Source of the DNA: Macrostomum lignano
Taxonomy: Eukaryota
Reading direction: 5' to 3'
Length of the DNA: 64,000 bases
Assembly (NCBI GenBank): GCA_002269645.1
Contig: NIVC01000353.1
Coordinates: forward strand, 558,001-622,000
Part shown: one piece after another, positions 1 through 64,000 of the stretch
How positions within the stretch are numbered: position 1 is the stretch's first letter
Layout: every line of letters begins with the position of its first letter
Position numbers and translations under genes: made by a program
The notes under the pieces: model-generated
Told to the model about the DNA's origin: nothing
Seen by the model: only the letters and a program-made list of their open reading frames with translations
Databases searched by the model: none

Positions 1-522
1 TAGGTGATAAGGATTTGCGCTTTTGCTTACTTGCTTTTGTGTGCCAATCTCGAGGCAGAAGTGTCAGTTAATATTAAAAGTAGCAATTTGCTCTAACTCA
101 ATCTAAAGTGTTTAGGATTGCGGATTAAGTGAGAAAGTTAAATCTGGAAGTTAAAGACTTAGCGTTTTCTTTCTTTTTCGCAATGCCAGCTGAGATGAGC
201 GGCTAAATCTAGAGGCAGAGGTCACGGTGGACCGGAAGCGGCACAGTTCCCAGTCAATCAGACAATCTAAGAAATCATTATGTTAAGCATGCACATTAAG
301 TGCCAGACTGGCGCTTTGGCGCGGTCACAGGCAGTTAAGCGGCTAAAGTAAGTTAAATATTAGTCTAACGATCTCCGAAAGTGACAATGCATCTACATCA
401 TCGCTATCCGTCGACGTGTTAACACATTTAGTGCCAAAAGCGTGCAGTTACGTGTACTTATACATGTACACGTATAGGATATTCCTAAGCTAGTGAGAAA
501 TTCCTAAGCCAGCCTACTGAGA

Positions 523-569
523 ATTTCATTACCAAATTCCCAGATCTTCTGGGAATTTGGTAATGAAAT
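523..569. repeat. Perfect 22-bp inverted repeat (hairpin) with 3-nt loop
   Basis: ATTTCATTACCAAATTCCCAGA (523-544) is the exact reverse complement of TCTGGGAATTTGGTAATGAAAT (548-569). Confidence 0.9.
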
Positions 570-2956
570 AGTACATTTAGTAGTGTATGAAGGCTCGCCA
601 GCGCAAGAACCCCCTGCAGAAGTCCTCTCTGTCCCTGCATGGCCAATGCGATCTTAGTCCCAGAAGCGTCCCTTCTATTCGGCTATGACTTCGAGATTTA
701 GAAAGCTAAAAGGCACTATATGGCAGGTGAGTGCAGTGCCCCTCTAGTCGGAAGTCCGATTTCGATAGCTCCGGTTTGGTGAGCCGGGGCGCACGGACTG
801 GTGGCAGCGAGTTATTTGACCCGCGGGTTAGCTAATTTCTACCTTTCAAATTCTCCCTGCTTGTCTCTCGCTGTCTTCTCCTAGCTATAGGACCTTGCTG
901 CTCGCCCACAATCTAGCTACCATGGGGCTGACCATCTGACAGGAGTGAGAGGCCAGAGCTCTTAGTGATTCATTTCTGAGTTCTGAGGCCCGAAGCTACA
1001 GGCTTAAAAAGGCCGAACCCATCAATTGTACCAAGGACCACTCCTTGGATTGTACTTCTAGTCTTCAACGTGTTAACCAGCCTCGATTTCGTAGCGCTGA
1101 TGATAGACCAACTCGAACTTTAGAGATCGCATGATTCATTAACCGAGCCGCTTGGCAAATCTATAGAGTGGCATTCGCTAACTGATTTGATAGACTGGTC
1201 GACTGAGAACTGCCTTGCCGTTGGTCCACTGTGACCGGCGCCTGCTAATTTAGCTCCTCATCTGAGCCATCAGCAAAAAATGAATAAAACTGATAAAATA
1301 ACTGTCAGATTTTTAACTTTCTCACTAAAACACTTCGCACTTCAAATTGAATTGGAGTAGTTAGACTACTAACAGTATTATTGAATCATTTCTGCCTCAA
1401 ATACAGCACTGCTTAGCAAAATAAGCAAAAGTGTGCGCCTAATCCAGCTACTGAAATAGAGGACAGATAAGAAATCACCCAATCACCCAAGTGTAGGTAG
1501 CTCCTCAGTAGCTCCTCCCAACCAATCAGAAACTCAAGAGCCGGAGTTTCACAGTGATTCACAGTGACCGAATCGGATTAGTGCCTTCCCAGCTGTAGGC
1601 CTGGGATGATGTCGTCGCGGTCTTCGCAGGTAATCAGCAGATTATGAACTTAGCTTCGATGATGTCGACTGGGGAAGACGTCCTTGATGATGAGGGGAGA
1701 TTTCGCAATCCGAGGATCAAGAAACAACGGTCGAACTAACGCAACTCGAAGGAATCGAGGTACCGGAGGCCGGAGCGGTTTAAGTTAGCGCCAACTGCAC
1801 CGCAGTTTGTTAAAATGGAACACATCGACGCTGATTGGTGGAGCCGATTTGTTAGAACTGATGCCGAATTCTTTTATTGGTACGTGGAGCCTGTTGCCAC
1901 CCGTGATCAAAAGATCACACCAGTTCTCTCGGGATCACAAAAATACGCCAGGTGCTCACATAAATCACTCAAAATGGCTACGTTATGATTTATGGGTTTT
2001 CGCGTAGGAATCACTAAAATTAAAAAATATGCACTAGAAAGGTCTCATTAAATAGAAAGTGAATACGATGAAGAGAAATTGATAATCACGGATCCCAAAG
2101 TACTTTTAGGGGTAAAACGCATAGCTGTCAGAGCTGTCAAGCATCTGAGACAACGAGAACAATATAGGCCTTGACCTCATAATTCTGATAACCTGTCTTG
2201 AAAAATGATAAAAAAATATCATCTGAGACCGGCCGTCCCCTGATCCGATGTTGATTTGTGATTTTCAAATTATTTCTTCAGATTTAATACTAAGGATTAC
2301 AAGTTTTATATTTTCCTGCTATCTTTGATCTGCCTATACATTGACAGAAAGACTTTCAAACACACTGGACTGTAAAAGGCCCTATTGAGTGCGAGACTCA
2401 TGTCTCAAAAAGTGAAAATTCTCAGTAACCTAATGTTATTCAAGGCAGTGTATTTTATATAGTCAACAACAACTTCATAGGCACAGTGCAAAAGCAATTA
2501 TATTGCCTATAACAACCGTTGTTATAGGCAACCCCCAAAGCATTTGCTGCGTGTCTTCTGTGCCACGCGTTCGCAGCTAGGCTGCTGCATGGCTTGGCCC
2601 TCAAAATTTTCCTGTGGACATTGAGGTCGGTCGGCTATAGTCTAGAGCTAGAGAGCTTGTCTCTTTGGATAGCTTCGGTCCGAGATCACAAGTAGAGGTA
2701 GATCGAGTTAAATTCTTATCATATCTATACTTTATTTCACTTTCTTGCCGTTCTTTTAATTTATTTTACTTAGGTGCCTTATCTCTAAGTTCTGTTTCCA
2801 GTCTTTTAGCTTTGGCTTTGCATGTACCTCTGACGACCTTTTAATGATCTTATTGTTTGCTAATTTCAAATCCCTATACGCCGTTTTTCCCGCTCCGCTG
2901 TGAGCACTTTTCCTGGGCTTACATGGCTCAAGCAGCGGTTGTTGAGTCCATGTATT

Positions 2957-3212
2957 CAGAGGCGTGGGGGGGACAGGAGGGACACATAGCTACATATGGG
3001 GGGGCATGCCAATGCTTTGTGCCTCCCACCCCACCTTGAGACCCATTGTGGTAGAAATAAATAATTTTGCTTTCGGGGTGCCAAAATATAGCACCAGAGA
3101 TTCTCAAAATATATGTACATGTAGGAATTTAGACATGTACATGTACATGTAAAATTTTTGCTTTGCCAACCCCCCCCCCTCACAAAAAGATTCATACATG
3201 ACAACGCCCCTG
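2957..3212. mobile_element. Non-autonomous hAT-like MITE
   Basis: Termini CAGAGGCGT / ACGCCCCTG (1 mismatch). Exact 8-bp target-site duplication CATGTATT at 2949-2956 and 3213-3220; 8-bp TSDs are typical of hAT elements. A diverged homolog of the right end, with the same flank, is at ~15100-15191. Confidence 0.75.
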
Positions 3213-4541
3213 CATGTATTTGAATAACAAAACAAGTATAGCGACGCGTTTACATGTACAATACTCATCTTTTATTATATTTCGTCTCGTCTGTGCCTTT
3301 GGTGGCCACCAATTGAGTCGTCTTTTATAGCTTTCGCGCTTTTTTGTATATTTTGAACGTTTTCGCATATGGTTTTTGGTTGGCCTGGATCCTAGCGCGC
3401 AGCTCTCAGTCATTTAGTTCCATGTTCGTTGACTTGCCCTAGGAATGGCGTCTTTCATTCCCGCACTGTAAAAGAAGTCGAGCACAAGCACAGTATTTGT
3501 GTACAGCCTAATCTGAAAATGCAAGTGAGCACACATTTGTGCGCATGTATGCATTGGTAGATGTACTTGCACAAGGGTTAAGTGAAAAATTCCCTGGAAA
3601 TAGCAGAGAGGCTATAAAGTAACATCTGAGGTAACACGTTTACAGGTAGCGCGTGTATTATATGTATATCACAACTTCTTAAAGTTAACTGCTCAAAGTA
3701 TTATTTTCGTATCAAATTAGTCATAAAATCGAGTGTAAGAGATAGCTAGATCTTATATTTTCTAACCATAGATCCGATTGAGACAGCCTTCGCAGTTATC
3801 TCAGTGGAAGGGAATTTTTGTACGATGGAGCTGAAAATCTATTCATTTGGAGTTTGACCATAAACAAAATATTCACTTCAAGTTCGTGCTAATTGCTATG
3901 ACTGTGTGTTTGTAGTAGACAAAAGAGTTCAGCCACCTATAGATGCTGAGTTCGGATCAAAGCAGAGCCAGTGCCACTTCATCATGGCATGCCAACGGCA
4001 AGGCAATTAGGCAAAACGGCAGCGCAGACCTTCGATGAGGTTCGCCATGCCTTTGGTGTTCATGCTCTTGGCCGCACCCGATTTTTTGAGCATCTCCGCG
4101 ACTCGCTGCTGGTGTCACCTGTGTCACCCTTCACCGTTTCCTGTTGTTTCTCAGTTTCAAATTTCAACCAAATCAGACGAAAATTTCCATAATGGCAGGC
4201 TTTAGTCCGAAAATTTTGCAGCATCCCTCCCTTGTAATTCAGACATGCATGCAAATAAGTTAAATAAAATGCTATTCAATCGAACTAAGAATGGTGCATG
4301 CACTGCAGAGACTACTGACGAAATTGAGTTCAGTAGTAGTTGACAACTTTGTTGTCGCGAGTTGCATTTTTTTCACATTAACTTTTAATGTCCACATACG
4401 AGTACGTGGTTAATGAGTGGCTTATCTTGTGTATATATGAGTGTGACTCTAAAGAAGACCAATTTTTTTGAATTAGTTACTTATGCATTGAAATAACGTC
4501 CATCTATCTAAATAAAAACAGCATATTTTACACATTGCAGT

Positions 4542-7500
4542 ATGCAGCGTCCGAGGGGCGCCGCCTCAGGAGTGCGACGACAAGCCACCAGCAGTCCACA
4601 GGAACTCTTCAGCGTGCAGATTACTGGCCTGCCACCCGGCGTGTCCAGTCAGAGCCTAGTCGATCGGTTCCGACAGTCGGCAGGTCAGTTCGTGATTCTT
4701 CCCGAGCCCAAGCAGCGGGACAAGACTGCCTGGTGCGCTTATCTAAATGGACTCACGGAAAGCGAGGCAGAAAGTTTTCAGGAAAGATGGAATAATAAAA
4801 CATTTCCCGGTGTAAAGCACCCTATAGGATGCAAAACAAGCTCGTCAAAATTGAAGGGAAGTGACAATAATAAAGGCAAGGCCACCCAACCGCAGCCTTT
4901 GATATACACCGTGGAATTATCCGGACTTCCGCCAAATGCATCGACCAAGTTTCTGGCCGCGACATTCAAGCAGAGCGCCGAGAAATTTGTGGTGCTCCCA
5001 GAGTCGAAGCAGCGGGACAAGAATGCTTGGTGCGCTTATCTAAATGACCTTTCCGAGTCTGAGGCACACAAATTTACACGGAAGTATGACAGTTTCAAAA
5101 TAGGCAATAACAAATTTGTAGTGAAGTGTAAACTGATTTTCAAAGCTGACCGTCGTACTGAAGATCGTTCTAGATTGCATGGAGACACACTACGCCAGCA
5201 AACTGAGAAGCTCGGCGCCGAGGCCTCAAGCTCGCAGTCTTCCGTGAGCACTACCCAGAGTGAGACTACCAATCATGATAAAGGCATTTTATGCAAGTAC
5301 AATATTTTGGGCACATGTAAATTTGACAATGACTGTAAGCACATTCATATGTCTTGTCCGATGGAAGAAGATTGCGACGATGATGAGTGTTGCCTGGGTC
5401 ACCCTGCGAACGTTAAAACGCAGATTGGTCGTAGCGTGGGTCGCAGACTGGTCTTGTGCAATCTCTTTCGATTCGGAGCTTGTCGATACGAATCAGAATG
5501 CCGCTTCCAGCACTTAGACTGTCCGTTATCCGAGTTATGCGAGGATTCCTGCTGCTTTTTTGGGCACCCACAAGGCTGGGGAAGCGATTTCTCTGATCCA
5601 AACGAGTGCTCTGTGGATTGCGACCAGTACGACTGCACGAAGAGCCACCCAGTTGGTCGCACAAAGCGCTGTCAATTCGGCGATAAGTGCACCAAATTTG
5701 AGTGCAGCTTCCTGCACTCCGAGAAGCGTCAGGCTTGCGAATTCGCCGAGGACTGTCAGGATTTCGACTGTCCAAAGTTGCACCCAGCATCTCGTGAGAA
5801 TCCTTGCGAAGAAGGAGCCAAGTGCCTGAAATTTGACTGCAAAAAACTGCACCCAGCTTCTAGAGAGCTATGCGAGAAGGGAAAGCTGTGCACTGAGTAT
5901 GAGTGCGAGAAACTGCACGAAGCTGGTAGACGTAAAAAATGCAAGCGGAGAGATCGTTGCAAGCTGCCCTTCTGTCCATGGCTTCATCCGAAAAACCGGA
6001 GCAGGCAATTTTGCGATTGGGGCGAGTCGTGCGACGACTTCAATTGCGCATTGGTGCATCCGCCTGGTCGATGCAGTCCCTGCAAGTACGGAGACCGGTG
6101 TTGGAATCACATTTGCGAATGCCTACATCCCGAGGCTTGGAACCCTTGCCCCAACGGTCTAGCCTGTCGCGATGTCGCTTGCGATTGCTCGCACTCTCCG
6201 AGACGCCCCAAACCGTGTACTCAAGGAAGCGACTGCAGGAACAGAGATTGTGCAGGTTTACACCCAGGTATGAGTAGCGTTTCGAAGGCGCCGCTTCAGA
6301 GAAGCTCAGCGCTTAAATCGGATCACCAGCGAAGAATTGACAGAGAAGCGAACCGCTTGCCAGTACTGAACTATCGAGAACAGTTCCTTGAACGGCTTCA
6401 AAATGAAAAAGTTCTGATTGTAAGGGCAGAGACAGGAAGTGGAAAGACCACCCAGCTGCCGCAGTACGCAGCGGAGTGCTTCGGAGGCCTTGTTATCTGC
6501 ACACAGCCTCGCGTGATGGCGGCGGTCTCGATTGCGCATCGAGTGGCCCAAGAATTCGACGGATGCGATGTCGGAGAGTCAGTCGGGTACAAAGTCGGTG
6601 GCGAGAACAGTGCACCAGGCTCTGGCATAATGTTCATGACAGAGTCGTGTCTCATTCGGTATTGCCAAAGCAATGAATCATTGGACAATGTGTCAGTGCT
6701 AATCGTCGATGAAGCTCACGAGCGATCGCTGAATGTTGACATTGTTCTTGGACTTGCCAAGCTCATTCGCATCAAGAGACCTGACAATTTCTATGTTGTG
6801 ATAGCATCGGCCACGATCGATCCACAGTTGTTTCGAGATTTCTTCAACTGCGGCGTCCTTGACATTCCAGGAAGAATGTACGATGTCTCACTGCAGTACA
6901 TTCCTCCGGCTTTTGATTCAAACCCGGATGTGTTTATCAAAAGTCATCTGGTGCCAAGTCTGATTAAAGCGCTGCGAGACCACAGCGACGGTTATGCGCT
7001 CGTCTTTCTGCCCGGAGAGCGGGAAATCCAGCAGGCCATCAAGGCGTTTCAGCAGCAGCAGACGGAAGACAACTGCGTGGCACTGCCTCTGTACGGGTCT
7101 CTTCCTCGGGAGGAGCAGGTCAAGGTTCTGGACTTCAAGCCGAGTCAAGACTCCGATCGCTTAGTGGTGTTTTGCACTAATGTTGCTGAGACGTCACTGA
7201 CAATCAACGGAGTCAGGTTGGTGGTCGACTCCGGTCTGGCGAAGGAGTCACGCTTTGACGCAAAGAGGCGCATCACAGTGTTGGAGCTGCGGCAGATTTC
7301 GCAGTCAGCCGCCAACCAGAGAAAGGGTCGAGCGGGACGAACTGCACCAGGTCACTGTGTTCGGCTGTACTCTGAGGACGTTTTAAAGAGCGCTGAGTTT
7401 GTTCCCGAAATTCTGCGGTCCTCGTTGGATCTGGTCGTTCTGCTGTTGATCAAACTAAAGTTAAAGCCGCTCGAGTTTCCATTTCTGGACAAGCCAAATG

Positions 7501-10500
7501 AAGAAATGCTGATTCACTCGTACCAAACTTTGATGGATCTTGGATGCCTGTCCGGAGTTGAGTCGCTGTCAAATGCAGGTGAACTGTTTGCAGAACTCGG
7601 GCTCGATCCACGTTTGAGTGCTTTCATTGTCAGGGCCCACCAGCCCTTCGGTCAGTTAGAATTGGCGGTTACGGTTGCCTGCATCCTCACAGCCCCTGGC
7701 AGTATATTCTTCCTTGGACGCGACAAGGAGAAGAAAGAGGGACTGCAGAAAAGAGCATTAGAAGCATTTGCTCACGAAAGCGACATTCTCTACGAAGTCA
7801 GTGTCTATGATTCGTGGTCTAACGCCGGAAATTGATCAACGGAAGGTGCAAAAGCTGCGGAAAAGTGGCAAAAAAGTTCCAGAATAGTTGTAGGTCATGT
7901 CGGGTTGGACACAGCAACTCAAACAGGCTCAATAACAAGGTCATGGAGCACATTGAGAAGTCGCGAACCTCTTTCTTGAAGGCTATAAAGAAAAGTAAAT
8001 GGTACTTAGAGCTTCAAAAGGTTGAGAGCAGCTATGAAGACCCAATTCAAGCTGTTGGAAGCTGTCTCGAGCAGGTGATTCCGGAACAGGTGACATGTCT
8101 GTTGGTAAAGCATCTGCCGTCAGAGGGCATGAAGATTGTTGACTCAAATATCCGAGCTAGGATTTCGAACACATCGGTGTTTGCACAACGCCCCCAGGAC
8201 TGTGAGTACTTCGTTGCAGTACGAGTTAGGCAGATGGTGTCCGGTATGTACATCGTGGATGGGCTGCACCCACTCAAAGATCCGACGACTGTGTCTGATA
8301 GAAGGTCGCATCCTTTAGAAAAGATATTTACGGAGGCCAATGCGAGCTCGAACTTGTTTAAGACAGTCAATTCGAAAATCAATGAAGAATCGTCACAGAT
8401 CTCGGAAGAACAACGAAGGTGGATTGTACTGTCGCACAATGCGGATGAAGCAAGCATCGATGTCTACGCAAGAGCTTCGGAAAGTTCCGAACTTCGTTCC
8501 AAGCTGAAGTCTTTAATTGACAATTCGAAGCTGACATATTTACAAGAACAACATGTGCTTGAAACGAAGGGGTTCAGAGCTACATTTCTATGTGGCCTTC
8601 AAGTAAAAGAGGTATATATTTGTACTTCGAATCGTACTGAGAAAGAAGTGCCATCATCGAAGAACGAAGTTGCCACAGACTCAGCTGAAAGTGACAAAGG
8701 ACTGGCTCAACTTCTGATATCCGCTCCCAGCGGCTTTGAAGAGGAGACTATTCGAGCACACAGTGACTCGATTGCAAAGATCCATCACACCAATAAGCGC
8801 AGACGGCGCCAGGAAAATTTTAAAGTCTTAATTTCGAATATGCCAGCAAATTGGACAGAGTCTGATGTGAAAGGTCTCATTAGGAAATCAGGACGTTTGA
8901 ACACCGTAGACTCGATTCGCATTTTGTCACGTGCTCCAGCTCCACCGGGAATCGGGGCTTCGAGGGCGCTTTTAACACTAAACAGTGAAACAGAGCGCGA
9001 CAATCTGATGAAATCATTGAGTACAGTTTTGTGCAACATCGGACCGTTTTCTATTAGTCTTAATAGTAAAAAGAACGGCGGAACCTTCGTTAAACAGGTT
9101 TCACCTGAAATAAAGCCTTGGGAAGATAAAACTACTCGTACAACTATTCCGGAACTATTTTTGTCAAGTTTAGCGAATCAAAACATGCAGTCGAATTTTA
9201 CAACAAGATTCGTGCAGGTTCAATCGCTGGCTGCTCTGCAGAATGGACTGAATCTGTTTTCATCAGCCATCCTGACCTTTTTCCGGACCTAAACAGCCTC
9301 ATTGAGCGGTCTGGCGATCCCACTGTAAAGAGTGCGAGCGTTCCGAAGCCTGACAAAACATTAGAAATCCGACTGTCCGGTCCGCAGCATGACAAGATAA
9401 AATTGGTAGCGAACAAGCTCCGAAGTCTGTTCTCCTCAATAACTATTCGGCACGTATCCAACAAAGAGAAAACACTTTTCTACGAAATCAAGAAGACTGG
9501 TCTGTTCGATGCCTGGGCCAAGGAACTCAATTTGGTGTGCGAATTCCGAGACGATTGGAACTTCCGGGTATTTGGTTCGAAAGTAAGCCAAGGCTCTCTC
9601 ATGCGAAAAATTGCTGACGAGTTCACGAAAATCGAGAGCCGCTACCGTCTGATACCTCTGAATGCTGCGACTGCCCAGCTGTTACGAAATGGGCTTGCCG
9701 GAGACTCCAAATTGAAGGCGCTGCAACGAAAATGGGACGAACGTTGCTTCATCAAGTTTCTGTTCCACACCTCGGAGATTGAGCTATTTGCTAGAAAAGA
9801 TTCTTCGGTTCTTTCAGATTGCGAGAAAGAGGTGAACGATCTCGTTGCTGAACTTGGAAGCAAAAATAAACTTAGCCAAAAGACGTGCGTTATCTGCAGA
9901 TCAAAGGCAGCAGTCGAAAATTTCTTCATATGCGGACACCCGTACTGCAAGTGCATTGAAAACTGGCTCCAAAGCGTCTCTGCAGCCTCAATCTGCTGTC
10001 CGAAATGCCAGACACCAATCACCATAGGAGAAATTCGCAAACTCACTGGTGACAACTTTGAGAAGCTTGCAATACGTCAGGTTGCTCAGCATGTGGCTCA
10101 GGATCCTTCAATGAAACTTGCTCGCTGTATCATTAAAGACTGCCATGGATTCGTTAATAAAGGCTCGTACGAAAGTTGCGCTTGCTGTGAACACTGGGTG
10201 TGTGTTGACTGCAAGGTTGCAGACGATGTAATGCATAGAGGTTTGAGCTGCTCAGAGTTCAAAAAAGCATCTACAGATAAGGAACCAGTTTCTCGGCTGA
10301 TTAAAGCAGCAGAAGTCTATGTCAGACAGAACTGGCCTGCCGACATGCCACCGATCTGTGCGATCGACGTCAACCCTGGACTGCTTAGCAATCCTCCAAT
10401 TCCCGCGTACAAAACTTTTCACCGCGGCTTGTTGTCACTGAATCGGGGCATATTGCACGAGTCAGACGGTATCTTCGCCTTTCACGGAAGCAGCAGTGAG

Positions 10501-11325
10501 GCACTGAGACAAATCTGCCACTCGGGATTCGATCCTAAAAGGAGGTCAGGCCAAGCTTGCGGCCCGGGAGAGTATTTCGGAGTGACTCCCAGCATCTCTA
10601 GAGGTTACTCGAGAAACTGCGGCGCGATGATCGTCGCTTTTCTCTTGAACGGAGGTCCGATTACACACAGACAAGGCTTTTGCTATGTGGTTAAAAACCC
10701 AACAGACGGCTCAAAGTCTTTTAATTTGCCTGTCTTAGTGGTGTACTTTGACTCATCAACTCCTCGATTGGACTTCATTAAGCCAGTAGCCAACCAGTCT
10801 CAAATATCCGAATCATTTGAAAACGACAACTGGCGATCTCCGTTTCGGTGGCACTGGCAGAAAGATGGCGGCGGATTTGAACCCTACACGGATGAATTTA
10901 ATCGCTTGCTTGAATCGCAATACGATGCGTACAGAATGCACAGCGGACCGGCGCAGTTCACCACACCGCCTATTAGGCGTTACATAGACGACACTCCGCA
11001 ACCGTACACTGTGAACTTCTCGGCTAACACACAGAGGAACGCGAAAACTGGTTACGTTCGGTCTATCCAACGTCAGAAAGTGGACATCAACGTCAGCGTC
11101 AGCACTACTTGGCAGTACCAAAACGAGAACGGCATCTGGCAGCCATTTGAAAGCTTAGTACAGCGTCAAATTCAGCAGGCATATGTAGCCTACACGAGTG
11201 GCTCTGGCAGCTGCAAAGCGAGAGTCCAGTTTCCAGGGCGGCCGGAAACCTACGAGCTGGACTTCCTTCAAGGCCAGCAGACCAACTTGCAGAGCGGAAC
11301 AAAGCGTCCCATTAGAAAAAACTGA
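4542..11325 (+). CDS. Multidomain RRM-CCCH-DEAH helicase-RING/IBR-PARP-WWE protein, copy 1 (2,261 aa after repairing two 1-bp deletions)
   Basis: ORFs 4542-7835, 7832-9292 and 9403-11325 are collinear with copy 2. Helicase motifs are intact: ETGSGKTTQ (6429), TQPR, DEAH (6708), SAT, FLPG, TNVAETSLT, QRKGRAGR. There are 14 CCCH fingers (5292-6263), RING (9886) plus IBR, PARP HGS (10483) and GEYF (10573), and two WWE domains. Frameshifts are at A-run 7829-7831 and T-run 9158-9162. Length 6784+2 is divisible by 3. Confidence 0.9.
4605..5140 (+). other. Two tandem RRM-like repeats (copy 1)
   Basis: Internal repeat VQITGLPP...KQRDKTAWCAYLNGL / VELSGLPP...KQRDKNAWCAYLNDL resembles degenerate RNP2/RNP1 motifs. 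Boundaries are approximate. Confidence 0.6.
5292..6263 (+). other. Array of 14 CCCH zinc fingers (copy 1; copy 2 at 20282-21253)
   Basis: Two C-x7-C-x5-C-x3-H fingers, eleven C-x5-C-x4-C-x3-H (Nab2/ZC3H14-like spacing) and one C-x3-C-x4-C-x3-H, counted from the translation. Confidence 0.9.
9886..10260 (+). other. RING1-like plus IBR zinc domains (copy 1; copy 2 starts at 24865)
   Basis: CVIC-x11-CGHPYCKC...CPKC, followed by C-x4-C...CACC...CVDC...HRGLSC. No RING2/Rcat follows. Confidence 0.75.
10300..10750 (+). other. ADP-ribosyltransferase (PARP catalytic) domain (copy 1)
   Basis: AFHGSSSEALRQICHSGFDP...GQA(C/Y)GPGEYF...SISRGY...FCYVV...LPVLVVYF matches the PARP/ARTD signature order. Boundaries are approximate. 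Confidence 0.85.
10843..11322 (+). other. Tandem WWE domains (copy 1; copy 2 from 25822)
   Basis: FRWHWQKDGGGFEPYTDEFNRLLESQY...YTVNFSANTQRN...VRSIQR and TWQYQNENGIWQPF...YELDFLQGQQTN...KRPIRK. Confidence 0.85.
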
Positions 11326-12555
11326 CGTTTAATCGTTGAGACTGTAATTTTTGTGAGTGGTCAGTTGATTTTAATCGATTTTAATCGCAATCAACGGTGG
11401 TGGAGGCGGCACATTTCTCTTTTGTCTGGTTTTGCTGCACGTGAGTTATACTTAATTATTTATTCAATAATTTTTAAGACTGATTATTTATATGATATGG
11501 CAGTTTACCTTTTTTCCCATTTTTTAGCAAAACGAGATACCCAATTTATAGACATCTCAATATTATATTATTCTACCTTAGAATTTAGAACTTAGGTATT
11601 TCAGAACACCATTTAAGTTTCCATTTAAATGTTGCATTAAAAGTCTAATTTGAGTTGGAATTTAGCCAATTTAGCTATAGTCAATCGAGTTTGAGAAACA
11701 ATACGCTGTCTAAATTATTGTACTGCCGGAGGTGAATAGGATGTTGGCTTGTCAAAATAAGTCTGGAAAGGTGTAATAATATGTAAACAACAGCTCCGCT
11801 GTATGATTTTCACGTACAATACGAAATACGATATAGATACTTGTAAAATAGTCTGAAAAGTTTTGACGAGCCTCTAGCTGGTGCTGCTGAATTCGATTTT
11901 TTTAAATAGCAAAAGTTTTTTAAAGATTGAATTAACGAATAGTGGAGGTGTCTATAATTGGTGTCATACGCTCGTATTGCTACGCAAAAAAAACTAAAAA
12001 ACTAACAATTTAAATAAGACAAAATCTTTTTTCACGCGACTTTATTCTTTCACTTCTATTTAAACTTTATTTTACCTAACCAGAGCTGGTTTCGTTATTC
12101 GTAATTTATTTTAATTAGTTCGATAAGCTAACCAAGTTTTTTCTTTGCGGTAGTCCTACTATTGATATTAGTTTAGAATTTTCGTAGTAGTACTAATACA
12201 TAAAACCGATTATTATTTCATTGAATTCAACGTTTCTAGTGAAGTTCCGATTCAAAGAAGGAAAAATCATCCTTCCAATTTAACATGTAATTAGTAATGT
12301 TTTCAATTTTAAAAAAACCTATAGCTACTCCATTAACTATTTATATCGATCTATTTTCTACTATATTTAATCTGACTAATAAATACATAAACTCAAAATC
12401 AGTTACTAAATATACTATTTATAAATTTTGGCCTCTAAGCCTTACGGGCGCTGACGGTATCAAAATTATCGGGCTTTAAAAAACCGAAAAAAAGGATTTT
12501 TCAAAAGGAGCTGTCGTCTTTCGGCTTTATCCAGCAGCAGCGACCATATAGATCA

Positions 12556-13279
12556 TGTCTAGGTCGTGTCTGCATGGAGGTCGTGTCTAGGTCGTGTCTG
12601 CATGGAGGTCGTGTCTAGGTCGTGTCTGCATGGAGGTCGTGTCTAGGTCGTGTCTGCATGGAGGTCGTGTCTAGGTCGTGTCTGCATGGAGGTCGTGTCT
12701 AGGTCGTGTCTGCATGGAGGTCGTGTCTAGGTCGTGTCTGCATTGAGGTCGTGTCTAGGTCGTGTCTGCATGGAGGTCGTGTCTAGGTCGTGTCTGCATG
12801 GAGGTCGTGTCTAGGTCGTGTCTGAATTGAGGTCGTGTCTAGGTCGTGTCTGCATGGAGGTCGTGTCTAGGTCGTGTCTGCATGGAGGTCGTGTCTAGGT
12901 CGTGTCTGCATGGAGGTCGTGTCTAGGTCGTGTCTGCATGGAGGTCGTGTCTGCATGGAGGTCGTGTCTAGGTCGTGTCTGCATGGAGGTCGTGTCTAGG
13001 TCGTGTCTGCATGGAGGTCGTGTCTAGGTCGTGTCTGCATGGAGGTCGTGTCTAGGTCGTGTCTGCATGGAGGTCGTGTCTAGGTCGTGTCTGCATGGAG
13101 GTCGTGTCTAGGTCGTGTCTGCATGGAGGTCGTGTCTAGGTCGTGTCTGCATGGAGGTCGTGTCTAGGTCGTGTCTGCATGGAGGTCGTGTCTAGGTCGT
13201 GTCTGCATGGAGGTCGTGTCTAGGTCGTGTCTGCATGGAGGTCGTGTCTAGGTCGTGTCTGCATTGAGGTCGTGTCTAG
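12556..13279. repeat. 28-bp minisatellite (GTCGTGTCTAG GTCGTGTCTGCATGGAG), ~26 copies
   Basis: Period 28 read directly. The paralogous array is at 27593-28410. Confidence 0.95.
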
Positions 13280-13844
13280 TTCGCTGCTGCACTATAAAAA
13301 CTGCGCGTCATCTGTAGCTACATGGTTGCTACAAGAGAATTAAGTTGTTTTGGTTAATAGCGCGCTGAAGCGAGTATACTTTTTGTCTTAAAATATGCAT
13401 GTAGATTGGTGGTCTTACTAGCAGCGTACAGAGCTGTCAATGTACTCGGCAGATCGGAAAGGTAACGAAGGAAAAAAACAACTACAACGATGTAATAACT
13501 CTCCCTAAAACGGAGTACTTCCAGGATTAAAAGAAAGAATCAACAGGAAGGAAATGTTGCACCACGTACATGGGTAACAGCAGTATCATGGTGTTGCTTT
13601 TCTAGAATCTAATTGTCAGCGGACGACTGCAGATGATGTAAAGTATTGTATAGACGGCTGGGAGGCAAATCTAACAGGGCGAGAACTTCTTAAACGAGTA
13701 TTAGCGGCTGGAGAATCATTAGACGGAATAGTAGGCTCTGGGAAGGGTCTCCGGTGGCGGCGGCGGTAACCTATGGCCCAGACGGGGACGTACAATGCTT
13801 TGTGGAAATCAATAATTATTTCTTCAGAGCGTTAAAATACAAGG

Positions 13845-15070
13845 CCTGCAGCGCTAAATTGAGTGCCTGCAGCGCTAAATTGAGTGCCTGCAGCGCTAAA
13901 TTGAGTGCCTGCAGCGCTAAATTGAGTGCCTGCGACGCTAAATTGAGTGCCTGCGTCACTAAAATGAGTGCCTGCAGCGCTAAATTGAGTGCCTGCAGCG
14001 CTAAATTGAGTGCCTGCAGCGCTAAATTGAGTGCCTGCGACGCTAAAATGAGCGCATGCTTGCGACACCAAAATGAATGCCGTGCGGCACCAAAATGAAT
14101 GCCTGCGGCGCCAAAATGAGTGCATGCTTGCGGCGCCAAAATGAATGCCGTGCGGCACCAAAATGAATGCCTGCGGCGCCAAAATGAGTGCATGCTTGCG
14201 GCGCCAAAATGAGTGCATGCTTGCGGCGCCAAAATGAATGCCGTGCGGCACCAAAATGAGCGCATGCTTGCGACACCAAAATGAATGCTTGCGGCGCCAA
14301 AATGAGTGCATGCTTGCGGCGCCAAAATGAATGCCTGCGGCGCCAAAATGAATGCTTGCGGCGCCAAAATGAGTGCATGCTTGCGGCGCCAAAATGAATG
14401 CATGCTTGCGGCGCCAAAATGAGTGCATGCTTGCGGCGCCAAAATGAGTGCATGCTTGCGGCGCCAAAATGAGCGCATGCTTGCGGCGCCAAAATGAATG
14501 CCTGCGGCGCCAAAATGAATGCCTGCGGCGCTAAATTGAGTGCCTGCGACGCTAAAATGAGCGCATGCTTGCGACACCAAAATGAATGCCGTGCGGCACC
14601 AAAATGAATGCCTGCGGCGCCAAAATGAATGCTTGCGGCGCCAAAATGAGTGCATGCTTGCGGCGCCAAAATGAGTGCATGCTTGCGGCGCCAAAATGAA
14701 TGCCTGCGGCGCCAAAATGAATGCTTGCGGCGCCAAAATGAGTGCATGCTTGCGGCGCCAAAATGAGTGCATGCTTGCGGCGCCAAAATGAATGCATGCG
14801 GCGCTAAATTGAGTGCCTGCGACGCTAAAATGAGCGCATGCTTGCGACACCAAAATGAATGCCGTGCGGCACCAAAATGAATGCCTGCGGCGCCAAAATG
14901 AGTGCATGCTTGCGGCGCCAAAATGAGTGCATGCTTGCGGCGCCAAAAAGAATGCCTGAGGCGCCAAAATGAGTGCATGCTTGCGGCGCCAAAATGAGTG
15001 CATGCTTGCGGCGCCAAAATGAGTGCATGCTTGCGGCGCCAAAATGAGTGCATGCTTGCGGCGCCCAAAT
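13845..15070. repeat. Compound 21/25-bp minisatellite (GCCTGCGGCGCCAAAATGAAT / GCATGCTTGCGGCGCCAAAATGAGT)
   Basis: Tandem variant units. It accounts for the repetitive ORFs at 13754-15170. Confidence 0.95.
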
Positions 15071-15469
15071 TAGCGCTAACAACACACTGATTCTCTAAAT
15101 AATGTACATGTAGGAATTCAGTCATCAAAGTTGTGGCTTTGTCCCCTCCCCTCCCCCACCAAAAAACCATGGCGACGCCCCTGCATGTATTTGACTATCA
15201 AAATACTATCTACGCGTTCGCATGTACAACGTACAGATATATTTTTTTATCGTGCATGAATGACGTCTCGCAACTCTTTTTGGTGCCGGAATGCAAATTA
15301 AGTCTATTATATTTACATGCACGCTTGTCTCAAGCCACAATTCAGTGCAGAGATACACAAATTAATGTATAAAAACTTGGACGATATGTTATTAGGTAAA
15401 GTGGCTCGCTTGATGAAGAGTAGATAAATAAAGATAAATATCAACATGAAGTTATTTATTTATTTATTT

Positions 15470-15520
15470 GAGTTGCCGATGCATTTCGTCCATTTGCATT
15501 AGGACATCCTCAGGGTATTT
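15470..15520 (-). ncRNA. Minimal type I hammerhead ribozyme in the Penelope 3' terminal repeat
   Basis: Minus strand reads CC-CTGAGGA-T-GTCC-loop-GGAC-GAAA-TGCA-TC-GG: CUGANGA core, stem II, GAAA and palindromic stem III AUGCAU. Confidence 0.75.
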
Positions 15521-17577
15521 TTATTTAAGAAACAATTTGAACGAATATTCAGTATATATAGATAGTTGAGAGTAATAAGAGTAGTTGAATTGAGTTTTTA
15601 ATTGATGGTTTAAAACTTGTACATAGTAATCAATTTTTTATACAGTATTGGTTGGGTAAAGTGCATATATCAGTTTCAAGCCAGTCCGGTCATTGACAAA
15701 TCAGCTAAAAAATGCTGAGTTGACGGCTAGCCCCACCCATCGCAAGTTGGTTATTTAACGTGGGCTGTTTGGTCTTAATGTACAGGGCTTCTAATAGGCA
15801 GAGCATGTGATCTCTATTACAAAAATCAATAGCCTTTATCATTTCGTGTGGTTCAGCCTCACAACAGGAATTGCAGGTTAGCAGGTGTTCGTTAATAGCA
15901 GAGTTTTTAGCCAGTGCTCTCTGACCCTCGTGTACAAGTGTCGTTTAGTTTTTCCTATGTAGGAGATGCTCTGGTCCTCAGAGCAAACAAATTTATACAC
16001 GACACCAGCCGCGAGAGGACGTGGAACACTGGATTTCAACTTGCAGACGAACTTAGCAATCTTTTCGGTGCGAAACACAACACGGATTTGAGTGTTTAAG
16101 TCTTTACGTAGCAGCTTTTCTAACTTCTTTTTAAACTCTATAGAACAAACATCAAAATAAGGCAAAGTGATCAAGGGACATTCAGAGGTGGAATCACGAA
16201 CTTTCATCCGAGTAGGTTCAGTCAGTTTGTCATTGAGAAAAGAGTTGACAATTTTCATCACAAAGTTCTTAGGATAGCCATTGTAGCTGAGCAGATTGGT
16301 GAGGATTTCAACTTCGTTGTGGAAAAGTCTCCAAGAGCTGCAAGTGGAAAAAGCCCAGTGAAGAAAGCCACGAATCAATCCAGTTTTCCATTGTCTAGGG
16401 CACAAGGCGTCAAACCTAAGCATAAGCCCGGTAAAGCTAGGTTTCCTATACACGCTGGTCGAAATAGTTTCATCAGTGGCGTCAACGTCAATGTCTAAGA
16501 AAGGAAGTCTTCTGCCTCCCCCCTCCACCGTGAATTTGATATTCTCATGAGTAGAATTGATTAACTTAAAAAACTCATCCTTCTTAGCTTCGTCCTCAAA
16601 GATCGCAAACGTGTCATCGACGTAGCGTTTGTAGAAGTGAGGCGCACAAGGGAGGGCCATCCAGTCCTTTTCCCAGTGAGCCATGCACAAATTAGCGAGG
16701 GTTGGGGCGAGAGGGCTGCCCATGGCACACCCATCAATCTGTCTGTAATATTTGTCCCGAAAAAGAAAGATGCCGGAGGTGGCGAATTTGAGCATCTTCT
16801 TAAAAGTGGCTTTAGAGAAAGGAGGTGGATTGGTTTTTTCATACACAAGATCAGCAGCCAGCTCAATGGTGAATTCGAGAGGGATGTTGGTGAACAGAGA
16901 AACAACATCAAAGCTATAAAGCCTGTCAGTTTGATTAATCGTGGTATTGCTGAGGCTCTCAATAAACTGTTTATTGGATCCCACACAGTGCTCAGAAGGA
17001 ATAACAGGTTTAATTAAATTGTCAAGGAATTTGGCTTGCTCATACTCCGAAGTGTTGATCATCGAAACAATTGGTCTTAAAGGATGACCATCTTTATGGA
17101 CTTTGCACAGACCATACAGTTGTCCAGGTTGGCTACCACTTGGGACAATCACCTAAAAGATCTCAGGGCTCACATGCGGCTTGACATAAGTTCTCAAAAA
17201 ATTCTGAAGAGATCTTTCATTTTTCAGAATCGGGTGGGTCATAGTGACTTTATCGGCGGTACCAAGGCATTGAAACTTGAGTTTGTCCTGGACCACTTTC
17301 TCAAGTTTCTCAAAATAATCATTACTGTCTAAGACAGTAACGCCATAGCCTTTATCGTAACCAACGATCTTGATATTGTCATTGTTCTTGAGACCGTTCA
17401 TAGTCTGGTGCATAAGCCTATTGCTTTTCTTGTTAACGTATCCTTGAGCTCTACAGATAAACTTGATTACTATGTACAAGTTTTAAACCATCAATTAAAA
17501 ACTCAATTCAACTACTCTTGTTACTCTCAACTATCTATATATACTGAATATTCGTTCAAATTGTTTCTTAAATAAAA

Positions 17578-17625
17578 AGACCCTGACGATGTCCTAATTA
17601 AAATGGACGAAATGCATCGGCAACT
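17578..17625 (+). ncRNA. Minimal type I hammerhead ribozyme in the inverted 5' terminal repeat
   Basis: CTGACGA (17583-17589), T, GTCC-loop-GGAC, GAAA (17609-17612), TGCATC. Predicted cleavage is after C17618. Confidence 0.75.
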
Positions 17626-18534
17626 CAAATAAATAAATAACTAACTTCATGTTGATATGTTATTAGTCTTTTTCTATCTTATCTGAAGTGGAGGGAGCTG
17701 TGTGCGAAGGTTGGAAGGGTTAAAGCTACTCCGATCAGTTTTCTTGCATCTTTTATTTCAGAGTCCAAGAGAAATTGTTCACTGGCGTATAGAGTGGCGA
17801 CTTTTTAATGTTGCTGAGTATAGCTAGTTGCTGAGTATAGCTAGTTGCTGAGTATAACACTAGTTCTCTATTTTTAAACACAGCTCTCACCCCGCGAGCA
17901 AGAATTTTTCAAACTGAGGATTAAGTCATTATTTTAGTTCCGCGTTGGTTTGGTCTGCCCTACTAGTATTGGACGGCAAGGAAATGTGTACTTCTTAAAT
18001 CTGGAAATATAGCTGTGCATGTGGGTGCACATTTGGTGTACATGTGTGCATTAGTGTCATAGGAGATGTACTTGCATGACAGGGGTGAGTCAAATTTCTT
18101 GGAAAAAAGCGAATGAGAGCGCCAAGTCTGCTTTTTAAGTCTGCTATCGATAAAATACATTTGAGGCAACACACTCGGTTTCCAATCCACAAAAATTCGG
18201 TGCAATCGCTAACCTATACTGCCTAGTGCAGCGAAGCTTACAACTTTTCGATCCAAAATTTGATTTTTTGACCAAAAACTGAGTGGATTCGTTCATCTCT
18301 GAAGCTACGGAAGGAATTGCATGTAAGTTAAGCAAAATACTAGTAAACCTGTCACAGTATATGCATACTATACCATCTTATAGATAACTGCTCGTCTGTA
18401 TCAAGTATTATATTTTCTCATCAATTAGTCAAAAAACTAGTGAAACCACCTTAGAATATGCACACGTACTGACGATATAGGGAAAACTGAAAATGCAGGA
18501 CTCTATACACTAGTTTCCATAAGTTAGATAAAAT

Positions 18535-18960
18535 CTACTCAATCAATTTATAAGAATGATTGCATGCACTACAGAGACTACTGATGAAATTGAGTTCAGT
18601 AGTTGATTGTCGCGCTGTCGCGAGTTGTAAAATTTTTCAAATCAGCTTCTTTGGCCCACATAAGTGGTTAATGAGTGAAGGGTGGCCCATCTTGTGTATC
18701 TATGACATTTTTTGTAAGTGCGAGTATAAGCATCCTTCTATTGTACTTCAGCTGTCCATGATATTGACTCGACTCGAACTAGATCAAAGATCATATCAAG
18801 GAGTTCTATAATTTGCAATGCTAATTATAGAACTCCTTGCATCATGCATATATACACAAGATGGGCCACTCATTTACAGCGCTAAAATCTACTACTGAAC
18901 TCAATTTCGTCAGTAGGCTCTGCAGTGCATGCAACCATTCTTATAGTTTGATTGAGTATC
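18535..18960. repeat. Foldback / inverted duplication upstream of gene copy 2
   Basis: 18551-18602 matches the reverse complement of 18892-18943 with 4 mismatches in 52 bp. Inner segments 18667-18710 and 18841-18880 also match inverted. A single arm is present at ~4265-4440. Confidence 0.8.
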
Positions 18961-19303
18961 CTATTTAATTCGTTTAATAATTATAGCGTCTTATTTCCCT
19001 TAATCTACTGAACTCAAAATTTAAGCAACCCATAGATGTCGGCTTTTTTTCGCACAAGTGACGAAAAACCTAGGCCTATCTATGGAATATAGGATCTATT
19101 CTCTAGATCATCCAACAGTTTAGAAGACGAAGGAACTATTAGTATAATACTGATTTAGTGCAAAATTGTAAAATTCCTTTCTGCCTACTATTAGTACGCT
19201 CGTAGTAAATATAAAGCGTTTTTTTATTCTATATTTTTAACTCTTTGCTAATGCATTGAAATAATGCATTTGCATTTCTAAATAAAACCATATTTTAAAC
19301 ATT

Positions 19304-19498
19304 TAAGACACTTAACTCTGCATTGCTTCAGTTCACCCAGCTGTAAAATGGATGCCAGCATTAGCTGGGATAATTGAGGGTATGTGTGGCGACCCCCAGT
19401 CCTTGGACTGAACAGCCGTACGCAGCCTTCAATAGCGGCGGCTGAGCTGTCGGTTGCACATCTGCCCATTGGACAGGTGTAATCAATTATTATAATAA
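19304..19498 (+). mobile_element. 5'-truncated SINE-like insertion with 10-bp TSD
   Basis: Absent from copy 1. Flanked by TTTAAACATT at 19294-19303 and 19499-19508, and ends in an ATT/TAA-rich tail. AAGACACTTAACTC..CACCCAGCTGTAAAATGG resembles, from memory, conserved SINE central domains. Confidence 0.65.
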
Positions 19499-19516
19499 TT
19501 TAAACATTGCAGTATA

Positions 19517-22500
19517 ATGCAGCGTCCGAGGGGCGCCGCCTCAGGAGTGCGACGACAAGCCACCAGCAGTCCACAGGAACTCTTCAGCGTGCAGATTACT
19601 GGCCTGCCACCCGGCGTGTCCAGTCAGAGTCTAGTCGATCGGTTCCAGCAGTCTGCAGGTCAGTTCGTGATTCCTCCCGAGCCCAAGCAGCGAGACAAGA
19701 CTGCCTGGTGCGCTTATCTAAATGGACTCACAGAAAACCAGGCTGAAACCTTTCAGGAAAGATGGAATAATAAAATATTTCCCGGCGGACAACATCCTAT
19801 AAGATGCAAAACAAGCTCGTCAAAATTGAAGGGAAGTGAAAATATTCAAGGCAAGGCCACCCAACCGCAGCCTATGATTTACAACGTGGAATTATCCGGA
19901 CTTCCGCCAAATGCATCGAACAAGTTTCTGGCCGCGACATTCAAGCAGAGCGCCGAAAAATTTGAGGTGCTCCCAGAACCGAAGCAGCGTGACAAGACTG
20001 CCTGGTGCGCTTATTTAAATGACGTTCCCGAGTCTGAGGCACACAGATTTATACAAAAATACGATAATTTCAAGATAGGCAATAACAAGTTTGTAGTGAG
20101 GTGTAGGCTCATTTTCAAAGCTGACCGTCGGACTACTGAAGATCGTTCTAGAGTGCGATCTAGAGTGCATGGTGACTCGCTACGGCAGCAAACTGAGAAG
20201 CTCGGCGCCGAGGCCTCAAGCTCGCAGTCTTCCGTGAGCACTACCCATAGTGAGACTACCAATCAGGATAAAGGCATTTTGTGCAAGTACAATATTCTGG
20301 GCACATGTAAATTTGACAATGACTGTAAGCACATTCATATGTCTTGTCCAATGGAAGAGGATTGCGACGATGATGAGTGTTGCCTGGGTCACCCTGCGAA
20401 CGTTAAAACGCAGATTGGTCGTAGCGTGGGTCGCAGACTGGTATTGTGCAATCTCTTTCGATTCGGAGCTTGTCGATACGAATCAGAATGCCGCTTCAAA
20501 CACTTAGACTGTCCGTTAGCAGAATTATGCGAGGATTCCTGCTGCTTTTTTGGGCACCCGCAGGGCTGGGGAAGCGATTTCTCTGATCCAAACGAATGCT
20601 CTGTGGATTGCGACCAGTACGACTGCACGAAGAGCCACCCAGTTGGTCGCACAAAGCGCTGTCAATTCGGCGATAAGTGCACCAAATTTGAGTGCAGCTT
20701 CCTGCACTCCGAGAAGCGTCAGGCTTGCGAATCTGCCGGCGACTGTCAGGATTTCGACTGTTCAAAGTTGCACCCGGAATCTCGTGAGGAGCCTTGTGTG
20801 AAAGGAGCCAAGTGCCTGGAATTTCATTGCCAAAAACTGCACCCAGCTTCTAGAGAGCTATGCGACAAGGGAAAGCTGTGCACTGAATATGCGTGCGATA
20901 AACTGCACGAAGCTGGCAGACGTAAAAAATGCAAGTGGAGAGATCGTTGCAAGCTGCCCTTTTGTCCATGGCTTCATCCAATAAACCGGAGCAAACAATT
21001 TTGCGACCGGGGCGATTCGTGCGACGACTTCGACTGCGCATTGGTGCATCCGCCTGGTCGATGCAGTCCCTGCAAGTATGGAGAACGGTGTTGGAATCAC
21101 ATTTGCGAATGCCTACACCCCGAGGCTTGGAACCCTTGTCCCAACGGTCTGGGCTGTCGCGATGTCACTTGCGATTGCTCGCACTCTCCGAGACGCCCCA
21201 AACCGTGTACGCAGGGGAGCGACTGCAGGAACAGAGATTGTGCAGGTTTACACCCAGGTATGAGTAGCGTTTCGAACGCGCCTCTTCAGAGAAGCTCAGC
21301 GCTTAAATCGGATCACCAGCGAAGAATTGACAGAGAAGCGAACCGCTTGCCAGTACTGAACTATCGAGAACAGTTCCTTGAACGGCTTCAAACTGAAAAA
21401 GTTCTGATTGTAAGGGCAGAGACAGGAAGTGGAAAGACCACCCAGCTGCCGCAGTACGCAGCAGAGTGCTTCGGAGGCCTTGTTATCTGCACACAGCCTC
21501 GCGTGATGGCGGCGGTCTCGATTGCGCATCGAGTGGCCCAAGAATTTGACGGATGCGATGTCGGAGAGTCAGTCGGGTACAAAGTCGGTGGCGAGAACAG
21601 TGCACCAGGCTCTGGCATAATGTTCATGACAGAGTCGTGTCTCATTCGGTATTGCCAAAGCAATGAATCATTGGACAATGTGTCAGTGCTAATCGTCGAT
21701 GAAGCTCACGAGCGATCGCTGAATGTTGACATTGTTCTTGGACTTGCCAAGCTCATTCGCATCAAGAGACCTGACAATTTCTATGTTGTGATAGCATCGG
21801 CCACGATCGATCCACAGTTGTTTCGAGATTTCTTCAACTGCGGCGTCCTTGACATTCCAGGAAGAATGTACGATGTCTCACTGCAGTACATTCCTCCGGC
21901 TTTTGATTCAAACCCGGATGTGTTTATCAAAAGTCATCTGGTGCCAAGTCTGATTAAAGCGCTGCGAGACCACAGCGACGGTTATGCGCTCGTCTTTCTG
22001 CCCGGAGAGCGAGAAATCCAGCAGGCCATCAAGGCGTTTCAGCAGCAGCAGACGGAAGACAACTGCGTGGCGCTGCCTCTGTACGGGTCTCTTCCTCGGG
22101 AGGAACAGGTCAAGGTTCTGGACTTCAAGCCGAGTCAAGACTCCGATCGCTTGGTGGTGTTCTGCACTAATGTTGCTGAGACGTCACTGACAATCAACGG
22201 AGTCAGGTTGGTGGTCGACTCCGGTCTGGCGAAGGAGTCACGCTTTGACGCAAAGAGGCGCATCACAGTGTTGGAGCTGCGGCAGATTTCGCAGTCAGCC
22301 GCCAACCAGAGAAAGGGTCGAGCGGGACGAACTGCACCAGGTCACTGTGTTCGGCTGTACTCTGAGGACGTTTTAAAGAGCGCTGAGTTTGTTCCCGAAA
22401 TTCTGCGGTCCTCGTTGGATCTGGTCGTTCTGCTGTTGATCAAACTAAAGTTAAAGCCGCTCGAGTTTCCATTTCTGGACAAGCCAAATGAAGAAATGCT

Positions 22501-25500
22501 GATTCACTCGTACCAAACTTTGATGGATCTTGGATGCCTGTCCGGAGTTGAGTCGCTGTCAAATGCAGGTGAACTGTTTGCAGAACTCGGGCTCGATCCA
22601 CGTTTGAGTGCTTTCATAGTCAGGGCTCATGAGCACTTCGGTCAGTTAGAATTGGCGGTTACGGTTGCCTGCATCCTGACAGCCCCTGGCAGTATATTCT
22701 TCCTTGGACGCGACAAGGAGAAGAAAGAGGGACTGCAGAAAAGAGCATTAGAAGCATTTTCTCACGAAAGCGACATTCTCTACGAAGTCAGTGTCTTTGA
22801 TTCGTGGTCTAACGCCGGAAAATTGATTAATGGGAAGTGCAAAAACTGCGGAAAAGTGGCTAGAAATTTTCAGAACAGCTGTAGATCATGCCGGGTTGGA
22901 CACAGCAACTCAAACAGGCTCAATAACAAGGTCATGGAGCACATAGAGAAGACGCGAACCTCTTTTTTGAAGACTATAAAGAAAAGCAAATGGTTCTTAG
23001 AGCTTCAAAAGGTTGAGAGCAGCTGTGAAGACACAATCCAAGTTGTTGGAAGCTGTCTCGAGCAAGTGATTCCAGAACAGGTGACATGTCTGTTGGTAAA
23101 GCGTCTGCCGTCAGAGGGCATAAAGATTGTTGACTCAAATATCCGAGCTAGAATTTCGAACACATCGGTGTTTGCACAACGCCCCAGGACTGTGAGTACT
23201 TCGTTGCAGTACGAGTTAGGCAGATGGTGTCCGGTATGTACATCGTGGATGGGTTGCACCCACTCAAAGATCCAACGACTGTGTCTGATAGAAGGTCGCA
23301 TCCTTTAGAAAAGATATTTACGGAGGCCAATGCGAGCTCGAACTTGTTAAAGGCAGTCAATTCGAAAATCAAGGATGAATCGTCACAGATCTCGGAAGAA
23401 CAACGAAGGTGGATTGTACTGTCGCACAATGCGGATGAAGCAAGCATCGATGTCTACGCAAGAGCTTCGGAAAGTTCCGAACTTCGTTCCAAGCTGAAGT
23501 CTTTAATTGACAAATCAAAACTGACGTATTTACAAGAACAGCATATGCTTGAAACGAAGGGTTTCAGAGCAACATTTCAAGGTGGCCTTCAAGTAAAAGA
23601 GGTGCATATTTGTACTTTGAATCGTACTGATAGCGAAGTGTCATCATCGAATAACGAAGGTGCCACAGACTCAGCTGAAAGTGACAACGGACTGGCTCAA
23701 CTTCTGGTATCCGCTCCCTGCGGCTTTGAAGAGGAAACTATTCGAGCACACAGTGACTCGACTGCAAAGATCCATCACACTAATCAGCGCAGACGGCGTC
23801 AGGAAAAGTTTAAAGTCTTCATTTCGAATATGCCAGCAAACTGGAAAGAATCTGATGTGCAAGATCTCATTAGGAAATCAGAATGTTTGAACGCTGTAGT
23901 CCCGATTCGCATTTTCCCACCTGCTCAGCCGGGAATCGGGACTTCGAGAGCGCTTTTAACACTAAACAGTGAAACAGAGCGCGACAGTCTGATTAAATCT
24001 TTGAGCACAGTTTTGTGCAACATCGGACCGTTTCCTATTAGTCTCATTAGTAAGAAAAACGGCGAAACCTTCGTTAAACAGGTTTCACCTGAAATAAAGC
24101 CTTGCGAAGATAAAACTCCATCTATTCCAGAACTATTTTTTGTTAAGTTTAACGAATCAAAGCATGCAGTCGAATTTTACAACAAGATCCGTGCAGGTTC
24201 AATTGTTGGATGCTCTGCGGAATGGACTGAATCTGTTTTCATCAGCCATCCTGACCTTTTTCCGGACCTAAACAGCCTCATTGAGCAGTCTGGTGATCCC
24301 ACTGTAAAGAGTACGAGCGTTCCGAAGCCTGACAAAACGTTAGAAATCCGACTGTCCGGTCCGCAGCATGACAAGATAAAATTGGTAGCGAACAAGCTCC
24401 GAAGTCTGTTCTCCCCAATAACTATTCGGCACGTATCCAACAAAGAGAAAACACTTTTCTACGAAATCAAGAAGACTGGTCTGTTCGATGCCTGGGCCAA
24501 GGAACTCAATTTGGTGTGCGAATTCCGAGACGACTGGAACTTCCGGGTATTTGGCTCAAAAGTAAGCCAAGGCTCTCTCATGCGAAAAATCGCTGACGAG
24601 TTCACGAAACTCGAGAGCCGCTATCGCCTGATACCCCTGAATGCTGCAACTACCCAGCTGTTCCGAAATGGACTCGCCGGAGACTCAAAATTAAAGGCGC
24701 TGCAACGGAAATGGGACCAACGTTGCTTCATCAAGTTTCTGTTCCACACCTCGGAGATTGAGCTATTTGCTAGAAAAGATTCTTCGGTTCTTTCAGATTG
24801 CGAAAAAGAGGTGAACGATCTCGTTGCTGAACTCGGAAGCAAAAATATACTTGGCCAAAAGACGTGCGTTGTCTGCAGATCTAAGTCAGCAGTCGAAAAT
24901 TTCTTCATATGCGGACACCCGTACTGCAAGTGCATTGACAACTGGCTACAAAGCGTCTCTGCAGCCTCAATCTGTTGTCCGAAATGCCAGACACCAATTA
25001 CGATAAGAGAAATTCGCAAACTCACCGGCGACAACTTTGAAAAGCTTGCAGTACGTCAAGTTGCTCATTATGTGGCTCAGGATCCTTCAATGAAAATTGC
25101 TAGATGCATCATTAAAGACTGCAATGGATTCGTTAATAAAGGCTCGTACAAAAGTTGCGCTTGCTGTAAACACTGGGTGTGTGTTGACTGCAAGGTTGCA
25201 GACGATGTAATGCATAGAGGTTTGAGCTGCTCAGAGTTCAAAAAAGCATCTACAGATAAGGAACCAGTTTCTCGGCTGATTAAAGCAGCAGAAGTCTATG
25301 TCAGACAGAACTGGCCTGCCGACATGCCACCGATCCGTGCGATCGACGTCAACCCTGGACTGCTTAGCAATCCTCCAAGTCCCGCGTACAAAACTTTTCA
25401 CCGCGGCTTGTTGTCACTGAATCGGGGCATATTGCACGAGTCCGACGGTATCTTCGCCTTTCACGGAAGCAGCAGTGAGGCACTGAGACAAATCTGCCAC

Positions 25501-26304
25501 TCGGGATTCGATCCTAAAAGGAGGTCGGGCCAAGCTTACGGCCCGGGAGAGTATTTCGGACTGACTCCCAGCATCTCTAGAGGTTACTCGAGAAACTGCG
25601 GCGCGATGATCGTCGCTTTTCTCTTGAACGGAGGTCCGATTACACACAGACCAGGCTTTTGCTATGTGGTTAAAAACCCAACAGACGGTTCAATGTCTTT
25701 TAACTTGCCCGTCTTAGTGGTGTACTTTGACTCATCAACTCCTCGATTGGACTTCATTAAGCCAGTAGCCAACCAGTCTCAAATATCCGAACCATTTGAA
25801 AACGACAACTGGCGATCTCCGTTTCGGTGGCACTGGCAGAAAGATGGCGGCAGATTTGAACCCTACACGGATGAATTTAATCGCTTGCTTGAATCGCAAT
25901 ACGATGCGTACAGAATGCACAGCGGACCGGCGCAGTTCACCACACCGCCAATTAGGCGTTACATAGACGACACTCCGCAACCGTACACTGTGAACTTCTC
26001 GGCTAACACACAGAGGAACGTGAAAACTGGTTACGTTCGATCTATCCAACGCCAACAAGTGGACATCAACGTCAGCGTCAGCACTACTTGGCAGTACCAA
26101 AACGAGAACGGCATCTGGCAGCCATTTGAAAGCTTAGTACAGCGTCAAATTCAGCAGGCATATGTAGCCTACACGAGTGGCTCTGGCAGCTGCAAAGCGA
26201 GAGTCCAGTTTCCAGGGCGGCCAGAAACCTACGAGCTGGACTTCCTTCAAGGCCAGCAGACCAACTTGCAGAGCGGAACAAAGCGTCCCATTAGAAAAAA
26301 CTGA
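19517..26304 (+). CDS. Multidomain RRM-CCCH-DEAH helicase-RING/IBR-PARP-WWE protein, copy 2 (2,262 aa after repairing one 1-bp deletion)
   Basis: ORFs 19517-23308 and 23224-26304. The frameshift is at C-run 23182-23185 (4 C versus 5 C at 8191-8195 in copy 1). Walker A at 21419, DEAH at 21698, RING at 24865, PARP His at 25462. Length 6788+1 is divisible by 3. Confidence 0.92.
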
Positions 26305-27592
26305 CGTTTAATCGTTGAGACTGTAATTTTTGTGAGTGGTCAGTTGATTTTAATCGATTTTAATCGCAATCAACGGTGGTGGAGGCGGCACATTTCTCTT
26401 TTGTCTGGTTTTGCTGCACGTGAGTTATACTTAATTATTTATTCAATAATTTTTAAGACTGATTATTTATATGATATGGCAGTTTACCTTTTTTCCCATT
26501 TTTTAGCAAAACGAGATACCCAATTTATAGACATCTCAATATTATATTATTCTACCTTAGAATTTAGAACTTAGGTATTTCAGAACACCATTTAAGTTTC
26601 CATTTAAATGTTGCATTAAAAGTCTAATTTGAGTTGGAATTTTGCCAATTTAGCTATAGTCAATCGAGTTTGAGAAACAATACACTGTCTAAATTATTGT
26701 ACTGCCGGAGGTGAATAGGATGTTGGCTTGTCGAAATAAGTCTGGAAAGGTGTAATAATATGTAAACAACAGCTCCGCTGTATGATTTTCACGTACAATA
26801 CGAAATACGATATAGATACTTGTAAAATAGTCTGAAAAGTTTTGACGAGCCTCTGGTGCTGCTGAATTCGATTTTTTTTAAATAGCAAAAGTAGATTGAA
26901 TTAACGAATAGTGGAGGTGTCTATAATTGGTGTCATACGCTCGAATTGCTACGCAAAAAAACTAAAAAAACTAACAATTTAAATAAGACAAAATCTTTTT
27001 TCACGCGACTTTATTCTTTCCCTTCTATTTAAACTTTATTTACCTAACCAGAGCTGGTATCGTTATTCGTAATTTATTTTAATTAGTTCGATAAGCTAAC
27101 CAAGTTTTTTCTTTGCGGTAGTCCTACTATTGATATTAGTTTAGAATTTTCGTAGTAGTACTAATACATAAAACCGATTATTATTTCATTGAATTCAACG
27201 TTTCTAGTGAAGTTCCGATTCAAAGAAAGAAAAATCATCCTTCTAATGTAACATGTAATTAGTAATGTTTTCAATTTTAAAAAACCTATAGCTACTCCAT
27301 TAACTATTTATATCGATCTATTTTCTACTATATTTAATCTGACTAATAAATACATGAATTCAAAATCAGTTACTAAATATACTATTTATAAATTTTGGCC
27401 TCTTAGCCTTGGTTTTAGTTTTCAAATCTGAAAAATGATTTTTTGCAATTTTCTTGATGTTTGAGATTGGTGTCAAATAAATGGGCGCTGCCGGTATCAA
27501 AATTTTCGGGCTTTAAAAAACCGAAAAAATGATTTTTCAAAAGGAGCTGTCGTCTTTCGGCTTTATCCAGCAGCAGCGACCATATAGATCGG

Positions 27593-28410
27593 GTCTAGGT
27601 CGTGTCTGCATGGAGGTCGTGTCTAGGTCGTGTCTGCATGGAGGTCGTGTCTAGGTCGTGTCTGCATGGAGGTCGTGTCTAGGTCGTGTCTGCATGGAGG
27701 TCGTGTCTAGGTCGTGTCTGCATGGAGGTCGTGTCTAGGTCGTGTCTGCATGGAGGTCGTGTCTAGGTCGTGTCTGCATGGAGGTCGTGTCTAGGTCGTG
27801 TCTGCATGGAGGTCGTGTCTAGGTCGTGTCTGCATGGAGGTCGTGTCTAGGTCGTGTCTGCATGGAGGTCGTGTCTAGGTCGTGTCTGCATGGAGGTCGT
27901 GTCTAGGTCGTGTCTGCATTGAGGTCGTGTCTAGGTCGTGTCTGCATGGAGGTCGTGTCTAGGTCGTGTCTGCATGGAGGTCGTGTCTAGGTCGTGTCTG
28001 CATGGAGGTCGTGTCTAGGTCGTGTCTGCATGGAGGTCGTGTCTAGGTCGTGTCTGCATTGAGGTCGTGTCTAGGTCGTGTCTGCATGGAGGTCGTGTCT
28101 AGGTCGTGTCTGCATGGAGGTCGTGTCTAGGTCGTGTCTGCATGGAGGTCGTGTCTAGGTCGTGTCTGCATTGAGGTCGTGTCTAGGTCGTGTCTGCATG
28201 GAGGTCGTGTCTAGGTCGTGTCTGCATGGAGGTCGTGTCTAGGTCGTGTCTGCATTGAGGTCGTGTCTAGGTCGTGTCTGCATGGAGGTCGTGTCTAGGT
28301 CGTGTCTGCATTGAGGTCGTGTCTAGGTCGTGTCTGCATGGAGGTCGTGTCTAGGTCGTGTCTGCATTGAGGTCGTGTCTAGGTCGTGTCTGCATTGAGG
28401 TCGTGTCTAG
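27593..28410. repeat. 28-bp minisatellite, ~29 copies (paralog of 12556-13279)
   Basis: Same unit as in duplication unit 1. Confidence 0.95.
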
Positions 28411-28746
28411 TTCGCTGCTGCACTATAAAAACTGCGCGTCATCTGTAGCTACATGGTTGCTACAAGAGAATTAAGTTGTTTTGGTTAATAGCGCTCTGAA
28501 GCGAGTATACTTTTTGTCTTAAAATATGCATGTAGATTGGTGGTCTTACTAGCAGCGTACAGAGCTGTCAATGTACTCGGCAGATTGGAAAGGTAACGAA
28601 GGAAAAAAACAACTACAACGATGTAATAACTCTCCCTAAAACGGAGTACTTCCAGGATTAAAAGAAAGAATCAACAGGAAGGAAATGTTGCACCACGTAC
28701 ATGGGTAACAGCAGTATCATGGTGTTGCTTTTCTAGAATCTAATTG

Positions 28747-29458
28747 TCAGCGGACGACTGCAGATGATGTAAAGTATTGTATAGACGTCTGGGAGGCAAA
28801 TCTAACAGGGCGAGAACTTCTTAAACGAGTACTAGCGGCTGGAGAATCATTAGACGGAATAGTAGGCTCTGGGAAGGGTCTCCGGTGGCGGCGGCGGTAG
28901 CGTAGCGATCCAACCGTAGCCACACGTGTGTGCAGGAGTCCATGCAGCGCGGTCGGCATGTTGGTGGGGACTGGACGAGTTCGCGGTAGGCGGTAGGGGA
29001 AAAACAGTTGATGGAGCTGAGTTGATAGCTCGGTCAGAGTCGAAGTGTCGGCTACTACTTGCGGAACCATGAGTTGCTCTCCAGTAACAAGTGAGAAAGG
29101 CGATGATCCCTTTTCGTCCGCGAAGATACGCATTCCAAGGGGTACAAGTATGAGAGGCAGTTGGCTCAACCAGCATTTTCCGCGCGCGCTTTTAGGCCCA
29201 TCTTCAACGTTCTATGAACGCGTTCGACGATGCCGTTGGCTCGCGGGTTATATGCCGAAGTTTGGATATGGTGAATTACCAGGTGCTGCGCCAGGGTTTG
29301 CATGAGCTCGGCTCGGAACTGCGTACCTTTGATCGTTAGTTAATGTGAGCGGTGGTCCGAAGCGGGCAATCCAGGATGCGAGGAAAATCCTAGCCGCGGT
29401 GTCCATGACGGGAGTGGCCTCGATCCAGCGGGTGTAAGAATCCATCATAGTCAGCAGG
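28747..29458 (-). mobile_element. Degenerate Ty3/Gypsy integrase remnant
   Basis: LLTMMDSYTRWIEATPV...FLASWIARFGPPLTLTNDQ and SQLPLIL..GMRI...SPFSLVTGEQLMVP lie in shifted frames and match the Gypsy integrase core and its downstream region. Confidence 0.8.
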
Positions 29459-30344
29459 TGTTGTGTACTGCCTTATCTCTTTCCTTGCTCTCGCCTTAGC
29501 CTTCTTCCACGTGCGCCGGCATCGCGCGTTTACGCCCTGGCACTGTTATGCAACAGTGGCACGCTGTGCTCATTGTATACTAGATCAGTATATATATGCT
29601 CAAATATATACGGCCATGAGCTAGAGTTTAACTTCTGTACTTACAACGGTCCGACTAACTGTAACTGGTGGAGCGGCCGGTGAAGATGCTTGTTAACTTT
29701 GCATTGCTGGCAGCGCTCGCATTCAGTGAGTGACCCACTTCTTGACGTCGGCGAATATGCTAGACCAGAAAAAGCGGTATCTGACAAGCCGCTGTGTCGC
29801 CTTTAACTCCCGGGTGTGCCAAAAAAGCTATCTTTGGAAGAACACCTTCCGACGAAGCGGTCCTGGTACTTCAGGGCGTGGGTTGGCTTGTGAAATCTCG
29901 CAGCACATCTCTACGAGCTCGTACATTGACGCACTGGCCCAGACAATGTTCTTGGAGCGCATAAAATCATCACAGATTGGATAAGAAAATATTTTGTTAT
30001 AGATACGGTCTAAAAGACACAAGTTAGAGTGCCGAGGCAATATTTTCGCGTGCAAGCTTAAGATTTGCTTTATTATTATTTAAAATAAAAAATTTCTTTT
30101 CGAAACAGTTCTGAACGTAAAACGAGTCCTCACATAAGTTATTAAAGCACTGCTCCTAAAGCACCGAGTCGCTACTGCGCAGGAGGCCATTCTATAAATC
30201 AGTTCAGCATCACTGGCACTGGTGGTGCAGCTAGTAGTACCTGTGGATCTAGCATTAGTGTACTCAGCGGTCGGTGGACTCGGAAAAGGTAGCAGTAGAG
30301 TACTCAGCAGTCACGGTGGACTCATACCATATGAATGATCAATG

Positions 30345-30835
<491 letters not shown>

Positions 30836-31506
30836 TTGAAGCTTCAAAAATAGAAAAGAGACTTTCATTATTATTGTTTAAAAGGCAGTCCATTCAGTAC
30901 GACATCATATTTATTCAGGTATATATATTTATACGCAAATAAGCTTAAATGAATCGCTTCACTTCAGGAGTCCCGCTCCAAATCACAAAATTAAGGAATG
31001 ATTTTGACAAACGGTTTACTATCACCATGGCAGGTGTTGCAACGCTACCGCTTAATACAATAGAAAATACCATAGAGTACATTTAAAACAAAAATACAGC
31101 TTTTAAAAGTACAACTAAGCATGAATTTTTGTGTAGTAATTTAATATTCCAAATCTACATTAGTTAAGCCTAAATCCGAACATTAACATTACATATAATA
31201 TAATATATAATGATACGGACAGGAATTGTGTCAAATTTGACAAATAATATTTAGCAACTTGCAATGATCGACACTGAAAGAGAGTAAAAAGAGATATTGT
31301 CTATTCCCAGAGAATACTTGATAGCTATGAATCGAAACTTTTTGATACACACGAAAGTTGTCACAGAAGATGCATTTTCCCTTCCTCAATGACTCGCTTT
31401 GTTATCTGGAAGTTCAATAGCTAAGAAACAGGCAATTCTGTGTTCACCCAATGCGACCGATCATTGTCTTAAAATGAGATTTAGTGCTTGAAAACTATGT
31501 GAACTC

Positions 31507-33246
31507 TTAGCACTCAACGCCGAACTTGTCAAAGTTGCGCAGAATAACGCTGAGCTCCAGGTGCACCTTGCCGCCGGCGGTCGAGTGCACATTGCGTCGG
31601 TCGTGCAACTCGTAGACGAGGTCGGGTCGTTTCAATTGGATTCCGCCGCCGACAAACTTTGCGCTTACCTCATCCATGAATGAGCCGGTTGGGCGCCAAG
31701 TGACGCAGTCGATTTTGTGCAGGCCGGGCTGCGACGGCACGTGAGCGAAGCCGTAGCCGACCAATGAGCTGCGCCCGGCCCAGTCGTAGTGGAACACCTG
31801 CGATTTTTAAAAATAGATATCGTGTCCGTTCTGTATAAGACGTTTAAATGATATGGCATGTATGGCTAAAGCCCCTTGGTGCTGGCGCCCCTGGTGCTGG
31901 CGCCCCTGGTGCTGGCGCCCCTGGTGCTGGCGCCCCTGGTGCTGGCGCCCCTGGTGCTGGCGCCCCTGGTGCTAAAGCCTCTGTTGCTAAAAGCCCCTGG
32001 TGCTAAAAGACCCTGGTGCTAAAGTCCTAAAGTCCTGATAAAAAGCCTCTGTTGCTAAAAGCCCCTGGTGCTAAAAGACCCTGGTGCTAAAGTCCCTGGT
32101 CCCCTCAAGCAGCACAATTCTGCCCATTCCGAAGACTCGCCGTGAGCTACATGTAGTACAGTAGTATTCGAATACATCATCATGCACACACGTGGAGGCA
32201 CGCACTCACACACAGGATGTACAGCGGTCCTGGCTTTTTAATTGTCAGGCATTACACAGTCTCTCTAATTGTCAGGCATTACACAGTCTCTCTAATTGTC
32301 AGGCATTACACAGTCTCTCTAATTGTCAGGCATTACACAGTCTCTCTAATTGTCAGGCATTACACAGTCTCTCTAATTGTCAGGCATGTACACAGTCTCT
32401 CTAATTGTCAGGCATGTACACAGTCTCTCTAATTGTCAGGCATGTACACAGTCTCTCTAATTGTCAGGCATTACACAGTCTCTCTAATTGTCAGGCATTA
32501 CACAGTCTCTCTAATTGTCAGGCATTACACAGTCTCTCTAATTGTCAGGCATTACACAGTCTCTCTAATTGTCAGGCATTACACAGTCTCTCTAATTGTC
32601 AGGCATTACACAGTCTCTCTAATTGTCAGGCATGTACACAGTCTCTCTAAATGTCAGGCATTACACAGTGTCTCTAATTGTCAGGCATTACACAGTCTCT
32701 CTAATTGTCAGGCATTACACAGTCTCTCTAATTGTCAGGCATTACACAGTCTCTCTAATTGTCAGGCATTACACAGTCTCTCTAATTGTCAGGCATTACA
32801 CAGTGTCTCTAATTGTCAGGCATTACACAGTCTCTCTAATTGTCAGGCATTACACAGTCTCTCTAATTGTCAGGCATTACACGCTGAGGAAAATTTGAAT
32901 AAAATATCTGATTTAGCCGCTTGCTCTGAGCTGCTATAGGGGGTTTTGAGTTGCGGCCCTCACAGTGTCAGTGAAAGAGAAAGAGAAACATTGAAAGAGA
33001 AATTCTTGCCTCAAAATGCAGCTTAGGCCAGCCCTGCAGTCCGCGAGTAGCGAAATGCAAATCGATGGGATGAGCGAAGTAGGCCATTTCGCCCGAGGCT
33101 GGGCAGTCCACCTGAGTCTGGCCGCTCACTTCGCCCTCAAGACGTTTCCATGCGGGACCGAAGTGGGCCTCCCACTTGCAGAAGAGATCATTTTCCGGGA
33201 ACTCGCTGGCACCGACAATCTGCCCGATCACGTGAACTTCCGCCAT
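31507..33246 (-). CDS. B9D2: B9 domain-containing protein 2 (MKS transition-zone component); exons 33246-33010 and 31797-31507
   Basis: [16 protein letters not shown]...[21 protein letters not shown] joined to [25 protein letters not shown]...[12 protein letters not shown] gives 175 aa, matching the known B9D2 sequence end to end. Phase-0 intron with donor GAG|GCAAGA and acceptor CGCAG|. Confidence 0.95.
31870..32100. repeat. 15-bp minisatellite (GGTGCTGGCGCCCCT) and variants in the B9D2 intron
   Basis: Read directly. Confidence 0.9.
32236..32882. repeat. 27-bp minisatellite (CTAATTGTCAGGCATTACACAGTCTCT) in the B9D2 intron
   Basis: Period 27 read directly. Confidence 0.95.
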
Positions 33247-33742
33247 GGACTATCGAATACTGCATCAAAAGGAAAATAAAAATCCTAATAGAGAAAATAA
33301 TTTCCTCTTATTGTATCAAGTAATAAAACAACTAAATACAATAAAAATATTAGGTTAAAACATGCTTTAGATGGTATAATAGTATGTATTTTAGTGTTAA
33401 AGAAAACTTTAAAAACTTAAGCTTGTGCTTGATTGCTTGAAGTGAGATAAAATTATTATATCTTTTAATGAGAAAGTGTTAATCTACTGCTAAAACCTTA
33501 GTAATTAAAGTAAGTTTGTTCTAGTAACCAAAAATTTTAGTCAAATAATGTTAACATTAACATATTAACATTTTTGCAGCAAATAAATCCAAAAAATGTA
33601 TCTATTTTTTTGCAAGAAAGTAAAATAAAGTTCTAAATAAGTAAGCTGCATTTCATTAAAAATTTTCATAAAAAAACTTAAAAAGTAATAAAAGCTGTCG
33701 GAATATAAATAAAAATAAATTATAAGCCTGCATATTCCTGGT

Positions 33743-34162
33743 GGTGTAGGACCAAGACTGCCACACACCAAGACCACCACACTTGGGGGAGATAGGAGGG
33801 AGGAATTTGGCTCGCCATGTTATTGGATAGGGCTGAGGAGGGGTGAGATGGGGAGAGCCAGCAAGACAAGGCCACGAGAGAGGAACTGGTAAGCAGGCTA
33901 GCCTGGCTAGGTAGGTGAGTGAGCCAGGCTCCTTGTTTTTTTCATTTAATTTGAATTGTTAAAATTGCCCTGGTTGACTTGCAATCATTTTGGGCCACTT
34001 ATTCATCTTATTAGTGACCAATCTTAGGACACTTCCTCCTCATCTAACTCCACAACCCATCATAACCAATAGCAATGCTGGAAGATTGGTAGCTTCCCCT
34101 CAATTCCAATAGTCAGTAAGAGCTGTGGCGGTCTTGGTATGTGGCGGTCTTGGTCATGCGCC
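33743..34162. mobile_element. MITE with GG termini and 8-bp TSD (Merlin-like)
   Basis: Left GGTGTAGGACCAAGACTGCCACACACCAAGACCACCAC versus the reverse-complemented right end GGCGCATGACCAAGACCGCCACATACCAAGACCGCCAC. TSD TTCCTGGT at 33735-33742 and 34163-34170. The superfamily assignment is inferred. Confidence 0.75.
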
Positions 34163-34961
34163 TTCCTGGTTATTTGATTTTATATTAGTTAATTAAGCTT
34201 GTGTAAGCTTCTAATTGGTCTTTAATGTCACTTTCTATCCACAAGCACAAATACTTCCTTGACCAATTATGACAATGCTATGCTACCAGTAAGTTATATT
34301 TGCAAAAAACTAAAATATTTATTATTGATTGGTAGAGAAAGCAGAATATTTTCTAAAAATATCTTTCAATCAAACCGTTTCCTGTGCAATACCATACACC
34401 TATATGATATTGGATACATAAATTTAAAATAACATTCATTTACAAGGCGTAAAAGAGCTATTATAAAATGCTGATGAATTTTGATATATGTAAAGGGTGC
34501 GCCATGTAAAGTACGTGTTTAGCAATTTACAGTATATATCGAATAAACGGAAAGCACTGAAGACGTTTATAGACTATGGATATTCGATTGAAACTTATAA
34601 AAACGCTTTCCTCTACGTTCAGTTCGACGCGAGTTATGATAAAGCACGTCCTTTTCGATGCGGTGAGGCAAAGCTGAAAAAATGCTAATTTTTCGACCTC
34701 AATGAAAATTCATGGGCGGAATGCAATTTCAAATTAATTTGTTGCGACTGAACACAATATAAAACAAACATTCATTCATCTATACATGTTGACTTATAAG
34801 TTTTTTAAGGGTTTTAATTGCTGTTTATTTTTTAAACTTATAAAAATAAAATAATATCATAAAAAGAATTATTTTTTTAACAAATCGGTAATACAAATTA
34901 ATTCGTTTACCAAATTTATAATGCTGCTGTCATTGTTTAGCAATTTGACGATCATTTTTCT

Positions 34962-35410
34962 AGTTCTAAAAAAACTAGCGGAAATTCAATCCAGACAATT
35001 CAGACTGGGGACAATTTTGTCTATGGCTAAACCTTGGTTCGATGGCAGAATGTCTTGAACTGGGGTTTGCATGTTTTTATTGATTTTCCGTAAGCGTTGC
35101 CCCATTGTCGGCTGATTTTCCATGCAAGAATGGGATTCTTGCACTCTTTTGCGTGCAGGAATGGATGTCTATGGTAAAATCTCACTGAAAAAGCATTAGG
35201 CGCAGAAATGCATTCCTGCACGGTTTTGTGCATTCCTGCACGATGAATCATCCGACAATGGAATTCCTTCACGTTCACTCGTGCGTGAAGGACATCGTGC
35301 ACTCGTGCGCTAGCGCGCACTCGTGCAGATGTCATTCCCGCACTCGTGACCGTGCAGGAATATATCAGTCTGAATTGTCTGAATTGAATTTCCGCTAGAT
35401 TTTTAGAACT
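34962..35410. mobile_element. TIR element (MITE-like), ~45-bp inverted ends
   Basis: AGTTCTAAAAAAACTAGCGGAAATTCAATCCAGACAATTCAGACTG (34962-35007) matches the reverse complement of 35366-35410. No TSD found. Confidence 0.65.
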
Positions 35411-37144
35411 GGACTTTTAATCAAAATTGAACGCGAAAAGGTGTATAAACTATAGAGAGTAAACTTATACTCGAATATCGCTACATGAATTTGTGATAGC
35501 GTGCCAGCTAGATCTTACATTTGAAGAAGCTCTTCATCACTTATCTAATGTTACCGTGACCGCAAACCGATGTTTTGATATAATGATTTTGTGATACAGA
35601 GAAAAGATACAATTTAACCAGACAATTGACTGCTTTAGCTTCAGCTGCGTTCGTGTCTGTCTGGTCTAACTAAAACAAAATCTAAGCTAAATGCAGTATT
35701 GTAGAGATTCTTAAGATGCGAAGCCCCTCACCTGAGCATTGCTGATTAGGGATTAGACTGCATGTCAGGAAAAAGAATGCTCAAAACGAAAGGAGGTAAG
35801 GGTTAATTAAAAGCTAGTGCTTCCGCAGACTCAGGAAAATGGGGGTTCAAAGAAGCTTAAATACCCGAGCTCAGAATTCTTTGTCTTCTATAATTCTGTC
35901 AGTTCTTCAGCTCACGGCGCTCCCCTGCTGTGTCCTTGATATCCCAACCGCAGCGCAAAGTTCCTTTTCGAAAATCTATGAATGCAGACTTCTACACGAT
36001 CGAGCACTGAATGCAAGATTAGCGAAAGCCTGCACTTTAGGCCAATAAATAACCCCAGGTAAATCTCGATAAGATAGGATAACATGGCCGAAACCGAGGT
36101 AGAATTATTGCTCACAGGCTGACTTTAATTGTACAAAGAGAGCATGTCTATGGTCAAAACCCAGCTCTGGCTAACACTGTATGCTATGGGCTGTCTGAGA
36201 TTGGTTGTCTATGGCCAAGCCTCTTTCGGCGCACTGCGAAAATAGCAAATCTCTGCAAAATCCCTTTAGAAAACACAGCTGTATTTTGGTTGAGCCTCCA
36301 CAGTTTTAAAACTTTTTCTTCACAAGCTTGTAAAGTTTTGTCTATTCGTGCCTGTATAGCAAAATTTGCAAGATCTGCAAATGTACTCGTAGCGTTCCTT
36401 TTACTTGAAATGTCCATGTTGAACATGCAAAATCAGACTACTAAATATACAACTGCATTTTCGAGGACCCCACTAACGCAGTTATCAATATTCACTTAAA
36501 TTTTTTAGTCTAGTCCTCAAAATTGTTAAAGTACCTTATTTACATCCTTACTGTAGCCTCCCAGAATCCTGTCCCTCATCCATCTCATACAAATTGCTGG
36601 CATTGTTATTGACGCAAAATAGAATGCCTTTAAACAATAACAAAAACTACCCGGAGCAGCGACTGCAAGCTTATCTGCTTGATTTCACATGGTGGATGTG
36701 AAGTACGCCTGCTAGGCCGCCCTACTGTCTTTCAAGCCTTATTTTCGGAGCACATCAGATCAACTCCCCATAATTAGCTAGCTAGTGCATCTGCAGGCTC
36801 AGCGCTGCAGTGACGGATTCCTCAATGACGTCAGCAGCGAATAACTGGAATAAACATGCGCAAACTAAATGACCTCTCAGTGCAGTCCCCGCTTCTGTCT
36901 CTCGCCCTTTTCATTACGCACTGCAAATTAACGCAGCAAAGTTTTCTAAACAACACTCGACAGACGTCATCCCGAGTCAGAAATTTGCATTCGTGTATTT
37001 ATAGAAATACTTCTTGTTCAGCTTGTTGCACAGAGGCAGGTTGAGTTAGAAGTCGTCTTCTAGTGGAAGAAAGTCTTCTTTTGTAGATTAACGAAGCCAA
37101 GATTCAATGCGGATTCTGCTGAGATGCCAATTGAGTCAAAGATG

Positions 37145-38540
37145 AGTTGCTGAGATGCAATGGGGAGATTCTGAGATGCAATGGTGGAGATTCTGAGATG
37201 CAATGGTGGAGATTCTGGGATGCAATGCGGAATATCTGAGATGCCAATGGGGAGATTCTGAGATGCAATGGTGGAGATTCTGGGATGCAATGCGGAATAT
37301 CTGAGATGCCAATGGGGAGATTCTGAGATGCAATGGGGAGATTCTGAGATGCAATGGTGGAGATTCTGGGATGCAATGCGGAATATCTGAGATGCCAATG
37401 GGGAGATTCTGAGATGCAATGGGGAGATTCTGAGATGCAATGGTGGAGATTCTGGGATGCAATGCGGAATATCTGAGATGCCAATGGGGAGATTCTGAGA
37501 TGCAATGGGGAGATTCTGAGATGCAATGGGGAGATTCTGAGATGCAATGGTGGAGATTCTGGGATGCAATGCGGAATATCTGCGATGCCAATGGGGAGAT
37601 TCTGAGATGCAATGGGGAGATTCTGAGATGCAATGGTGGAGATTCTGGGATGCAATGCGGAATATCTGCGATGCCAATGGGGAGATTCTGAGATGCAATG
37701 GGGAGATTCTGAGATGCAATGGGGAGATTCTGAGATGCAATGGTGGAGATTCTGGGATGCAATGGGGAGATTCTGAGATGCAATGGTGGAGATTCTGGGA
37801 TGCAATGGGGAGATTCTGAGATGCAATGGTGGAGATTCTGGGATGCAATGCGGAATATCTGAGATGCCAATGGGGAGATTCTGAGATGCAATGGGGAGAT
37901 TCTGAGATGCAATGGTGGAGATTCTGGGATGCAATGCGGAATATCTGCGATGCCAATGGGGAGATTCTGAGATGCAATGGGGAGATTCTGAGATGCAATG
38001 GTGGAGATTCTGGGATGCAATGCGGAATATCTGAGATGCCAATGGGGAGATTCTGAGATGCAATGGGGAGATTCTGAGATGCAATGGTGGAGATTCTGGG
38101 ATGCAATGCGGAATATCTGAGATGCCAATGGGGAGATTCTGAGATGCAATGGGGAGATTCTGAGATGCAATGGGGAGATTCTGAGATGCAATGGTGGAGA
38201 TTCTGGGATGCAATGCGGAATATCTGCGATGCCAATGGGGAGATTCTGAGATGCAATGGGGAGATTCTGAGATGCAATGGGGAGATTCTGAGATGCAATG
38301 GTGGAGATTCTGGGATGCAATGGGGAGATTTTGAGATGCAATGGTGGAGATTCTGGGATGCAATGCGGAATATCTGCGATGCCAATGGGGAGATTCTGAG
38401 ATGCAATGGTGGAGATTCTGGGATGCAATGGTGGAGATTCTGAGATGCAATGGTGGAGATTCTGAGATGCAATGGTGGAGATTCTGGGATGCAATGCGGA
38501 ATATCTGCGATGCCAATGGGGAGATTCTGAGATGCCATGT
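37145..38540. repeat. Compound 21/22-bp minisatellite (GCAATGGGGAGATTCTGAGAT and variants)
   Basis: Read directly. It accounts for the repetitive ORFs at 37060-38613. Confidence 0.95.
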
Positions 38541-39365
38541 GGAGTTGCTGAGATGCCAATTGGCTCAATGGGGAGTTGCTGAGATGCCAATTGGCTCAAT
38601 GGGGAGTTGCTGAGATGCCAATTGGCTCACAATGGGGAGTTGCTGAGATGCCAATTGGCTCAATGGGGAGTTGCTGAGATGCCAATTGGCTCAATGGGGA
38701 GTTGCTGAGATGCCAATTGGCTCAATGGGGAGTTGCTGAGATGCCAATTGGCTCACAATGGGGAGTTGCTGAGATGCCAATTGGCTCAATGGGGAGTTGC
38801 TGAGATGCCAATTGGCTCAATGGGGAGTTGCTGAGATGCCAATTGGCTCACAATGGGGAGTTGCTGAGATGCCAATTGGCTCAATGGGGAGTTGCTGAGA
38901 TGCCAATTGGCTCAATGGGGAGTTGCTGAGATGCCAATTGGCTCAATGGGGAGTTGCTGAGATGCCAATTGGCTCACAATGGGGAGTTGCTGAGATGCCA
39001 ATTGGCTCAATGGGGAGTTGCTGAGATGCCAATTGGCTCACAATGGGGAGTTGCTGAGATGCCAATTGGCTCAATGGGGAGTTGCTGAGATGCCAATTGG
39101 CTCAATGGGGAGTTGCTGAGATGCCAATTGGCTCAATGGGGAGTTGCTGAGATGCCAATTGGCTCACAATGGGGAGTTGCTGAGATACCAATTGGCTCAA
39201 TGGGGAGTTGCTGAGATGCCAATTGGCTCTATGGGGAGTTGCTGAGATGCCAATTGGCTCACAATGGGGAGTTGCTGAGATGCCAATTGGCTCACAATGG
39301 GGAGTTGCTGAGATGCTAATTGGCTCAATGGGGAGTTGCTGAGATGCCAATTGGCTCTATGGGGA
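38541..39365. repeat. 31/33-bp minisatellite (GGGGAGTTGCTGAGATGCCAATTGGCTCAAT)
   Basis: Period 31, with CA-insertion variants. Confidence 0.95.
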
Positions 39366-40254
39366 GTGGTATTTTTGTTTGAAAAAACATTTCTTAGAAA
39401 CCCCGAATAGTAACTAAGCAAAACTGTTTTGTTGGTAAATTTTTTTTCCAAAGAGTTTTATTACTCTTTTATCTTTTGCCTACGCAATGGAGTGACTAAG
39501 ACTGCTAGGCTTTATCTGGGAAATACGTTATTGTTTGTCCTTTACACCTGAGCCCATCGTCCCCTAATGGTGCAGTAAGCCTTCGTCCTACACTCGTATA
39601 AATGTAACTCCGTTTAGCTCTTCGAGCTGCCAATCATCTTTCGAGTTGAGCAAACAGAGCGGCAACCATGAGAGTCTCAAGAGCCACCCCAGGCGGCTGT
39701 GAATGAGGCTCCAGTTCGAGGTACTTCAAGCCGGAGTTATATAGTTCGAGCAACGTATCCTCATTCTGTAGGCTAACATAGCCACTTTATTTCTTCATTG
39801 AATTAGGCCCCTCTATTCGCCTATCCTATATCGTTTGCAACTAAGAACAGTCTGAAGGCTCCCCGGAGACTCCGCCCACCCCCCTCATTCAGACTGAAGG
39901 TGCAGATCTACTTAATACTGATGCTGCTCTTAGAACCGATATTCCTGCTGCTCCATAGAGTTGTTAACGCTTGGTCAGTCTCTGCTCCCCATCGCACTAT
40001 TGGCCCACGGCACTAGAGGGGGGGGTTCCGTCTCTCTCCTACCTCAGCCTTCTCCCTTATGCTCTCATTTCGAATCTCCATCGTCTCAACTCATCTTTCT
40101 TCCCTTCCCCACTCACGCCGGCGCCTCATTAATCTGGGAATAAACCAACCAACCAACCAACTCCCACCTACATTCTCCATCTCTGCCCCCCTTCCCGAGT
40201 CACTCCGTAAAATTCCTCTGGGCAAAAAGTCTCACAAGAGTTAAGGCGCAGACT

Positions 40255-40256
40255 GG

Positions 40257-40341
<85 letters not shown>
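40255..40341. repeat. (AG)n microsatellite
   Basis: Read directly. Confidence 0.95.
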
Positions 40342-40345
<4 letters not shown>

Positions 40346-40474
40346 CGACCTCTTCAAGGTGTCGGTCAGGATATAAGCATATATCGAATTCTAAAGGGCT
40401 TTTCAATATCTATATAAGACCCAGTCTGCTGCACACTGCGACGCGACCACCTTCAGTGCTGACTGTACATTGTA

Positions 40475-40984
40475 ATGTCACGCGCATCCCGCAGGGCGAC
40501 GCCAACCGCTAGACGAGGTCGTCAACAAACGGCTCTATTGCAAAAATTTTGCTGCTGCTGCTGTTGCACCGGCGCCGCCAAGGATGACGTCATAGACAAA
40601 GACCTAACGAGACACGACGACGAAGACTCGGACGACGAAGCTCCAGCGGATTCAAGGTCGCCAGCCAGGCTGCTGCCGCGCAAGTTTCGGGCTGCCAGCG
40701 CCGACAACTTGGAGCTTCGCCCGTTGAGATCCGAGAAGTCGGTGACATTCGTGACGGCTTCAACCGCACCTGGCGACAGCAGCTCCGACAGCAGCTCCAA
40801 ACGGAGGCGAGTTCTGATCGCCTTCAAGACCGTGTGCGACAAGACAACGAGCACGTCGGCTGTTAGTCCCGGCGGTTCCAGCGCCGACCATGCGGGACAG
40901 AGGGCGCCGAGTCCTGCTAGGGAAGGAGGCGGCGGCGCCAAGGTTGCGCCCGCGGGATCGCATGGACCAACCGGAGGTGGAAGG
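40475..40984 (+). CDS. Candidate first coding exon of an unidentified gene (Cys-string, acidic patch, KSVTF motif)
   Basis: GC-rich non-repetitive open frame from ATG 40475 containing LLQKFCCCCCCTG, DDEDSDDE and SEKSVTFV. Ends at the donor AGG|GTGAGA (phase 0). No family recognised. Confidence 0.45.
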
Positions 40985-41065
40985 GTGAGACTCATTGAAG
41001 GGTGAGACTCATTAAAGGGTGAGGCTCATTGATAGGTGAGGGATTTCGATTGAGACGCGAATCAG

Positions 41066-44000
41066 CTAGAGATGACAGGTGAGACATCTGATAGAGATGA
41101 CAGGTAAGAGATCTGATAGAGATTAAGATTACAGGTGAGAGATCTGATAGAGATTAGGATTAGAGGTGAGAGATCTGATAGAGACGTCAGGTGAGAGATC
41201 TGATAGAGATGTCAGGTGAGAGATTTGATAGAGATTAAGATTACAGGTGAGAGATCTAATAGAGATGTCAGGTGAGAGATTTGATAGAGATGTCAGGTGA
41301 GAGATCTGATAGAGATTAGGATTAGAGGTGAGAGATCTGATAGAGACGTCAGGTGAGAGATCTGAAAGAGATTAGGATTAGAGGTGAGAGATCTGATAGA
41401 GACGTCAGGTGAGAGATCTGATAGAGACGTCAGGTGAGAGATCTGATAGAGACGTCAGGTGAGAGATCTGATAGAGATGTCAGGTGAGAGATCTGATAGA
41501 GATGTCAGGTGAGAGATCTAATAGAGATGTCAGGTGAGAGATTTGATAGAGATGTCAGGTGAGAGATTTGATAGAGATTAAGATTACAGGTGAGAGATCT
41601 AATAGAGATGTCAGGTGAGAGATCTGATAGAGATGTCAGGTGAGAGATTTGATAGAGATGTCAGGTGAGAGATCTGATAGAGATGTCAGGTGAGAGATTT
41701 GATAGAGATGTCAGGTGAGAGATCTGATAGAGATGTCAGGTGAGAGATCTGATAGAGATGTCAGGTGAGAGATTTGATAGAGATGTCAGGTGAGAGATCT
41801 GATAGAGATGTCAGGTGAGAGATCTGATAGAGATGTCAGGTGAGAGATCTGATAGAGATGTCAGGTGAGAGATTTGATAGAGATGTCAGGTGAGAGATCT
41901 GATAGAGATGTCAGGTGAGAGATTTGATAGAGATTAAGATTACAGGTGAGAGATCTAATAGAGATGTCAGGTGAGAGATTTGATAGAGATGTCAGGTGAG
42001 AGATTTGATAGAGATGTCAGGTGAGAGATCTGATAGAGATGTCAGGTGAGAGATCTGATAGAGATGTCAGGTGAGAGATTTGATAGAGATGTCAGGTGAG
42101 AGATCTGATAGAGATGTCAGGTGAGAGATCTGATAGAGATGTCAGGTGAGAGATCTGATAGAGATGTCAGGTGAGAGATTTAATAGAGATTAAGATTACA
42201 GGTGAGAGATCTAATAGAGATGTCAGGTGAGAGATCTGATAGAGACGTCAGGTGAGAGATCTGATAGAGATTAAGATTACAGGTGAGAGATCTAATAGAG
42301 ATGTCAGGTGAGAGATCTGATAGAGATGTCAGGTGAGAGATCTGATAGAGATGTCAGGTGAGAGATCTGATAGAGATGTCAGGTGAGAGATCTGATAGAG
42401 ACGTCAGGTGAGAGATTTGATAGAGATGTCAGGTGAGAGATTTGATAGAGACGTCAGGTGAGAGATCTAATAGAGATGTCAGGTGAGAGATTTGATATAG
42501 ATTAAGATTACAGGTGAGAGATCTAATAGAGATGTCAGGTGAGAGATCTGATAGAGATGTCAGGTGAGAGATCTGATAGAGATGTCAGGTGAGAGATCTA
42601 ATAGAGATGTCAGGTGAGAGATCTGATAGAGATGTCAGGTGAGAGATCTGAAAGAGATGTCAGGTGAGAGATTTGATAGAGATTAAGATTACAGGTGAGA
42701 GATCTGATAGAGATGTCAGGTGAGAGATCTGATAGAGATGTCAGGTGAGAGATTTGATAGAGATGTCAGGTGAGAGACCTGATAGAGATGTCAGGTGAGA
42801 GATTTGATAGAGATTAAGATTACAGGTGAGAGATCTGATAGAGACGTCAGGTGAGAGACCTGATAGAGATGTCAGGTGAGAGATTTGATAGAGATTAAGA
42901 TTACAGGTGAGAGATCTGATAGAGATTAGGATTAGAGGTGAGAGATCTGATAGAGACGTCAGGTGAGAGACCTGATAGAGATGTCAGGTGAGAGATTTGA
43001 TAGAGATGTCAGGTGAGAGATCTGATAGAGATGTCAGGTGAGAGATTTGATAGAGATTAAGATTACAGGTGAGAGATCTAATAGAGATGTCAGGTGAGAG
43101 ATCTGATAGAGATGTCAGGTGAGAGATTTGATAGAGATTAAGATTACAGGTGAGAGATCTAATAGAGATGTCAGGTGAGAGATTTGATAGAGATTAGGAT
43201 TAGAGGTGAGAGATCTGATAGAGACGTCAGGTGAGAGACCTGATAGAGATGTCAGGTGAGAGATTTGATAGAGATTAAGATTACAGGTGAGAGATCTAAT
43301 AGAGATGTCAGGTGAGAGATTTGATAGAGATTAGGATTAGAGGTGAGAGATCTGATAGAGACGTCAGGTGAGAGACCTGATAGAGATGTCAGGTGAGAGA
43401 TTTGATAGAGATTAAAATTACAGGTGAGAGATCTGATAGAGATTAGGATTAGAGGTGAGAGATTTGATAGAGACGTCAGGTGAGAGATTTGATAGAGATG
43501 TCAGGTGAGAGATCTGATAGAGATGTCAGGTGAGAGATTTGATAGAGATTAGGATTAGAGGTGAGAGATCTGATAGAGACGTCAGGTGAGAGATTTGATA
43601 GAGATTAGGATTAGAGGTGAGAGATTTGATAGAGACGTCAGGTGAGAGATTTGATAGAGACGTCAGGTGAGAGATTTGATAGAGACGTCAGGTGAGAGAC
43701 CTGATAGAGATGTCAGGTGAGAGATCTAATAGAGATGTCAGGTGAGAGATCTGATAGAGATGTCAGGTGAGAGATCTGATAGAGATGTCAGGTGAGAGAT
43801 TTGATAGAGATTAAGATTACAGGTGAGAGATCTAATAGAGATGTCAGGTGAGAGATCTAATAGAGATGTCAGGTGAGAGATCTAATAGAGATGTCAGGTG
43901 AGAGATCTGATAGAGATGTCAGGTGAGAGATCTAATAGAGATGTCAGGTGAGAGATCTGATAGAGATGTCAGGTGAGAGATCTGATAGAGATGTCAGGTG

Positions 44001-46095
44001 AGAGATCTGATAGAGATGTCAGGTGAGAGATTTGATAGAGATTAAGATTACAGGTGAGAGATCTAATAGAGATGTCAGGTGAGAGACCTGATAGAGATGT
44101 CAGGTGAGAGATTTGATAGAGATTAAGATTACAGGTGAGAGATCTAATAGAGATGTCAGGTGAGAGATCTAATAGAGATGTCAGGTGAGAGATCTAATAG
44201 AGATGTCAGGTGAGAGATCTAATAGAGATGTCAGGTGAGAGATCTGATAGAGATGTCAGGTGAGAGATCTGATAGAGATGTCAGGTGAGAGATCTGATAG
44301 AGATGTCAGGTGAGAGATCTGATAGAGATTAAGATTACAGGTGAGAGATCTAATAGAGATGTCAGGTGAGAGATTTGATAGAGATTAGGATTAGAGGTGA
44401 GAGATCTGATAGAGACGTCAGGTGAGAGACCTGATAGAGATGTCAGGTGAGAGATTTGATAGAGATTAAGATTACAGGTGAGAGATCTAATAGAGATGTC
44501 AGGTGAGAGATTTGATAGAGATTAGGATTAGAGGTGAGAGATCTGATAGAGACGTCAGGTGAGAGACCTGATAGAGATGTCAGGTGAGAGATTTGATAGA
44601 GATTAAGATTACAGGTGAGAGATCTAATAGAGATGTCAGGTGAGAGATTTGATAGAGATTAGGATTAGAGGTGAGAGATCTGATAGAGACGTCAGGTGAG
44701 AGACCTGATAGAGATGTCAGGTGAGAGATTTGATAGAGATTAAAATTACAGGTGAGAGATCTGATAGAGATTAGGATTAGAGGTGAGAGATTTGATAGAG
44801 ACGTCAGGTGAGAGATTTGATAGAGATGTCAGGTGAGAGATCTGATAGAGATGTCAGGTGAGAGATTTGATAGAGATTAGGATTAGAGGTGAGAGATCTG
44901 ATAGAGACGTCAGGTGAGAGATTTGATAGAGATTAGGATTAGAGGTGAGAGATTTGATAGAGACGTCAGGTGAGAGATTTGATAGAGACGTCAGGTGAGA
45001 GATTTGATAGAGACGTCAGGTGAGAGACCTGATAGAGATGTCAGGTGAGAGATCTAATAGAGATGTCAGGTGAGAGATCTGATAGAGATGTCAGGTGAGA
45101 GATCTGATAGAGATGTCAGGTGAGAGATTTGATAGAGATTAAGATTACAGGTGAGAGATCTAATAGAGATGTCAGGTGAGAGATCTAATAGAGATGTCAG
45201 GTGAGAGATCTAATAGAGATGTCAGGTGAGAGATCTGATAGAGATGTCAGGTGAGAGATCTGATAGAGATGTCAGGTGAGAGATCTGATAGAGATGTCAG
45301 GTGAGAGATTTGATAGAGATTAAGATTACAGGTGAGAGATCTAATAGAGATGTCAGGTGAGAGACCTGATAGAGATGTCAGGTGAGAGATTTGATAGAGA
45401 TTAAGATTACAGGTGAGAGATCTAATAGAGATGTCAGGTGAGAGATCTAATAGAGATGTCAGGTGAGAGATCTAATAGAGATGTCAGGTGAGAGATCTAA
45501 TAGAGATGTCAGGTGAGAGATCTGATAGAGATGTCAGGTGAGAGATCTGATAGAGATGTCAGGTGAGAGATCTGATAGAGATGTCAGGTGAGAGATCTGA
45601 TAGAGATGTCAGGTGAGAGATCTGATAGAGATTAAGATTACAGGTGAGAGATCTGATAGAGATGTCAGGTGAGAGATCTGATAGAGATGTCAGGTGAGAG
45701 ATCTGATAGAGATGTCAGGTGAGAGATCTAATAGAGATGTCAGGTGAGAGATCTGATAGAGATGTCAGGTGAGAGATCTGATAGAGATTAAGATTACAGG
45801 TGAGAGATCTGATAGAGATGTCAGGTGAGAGATCTGATAGAGATGTCAGGTGAGAGATCTGATAGAGATGTCAGGTGAGAGATCTAATAGAGATGTCAGG
45901 TGAGAGATCTGATAGAGATGTCAGGTGAGAGATCTGATAGAGATTAAGATTACAGGTGAGAGATCTGATAGAGATGTCAGGTGAGAGATCTGATAGAGAT
46001 GTCAGGTGAGAGATCTGATAGAGATGACAGGTAAGAGAGATCTGATAGAGATTAAGATCACAGGTGAGAGATCTGATAGAGATGTCAGGTGAGAT
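41066..46095. repeat. ~5-kb satellite of 25-bp (GTCAGGTGAGAGATCTGATAGAGAT) and 31-bp variant units
   Basis: Read directly. Confidence 0.97.
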
Positions 46096-46649
46096 TGGAG
46101 AGGCAGTTAAAATTGTATAGCAATTAAAATGATTGCTTTCCAACTGATTGTGTTGGAAATTTATATTTTCCAATATTATTCATTATTCATTTGCAAAATT
46201 TCTCAATAATTTTATATGGCCAACAATAAAACTCAGTTGTATTGGTCAGCCCGATATTCTCGTGTATCTGTATAGAGAAAAGAGACCAAGCAGATTTAGG
46301 TCCCTGAGGCAGATAGATTGCTATATTGATTTGGGAAGTGAAGGATCAGGGAGGCTGGTCAACTTAAAGGGGGAATGGTCACGCACACGCAACATCATCT
46401 GTCACTTAGCCCCCACCCAGCCCCACAGTCCCTTCATCTCTAAGGCCCTCCCCTCATAACCGCCACTCATATTTTAATTCTAGAAAAATATTCCCAACAA
46501 AGCTGACAGAGTGAAGAAGAGAAGAGACTGATGAGTCCTGCTTCTTCTAGGGAAGAGGTTGCTTGGGTCTTTCGCTATAGTCTGTCTCTCGGGTCTCTTC
46601 CTGCCTTCTTCTCATCATCTTTCACTTTATCTGGCTGAATTATATTGCT

Positions 46650-47425
46650 AGCTAGTGTTAGCTAGTGTCTGTCTGTGTTAGCTAGTGTCTGCCTGTGTTA
46701 GCTAGTGTCTGCCTGTGTCAGCTAGTGTCTGCCTGTGTCAGCTAGTGTCTGCCTGTGTTAGCTAGTGTCTGCCTGTGTTAGCTAGTGTCTGCCTGTGTTA
46801 GCTAGTGTCTGCCTGTGTTAGCTAGTGTCTGCCTGTGTCAGCTAGTGTCTGCCTGTGTCAGCTAGTGTCTGTCTGTGTCAGCTAGTGTCTGTCTGTGTCA
46901 GCTAGTGTCTGCCTGTGTGTCTGCCTGTGTCAGCTAGTGTCTGCCTGTGTTAGCTAGTGTCTGCCTGTGTTAGCTAGTGTCTGCCTGTGTGTCTGCCTGT
47001 GTCAGCTAGTGTCTGCCTGTGTTAGCTAGTGTCTGCCTGTGTTAGCTAGTGTCTGCCTGTGTCAGCTAGTGTCTGCCTGTGTCAGCTAGTGTCTGCCTGT
47101 GTCAGCTATTGTCTGCCTGTGTTAGCTAGTGTCTGCCTGTGTTAGCTAGTGTCTGCCTGTGTCAGCTAGTGTCTGCCTGTGTCAGCTAGTGTCTGTCTGT
47201 GTCAGCTAGTGTCTGCCTGTGTCAGCTAGTGTCTGCCTGTGTCAGCTAGTGTCTGCCTGTGTCAGCTAGTGTCTGCCTGTGTCAGCTAGTGTCTGTCTGT
47301 GTCAGCTAGTGTCTGCCTGTGTGTCTGCCTGTGTCAGCTAGTGTCTGCCTGTGTTAGCTAGTGTCTGCCTGTGTTAGCTAGTGTCTGCCTGTGTCAGCTA
47401 GTGTCTGCCTGTGTCAGCTAGTGTC
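46650..47425. repeat. 20-bp minisatellite (AGCTAGTGTCTGCCTGTGTY)
   Basis: Read directly. Confidence 0.95.
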
Positions 47426-47949
47426 CTTTTCTGTACCGCAGTCAGTGCCATTTTGAAATTTATTTACCAATCTTAGAATTCAAACTTATCGGAAATCAGA
47501 AAAAACTACTTTAAGTAAACTATCTAGCTTTTAGTAGTGCAAGGGGAAATTTTGTTATCAAGCAAAAAGTTGGGAATAAAATATAGAAACTTGTTACCAA
47601 GGTGCACCCAATCGACCCCTGCTCAAGTCCAAAGCAGAAATGTTATAATAACGAAGTGAGTTAGGGAGGCACTGCTCACTAACTGCTCCATGAATGTACG
47701 TATCCGTGCTGGTTGGGCAGTGAATAAACCTGGATGCAATTTTCTCTGGGAAACTTAATAATTTCTTGCAATTGAGGCAGCAAAGAGGCACTGATTTTTT
47801 GCTACTTATTTAGAGAAAATTGCTACAGCTCAAGATTCCAGGGAAGCCAATCTTGAGGGCTTCGAGTCAGGATTAAATGTGTGGGATTGTACTTTTCGAT
47901 ATCGGTTCATGTGCTAAGTTTGCTTGGTAAAATTATGTTTCCAGTTTGC

Positions 47950-49650
47950 TTCTGTTCTGTATCCGTTCTGTTTCTGTTCTTTTTCTGTTCTGTTTCTGTT
48001 CTGTTTCTGTTCTGTTTCTGTTCTGTTTCTGTTCTGTTTCTGTTCTGTTTCTGTTCTGTTTCTGTTCTGTTTCTGTTTCTGTTTCTGTTCTGTTTCTGTT
48101 TCTGTTTCTGTTTCTGTTCTGTTTCTGTTCTGTTTCTGTTCTGTTTCTGTTCTGTTTCTGTTCTGTTTCTGTTCTGTTTCTGTTCTGTTTCTGTTCTATT
48201 TCTGTTTCTGTACTATTTCTGTTTCTGTTTCTGTTTCTGTTCTGTTTCTGTTCTGTTTCTGTTTCTGTTCTGTTTCTGTTTCTGTTCTATTTCTGTTCCG
48301 TTTCTGTTCTGTTTCTGTTTCTGTTTCTGTTCTGTTTCTGTTCTGTTTCTGTTTCTGTTCTGTTTCTGTTCTGTTTCTGTTCTGTTTCTGTTTCTGTTCT
48401 GTTTCTGTTCTGTTTCTGTTCTGTTTCTGTTCTGTTTCTGTTTCTGTTCTGTTTCTGTTTCTGTTCTGTTTCTGTTTCTGTTCTGTTTCTGTTTCTGTTC
48501 TGTTTCTGTTCTGTTTCTGTTCTGTTTCTGTTCTGTTTCTGTTCTGTTTCTGTTTCTGTTCTGTTTCTGTTCTGTTTCTGTCCTGTTTCTGTTCTGTTTC
48601 TGTTCTGTTTCTGTTCTGTTTCTGTTCTGTTTCTGTTCTGTTTCTGTTCTGTTTCTGTTTCTGTTCTGTTTCTGTTTCTGTTCTGTTTCTGTTTTTGTTC
48701 TGTTACTGTTTCTGTTTCCGTTCTGTTTCTGTTCTGTTTCTGTTTCTGTTCTGTTCTGTTTCTGTTCTGTTTCTGTTCTGTTTCTGTTCTATTTCTGTTC
48801 TGTTTCTGTTTCTGTTCTGTTTCTGTTCTATTTCTGTTCTGTTTCTGTTTCTGTTCTGTTTCTGTTCTGTTTCTGTTTCTGTTCTGTTTCTGTTCTGTTT
48901 CTGTTCTGTTTCTGTCCTGTTTCTGTTCTGTTTCTGTTCTGTTTCTGTTTCTGTTCTGTTTCTGTTCTGTTTCTGTTCTGTTTCTGTTCTGTTTCTGTTC
49001 TGTTTCTGTTTCTGTACTATTTCTGTTTCTGTTCTGTTTCTGTTCTGTTTCTGTTTCTGTTCTGTTTCTGTTCTGTTTCTGTTCTGTTTCTGTTTCTGTT
49101 CTGTTTCTGTTCTGTTTCTGTTCTGTTTCTGTTCTATTTCTGTTCCGTTTCTGTTCTGTTTCTGTTCTGTTTCTGTTCTGTTTCTGTTCTGTTTCTGTTC
49201 TGTTTCTGTTCTGTTTCTGTTTCTGTACTATTTCTGTTTCTGTTCTGTTTCTGTTCTGTTTCTGTTTCTGTTCTGTTTCTGTTCTGTTTCTGTTCTGTTT
49301 CTGTTTCTGTTCTGTTTCTGTTCTGTTTCTGTTCTGTTTCTGTTCTGTTTCTGTTCTGTTTCTGTTCTGTTTCTGTTCTGTTTCTGTTCTGTTTCTGTTC
49401 TGTTTCTGTTCTGTTTCTGTTCTGTTTCTGTTCTGTTTCTGTCCTGTTTCTGTTCTGTTTCTGTTTCTGTTTCTGTTCTGTTTCTGTTTCTGTACTATTT
49501 CTGTTTCTGTTCTGTTTCTGTTCTGTTTCTGTTTCTGTTCTGTTTCTGTTCTGTTTCTGTTCTGTTTCTGTTCTGTTTCTGTCCTGTTTCTGTTCTGTTT
49601 CTGTTCTGTTTCTGTCCTGTTTCTGTTCTGTTCCTGTTCTGTTTCTCTTT
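47950..49650. repeat. (CTGTT/CTGTTT)n simple satellite
   Basis: Read directly. It accounts for the ~600-aa FC/VS ORFs. Confidence 0.97.
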
Positions 49651-50044
49651 TGTTCATCTGTTTACCAGAGATGCTCAGCACGGATTTGCTAGCAATCATC
49701 CCCTGTTTTTGGGTTTTGGGAGATGCAGGTTTTAGGATGACTTAAGTCTCCCTGGTTCAGACAGACTGCCATTGGCTGGGAGCAGCTGGGATGTGGATGG
49801 CGAGATATGGGATTTAGTAAATAAGAATGGAAAATTCAGACTCAGTTCGAACTCATGAATTTCTGCTGTCGAACCAGCCGAAGAACCGAGCGCACAGCGG
49901 TTCTGGATCCTGCGCGATGCAGCTCAGCAGGAGGCGCGATGCGATGTCAGTTGAAATTGACCACCAGGGCGAATACGCTTCTGCGGGTGCCAGCCCGGTG
50001 AAGATCAAATCCGTTGGACTGTCGCAAAAAGTGAGCCGATTAGG

Positions 50045-50960
50045 GTGACAGATTGGTGTGACAATGAGGGGGAGAGATTGCCAGATCAGTGTGACAATGA
50101 CGGGCGGAGAGAGTGACTGATTTGTGTGACAATGCGGGGAGAGAGTGACAGATCGGTGTGAAAATGCGGGGAAAGAGTGACAGATCGGTGTGACAATAAT
50201 AGGGGAAAGAGTGACAGATCGGTGCGACAATAAGAATAGAGAGAGTGATAGATCGGTGTGACAAAAAGTGGGGAGAGAGTGACAGATCGGTGTGACAATA
50301 ATAGGGGAAAGAGTGACAGATCGGTGCGACAATAAAAATAGAGAGAGTGATAGATCGGTGTGACAAAAAGAGGGGAGAGAGTGACAGATCGGTGTGACAA
50401 TAATAGGGGAAAGAGTGACAGATCGGTGCGACAATAAGGATAGAGAGAGTGATAGATCGGTGTGACAATAAGAGGGGAAAGAGTGACAGATCGGTGTGAC
50501 AATAAGAGGGGAAAGAGTGACAGATCGGTGTGACAATAAGAGGGGAGAGAGTGACAGATCGGTGTGACAATGCGGGGAAAGAGTGACAGATCGGTGCGAC
50601 AATAAGAATAGAGAGAGTGATAGATCGGTGTGACAATAAGAGGGGAAAGAGTGACAGATCGGTGTGACAATAATAGGGGAAAGAGTGACAGATCGGTGTG
50701 ACAATGCGGGGAAAGAGTGACAGATCGGTGTGACAATAAGAGGGGAAAGAGTGACAGATCGGTGTGACAATAAGAGGGGAAAGAGTGACAGATCGGTGTG
50801 ACAATAAGAGGGGAAAGAGTGACAGATCGGTGTGACAATAAGAGGGGAAAAAGTGACAGATCGTGTGACAATAAGAGGGGAAAGAGTGACAGATCGGTGT
50901 GACAATGCGGGGAGAGAGTGACAGATCGGTGTGACAATGCGGGAATAGAGTAACAGATCA
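50045..50960. repeat. ~34-bp minisatellite (GTGACAGATCGGTGTGACAATAAGAGGGGAAAGA)
   Basis: Read directly. Confidence 0.95.
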
Positions 50961-51661
50961 GCAGGTGTTGACTTCATCTCATTGCCAACTGTGACCAGCT
51001 CAGCCACCCCGTCATACCGAAGCGCTAATAAAGTTGCTCTACGAAGACTGCGAAACGCTTCACCCAAACGGTAGAAAAAATTCGGATTGCCAACTTTGCG
51101 GTGCAAAAGGTTCAGCCCTACGAATAGATACGGCTTGAGTAGAAAACCAACACGAACTGAACTCCAGATATCGTAAATTTTGCCATGTCACAGACTTAGC
51201 AGACCCTATAAAAGTGTCCCTAAACTACCCTAAGAAAAGCTATTTTTCACTCGCAGCAATATCTTTGGTCTAATCATTTCGTTGGAGATATCATAAGCGT
51301 GTCGGATGGCGTCCCAGCGAGCGCATCGGGTCAAACAGCAGAAGGTAGGCCGCCCGTTTCCGCTTGTCTGCAGAGCTCACAGACTCAGAGCTCATGCGAG
51401 AGTAGTTCAACTGATCCGGCTTTAAACTCACGAAATCATGGAGCACTTGGGCTATGGGGAGCTGAAACTGCAGCTTCTGGAATCCTCATTTGTTTAACTC
51501 TGAAAGCTAACACCGGAATAAACAAAGCGTTATCTGGATGACCTCATTTAGCTCATCGGACTCTGAGAATCCTTTGAAGTTTACCGAAACTCTGTGGGCT
51601 GATGATAGAGGCTTAGCGATAATGTTAGCTGCATTTCCATTGCAGTATATATTGCCGTCTG

Positions 51662-51775
<114 letters not shown>

Positions 51776-52514
51776 GTTTCGGACAGGCTGACTCAGTTGT
51801 TAACTCAAGCCTGAACTCAATTCCTTCAGCCGGAGACGTTGGCAGAGCGGCATAAATAAAGAAAAATAGCTTCCAGTTGAGAGCAGGTGGCTGCAGTGTG
51901 GCCCAGCTCTGGCAGTCTTATCTATTCCAAGCGCGGTAGAATCGCGGTCACTGGCTGCATGAAGTGTTTTTATGCCAGTCTTTATCAAGTCAAGATTGAG
52001 CAGCGCGCCAAGTCACTAAGGCGCCTAGAAACGTTTTTCATGTCGAAAAAAAGTTCTGCAACTAATGCTTAAGAAGTGCATCTTAGTAATGTATGCCTCG
52101 CTTTTTGAGCAGATAAACAAACTTAAATTTAAAATTCACATTGAAGAGGTTATCTCAGGATTAGTGAGGAATTAGATTTTCCTCTTCAAAATCGAGGGCT
52201 AATAATGGGATCAGAATGTAGCACGGACAGCGCGGGAGCAATGGAGATCGGCATCAGAAAAATGCAAAGTGGCTCTTGCTTTTCAGTTCCACTAATTCTT
52301 TGAGAGTCTCTTGAGCTTCGACTTAATTCTCCCTCCCTTTTGTGCTCAAAACACTATCCCGAATTTCGGACTCCCAGTTGAGCGCAAGGATCAAGAAGTC
52401 TGCCTTCCACTTCTGTCTGTCTTCTTAATTTGATCCTGGCGCTTCATTGAACTGCATTCTGACTAATTATGCTGTTCTTGGATATCCCATCAGTCAGTTC
52501 AGCTGGTTAGAAGA

Positions 52515-52815
52515 GAGAGGTGGGGTAGGGGAGAGAGGTGGTGGATATAGGAAAGAGGGAAAGTAGGGGGTAGGGGAGAGAGATGGGGTAGGGTAGAGAG
52601 GGGGTAGGATAAGGGAGAGAGGTGGGGTAGGGGAGAGAGGAGGTGGGGTAGGGGAGAGAGGAGGTGGGGTAGGGGAGAGAAAAGGTGGGGTAGGGGAGAG
52701 AAAAGGTGGGGTAGGGGAGAGAAAAGGTGGGGTAGGGGAGAGAGAAGGTGGGGTAGGGGAGAGAAAAGGTGGGGTAGGGGAGAGAAAAGGTGGGGTAGGG
52801 GAGAGAGGGGGGTAA
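52515..52815. repeat. ~21-bp G-rich minisatellite (AGGTGGGGTAGGGGAGAGAAA)
   Basis: Read directly. Confidence 0.9.
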
Positions 52816-52837
52816 GGGCGCAGAAACAAGGTAACAG

Positions 52838-52974
52838 ATGAGATAAGTGCAAGAAGGAGACTCCCGCCGCCGCCGCCGCCGCCGCCGCTGCCCCGAGAAC
52901 CGAAAGTCGGCGCCGCCGATCATTTGTCTTATCTCATAAGAGTTGTGGGGTCGGGTTTGAAGAGTCTGAGATGG
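52838..52974 (+). CDS. Candidate internal exon (EISARRRLPPPPPPPLPREPKVGAADHLSYLIRVVGSGLKSLRW)
   Basis: Open frame between AACAG| and |GTGAGA, ending in phase 0, which is compatible with exon 55042-55205. The acceptor lacks a pyrimidine tract. Confidence 0.3.
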
Positions 52975-53212
52975 GTGAGACGGAGAGACGGGAACATAAA
53001 GCCGCTGCAATCAAAATTATTTACCTTTTTTCGGAGAGAAAATAGCAGCCCGACTGATTTTGCAGCTACAAATGCACTTTTGTTCGCACGCATCAAAATC
53101 TGATCTCTTTGAAACCCGCCCAAAAGCCAGAGAGTATATGAAACAAACAAAGTGGCAGAGTGGCTAAATGCTGAGCATCTATTTGTCTCCTAATAAGCAT
53201 TTAATATTTTCA

Positions 53213-53985
<773 letters not shown>

Positions 53986-54549
53986 GGGAGAGATTTTGTA
54001 CTCATTTTGAAGTACCCGCTGGGCCGAGAGAACCCGCCAATGCTAACTAATTGTTTTCAGTCATAGCAAAATTCAAAGGGCATTTGATCCTCTGCAAGTC
54101 TCAATTATGCGCATAGCAGTGCCTAAAAGCAGGGATTTGTTATCTAGAAATCCTTCAACTGAAGAGGTTCAGGAAGCCAGAACGAATGCGCAGAGCTTAA
54201 ACAAAGCCGGATTTCGAATGCCCCACCCCAAGAACCAGGCAATCAGCGGGAAATAGGAGGTGAAAGACGGAAATCTGACAACCCAAAGCGGGATGAGAGG
54301 GAATCACGAAGGCACTCACAGGGAAACAAACGGGCAGGAGACTAAGCACTTTGTCGCAGGACAACAGAAGCTGAAATTAAATTTCCGCAACTTTTATTGT
54401 GACACTTGGCAACCTGTCTAAGACTTCAAGGCTGCTGTTGGGCTAATCTTCTGATAATAAAAGCAGATTTACTTTTTCAAATTACCGTTACTTACAGCTG
54501 TGACTGACAGCCTAAATTGCACTAGTTGCCTTACTCTCAAATCATCAGC

Positions 54550-55000
54550 CTCACAGCCCAAACACCCAGTTCACTCCCGAAACTCCCATCTCACTCCCAA
54601 CACACCCACCTCACTCCCAAAACACCAACCTCACTCCCAAAACACCCACCTCACTCCCAAAACACCCACCTCACTCCCAAAACACCAACCTCACTCCCAA
54701 AACACCCACCTCACTCCCAAAACACCCACCTCACTCCCAAAACACCCACCTCACCACAAACACCAACCTCACTCCCCAAACACCCACCTCACCACAAACA
54801 CCAACCTCACTCCCCAAACACCCATTTCATGCCCCAAACACCCACCTCACTCCCAAAACACCCACCTCACCCCCAAACACCCACCTCATCCCCCAAACAC
54901 CCACCTCACTCCCCAAACGCCCACCTTACTCCTTAAACACCCACCTCACTCCCCAAACGCCCACCTCAGCCCCCAAACACCCACCTCACTTTCCAAACAA
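54550..55000. repeat. 20-bp C-rich minisatellite (CACCCACCTCACTCCCAAAA)
   Basis: Read directly. Confidence 0.92.
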
Positions 55001-55041
55001 AAAAATCTAAATTCTTTCGGAAACCCATCGCCAATCAGCAG

Positions 55042-55205
55042 GACTTCTTGGCCCCGCCGGGATCTCAGGAGAGGCGCCACTCAGATCACGGAGCCTACCG
55101 CCGAGCAGGAGGCAACGGTGGCGCTAGCGCTGGCGGCAGCGGTGTCTCGCCAATCCGAACCATGGTGATTAGCGCGCCAAGAATTCAGATCACGTCGTCA
55201 AGGAA
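55042..55205 (+). CDS. Candidate internal exon (DFLAPPGSQERRHSDHGAYRRAGGNGG...PRIQITSSR)
   Basis: GC-rich open frame between CAGCAG| and |GTGAGC. Confidence 0.35.
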
Positions 55206-55556
55206 GTGAGCAAAAAGTCGTTGTATACTGTATTATTGATGTCGCGTAAACTTGAAACTACTAATAGTAGGTTTTATTAAATTTACTGTGCATAGCGTAC
55301 CTGTGTACAGTATTGACATGCCTGTATGTGCTCAGAATCGTCTCAGAGCTGGTTGTGGGAAGAATGTCGCAGAAGGCGTTGCCCTCAGCTATTTTCAATT
55401 TCTCTGCCTGGCAACTTTAGTGTTGAAACTTTTTTGAAAAAACTGCAAAACAAACTAATCAGTCTACTATCTAGCTTATGTGCAGTAGCACATTTTTGTT
55501 GTTGTAGTTGTAGCATATTGGTTGTCGCACACGAGTGCCGGATAAAAATTCAAGTG

Positions 55557-56560
55557 GGGAGACAGTGACAGGAGACAGTGACAGGAGACAGTGACAGGAA
55601 ACAGTGACAGGAGACAGTGACAGGAGACAGTGACAGGAGACAGTGACAGGAGACAGTGACAGGAGACAGTGACAGGAGACAGTGACAGGAGACAGTGACA
55701 GGAGACAGTGACAGGAGACAGTGACAGGAGACAGTGACAGGAGACAGTGACAGGAGACAGTGACAGGAGACAGTGTCAGGAGATATCAGGCAGACAGTGA
55801 CAGGAGACAGTGACAGGAGACAGTGACAGGAGACAGTGACAGGAGACAGTGACAGGAGACAGTGACAGGAGACAGTGACAGGAGACAGTGACAGGAGAGA
55901 TCAGGCAGACAGTGACAGGAGACAGTGTCAGGAGAGATCAGGCAGACAGTGACAGGAGACAGTGTCAGGAGATATCAGGCAGACAGTGACAGGAAACAGT
56001 GACATGAGACAGTGTCAGGAGATATCAGGCAGACAGTGACAGGAGACAGTGACAGGAAACAGTGACAGGAGACAGTGTCAGGAGATATCAGGCAGACAGT
56101 GACAGGAGACAGTGTCAGGAGAGATCAGGCAGACAGTGACAGGAGACAGTGTCAGGAGATATCAGGCAGACAGTGACAGGAGACAGTGTCAGGAGATATC
56201 AGGCAGACAGTGACAGGAGACAGTGACAGGAAACAGTGTCAGGAGATATCAGGCAGACAGTGACAGGAGACAGTGACAGGAAACAGTGACAGGAGACAGT
56301 GTCAGGAGATATCAGGCAGACAGTGACAGGAGACAGTGTCAGGAGAGATCAGGCAGACAGTGACAGGAGACAGTGTCAGGAGATATCAGGCAGACAGTGA
56401 CAGGAGACAGTGTCAGGAGATATCAGGCAGACAGTGACAGGAGACAGTGTCAGGAGATATCAGGCAGACAGTGACAGGAGACAGTGACAGGAGACAGTGA
56501 CAGGAGACTGTGACAGGAAACAGTGTCAGGAGACAGTGTCAGGAGATATCAGGCAGACAG
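55557..56560. repeat. 13-bp minisatellite (GACAGTGACAGGA) with compound variants
   Basis: Read directly. Confidence 0.95.
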
Positions 56561-57239
56561 TGCTGCCCTGGAGTAAAAAATGCATGCATTTTCCCACCCA
56601 GCTCATGCTCCCAGGACACGCGAGGCAGGCAAGGCTTGATTCTGGAACAGGACAGACCCCAACCCACACGCGGCCCACAATTCGCTGCCTGACTAATTCA
56701 TGATCACGCCGAGCCATTAGCGAAAAATTTTAAGAGCCTCCCTGTTTGGGAGGGATGGTGAATGCAGCTCCACTCCGCTACAGGGACCTCAGCTTTCTGA
56801 ATTCTAAATTCTGCATTCCAACCCGGCCCTGCTATCTTACAGGCAGTCACACTCGACTACAAAGCCCCATTTTCTTCTCAGTCTACAGTCGCTGCCACAG
56901 CACGCCTCGATGTGCGCACAACTTACCCCTTAATCCGCTGCTGACAATTGCCGCTGGCAGATTCGGGAATCTGATAGGCCCCCGTGCGAGCCTGATGGCG
57001 TGGCCTGGCTCAGAGATTCAGATTTTTTGTGCTCCATACATCCATTTCTTTCTGCCTGACTCTTATACATTTGAATAATTTTGATGTGTTTTTTGCATCT
57101 GGGTAGCATCGTATCAATCTGGGTGGTGTCTGCGCGTGAAATTTAATGCTCAAAAAGCTTTTCTCATGCTGTAGAATTTGAGTACACAGCGAATTTCTGC
57201 TGCTTTTTAGAAACCTCTTCCCCGATATTAGCTCTTCAC

Positions 57240-57600
57240 TCTCGCTTTCGCCTCTTCCTCTCCTCTCTCTCTCCTTTTTCTCTTCTATCTACCACTCTCC
57301 TCTCCTCTCTACCTCTTCTATCTACCTCTCTCCTCTCCTCTCCTCTCTCTCTTCTATCTCCATCTTTCTTCTCTCCTCACTCCACCTCTTCTCCCTCTCT
57401 CTCCTCTACTCACTCCTTCTTCTGTCTCCCTCTCTCTTCTCTTCTTCTCTTCTCTCCTCTCTCTCTTCTATCTACATGTACCTCTCTCCTCTACTCTCTC
57501 TCTTCTATCTCCCTCTCTCTCCTTTCCTCTCTCTCTTCTGTCTACCTCTTCTCTCCCCCTCTCTCTCCTCTACTCTCTCCCTTTGCTCTCCAAATTCATA
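57240..57600. repeat. CT-rich low-complexity tract
   Basis: Read directly. Confidence 0.85.
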
Positions 57601-58504
57601 CATGTATTCTCCCTCTTCATGTTAGCCTTGGGAAAGAATATAAAATATTCGAAATATCGGCACTTACAGCGCTTAAACATATTTGTTAACATTTCAGTGC
57701 TTTGGTGGGCTTGAACACTTTTCCTTTTCTCCCCCTCTCCTTTTCCTCTCCCCTCTCTACCTCTCCTCTCTCTTATCTCTCTCTTTTCTCACAGGCTACC
57801 CATTCGAGGTAACTTCAAGTACTTTTCCCACCTTTTGAAAAACTATAAATATTTTTCTACCATTAAAGCCCGGCTTTCTTCCTCCTCAGTGAGGATATTT
57901 TTTGCTCAAAATCATTCATCTGAAACGAGAAAGATTTGGATGCAAAAATAATTGCTGCTTTGAGGCTGCTGCACCAGAGACCCGCTTGGCTGAGCACAAG
58001 GAACACAGGTGAATGCAAAACTCAAAGAGGGATGTAGGGGAGAAGGGAGCTTGCCAAGGTGGCTTCGCCAATTTGCCCAGGAAATCGGCCCCAAACCTCC
58101 CCCGCCACTTAAAATTGCTTGCCTCCTCTACCTGGTTTTTAGCAGCTGGCTTCCGTATTTCTTTGTGTTTGACTTCCTGCCTCAGTAGGGGAGCGAGGAG
58201 GATGATTTAGGTAACGCCTCTTGCACCTGCTTCTTAAATCCCAGGTGCGCCAGAATCACTGCGGGATTAATAATCATTATTTTAATTTTTATCATTTTGA
58301 TTGCTGCAAATTTGGCTCTGAATCGAAACCTATTTTGTTTGAAAATCCTGGCTAACAGAATGAAAGTGTTTCATTTTTTGATCGAATCCTCTGCAATAAT
58401 TTGTCCCCTAAACAGTGTAGGGGAAAAGCTGCATACACAGCCAGAAACGACCTCCTATCTCCATGTGGCGCTGTAACTTAAATATATAAACCTTTGAACA
58501 CGCG

Positions 58505-61410
58505 ACGACTCCCAGAAACACAACCCTAATCAGACACGACAACTCACAGAAACACAACCCTAATCAGACACGACAACTCACAGAAACACAACCCTAATCA
58601 GACACGACAACTCACAGAAACACAACCCTAATCAGACACGACAACTCACAGAAACACAACCCTAATCAGACACGACAACTCACAGAAACACAACCCTAAT
58701 CAGATACGACAACTCACAGAAACACAACCCTCATTAGACACGACAACTCACAGAAACACAACCCTCCTTAGACACGACAACTCACAGAAACACAACCCTA
58801 ATCAGACACGACAACTCACAGAAACACAACCCTAATCAGACACGACAACTCACAGAAACACAACCCTCATTAGACACGACAACTCACAGAAACACAACCC
58901 TCCTTAGACACGACAACTCACAGAAACACAACCCTAATCAGACACGACAACTCACAGAAACACAACCCTAATCAGACACGACAACTCACAGAAACACAAC
59001 CCTAATCAGACACGACAACTCACAGAAACACAACCCTAATCAGACACGACAACTCACAGAAACACAACCCTAATCAGACACGACAACTCACAGAAACACA
59101 ACCCTAATCAGACACGACAACTCACAGAAACACAACCCTAATCAGACACGACAACTCACAGAAACACAACCCTAATCAGACACGACAACTCACAGAAACA
59201 CAACCCTAATCAGACACGACAACTCACAGAAACACAACCCTAATCAGACACGACAACTCACAGAAACACAACCCTAATCAGACACGACAACTCACAGAAA
59301 CACAACCCTAATCAGACACGACAACTCACAGAAACACAACCCTAATCAGACACGACAAATCACAGAAACACAACCCTAATCAGACACGACAACTCACAGA
59401 AACACAACCCTAATCAGACACGACAACTCACAGAAACACAACCCTAATCAGACACGACAACTCACAGAAACACAACCCTAATCAGACACGAAAAAACACA
59501 GAAACACAACCCTAATCAGACACGACAACTCACAGAAACACAACCCTAATCAGACACGACAACTCACAGAAACACAACCCTAATCAGACACGACAACTCA
59601 CAGAAACACAACCCTAATCAGACACGACAACTCACAGAAACACAACCCTAATCAGACACGACAACTCACAGAAACAAAACCCTAATCAGACACGACAAAT
59701 CACAGAAACACAACCCTAATCAGACACGACAACTCACAGAAACACAACCCTAATCAGACACGACAACTCACAGAAACACAACCCTAATCAGACACGACAA
59801 CTCACAGAAACACAACCCTAATCAGACACGACAACTCACAGAAACACAACCCTAATCAGACACGACAACTCCCAGAAACACAACCCTCATTAGACACGAC
59901 AACTCACAGAAACACAACCCTAATCAGACACGACAACTCACAGAAACACAACCCTAATCAGACACGACAACTCACAGAAACACAACCCTAATCAGACACG
60001 ACAACTCACAGAAACACAACCCTAATCAGACACGACAACTCACAGAAACACAACCCTCATTAGACACGACAACTCACAGAAACACAACCCTCCTTAGACA
60101 CGACAACTCACAGAAACACAACCCTAATCAGACACGACAACTCACAGAAACACAACCCTAATCAGACACGACAACTCACAGAAACACAACCCTAATCAGA
60201 CACGACAACTCACAGAAACACAACCCTAATCAGACACGACAAATCACAGAAACACAACCCTAATCAGACACGACAACTCACAGAAACACAACCCTAATCA
60301 GACACGACAACTCACAGAAACACAACCCTAATCAGACACGACAACTCACAGAAACACAACCCTAATCAGACACGACAACTCACAGAAACACAACCCTAAT
60401 CAGACACGACAACTCACAGAAACACAACCCTAATCAGACACGACAACTCACAGAAACACAACCCTAATCAGACACGACAACTCACAGAAACACAACCCTA
60501 ATCAGACACGACAACTCACAGAAACACAACCCTAATCAGACACGACAACTCACAGAAACACAACCCTAATCAGACACGACAACTCACAGAAACACAACCC
60601 TAATCAGACACGACAACTCACAGAAACACAACCCTAATCAGACACGACAACTCACAGAAACACAACCCTAATCAGACACGACAACTCACAGAAACACAAC
60701 CCTAATCAGACACGACAAATCACAGAAACACAACCCTAATCAGACACGACAACTCACAGAAACACAACCCTAATCAGACACGACAACTCACAGAAACACA
60801 ACCCTAATCAGACACGACAACTCACAGAAACACAACCCTAATCAGACACGACAACTCACAGAAACACAACCCTAATCAGACACGACAACTCACAGAAACA
60901 CAACCCTAATCAGACACGACAACTCACAGAAACACAACCCTAATCAGACACGACAACTCACAGAAACACAACCCTAATCAGACACGACAACTCACAGAAA
61001 CACAACCCTAATCAGACACGACAACTCACAGAAACACAACCCTAATCAGAAACGACAACTCACAGAAACACAACCCTAATCAGACACGACAACTCACAGA
61101 AACACAACCCTAATCAGACACGACAACTCACAGAAACACAACCCTAATCAGACACGACAAATCACAGAAACACAACCCTAATCAGACACGACAAATCACA
61201 GAAACACAACCCTAATCAGACACGACAACTCACAGAAACACAACCCTAATCAGACACGACAACTCACAGAAACACAACCCTAATCAGACACGACAAATCA
61301 CAGAAACACAACCCTAATCAGACACGACAAATCACAGAAACACAACCCTAATCAGACACGACAACTCACAGAAACACAACCCTAATCAGACACGACAAAT
61401 CACAGAAACA
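58505..61410. repeat. 34-bp satellite (CAACCCTAATCAGACACGACAACTCACAGAAACA), ~85 copies
   Basis: Period 34 and highly homogeneous. Each unit contains CCCTAA. Confidence 0.97.
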
Positions 61411-61941
61411 ATCTTCAATAGACCCAAATTCGCACAAGTGCAAGAGAAGCACAGAATCTCCACTTCAATCACGGATAATTTGGCATCGAAGAGCTTCAGG
61501 GATTTGCTCAATCAGTCCAAATCTGCCAAATCGGATTGTATCTGCAGAGCATTATCGCAACCAGCTCTACATCACTGCCAGTTAGACAGCAGATATTTGA
61601 GACAAAATCTGATTTTCATCAAATAAAACTCTCTTCAAAGGAATAGCAGCTAATGTAGAACTGGAGCAGCCTTAGAGAAGAGATTAGGGGGTAGTGTGGA
61701 GGGTCCTTGAGCAGCTGAAACGCTAATGACAAGCGAGGAACAGACGCGAGCATGCCCCAGAAGAGGCCGCTTGATGTATATCCATCTGTTTAAAAATCGT
61801 TCCTACATTTGTTCGTCCAATCAGAGAGCGTCCTCAAACTCGTATCTGCCGGACTCTATAAATCCAGATAACTCAAGCCCTTAGTTAAAATAAAATAGAG
61901 GTGTAAAACTAAATATTATTGAATAATTGAATAAGATAATT

Positions 61942-62192
61942 ATGGAAAACTCCGCTGAGGACTCGGCCTCATCGACTGGCGGCGGCGAGCAGCACCTGTG
62001 GAGCACTGGAAGCGGCTCGATCCGGCTAAAACCTCTGTCCGGTCCGACCATTGTTCTCGAGGGCGTGTCCGGCAAAATTCCCGGCAGCTTGCACAGCTTG
62101 TCCGACATGACGGAATGGCGAAAGAGGCGGCATCTGTTGAGAATCTCCAAGTCTGATTGTTCCACCAGCTTTCCTGGAAAATCGCGTTCTGG
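61942..62192 (+). CDS. Candidate coding exon (MENSAEDSASSTGGGEQHLW...EWRKRRHLLRISKSDCSTSFPGKSRS)
   Basis: GC-rich open frame ending at TGG|GTGAGA, followed by a minisatellite. No family recognised. Confidence 0.35.
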
Positions 62193-62214
62193 GTGAGAGG
62201 CGCTGAGAGAGAGG

Positions 62215-62850
62215 ATGTCAGACGGTTATGCAAATCCCAATTCATAACAATGTCAGACATTTAGGTAAATCTCAATTCACGACAACGTCAGACATTTATG
62301 TAAATCCCAATTCATAACAATGTCAGACATTTAGGTAAATCTCAATTCACGACAACGTCAGACATTTATGTAAATCCCAATTCATGACAATGTCAGACAT
62401 TTATGTAAATCTCAGTTCATGACTAATGTCAGACATTTATGTAAATCCCAATTCATAACAATGTCAGACATTTAGGTAAATCTCAATTCACGACAACTTC
62501 AGACATTTATGTAAATCCCAATTCATGACAATGTCAGACATTTATGGTAAATCCCAATTCATGACAATGTCAGACATTTAGGTAAATCTCAATTCATGAC
62601 AATGTCAGACATTTAGGTAAATCTCAATTCATGACAATGTCAGACATTTATGGTAAATCTCAATTCATGAAAATGTCAGACACTTATGGTAAATCTCAAT
62701 TCATGAAAATGTCAGACATTTATGGTAAATCTCAATTCATGAAAATGTCAGACATTTATGGTAAATCTCAATTCATGAAAATGTCAGACATTTAGGTAAA
62801 TCTCAATTCATGACAATGTCAGACATTTAGGTAAATCCCAACATTCAGGT
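62215..62850. repeat. ~35-bp minisatellite (TGTCAGACATTTAGGTAAATCTCAATTCATGACAA)
   Basis: Read directly. Confidence 0.92.
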
Positions 62851-64000
62851 AGTCCCAATCTCATTCAGGAGGTTAGAAAGACAGGTGATTTAATTAATTA
62901 ATACGCCTTGAGAGCAAGAAGTTATTCTGCCAAATTCGTCTGCCAAAATCATTACTTTCTCGATGTACTTTATCTCTCAGAGTCAACAGGGAAAGCAATT
63001 GCATGGAAATGACAATGGGGAAAACTCTTTCTGCAGCGAGGCAACAAGGAGACAGTCAAACAAGATGACTTGAAGCCGGATGAACTCAGCTAAGCAAAAA
63101 AGAGCATACCGGAAACTCTGCTCAGCACTACCAGTTCCTCCCAGCTCCCAGTGTCTCTTCTGTACAGCAAAGATTTGATTGCTTTGCAAGGGAAATCAAG
63201 GTTGTCACGAGCTGGTGAAGGGAGGAGAATGACAGAGCGTATTTGGGAACAATGGAGCAACCGATTGGTAGATGGTAGATGCAAGACTGGTGGTACTGTT
63301 TTCACTGCATTTCTGCCTATATAGTGCTGATTCCTGACCAGATGCAAGAGATTCAATTCGGTGCACAGACCCGCACTCATCCACACAACACACAATTTTC
63401 CACACCCGCCATTTTACCTTTTTACAAGCTACAATTTACCTAATAGCTTTAAACACTAGATGTGTGTTTTTACGGACGCTAGTCCTCTACCCGTCACAAG
63501 GTGCCTCGACCATCACAATGTTGCAGGTTTTGCAACATTGTGGCGGCTCAGAAATCTGACACTCTCTGTGTCTTTGTGAAGCCAATTCTTTGCTCTGAAG
63601 CAGAAAGACAGTCACGCGGTCTCAGAAATAAGTCTCGATGTGTTGTGTAGCCTGCTTCGAATTCTGCAAGACCTCTCGACAGCTGACACCCTTTAACAAG
63701 TCTCTTACACTGTCAGACCTTCGTTAGCAAAGTTCCGCGATAATCTTCATCGAATAGGATATTGAAAACCCCTTTTTGCGCTTAATTTCCTGAGCTGATA
63801 AAGCCAAAGGCAGGCCAGGTCATTATCTATTTACAAAGGGTGTTGACTGTGTCATCGAGCCGGTCCCAGTAGCCAAGATGAATGTTCACAAAGAGTTTTT
63901 GCAATTTTCTTGAATTCTACCTGGATCAGAGAAGGAGGGGGGCTAAGAAAGAAATAGACTCAAAAATAGTCAATAAGAAAAAGAGCTTTTTAGTTAGACT

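What the first reader, a model, noticed from the sequence alone, without database searches (positions are those of the whole stretch)
4542..26304. Duplicated ~2,260-aa fusion of a ZAP-like module set with a DEAH helicase and ubiquitin-ligase parts: candidate all-in-one RNA-sensing defence protein
Seen: both copies encode, in order, 2 RRM-like repeats, 14 CCCH fingers, a DEAH helicase with all motifs intact, an RRM/KH-like region, RING1-IBR, a PARP catalytic domain and 2 WWE domains. Known: vertebrate ZAP/PARP13 and PARP12 combine CCCH, WWE and ART domains; ZAP works in trans with helicases (DDX17, DHX30) and the E3 TRIM25; Arabidopsis DEAH11/DEAH12 are helicase-RBR fusions without PARP or WWE. 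Inference: sensor, helicase and two modification outputs (ADP-ribosylation, ubiquitin-related) are fused in one chain, as expected of an antiviral or anti-transposon effector. I do not recognise this architecture as a characterised family, but I cannot exclude uncharacterised database homologs.
Basis: partly seen in the sequence, partly recalled or inferred. Interest (0 to 1): 0.9.

Follow-up and report, generated by a model that had tools for sequence, protein, structure and literature searches.

The report
Helicase–RING–PARP–WWE giant RNA-binding protein, duplicated
Two tandem copies of an intronless flatworm gene encode a 2,262-residue protein that joins RNA-binding zinc fingers, an RNA helicase, half of a ubiquitin-ligase module and an ADP-ribosyltransferase with its reader domains. 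It belongs to a widespread eukaryotic family that no paper I could search describes, and its suspected role in RNA defence or surveillance is untested.

Summary
The window is Macrostomum lignano (assembly Mlig_3_7). It carries two tandem copies, 95% identical in DNA, of an intronless 6.8-kb reading frame at 4542-11325 and 19517-26304.

Copy 1 has two single-base frameshifts and copy 2 has one. All three lie in homopolymer runs. Purifying selection continues downstream of them (pN/pS 0.22-0.32, p<1e-10), so they are probably PacBio assembly errors.

Profile and structure searches confirm most of the domain list:
- 14 CCCH fingers
- a DEAH/RHA helicase with motifs I-VI intact
- RING1-IBR of the RBR type, with no RING2
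- a compact PARP fold with an H-Y-C triad
- a Deltex/ZAP-like tandem WWE

The N-terminal RRM calls are marginal. The middle RRM/KH-like calls are weak.

- The fingers are Nab2/ZC3H14-type, not ZAP-type.
- The architecture is not unique. About 129 clusters at 50% identity match at E<1e-30, and about 30 of the long proteins show the same order of helicase, PARP and WWE. They come from bdelloid rotifers, oomycetes, chrysophytes, Paulinella, Pelomyxa, metamonads and diplonemids, and all are unnamed.

No paper I could search describes this family. The defence role is plausible but untested. I rate it a new variant of known kinds, interest about 0.6.

The parts
4542..11325 (+). Copy 1 coding sequence (2,261 aa after repair), intronless. 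Single-base frameshifts at 7829 and 9158, both in homopolymer runs.
19517..26304 (+). Copy 2 coding sequence (2,262 aa after repair), intronless. One single-base frameshift at 23182 in a C run.
19580..20116 (+). Copy 2: two RRM-like repeats (aa 22-98 and 120-200). Copy 1 equivalent is 4605-5141. Marginal call.
   Evidence: Pfam RRM_1 20.6 bits vs cut-off 20.7, two stretches. No PDB match. Family member P0153 has strong N-terminal RRMs.
20282..21253 (+). Copy 2: array of 14 CCCH zinc fingers (aa 256-579), mostly C-x5-C-x4-C-x3-H. Copy 1 equivalent is 5292-6263.
   Evidence: Regex count. Nab2 ZnF5-7 (2lhn) at E 1.6e-6 is the only significant solved relative. Weak Pfam zf-CCCH and zf-CCCH_tandem.
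21314..22849 (+). Copy 2: DEAH/RHA helicase core (RecA1, RecA2, winged helix, part of the ratchet; aa 600-1111). Copy 1 equivalent is 6324-7858.
   Evidence: Pfam DEAD and Helicase_C. DHX8, Prp43, Prp16 and HrpA at E 1e-84 to 1e-79, aligned over aa 604-1111. Motifs I-VI intact.
22832..24825 (+). Copy 2: CxxC...CxxC Zn-ribbon-like insert, then a ~640-aa middle region conserved in the family (aa 1106-1770). It holds RRM-like and small alpha/beta (KH/ACT-like) modules. Copy 1 equivalent is 7841-9846.
   Evidence: Conserved in family members. RRM-like match of the family profile, cS22 at 5e-4. The AF2 model is confident only for aa ~1537-1772, with weak KH-type fold hits.
24865..25230 (+). Copy 2: RING1 (C3HC4, aa 1784-1824) and IBR (C6HC, aa 1864-1905). 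No RING2 follows. Copy 1 equivalent is 9886-10251.
   Evidence: Zn ligands invariant or >=90% conserved in 21 members. Profile vs PDB: HOIL-1 RING1-IBR 1.1e-8, RNF31 IBR 5.9e-7. Precomputed Pfam IBR in homologues. No Rcat motif in the family sequences read.
25288..25740 (+). Copy 2: compact PARP-type ADP-ribosyltransferase domain (aa 1925-2075). H1983 and Y2013 are conserved, with C2049 at the glutamate position by my manual alignment. Copy 1 equivalent is 10309-10761.
   Evidence: Pfam PARP 27-30 bits vs cut-off 26.7. 14/21 members match PARP. Profile matches PARP12/14/10/ZAP. AF2 pLDDT 82 and Foldseek probability 1.0 to PARP12/10/14/15. Motifs conserved across lineages.
25807..26301 (+). Copy 2: tandem WWE domains (aa 2098-2180 and 2187-2262) at the C-terminus. 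Copy 1 equivalent is 10828-11322.
   Evidence: Pfam WWE E 1e-24, two stretches. Profile vs DTX1 tandem WWE 5e-10, TRIP12, PARP11, ZAP. Foldseek DTX1, ZAP and Deltex tandem WWE.
4527..4541 (+). Splice-acceptor-like 'acattgcag' directly upstream of the ATG. The same motif lies at about 19505-19513 in copy 2. Probable SL trans-splice or 5'-UTR intron acceptor.
   Evidence: Sequence read directly. 38.8% of M. lignano genes are trans-spliced (PMC5730564). The assignment is inference.
12556..13291 (.). 28-bp minisatellite that follows each copy (also at 27589-28422). It is part of the duplicated unit.

Best explanation
What it is (shown). Two tandem paralogues in Macrostomum lignano of one intronless gene, both probably intact. 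The gene belongs to an uncharacterised eukaryotic protein family found in several supergroups. The protein runs, in order:
- two RRM-like repeats
- 14 Nab2-type CCCH fingers
- a DEAH/RHA RNA helicase
- a conserved middle region of small RNA-binding-like modules
- RING1-IBR without a catalytic RING2
- a compact PARP-type ADP-ribosyltransferase with an H-Y-C triad
- a Deltex/ZAP-like tandem WWE

How it most likely works (inferred):
1. The RRM and CCCH array captures single-stranded RNA, possibly A-rich.
2. The helicase translocates 3'->5' and remodels the RNA or RNP.
3. The ART domain mono-ADP-ribosylates itself, a bound protein, or an RNA end.
4. The tandem WWE reads that ADP-ribose mark.
5. 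RING1-IBR docks a ubiquitin-loaded E2, so the marked RNP is ubiquitinated, possibly on the ADP-ribose as Deltex ligases do.
6. The marked RNP is then silenced or degraded.

Likely biological role. Surveillance of unwanted RNA (viral, retroelement or aberrant). This role is a hypothesis, not a result.
For: Identity of the source.

Duplication and frameshifts in homopolymers.

Purifying selection. Overall dN/dS is 0.26. Downstream of each frameshift pN/pS is 0.22-0.32, p 6e-11 to 8e-15 against neutrality. The assembly is Canu PacBio polished with Pilon (PMC5730564).

Domains.

Family:
- 792 HMMER hits, 129 at E<1e-30. About 30 of the long proteins (>=1,500 aa) keep the helicase-PARP-WWE order, many with the middle region and RING/IBR as well.
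- Taxa span bdelloid rotifers, Amoebozoa, Stramenopiles, Rhizaria, Metamonada and Euglenozoa.
- Single-transcript ORFs carry the whole architecture in transcriptome-derived members.
- The NAD-site residues H and Y are invariant, and 'FCYVV' is conserved in at least 90% of members.
- The WWE 'Q.N..T...R.I.R' motif is kept in both domains.

Modest hints of a conflict-type role. The distribution is patchy, and there are local paralogue expansions. M. lignano has a tandem pair. A. ricciae and Paulinella have several members per 90% cluster, though most of those are fragments. The number of CCCH fingers varies from 0 to 14 between lineages.
Against: No expression, induction or biochemical data could be reached for M. 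lignano. The exact-match look-ups for its ORFs failed.

The frameshifts might be real.

The ART domain has a very short loop where PARPs carry the acceptor (ARTT) loop, and it lacks the catalytic glutamate. Activity is unproven.

Without RING2 the RING1-IBR may be only a docking or zinc scaffold module. Some relatives carry 3-5 tandem IBRs.

Nab2-type fingers point as much to poly(A)-RNA housekeeping as to defence.

dN/dS between the copies shows constraint, not an arms race.
Confidence: 0.55

Rival explanations
1. Housekeeping RNA-metabolism factor. The protein acts on bulk cellular poly(A) RNA or RNPs (nuclear export, decay, stress granules or translation control), with ADP-ribosylation as a regulatory switch. 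It has no specific role against foreign RNA.
For: The finger array matches only the poly(A)-binding fingers of Nab2. The closest solved helicases are spliceosomal or ribosome-biogenesis DEAH enzymes. The family spans several eukaryotic supergroups and the rough tree partly tracks taxonomy. The paralogues are under purifying selection.
Against: None of the 30 clusters whose source I looked up came from vertebrates, arthropods, nematodes, fungi or plants. The named hits of a further search added none either. If that absence is real, it is unusual for a core housekeeping factor. Finger number varies from 0 to 14 and there are local duplications. The helicase is not an orthologue of any one named DEAH subfamily: E-values are similar for DHX8, Prp43, Prp16 and HrpA.
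Confidence: 0.3
2. One or both copies are decaying pseudogenes. The frameshifts are real and the locus no longer makes the full protein.
For: Three frameshifts in the assembled sequence. The locus sits among minisatellites and a retroelement fragment. The gene caller in the public record called only the 1,263-aa N-terminal ORF of copy 2.
Against: All three indels are length changes of a homopolymer in a PacBio-based assembly. There are no internal stop codons after repair. pN/pS is 0.22-0.32 downstream of every frameshift, p<1e-10. Each copy is intact where the other is broken.
Confidence: 0.1
3. Horizontally acquired or retroposed gene. The intronless state and patchy distribution reflect transfer from a protist or an element, not vertical descent.
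For: The CDS is 6.8 kb with no intron, in a genome averaging 4.9 introns per gene. The only named animal relatives are bdelloid rotifers, and from my own knowledge these are known for foreign genes. Identity to rotifer (33-36%) and protist (27-34%) members is about the same.
Against: A rough NJ tree groups the M. lignano copies with the rotifer sequences (89% bootstrap). Oomycetes group together, as do two fornicates. M. lignano, Rotaria and several unnamed sequences share a one-residue deletion in the RING (C-x-C). No relative was found in 2.9 million viral contigs. I saw no poly(A) tract directly after the 3' UTR. This rival concerns origin and does not exclude the functional explanations.
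Confidence: 0.12

Closest known systems
ZAP (PARP13) and PARP12, the vertebrate/invertebrate CCCH-WWE-PARP proteins (PARP clade 3E)
   Same: [quoted passage not shown] PARP12 is the best-matching solved ART domain. The ZAP ZnF5-WWE1-WWE2 structure is among the top fold matches of the WWE pair. The triad lacks glutamate, as in PARP12.
   Different: The order is reversed: PARP comes before WWE-WWE. The fingers are Nab2-type, not the ZAP CpG-pocket type. A DEAH helicase and RING1-IBR are built in, whereas ZAP uses helicases and TRIM25 in trans (PMC8102003). The third triad residue is Cys, not Ile or Val. The ART domain is much shorter between the third beta strand and the triad position.
Helicase subfamily of RBR ligases (Marin), for example Arabidopsis DEAH11/DEAH12
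   Same: A DEAH helicase is followed, after a long linker region, by RING1 and IBR in one very long protein. That subfamily is described as ancient and repeatedly lost in animals and plants (PMC2904391), which resembles the patchy distribution seen here.
   Different: No RING2/Rcat is present here, so the RBR supradomain is incomplete. PARP and two WWE domains follow instead. Direct homology to DEAH11/12 was not tested, because no plant sequence was available to the tools.
Deltex E3 ligases (DTX1/2/4) and the PARP9/PARP14-DTX3L axis
   Same: The tandem WWE is most similar to DTX1 and Drosophila Deltex. A RING sits in the same chain as ADP-ribose readers. Like PARP14 and DTX3L, the protein carries RRM-like and KH-like modules (PMC10450202 and PMC11080071 listed; the domain content of those papers is from my own knowledge).
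   Different: No DTC domain was detected. The RING is the RBR RING1 type followed by an IBR. Writer (ART), reader (WWE) and RING are fused here, whereas PARP9/14 and DTX3L are separate proteins. There are no macrodomains.
Nab2 / ZC3H14 poly(A)-binding zinc-finger proteins
   Same: Tandem C-x5-C-x4-6-C-x3-H fingers. Three consecutive fingers align to Nab2 ZnF5-7 at E 1.6e-6.
   Different: There are 14 fingers instead of 7 (5 in ZC3H14), and they are fused to enzymes. Nothing else is shared. Poly(A) specificity is not shown.
DEAH/RHA helicases DHX8/Prp22, DHX15/Prp43, bacterial HrpA
   Same: The full helicase core with all motifs, winged helix and part of the ratchet, at E 1e-84 to 1e-79.
   Different: It is not an orthologue of any one of them. 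A Zn-ribbon-like insert follows the ratchet, and the OB fold could not be confirmed. The flanking domains are unrelated.

Membership tests
DEAH/RHA (SF2) RNA helicases | Motifs I, Ia, II (DEAH), III, IV, V, VI in two RecA domains | tested here: met
   GSGKT, TQPR, DEAH, SAT, FLPG, TNVAETS, QRKGRAGR. Pfam DEAD and Helicase_C. DHX8/Prp43 at E~1e-84.
DEAH/RHA (SF2) RNA helicases | C-terminal winged-helix, ratchet (HA2) and OB-fold auxiliary domains | tested here: inconclusive
   The alignment to DHX8 runs through aa 1111, which is chain position 519 of 680. Pfam HA2 was found in only 1 of 21 members, and HA2_C in P0153. The AF2 model of the following region has low confidence.
RBR E3 ubiquitin ligases (including the Helicase subfamily) | RING1 with C3HC4 ligands | tested here: met
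   C1784, C1787, C1799, H1801, C1806, C1821 and C1824 are invariant and C1804 is >=90% conserved in 21 members. HOIL-1 RING1-IBR matches at 1.1e-8.
RBR E3 ubiquitin ligases (including the Helicase subfamily) | IBR (C6HC) after RING1 | tested here: met
   C1864, C1869, C1881, C1884 and H1900 are invariant and C1889, C1892 and C1905 are >=90% conserved. RNF31 IBR matches at 5.9e-7. Pfam IBR in homologues.
RBR E3 ubiquitin ligases (including the Helicase subfamily) | RING2 (Rcat) with the catalytic cysteine | tested here: not met
   The sequence runs from the IBR straight into the ART domain in all 19 aligned members. Members with extra Cys-rich units carry repeated IBRs, not a RING2 motif.
PARP / ARTD ADP-ribosyltransferases | ART fold recognised by profile and structure | tested here: met
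   Pfam PARP 27.3-30.4 bits vs cut-off 26.7. 14/21 members match. Foldseek probability 1.0 to PARP12/10/14/15, TM (target-normalised) 0.5-0.59.
PARP / ARTD ADP-ribosyltransferases | H-Y-E catalytic triad (E needed for poly-ADP-ribosylation) | tested here: not met
   H1983 and Y2013 are conserved. The third position, judged by motif alignment 'FCYVV' against 'SIFVIF' or 'NEYIVY', is C2049. The residue-level alignment is my own, not a tool output.
ZAP/PARP12 subfamily | N-terminal ZAP-type CCCH fingers, then WWE-WWE, then a C-terminal PARP domain | tested here: not met
   The fingers match only Nab2. The domain order is PARP then WWE-WWE. A helicase and RING-IBR are inserted.
Deltex family | Tandem WWE plus RING plus DTC domain | tested here: not met
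   The tandem WWE is met: DTX1 at 5e-10. No DTC match appeared in Pfam or PDB searches. The protein ends with WWE2.
Nab2/ZC3H14-type CCCH proteins | Tandem C-x5-C-x4-6-C-x3-H fingers that bind polyadenosine | tested here: inconclusive
   Spacing and sequence similarity are met. RNA specificity cannot be tested with these tools.

The most novel reading that the evidence does not exclude
This family is an ancient, possibly LECA-age, self-contained RNA-surveillance enzyme. It couples RNA recognition and helicase translocation to writing ADP-ribose, perhaps on RNA ends or as ADP-ribose-ubiquitin hybrid marks, and to reading that mark. On this view it is the fused forerunner or analogue of the vertebrate ZAP-TRIM25-helicase and PARP14/PARP9-DTX3L immune axes. 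It would have been retained only in lineages such as flatworms, rotifers and many protists.
Probability: 0.15. Interest if true: 0.85.

Novelty: new variant of a known kind. Interest (0 to 1): 0.6.

Why it matters
In vertebrates, ADP-ribosylation, ubiquitin ligases and RNA helicases cooperate in antiviral RNA sensing as separate proteins. Examples are ZAP with TRIM25 and helicases, and PARP14/PARP9 with DTX3L.

Here the three activities are fused in a conserved single-chain protein found across several eukaryotic supergroups. That argues the functional link is old and direct.

The protein also offers a compact system for testing how ADP-ribose writing and reading is coupled to RNA remodelling. 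M. lignano has RNAi and transgenesis, so the family could be studied in an animal.

For genome annotation, the public record calls only the N-terminal 1,263 aa of copy 2. Family members are labelled 'HrpA-like helicase' or 'hypothetical', which hides the PARP, WWE and RING content.

Tried and rejected
1. A word-indexed homologue search with the full 2,262 aa returned only helicase-core hits (HrpA, a fungal helicase) and no family member. The HMMER scan of the C-terminal half was needed to find the family.
2. A word-indexed search with the middle region (aa 1237-1765) found nothing.
3. Pfam on single segments did not detect IBR, HA2 or OB, and gave only E 0.036 for RING. Family profiles were needed.
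4. A single-sequence PDB search of the N-terminus gave no RRM hit. A local phmmer of the N-terminus against family N-termini gave nothing at E<=1. The N-terminal RRM call therefore stays marginal.
5. The AF2 model of the middle region had pLDDT below 50 for its first 440 residues because the alignment was shallow. Fold hits (secretin N domains, ACT, KH) are weak, at E>=2e-4 with low TM-scores. I do not name these domains.
6. Exact-match look-ups for a transcript or other assembly failed.
7. The viral-contig scan found no relative. Rfam found nothing in the window.
8. Literature searches for the architecture found no description. The PARP surveys do not mention a helicase fusion.
9. I considered that the ORFs are separate genes of a trans-spliced polycistron. 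I rejected this because each copy reads through the other's break and homologues elsewhere are single ORFs.
10. The first tree script timed out. The tree reported is a quick NJ tree with Kimura distances and 200 bootstraps. It is not a proper ML analysis.


Full report
**Source and layout**

The 1,263-aa ORF of copy 2 is on record on contig NIVC01000353.1 of assembly GCA_002269645.1. NIVC00000000 is the Mlig_3_7 genome of the flatworm Macrostomum lignano (PMC5730564).

The reported span holds two copies of one gene. Window 4523-12443 and 19495-27410 align at 95.4% identity over 7.9 kb. Homology continues through a shared 28-bp minisatellite to about 13768/28899. Only a diverged 74% match remains upstream.

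Between the copies lie tandem repeats and a fragment of a reverse transcriptase with a weak GIY-YIG match on the minus strand.

**Are the reading frames intact?**

As assembled, copy 1 is three ORFs (4542-7835, 7832-9292, 9403-11325) and copy 2 is two (19517-23308, 23224-26304). A global alignment shows that every break is a one-base length difference in a homopolymer:
- AAA vs AAAA at 7829
- C4 vs C5 at 23182
- T5 vs T6 at 9158

Each copy reads through where the other is broken. Adding one base at each site gives 2,261 and 2,262 residues with no internal stop, 93% identical.

dN/dS between the copies is 0.26. Downstream of each frameshift pN/pS is 0.22-0.32, with p between 6e-11 and 8e-15 against neutrality.

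The assembly is Canu on PacBio reads polished with Pilon, in a genome with 180 Mb of blocks at 95% identity or more. I therefore infer that the frameshifts are most likely assembly errors, or otherwise very recent.

dS is uneven. It is about 0.04 in the helicase, PARP and WWE parts and 0.14-0.20 elsewhere. This suggests gene conversion between the copies.

There is no intron in 6.8 kb, against a genome mean of 4.9 introns per gene. Both ATGs are directly preceded by 'acattgcag', which looks like a splice acceptor. Since 38.8% of M. lignano genes are trans-spliced, a spliced-leader site is plausible but not shown.

**Domain checks**

- **Helicase.** Pfam finds DEAD and Helicase_C. The helicase aligns to DHX8, Prp43, Prp16, DHX16 and bacterial HrpA at E 1e-84 to 1e-79 over aa 604-1111. 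Motifs I-VI are all present.
- **WWE.** Pfam gives E 1e-24 with two stretches.
- **PARP.** Pfam gives 27-30 bits against a cut-off of 26.7.
- **CCCH fingers.** Fourteen CCCH motifs lie at aa 256-579. Most have C-x5-C-x4-C-x3-H spacing. The only significant solved relative is the Nab2 ZnF5-7 unit (2lhn, E 1.6e-6). The array is therefore Nab2/ZC3H14-like rather than ZAP-like.
- **N-terminal RRM-like repeats.** These reach only 20.6 bits against a cut-off of 20.7 and have no PDB match. One family member does carry strong N-terminal RRMs.
- **RING and IBR.** These are invisible with the single sequence. With a 19-sequence family profile, RING1-IBR matches HOIL-1 at 1.1e-8 and RNF31 at about 1e-6. 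All zinc ligands are invariant or at least 90% conserved in 21 full-length members.
- **Same profile, other domains.** It matches the DTX1 tandem WWE at 5e-10. It also matches TRIP12, PARP11 and ZAP WWE domains. The PARP12, PARP14, PARP10 and ZAP catalytic domains match at 8e-7 to 4e-4.
- **Structure model.** An AlphaFold2 model of the last 523 residues has mean pLDDT 82. Its best structural matches are the DTX1, ZAP and Deltex tandem WWE, the TRIP12 and HUWE1 WWE, and the PARP12, PARP10, PARP14 and PARP15 catalytic domains.

**What is missing or unusual**

No RING2 (Rcat) follows the IBR in any of the 19 aligned sequences. Some relatives instead carry three to five tandem IBR units. The RBR module is therefore incomplete, and ubiquitin-ligase activity cannot be assumed.

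In the ART domain the NAD-site histidine (H1983, 'FHG') and tyrosine (Y2013, 'GEYFG') are invariant or nearly so. The position of the catalytic glutamate is a conserved cysteine by my manual motif alignment ('FCYVV' against 'SIFVIF' in PARP10). The segment that holds the acceptor loop in other PARPs is only a few residues long. If the domain is active, it is a mono-ADP-ribosyltransferase.

The middle 640 residues are conserved within the family. They contain an RRM-like stretch (cS22 at E 5e-4). A confidently modelled set of small alpha/beta modules at aa ~1537-1772 has only weak KH/ACT-type fold matches.

**The family**

A full HMMER scan with the C-terminal 1,026 residues found 792 proteins at E<=1e-3 and 129 at E<=1e-30 among 50%-identity representatives. 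About 30 of the 35 representatives of 1,500 aa or more show helicase, PARP and WWE in the same order. Many also match the two middle segments and RING or IBR, and seven match the CCCH array.

Named sources:
- bdelloid rotifers: Adineta vaga, A. ricciae, Rotaria socialis
- Pelomyxa schiedti
- the oomycetes Lagenidium and Aphanomyces
- Pedospumella and Pteridomonas
- Paulinella micropora
- the metamonads Chilomastix, Kipferlia, Carpediemonas and Paratrimastix
- the diplonemid Namystynia
- many environmental contigs

All are unnamed, 'hypothetical', or named after the helicase only. Transcriptome-derived members, such as a 2,282-aa Namystynia ORF, show that one mRNA spans helicase to WWE.

A rough NJ tree groups the two flatworm copies with the rotifer sequences at 89% bootstrap. 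M. lignano, Rotaria and several unnamed sequences share a one-residue deletion in the RING. This fits vertical descent with many losses better than a recent transfer, but it does not settle the question.

No relative was found in viral contigs. The number of CCCH fingers upstream of the helicase varies from 0 to 14 between lineages.

**Literature**

Marin's classification describes an ancient 'Helicase' subfamily of RBR ligases that was lost repeatedly in animals and plants (PMC2904391). This is the closest described architecture. It has a full RBR and no PARP or WWE, and I could not test direct homology.

Two surveys of PARP evolution do not mention a helicase fusion (PMC4245714; PMC2964712). 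Four full-text searches for the domain combination found no description.

**Interpretation**

Shown:
- the architecture
- its conservation
- selective constraint on both copies
- conservation of helicase and NAD-site residues

Inferred:
- RNA capture by the RRM and CCCH modules
- 3'->5' translocation by the helicase
- mono-ADP-ribosylation of self, partner or RNA
- reading of that mark by the tandem WWE
- E2 docking by RING1-IBR, possibly giving ubiquitin-ADP-ribose marks as in the Deltex system

A role in surveillance of foreign or aberrant RNA fits the parallels with ZAP/PARP12 and PARP14-DTX3L, the patchy distribution and the local duplications. A housekeeping role on poly(A) RNA is a serious rival, given the Nab2-type fingers and the purifying selection.

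**Verdict**

The protein is a member of a real, widespread and uncharacterised family built from known modules in a new arrangement.

Noticed in passing
window 15878-17479 (- strand): ORF with a reverse-transcriptase domain (RVT_1, E 6.5e-9) and a weak GIY-YIG match at its C-terminus. This pairing suggests a Penelope-like retroelement fragment. It lies between the two gene copies.
   Followed up: partly
window 12556-13291 and 27589-28422: The same 28-bp minisatellite (TGTCTAGGTCGTGTCTGCATGGAGGTCG) follows each gene copy, with different copy numbers. The duplicated unit therefore includes it.
   Followed up: partly
window 30345-62841: Much of the downstream half of the window is tandem repeats. 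Examples are a 25-bp unit x190 at 41067-46094, a 34-bp unit x85 at 58503-61410, an 11-bp unit at 47950-49654, and GATA/AGAT microsatellites at 30345-30835 and 53212-53985. These probably account for the extreme GC/AT skews and the long spurious ORFs there.
   Followed up: no
window ~31507-33249 (- strand); L001 21991-23733: The public record calls a 176-aa product with a B9-C2 (ciliary B9) domain on the minus strand downstream of copy 2. It overlaps a 27-bp tandem repeat.
   Followed up: no
copy 1 vs copy 2, helicase (6324-7858 / 21314-22849) and PARP-WWE (10309-11322 / 25288-26301): Synonymous divergence is about 0.04 in these segments and 0.14-0.20 in the rest of the gene. This suggests patches of gene conversion between the tandem copies.
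   Followed up: partly
window 19310-19495 and 4255-4440 vs 18519-18705: The region directly upstream of the two ATGs is not collinear. Only about 19 bp are shared next to the ATG, copy 2 has extra sequence, and a 74% match is displaced by about 800 bp. The two copies may have different promoters.
   Followed up: partly
RING1, copy 2 24925-24933 (CGHPYCK-C): M. lignano, Rotaria socialis and several unnamed relatives have C-x-C instead of C-x2-C at RING ligands 5-6. This is a shared one-residue deletion relative to the other aligned members.
   Followed up: partly
L002 3761-11971 (ENA ERZ25068833, 830-kb contig, 39% GC): An unidentified eukaryote carries the same gene, split by the gene caller into about five ORFs. 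About 3 kb between the helicase part and the C-terminal part does not match the flatworm protein (introns, insertion or divergence).
   Followed up: partly
family members P0020, P0038, P0051, P0153: Some relatives have 3-5 tandem IBR domains between RING1 and the ART domain. As far as I know, this is an unusual repeat of a domain that normally occurs once.
   Followed up: partly

What the first reader, a model, noticed from the sequence alone, without database searches (positions are those of the whole stretch)
9886..10750. Half an RBR ligase: RING1-IBR followed by an ADP-ribosyltransferase where RING2 should be
Seen: RING1-like and IBR motifs end near 10260, and the PARP fold follows within about 75 codons in both copies, with no RING2/Rcat cysteine motif. 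The RING has an atypical CGHPYCKC spacing. Known: RBR ligases need the RING2 catalytic cysteine, and Deltex ligases can ubiquitylate ADP-ribose. Inference: the ART replaced Rcat by domain swap. RING1 may still recruit E2~Ub, coupling ubiquitin to ADP-ribosylated targets, or it may be only a scaffold.
Basis: partly seen in the sequence, partly recalled or inferred. Interest (0 to 1): 0.7.

Follow-up and report, generated by a model that had tools for sequence, protein, structure and literature searches.

The report
RBR helicase with ART replacing RING2
The region encodes the tail of a very large RNA-helicase protein in which the catalytic half of an RBR ubiquitin ligase has been replaced by an ADP-ribosyltransferase plus two ADP-ribose-reading domains; this design is shared by many distant eukaryotes, I found no description of it, and it could link ubiquitin and ADP-ribose signalling in one protein.

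Summary
Window 9886-10251 encodes a RING (all 8 zinc ligands) and an IBR (all 8 ligands). A PARP-type ADP-ribosyltransferase (ART) fold follows at 10282-10752. Only one Cys (copy 1) or none (copy 2) lies between them, so there is no RING2/Rcat.

This is the C-terminal third of an intronless gene of about 2,260 codons: RRM-like domains, a CCCH zinc-finger array, a DEAH helicase, two KH-like domains, RING1, IBR, ART and two WWE domains. The gene is present as two tandem copies.

The architecture defines a large family. At least 79 of the best 144 cluster representatives carry it. They come from rotifers, Amoebozoa, stramenopiles, Rhizaria and Metamonada. None has an Rcat.

The nearest relatives without an ART are classical RBR helicases (DEAH11-like) with a textbook Rcat. 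Profile-profile homology (99.8%, E 5.5e-28) runs from the KH domains to the end of the IBR and stops there. That supports the "ART replaced Rcat" inference.

The ART keeps its NAD-binding His and two Tyr, and has Cys at the third triad position (H-Y-C), so it looks like an active mono-ART. The zinc ligands and E2-contact positions of RING1 are as conserved as in the Rcat-bearing relatives.

Function is inferred, not shown. I read it as an RNA-linked ADP-ribose writer and reader whose RING1-IBR recruits E2~Ub for direct, RING-type or Deltex-like transfer. It is a new variant of known kinds.

The parts
4542..11325 (+). Gene copy 1, about 2,260 codons with no introns evident. As assembled it is split into three frames by single-base differences at 7829 and 9158.
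   Evidence: ORFs. Copy-to-copy alignment shows 1-nt gaps in homopolymer runs. dN/dS against copy 2 is 0.1-0.36 per domain.
4620..4811 (+). N-terminal RRM-like domain. A second, similar repeat follows it.
   Evidence: Pfam RRM_1 E 2.8e-4, aa 27-90. The internal repeat is visible in the translation.
5289..6312 (+). Array of CCCH-type zinc-finger-like repeats.
   Evidence: Pfam zf-CCCH is weak (E 0.025 in copy 1, 0.0015 in copy 2). Repeated C-x(5-8)-C-x(4-5)-C-x3-H motifs are read in the translation.
6378..7343 (+). DEAH/HrpA-type helicase core (RecA1 + RecA2).
   Evidence: Pfam DEAD 2.7e-10 and Helicase_C 1.3e-12. It is 45-54% identical to helicases of rotifers and environmental eukaryotes, and 34% identical to RBR helicase P0247 (E 6e-76).
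9430..9858 (+). Two KH-like domains immediately upstream of RING1.
   Evidence: AF2 pLDDT 74-87. Foldseek hits IMP3 KH1-2 and FBP KH3-4. hhalign places it on the region before the RING of the RBR helicases; Pfam calls KH_DEAH11 upstream of the RING in P0247 and, below its cut-off, in P0252.
9886..10008 (+). RING1, C3HC4 type with atypical C5-x1-C6 spacing (CGHPYCKC).
   Evidence: Sequence. Ligands are invariant in the family. PDB profile hits to RBR RING1 and other RINGs. AF2 confidence is low here (pLDDT 45-63).
10024..10101 (+). Long helix linking RING1 to the IBR, as in RBR ligases.
   Evidence: AF2 helix aa 208-233. It is aligned inside the HOIL-1 and HOIP RING1-IBR matches.
10126..10251 (+). 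IBR (in-between-RING) domain of C6HC type. Its first pair is C-x4-C (IBR type) and not C-x2-C (Rcat type).
   Evidence: Sequence. RNF31 IBR E 1.3e-6. Pfam IBR in 9 of 12 members. AF2 pLDDT 84-95.
10282..10752 (+). Compact PARP-type ART domain. Key residues are H361 (10483-10485), Y391 (10573-10575), Y402 (10606-10608) and C427 at the third triad position (10681-10683).
   Evidence: Pfam PARP 26.4 and 28.4 bits. PDB profile hits PARP12 at 8e-8. Foldseek hits PARP12, 16, 10, 14 and 15. Residue conservation over 92 domains.
10837..11316 (+). Tandem WWE domains (ADP-ribose/iso-ADP-ribose reader fold). The stop codon is at 11323-11325.
   Evidence: Pfam WWE E 1e-25, two stretches. Foldseek top hits are the tandem WWE of DTX1, ZAP and Deltex. 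phmmer hits DTX1 and TRIP12.
19517..26304 (+). Gene copy 2, 94.8% nucleotide identity to copy 1 over the gene (95.4% over the whole duplicated block), with one frame break at 23182. RING1 is at 24865-24987, IBR at 25105-25230, ART at 25261-25731 and WWEx2 at 25816-26295.

Best explanation
SHOWN. The finding is the C-terminal effector part of a large RNA-helicase protein. That protein belongs to a widespread eukaryotic family that I found described nowhere. The family derives from, or is sister to, the ancient 'Helicase' (DEAH11-like) subfamily of RBR ubiquitin ligases. It keeps the helicase, the KH domains, RING1 and the IBR. It has a compact PARP-type mono-ADP-ribosyltransferase (H-Y-C triad) and two WWE domains in the place of the catalytic RING2 (Rcat).

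INFERRED.
1. No Rcat cysteine module exists anywhere in the family, so the RING/HECT-hybrid thioester relay of RBR ligases cannot operate.
2. The protein most likely binds RNA through its CCCH, RRM, KH and helicase modules.
3. The ART mono-ADP-ribosylates itself or a bound target.
4. The WWE pair reads the ADP-ribose.
5. RING1-IBR brings in a charged E2~ubiquitin. The ubiquitin is then discharged directly from the E2, either onto the ADP-ribosylated target (RNF146-like logic) or onto the ADP-ribose itself (Deltex-like chemistry).

I am confident of the anatomy and the evolutionary replacement (about 0.85). I am much less confident of the mechanism (about 0.35).
For: Anatomy:
- Sequence and motifs.
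- Invariant zinc ligands.
- RBR-type RING1-helix-IBR by profile (HOIL-1 1.7e-6, HOIP 7.6e-5) and by fold (HOIL-1/E2-Ub, HOIP/UbcH5B~Ub, HHARI, RNF216).
- ART by profile and by fold.
- Tandem WWE.

Family:
- Homologs with IBR+PARP+WWE in Rotaria and Pteridomonas.
- 355 proteins at E<=1e-10 for the RING-IBR profile. Of the best 144 representatives, 79 carry the ART directly after the IBR.
- Full-length members run from helicase to PARP and WWE.
- Taxa include Mastigamoeba, Pelomyxa, Pedospumella, Chilomastix, Aphanomyces and Paulinella.
- A helicase gene lies directly upstream on the same strand in two independent contigs.
- The window protein is collinear with the Aphanomyces and Chilomastix proteins.

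Replacement of Rcat:
- The nearest relatives without an ART are RBR helicases with Rcat.
- hhalign gives 99.8% probability, E 5.5e-28, ending at the IBR.

Likely activity:
- ART residues are conserved: H 89/92, Y 89/92, Y 85/92.
- RING ligands are conserved in 81-85 of 85 members. E2-contact positions (hydrophobic residue before C2, Pro after C7) are kept about as well as in the Rcat-bearing relatives.
- Purifying selection acts between the two copies in every domain (dN/dS 0.1-0.36).

Precedent: Deltex RING-DTC ubiquitylates ADP-ribose, and RNF146 couples WWE to RING (review PMC12687431).
Against: - No biochemical data exist for any member.
- RBR RING1 domains hold E2~Ub in an open, lysine-unreactive state (established knowledge). 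A lone RING1 may therefore be a poor direct ligase.
- The linchpin position after C8 is variable (Q in the window).
- AF2 confidence in the window's RING is low (pLDDT 45-63). Its C5-x1-C6 knuckle is non-canonical.
- Pfam does not call the RING or IBR in the window protein itself.
- Both copies carry frame breaks as assembled. If these are real, this locus is non-functional even though the family is not.
- The direction of the domain change is inferred by parsimony, not from a rooted tree.
Confidence: 0.55

Rival explanations
1. RING1-IBR is a structural or regulatory relic. It keeps its zinc fold but no longer engages an E2. It might instead bind ubiquitin, RNA or the ART domain (autoinhibition). 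The protein would then act only as an RNA-guided mono-ADP-ribosyltransferase and reader.
For: There is no Rcat, so the original catalytic purpose of RING1 is gone. The linchpin position and the helix position of the canonical Trp are variable. RING model confidence is low and the spacing is atypical in the window. Some members multiply the IBR 2-7 times, which suggests a binding or spacer role.
Against: All 8 RING ligands and the hydrophobic residue before C2 are conserved across supergroup-level divergence, as well as in the active RBR relatives. dN/dS of RING1-IBR between the two copies is 0.28.
Confidence: 0.3
2. Ubiquitin or the E2~Ub conjugate docked on RING1-IBR is itself the substrate of the ART. 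Ubiquitin would be ADP-ribosylated, as bacterial SidE and CteC enzymes do and as was first proposed for DTX3L-PARP9.
For: The ART sits exactly where Rcat normally receives the ubiquitin C-terminus. RBR RING1-IBR units bind both E2~Ub and allosteric ubiquitin; the top structural hits are such complexes. Precedents are summarised in PMC12687431.
Against: No evidence is specific to this reading. Tandem WWE readers and RNA-binding modules fit target modification better. The PARP9-DTX3L product was re-interpreted as a Ub-ADPr ester made by the DTC domain.
Confidence: 0.1
3. At this particular locus both copies are pseudogenes, or assembly-damaged, and make no full-length protein.
For: Copy 1 has two frame breaks and copy 2 has one.
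Against: All three breaks are single-base length differences in homopolymer runs (AAA/AAAA, CCCC/CCCCC, TTTTT/TTTTTT), which is the typical long-read error. There are no in-frame stops within the frame segments. dN/dS is 0.1-0.36 in all domains.
Confidence: 0.15
4. The two zinc modules are a TRIM-like RING plus B-box, unrelated to RBR ligases.
For: phmmer of the single window sequence gave TRIM3 RING-B-box as top hit at E 0.026. Pfam zf-B_box is found weakly in 2 of 12 members.
Against: The profile search ranks HOIL-1, HOIP and RNF31 IBR at 1e-6 to 1e-4, against TRIM2/3 RING-B-box at 5e-3 to 7e-3. Pfam IBR is found in 9 of 12 members. Foldseek returns RBRs at all of ranks 1-13. hhalign to RBR helicases gives E 5.5e-28.
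Confidence: 0.02
5. RING1-IBR still feeds a thioester relay, but the catalytic Rcat is supplied in trans by a partner, for example a paralogous RBR helicase.
For: RBR helicases with Rcat coexist in eukaryotes and share the KH-RING1-IBR scaffold.
Against: No co-occurrence or neighbourhood evidence was obtained. Trans-complementation of Rcat is not an established mode for RBRs (my own knowledge).
Confidence: 0.05

Closest known systems
RBR 'Helicase' (Plant I / DEAH11-DEAH12-like) subfamily of RING-between-RING ligases (Marin 2010, PMC2904391)
   Same: It has a DEAH helicase at the N-terminus and KH domains before a RING1-helix-IBR unit. Profile-profile homology is 99.8% (E 5.5e-28) across KH+RING1+IBR. 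The helicase is 34% identical.
   Different: The Rcat (IBR_1, 'GCNHMxC') is absent and is replaced by ART + 2 WWE. Pfam detects no HA2 or OB domains in the window protein. A CCCH array and RRM-like domains are added at the N-terminus.
CCCH-WWE-PARP antiviral mono-ARTs (PARP12, PARP7, ZAP/PARP13)
   Same: It combines CCCH zinc fingers, WWE domains and a PARP catalytic fold. The best sequence and fold matches of the ART are PARP12, 10, 14 and 15. The tandem WWE resembles ZAP.
   Different: The domain order is reversed: ART comes before WWE. A helicase, KH domains and RING1-IBR are added. The third triad residue is Cys rather than Ile, Leu or Val. The loop before the third-triad strand is much shorter, about 10 residues against about 35 in PARP12 (the PARP12 side from memory).
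Deltex E3 ligases and the DTX3L-PARP9 pair
   Same: It joins a RING, tandem WWE (DTX1/2/4) or KH/RRM domains (DTX3L), and an NAD+/ADP-ribose-binding catalytic partner. That offers a plausible route to ubiquitin-ADP-ribose conjugates (PMC12687431). Its WWE pair matches DTX1 best.
   Different: There is no DTC domain. The RING is an RBR-type RING1 followed by an IBR. The ART is fused in cis instead of being a separate partner.
RNF146 (Iduna), a WWE-RING poly(ADP-ribose)-dependent E3
   Same: RING and WWE sit in one polypeptide, so ADP-ribose reading could gate ubiquitin transfer.
   Different: RNF146 has a canonical RING and relies on tankyrase in trans. Here the writer is in cis and the RING is of RBR type.

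Membership tests
[quoted passage not shown] | RING1 with C3HC4 cross-brace ligands | tested here: met
   All 8 ligands are present in both copies and are kept in 81-85 of 85 family members. The C5-C6 spacing is x1 instead of x2 in the window and 13 other members.
[quoted passage not shown] | IBR (C6HC) after a linker helix | tested here: met
   RNF31 IBR E 1.3e-6, and HOIL-1/HOIP alignments that span RING1+IBR. Pfam IBR in 9 of 12 members. Foldseek returns RBRs at all of ranks 1-13.
[quoted passage not shown] | RING2/Rcat with a catalytic cysteine after the IBR | tested here: not met
   There is 0-1 Cys between the IBR and the ART in the window, and at most 3 in any of the 79 ART-bearing representatives. 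The protein ends after WWE2. It is therefore not a member in the catalytic sense.
[quoted passage not shown] | E2~Ub binding and transthiolation | not testable with these tools
   Only conservation of E2-contact positions could be examined.
RBR Helicase / DEAH11-like subfamily | DEAH helicase N-terminal to the RING1-IBR unit | tested here: met
   Pfam DEAD and Helicase_C. The helicase is 34% identical to P0247 (E 6e-76).
RBR Helicase / DEAH11-like subfamily | KH (KH_DEAH11) domain preceding RING1 | tested here: met
   The hhalign match covers aa 33-150 upstream of the RING. Foldseek finds a tandem KH fold. There is no direct Pfam KH_DEAH11 hit in the window protein.
RBR Helicase / DEAH11-like subfamily | HA2 / OB_NTP_bind helicase-associated domains | tested here: inconclusive
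   They were not detected by Pfam in the window protein or in the closest helicase homologs. They are present in P0247, P0251 and P0261. The region was not modelled.
PARP-type ADP-ribosyltransferases (H-Y-[EILVY] clade) | PARP catalytic fold | tested here: met
   Pfam PARP scores 28.4 bits in copy 2 and 26.4 in copy 1, against a cut-off of 26.7. PDB profile hits PARP12 at 8e-8. Foldseek hits PARP12, 16 and 10 at E of about 1e-3 or better (4.5e-4 to 1.1e-3).
PARP-type ADP-ribosyltransferases (H-Y-[EILVY] clade) | NAD+-binding His and Tyr residues | tested here: met
   H361, Y391 and Y402 are present. Family-wide counts are 89/92, 89/92 and 85/92.
PARP-type ADP-ribosyltransferases (H-Y-[EILVY] clade) | Catalytic Glu for chain elongation (poly-ART) | tested here: not met
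   The third position is Cys (75/92). The assignment rests on the motif, the predicted strand 427-430, and sister PARPs with L, I or D at that position. This predicts a mono-ART. Enzymatic activity is not testable here.
Deltex family | DTC domain C-terminal to the RING | tested here: not met
   There is no DTC hit in Pfam, and the region after the RING is IBR + ART. It is not a Deltex, although it may work like one.
Deltex family | Tandem WWE domains | tested here: met
   Pfam WWE x2. The best fold and sequence matches are the DTX1 tandem WWE.

The most novel reading that the evidence does not exclude
The ART domain is a true functional substitute for Rcat. Ubiquitin from the E2 held on RING1 would be passed directly to ADP-ribose or NAD+ held in the ART/WWE pocket. 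Alternatively it would first go to the nearly invariant active-site Cys427, which sits where PARPs have their catalytic Glu. Either route would make ubiquitin-ADP-ribose conjugates by a mechanism that evolved independently of the Deltex DTC domain and is ancient in eukaryotes.
Probability: 0.1. Interest if true: 0.9.

Novelty: new variant of a known kind. Interest (0 to 1): 0.65.

Why it matters
Cross-talk between ubiquitin and ADP-ribose (Deltex/PARP9, RNF146/tankyrase, RNF114) is a young field built almost entirely on vertebrate proteins that act in trans.

Here a natural single polypeptide joins four things: an E2-recruiting RBR half-module, an apparently active mono-ART, two ADP-ribose readers and an RNA helicase. 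It is conserved across Amoebozoa, stramenopiles, Rhizaria, Metamonada and bdelloid rotifers.

If RING1 still engages E2~Ub, the family offers two things. It is a simple system for asking how ubiquitin can be coupled to ADP-ribose without a DTC domain or an Rcat. It also shows that an RBR scaffold can be re-purposed by swapping its catalytic module.

The two PARP-family surveys I checked mention neither an IBR nor a helicase fusion, so the family also adds an unlisted clade and an H-Y-C triad. Its resemblance in logic to ZAP, PARP12 and DTX3L suggests a role in RNA surveillance or antiviral defence in protists and invertebrates. That role is speculative.

Tried and rejected
- Pfam on the window proteins found PARP, WWE and the helicase but neither the RING nor the IBR at E<=0.1. 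Family profiles were needed.
- phmmer of the single sequence against PDB gave only marginal hits (TRIM3 0.026, RNF31 IBR 0.03). The TRIM-like RING+B-box reading was considered and rejected.
- Foldseek with the whole 640-aa model returned only WWE, PARP and KH matches. A separate RING-IBR model was needed.
- My first query for homologs started inside the IBR by a coordinate slip. The hits still covered the RING.
- My first hhalign run was contaminated by truncated family members in the 'RBR' set and is not used. It was repeated with an Rcat-positive set. My first Rcat regular expression matched nothing, so Rcat motifs were read by eye and a looser pattern was used.
- The helicase search did not by itself single out RBR helicases. 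After the family's own members, generic HrpA/DHX helicases follow.
- Looking up the window ORF in public assemblies found nothing, so the organism remains unidentified.
- Literature searches found no description of a RING1-IBR-PARP architecture. A review by Aravind and colleagues on ART evolution could not be retrieved. A DTX3L-PARP9 preprint mentions no fusions.
- A frame error in my first dN/dS block for the N-terminal part (block 0) was corrected.

Full report
**What is at the coordinates**

The + strand frame that is open from at least 9158 to 11325 (listed as ORF 9403-11325, block 5) encodes a RING from nt 9886. Its pattern is C162-x2-C165-x11-C177-x-H179-x2-C182-x-C184-x14-C199-x2-C202. 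A predicted long helix follows (aa 208-233). An IBR comes next: C242-x4-C247-x11-C259-x2-C262-x4-C267-x2-C270-x7-H278-x4-C283, with its last codon at 10251.

Between C283 and the ART catalytic His (H361, nt 10483) there are 77 residues. They contain one Cys in copy 1 and none in copy 2. A zinc-binding RING2/Rcat cannot be there. The protein ends after two WWE domains (stop at 11323-11325), so there is none downstream either. The second copy carries the same features 14,979 nt further on (24865-25731).

**Is it more than a pattern of cysteines?**

Pfam does not call the RING or the IBR in the window protein itself. It calls PARP at the threshold (26.4 and 28.4 bits against a cut-off of 26.7) and WWE strongly. 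Homologs settle the matter.

- A first search found 27 relatives. They include proteins of bdelloid rotifers (Rotaria) and of the stramenopile Pteridomonas. Their precomputed domains are IBR+PARP+WWE.
- In a 12-sequence alignment at 25-32% identity to the window protein (copy 2 aside), all 8 RING ligands and all 8 IBR ligands are invariant.
- A profile of this segment matches HOIL-1 across RING1 and IBR in one alignment (E 1.7e-6). It also matches the HOIP RBR (7.6e-5) and the RNF31 IBR (1.3e-6). TRIM RING-B-box chains score a thousand-fold worse.
- Pfam IBR is found in 9 of 12 members.
- An AlphaFold model of the segment has pLDDT 79 overall, about 90 for the IBR but only 54-72 for the RING. 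In Foldseek the top hits (ranks 1-13, E up to 0.8) are all RBR ligases: the HOIL-1/E2-Ub complex at 3.9e-4, HOIP-RBR/UbcH5B~Ub at 2.3e-3, then HHARI and RNF216, with parkin and ARIH2 at still weaker E-values (1.9).

**The ART and what follows it**

The 640-aa model has mean pLDDT 79.5. Its best structural matches are these:

- the tandem WWE domains of DTX1, ZAP and Drosophila Deltex;
- the catalytic domains of PARP12, PARP16, PARP10, PARP14 and PARP15;
- for the first 150 residues, tandem KH domains (IMP3 KH1-2).

A profile of the ART segment hits PARP12 (8e-8), PARP10, PARP14, ZAP and PARP15.

Across 92 family ART domains the NAD+-binding His is kept in 89, the first Tyr (in an invariant 'GEYFG') in 89 and the second Tyr in 85. 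The residue at the classical third triad position is Cys in 75 of 92 (C427, 'FCYVVNNP').

I assign that position from three things. The first is the motif. The second is the predicted strand 427-430. The third is sister PARP domains that share the 'KRRSGQAYGPGEYF' signature and have Leu, Ile or Asp there. This is an inference, not a structural superposition.

The domain is compact. About 10 residues separate the 'LLNG' strand from the third-triad strand, where PARP12 has about 35 (the PARP12 figure is from my own knowledge of its sequence). An H-Y-C triad without Glu predicts a mono-ADP-ribosyltransferase.

The RING-IBR-ART unit is the tail of a gene of about 2,260 codons (4542-11325). The domain order is:

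1. RRM-like domains;
2. a long array of CCCH-type fingers;
3. a DEAH/HrpA-type helicase core;
4. an uncharacterised middle region;
5. two KH-like domains;
6. RING1, IBR, ART and WWEx2.

The gene lies in a 9.3-kb segment that is duplicated in tandem (4523-13768 against 19495-28899, 95.4% identity). A Penelope-like retroelement fragment lies between the copies.

As assembled, copy 1 has two frame breaks and copy 2 has one. All three are single-base length differences in homopolymer runs. There are no in-frame stops within the frame segments. dN/dS between the copies is 0.1-0.36 in every domain, and 0.28 for RING1-IBR. I read the breaks as probable assembly errors, but real recent frameshifts cannot be excluded. 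I analysed the frame segments separately throughout.

**A family, and where it comes from**

An exhaustive HMMER search with the RING-IBR profile found 3,077 proteins at E<=1e-3, 355 at <=1e-10 and 32 at <=1e-30. I annotated the best 144 representatives with HMMs built from this family.

- 79 carry the ART directly after the IBR, typically as KH-RING-IBR-ART-WWE.
- A subgroup has 2-7 tandem IBRs, all with the IBR-type C-x4-C first pair. It includes proteins of Mastigamoeba and Pelomyxa.
- No member has more than 3 Cys between the last IBR and the ART.

Full-length members have the helicase at the N-terminus. In two unrelated metagenomic contigs a helicase gene sits immediately upstream on the same strand. 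Named members come from Mastigamoeba, Pelomyxa, Pedospumella, Chilomastix, Aphanomyces and Paulinella, besides rotifers and Pteridomonas. The window protein is collinear with the Aphanomyces and Chilomastix proteins over its length.

The next-best proteins, those without an ART, are RBR helicases. They carry DEAD, Helicase_C, HA2_C, OB_NTP_bind, KH_DEAH11, RING, IBR and IBR_1. One cluster includes the sponge Oscarella. They have a textbook Rcat of the form 'CPxC...EKxxGCNHMxC'. This is the ancient 'Helicase' RBR subfamily of Marin (PMC2904391).

Profile-profile comparison of the two groups gives 99.8% probability, E 5.5e-28, over window ORF3 residues 33-294. That covers the KH domains, RING1, the helix and the IBR. 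The alignment ends about ten residues after the last IBR cysteine. Beyond that point one group has Rcat and the other has ART plus WWEx2. The direction of change rests on parsimony, because the RBR supradomain is universal in eukaryotes.

**How it most likely works**

Shown:
- The RBR thioester relay is impossible for lack of an Rcat.
- The ART and WWE domains keep their ligand-binding signatures.
- RING1 keeps its ligands and, to the same degree as the Rcat-bearing relatives, its E2-contact positions. The residue before C2 is hydrophobic or aromatic in about 64 of 85 members, and Pro follows C7 in 46 of 85. The linchpin position is variable in both groups.

Inferred:
- The N-terminal RNA-binding modules and the helicase select an RNA or ribonucleoprotein target.
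- The ART mono-ADP-ribosylates itself or the target.
- The WWE pair reads the mark.
- RING1-IBR docks an E2~Ub, whose ubiquitin is discharged directly. It goes either to the marked target (as with RNF146) or to the ADP-ribose hydroxyl (as Deltex RING-DTC does; PMC12687431).

I give this mechanism about 0.35. The main rival is that RING1-IBR is now only a scaffold or regulatory module (0.3). Lesser rivals are that ubiquitin or the E2 is the ART's substrate (0.1), that an Rcat is supplied in trans (0.05), and that the zinc modules are a TRIM-like RING-B-box (rejected). An RBR-type RING1 normally holds E2~Ub in an open, unreactive state (established knowledge), which counts against simple RING-type catalysis. 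The low model confidence and odd knuckle of the window's RING are further cautions.

**Comparison with the known, and novelty**

By membership this is not an RBR ligase, because Rcat was tested and not met. It is not a Deltex, because there is no DTC domain. It is a PARP-family ART of the non-Glu type.

It is related by descent to RBR helicases. In logic it resembles ZAP/PARP12 (CCCH+WWE+PARP), DTX3L-PARP9 (KH/RRM-RING E3 plus PARP) and RNF146 (WWE+RING).

Two broad surveys of PARP evolution mention U-box, UBCc, UBA and RWD fusions but neither an IBR nor a helicase. My full-text searches found no description of this architecture. Database names for members are 'HrpA-like helicase', 'putative zinc finger' or 'hypothetical protein'.

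I therefore rate it a new variant of known kinds: an undescribed but widespread family with a new catalytic-module combination and an H-Y-C triad. The most novel reading that the evidence does not exclude is that the ART, possibly through its active-site Cys427, functionally replaces Rcat and makes ubiquitin-ADP-ribose conjugates. I put that at about 0.1.

Noticed in passing
window 15878-17152 (-): An ORF with a reverse-transcriptase domain (RVT_1, E 6.5e-9) and a weak GIY-YIG match (E 0.007) lies between the two gene copies. This looks like a Penelope-like retroelement fragment.
   Followed up: partly
window 7829, 9158 (copy 1) and 23182 (copy 2): All three frame breaks in the two gene copies are single-base length differences in homopolymer runs: AAA/AAAA, TTTTT/TTTTTT and CCCC/CCCCC. 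They are likely long-read assembly errors rather than pseudogenisation.
   Followed up: partly
window 4523-13768 vs 19495-28899: The tandem duplication unit is about 9.3 kb at 95.4% identity. It starts only about 20 nt upstream of the start codon. It includes a 28-bp minisatellite (TGTCTAGGTCGTGTCTGCATGGAGGTCG) downstream of each copy, at 12556-13291 and 27589-28422.
   Followed up: partly
window 30345-62841: The second half of the window is dominated by long minisatellite and microsatellite arrays with strong strand skew. Examples are a 25-bp unit x191 at 41067-46094, a 34-bp unit x85 at 58503-61410, (GATA)n at 30345-30835 and (AGAT)n at 53212-53985. The long 'ORFs' listed there are repeat artefacts.
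   Followed up: no
P0148-P0153, P0155, P0172, P0173, P0190, P0198 (family members): A subgroup has 2-7 tandem IBR domains between RING1 and the ART. It includes the Archamoebae Mastigamoeba balamuthi and Pelomyxa schiedti. All the IBRs are of the IBR type (C-x4-C first pair) and none is Rcat-like.
   Followed up: partly
window 10570-10572 (E390) and family-wide: The Glu of the 'GEYFG' motif, next to the NAD-stacking Tyr, is kept in 89 of 92 family ART domains. It is also present in sister PARPs that lack the RING-IBR. The PARP12 and PARP10 chains aligned have Ser or Val at this position. Its role is unknown.
   Followed up: no
window 10558-10560 (copy 1) vs 25537-25539 (copy 2): Copy 1 has Cys where copy 2 and most family members have Tyr in 'SGQAYGPGEYFG'. 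A few other members also have Cys there.
   Followed up: no
window 7832-9157 (copy 1 middle frame) and 23182-24380 (copy 2): About 450 residues between the helicase and the KH domains have no Pfam match. They include a C-x2-C...C-x2-C zinc-ribbon-like motif (INGRCKSCGK...CRSCRVGH) and an RRM-like stretch.
   Followed up: no
L001 1-158: The metagenomic contig that carries the closest homolog also encodes an LCIB-type carbonic anhydrase domain, which hints at an algal host for that contig. The organism of the window itself could not be identified.
   Followed up: no
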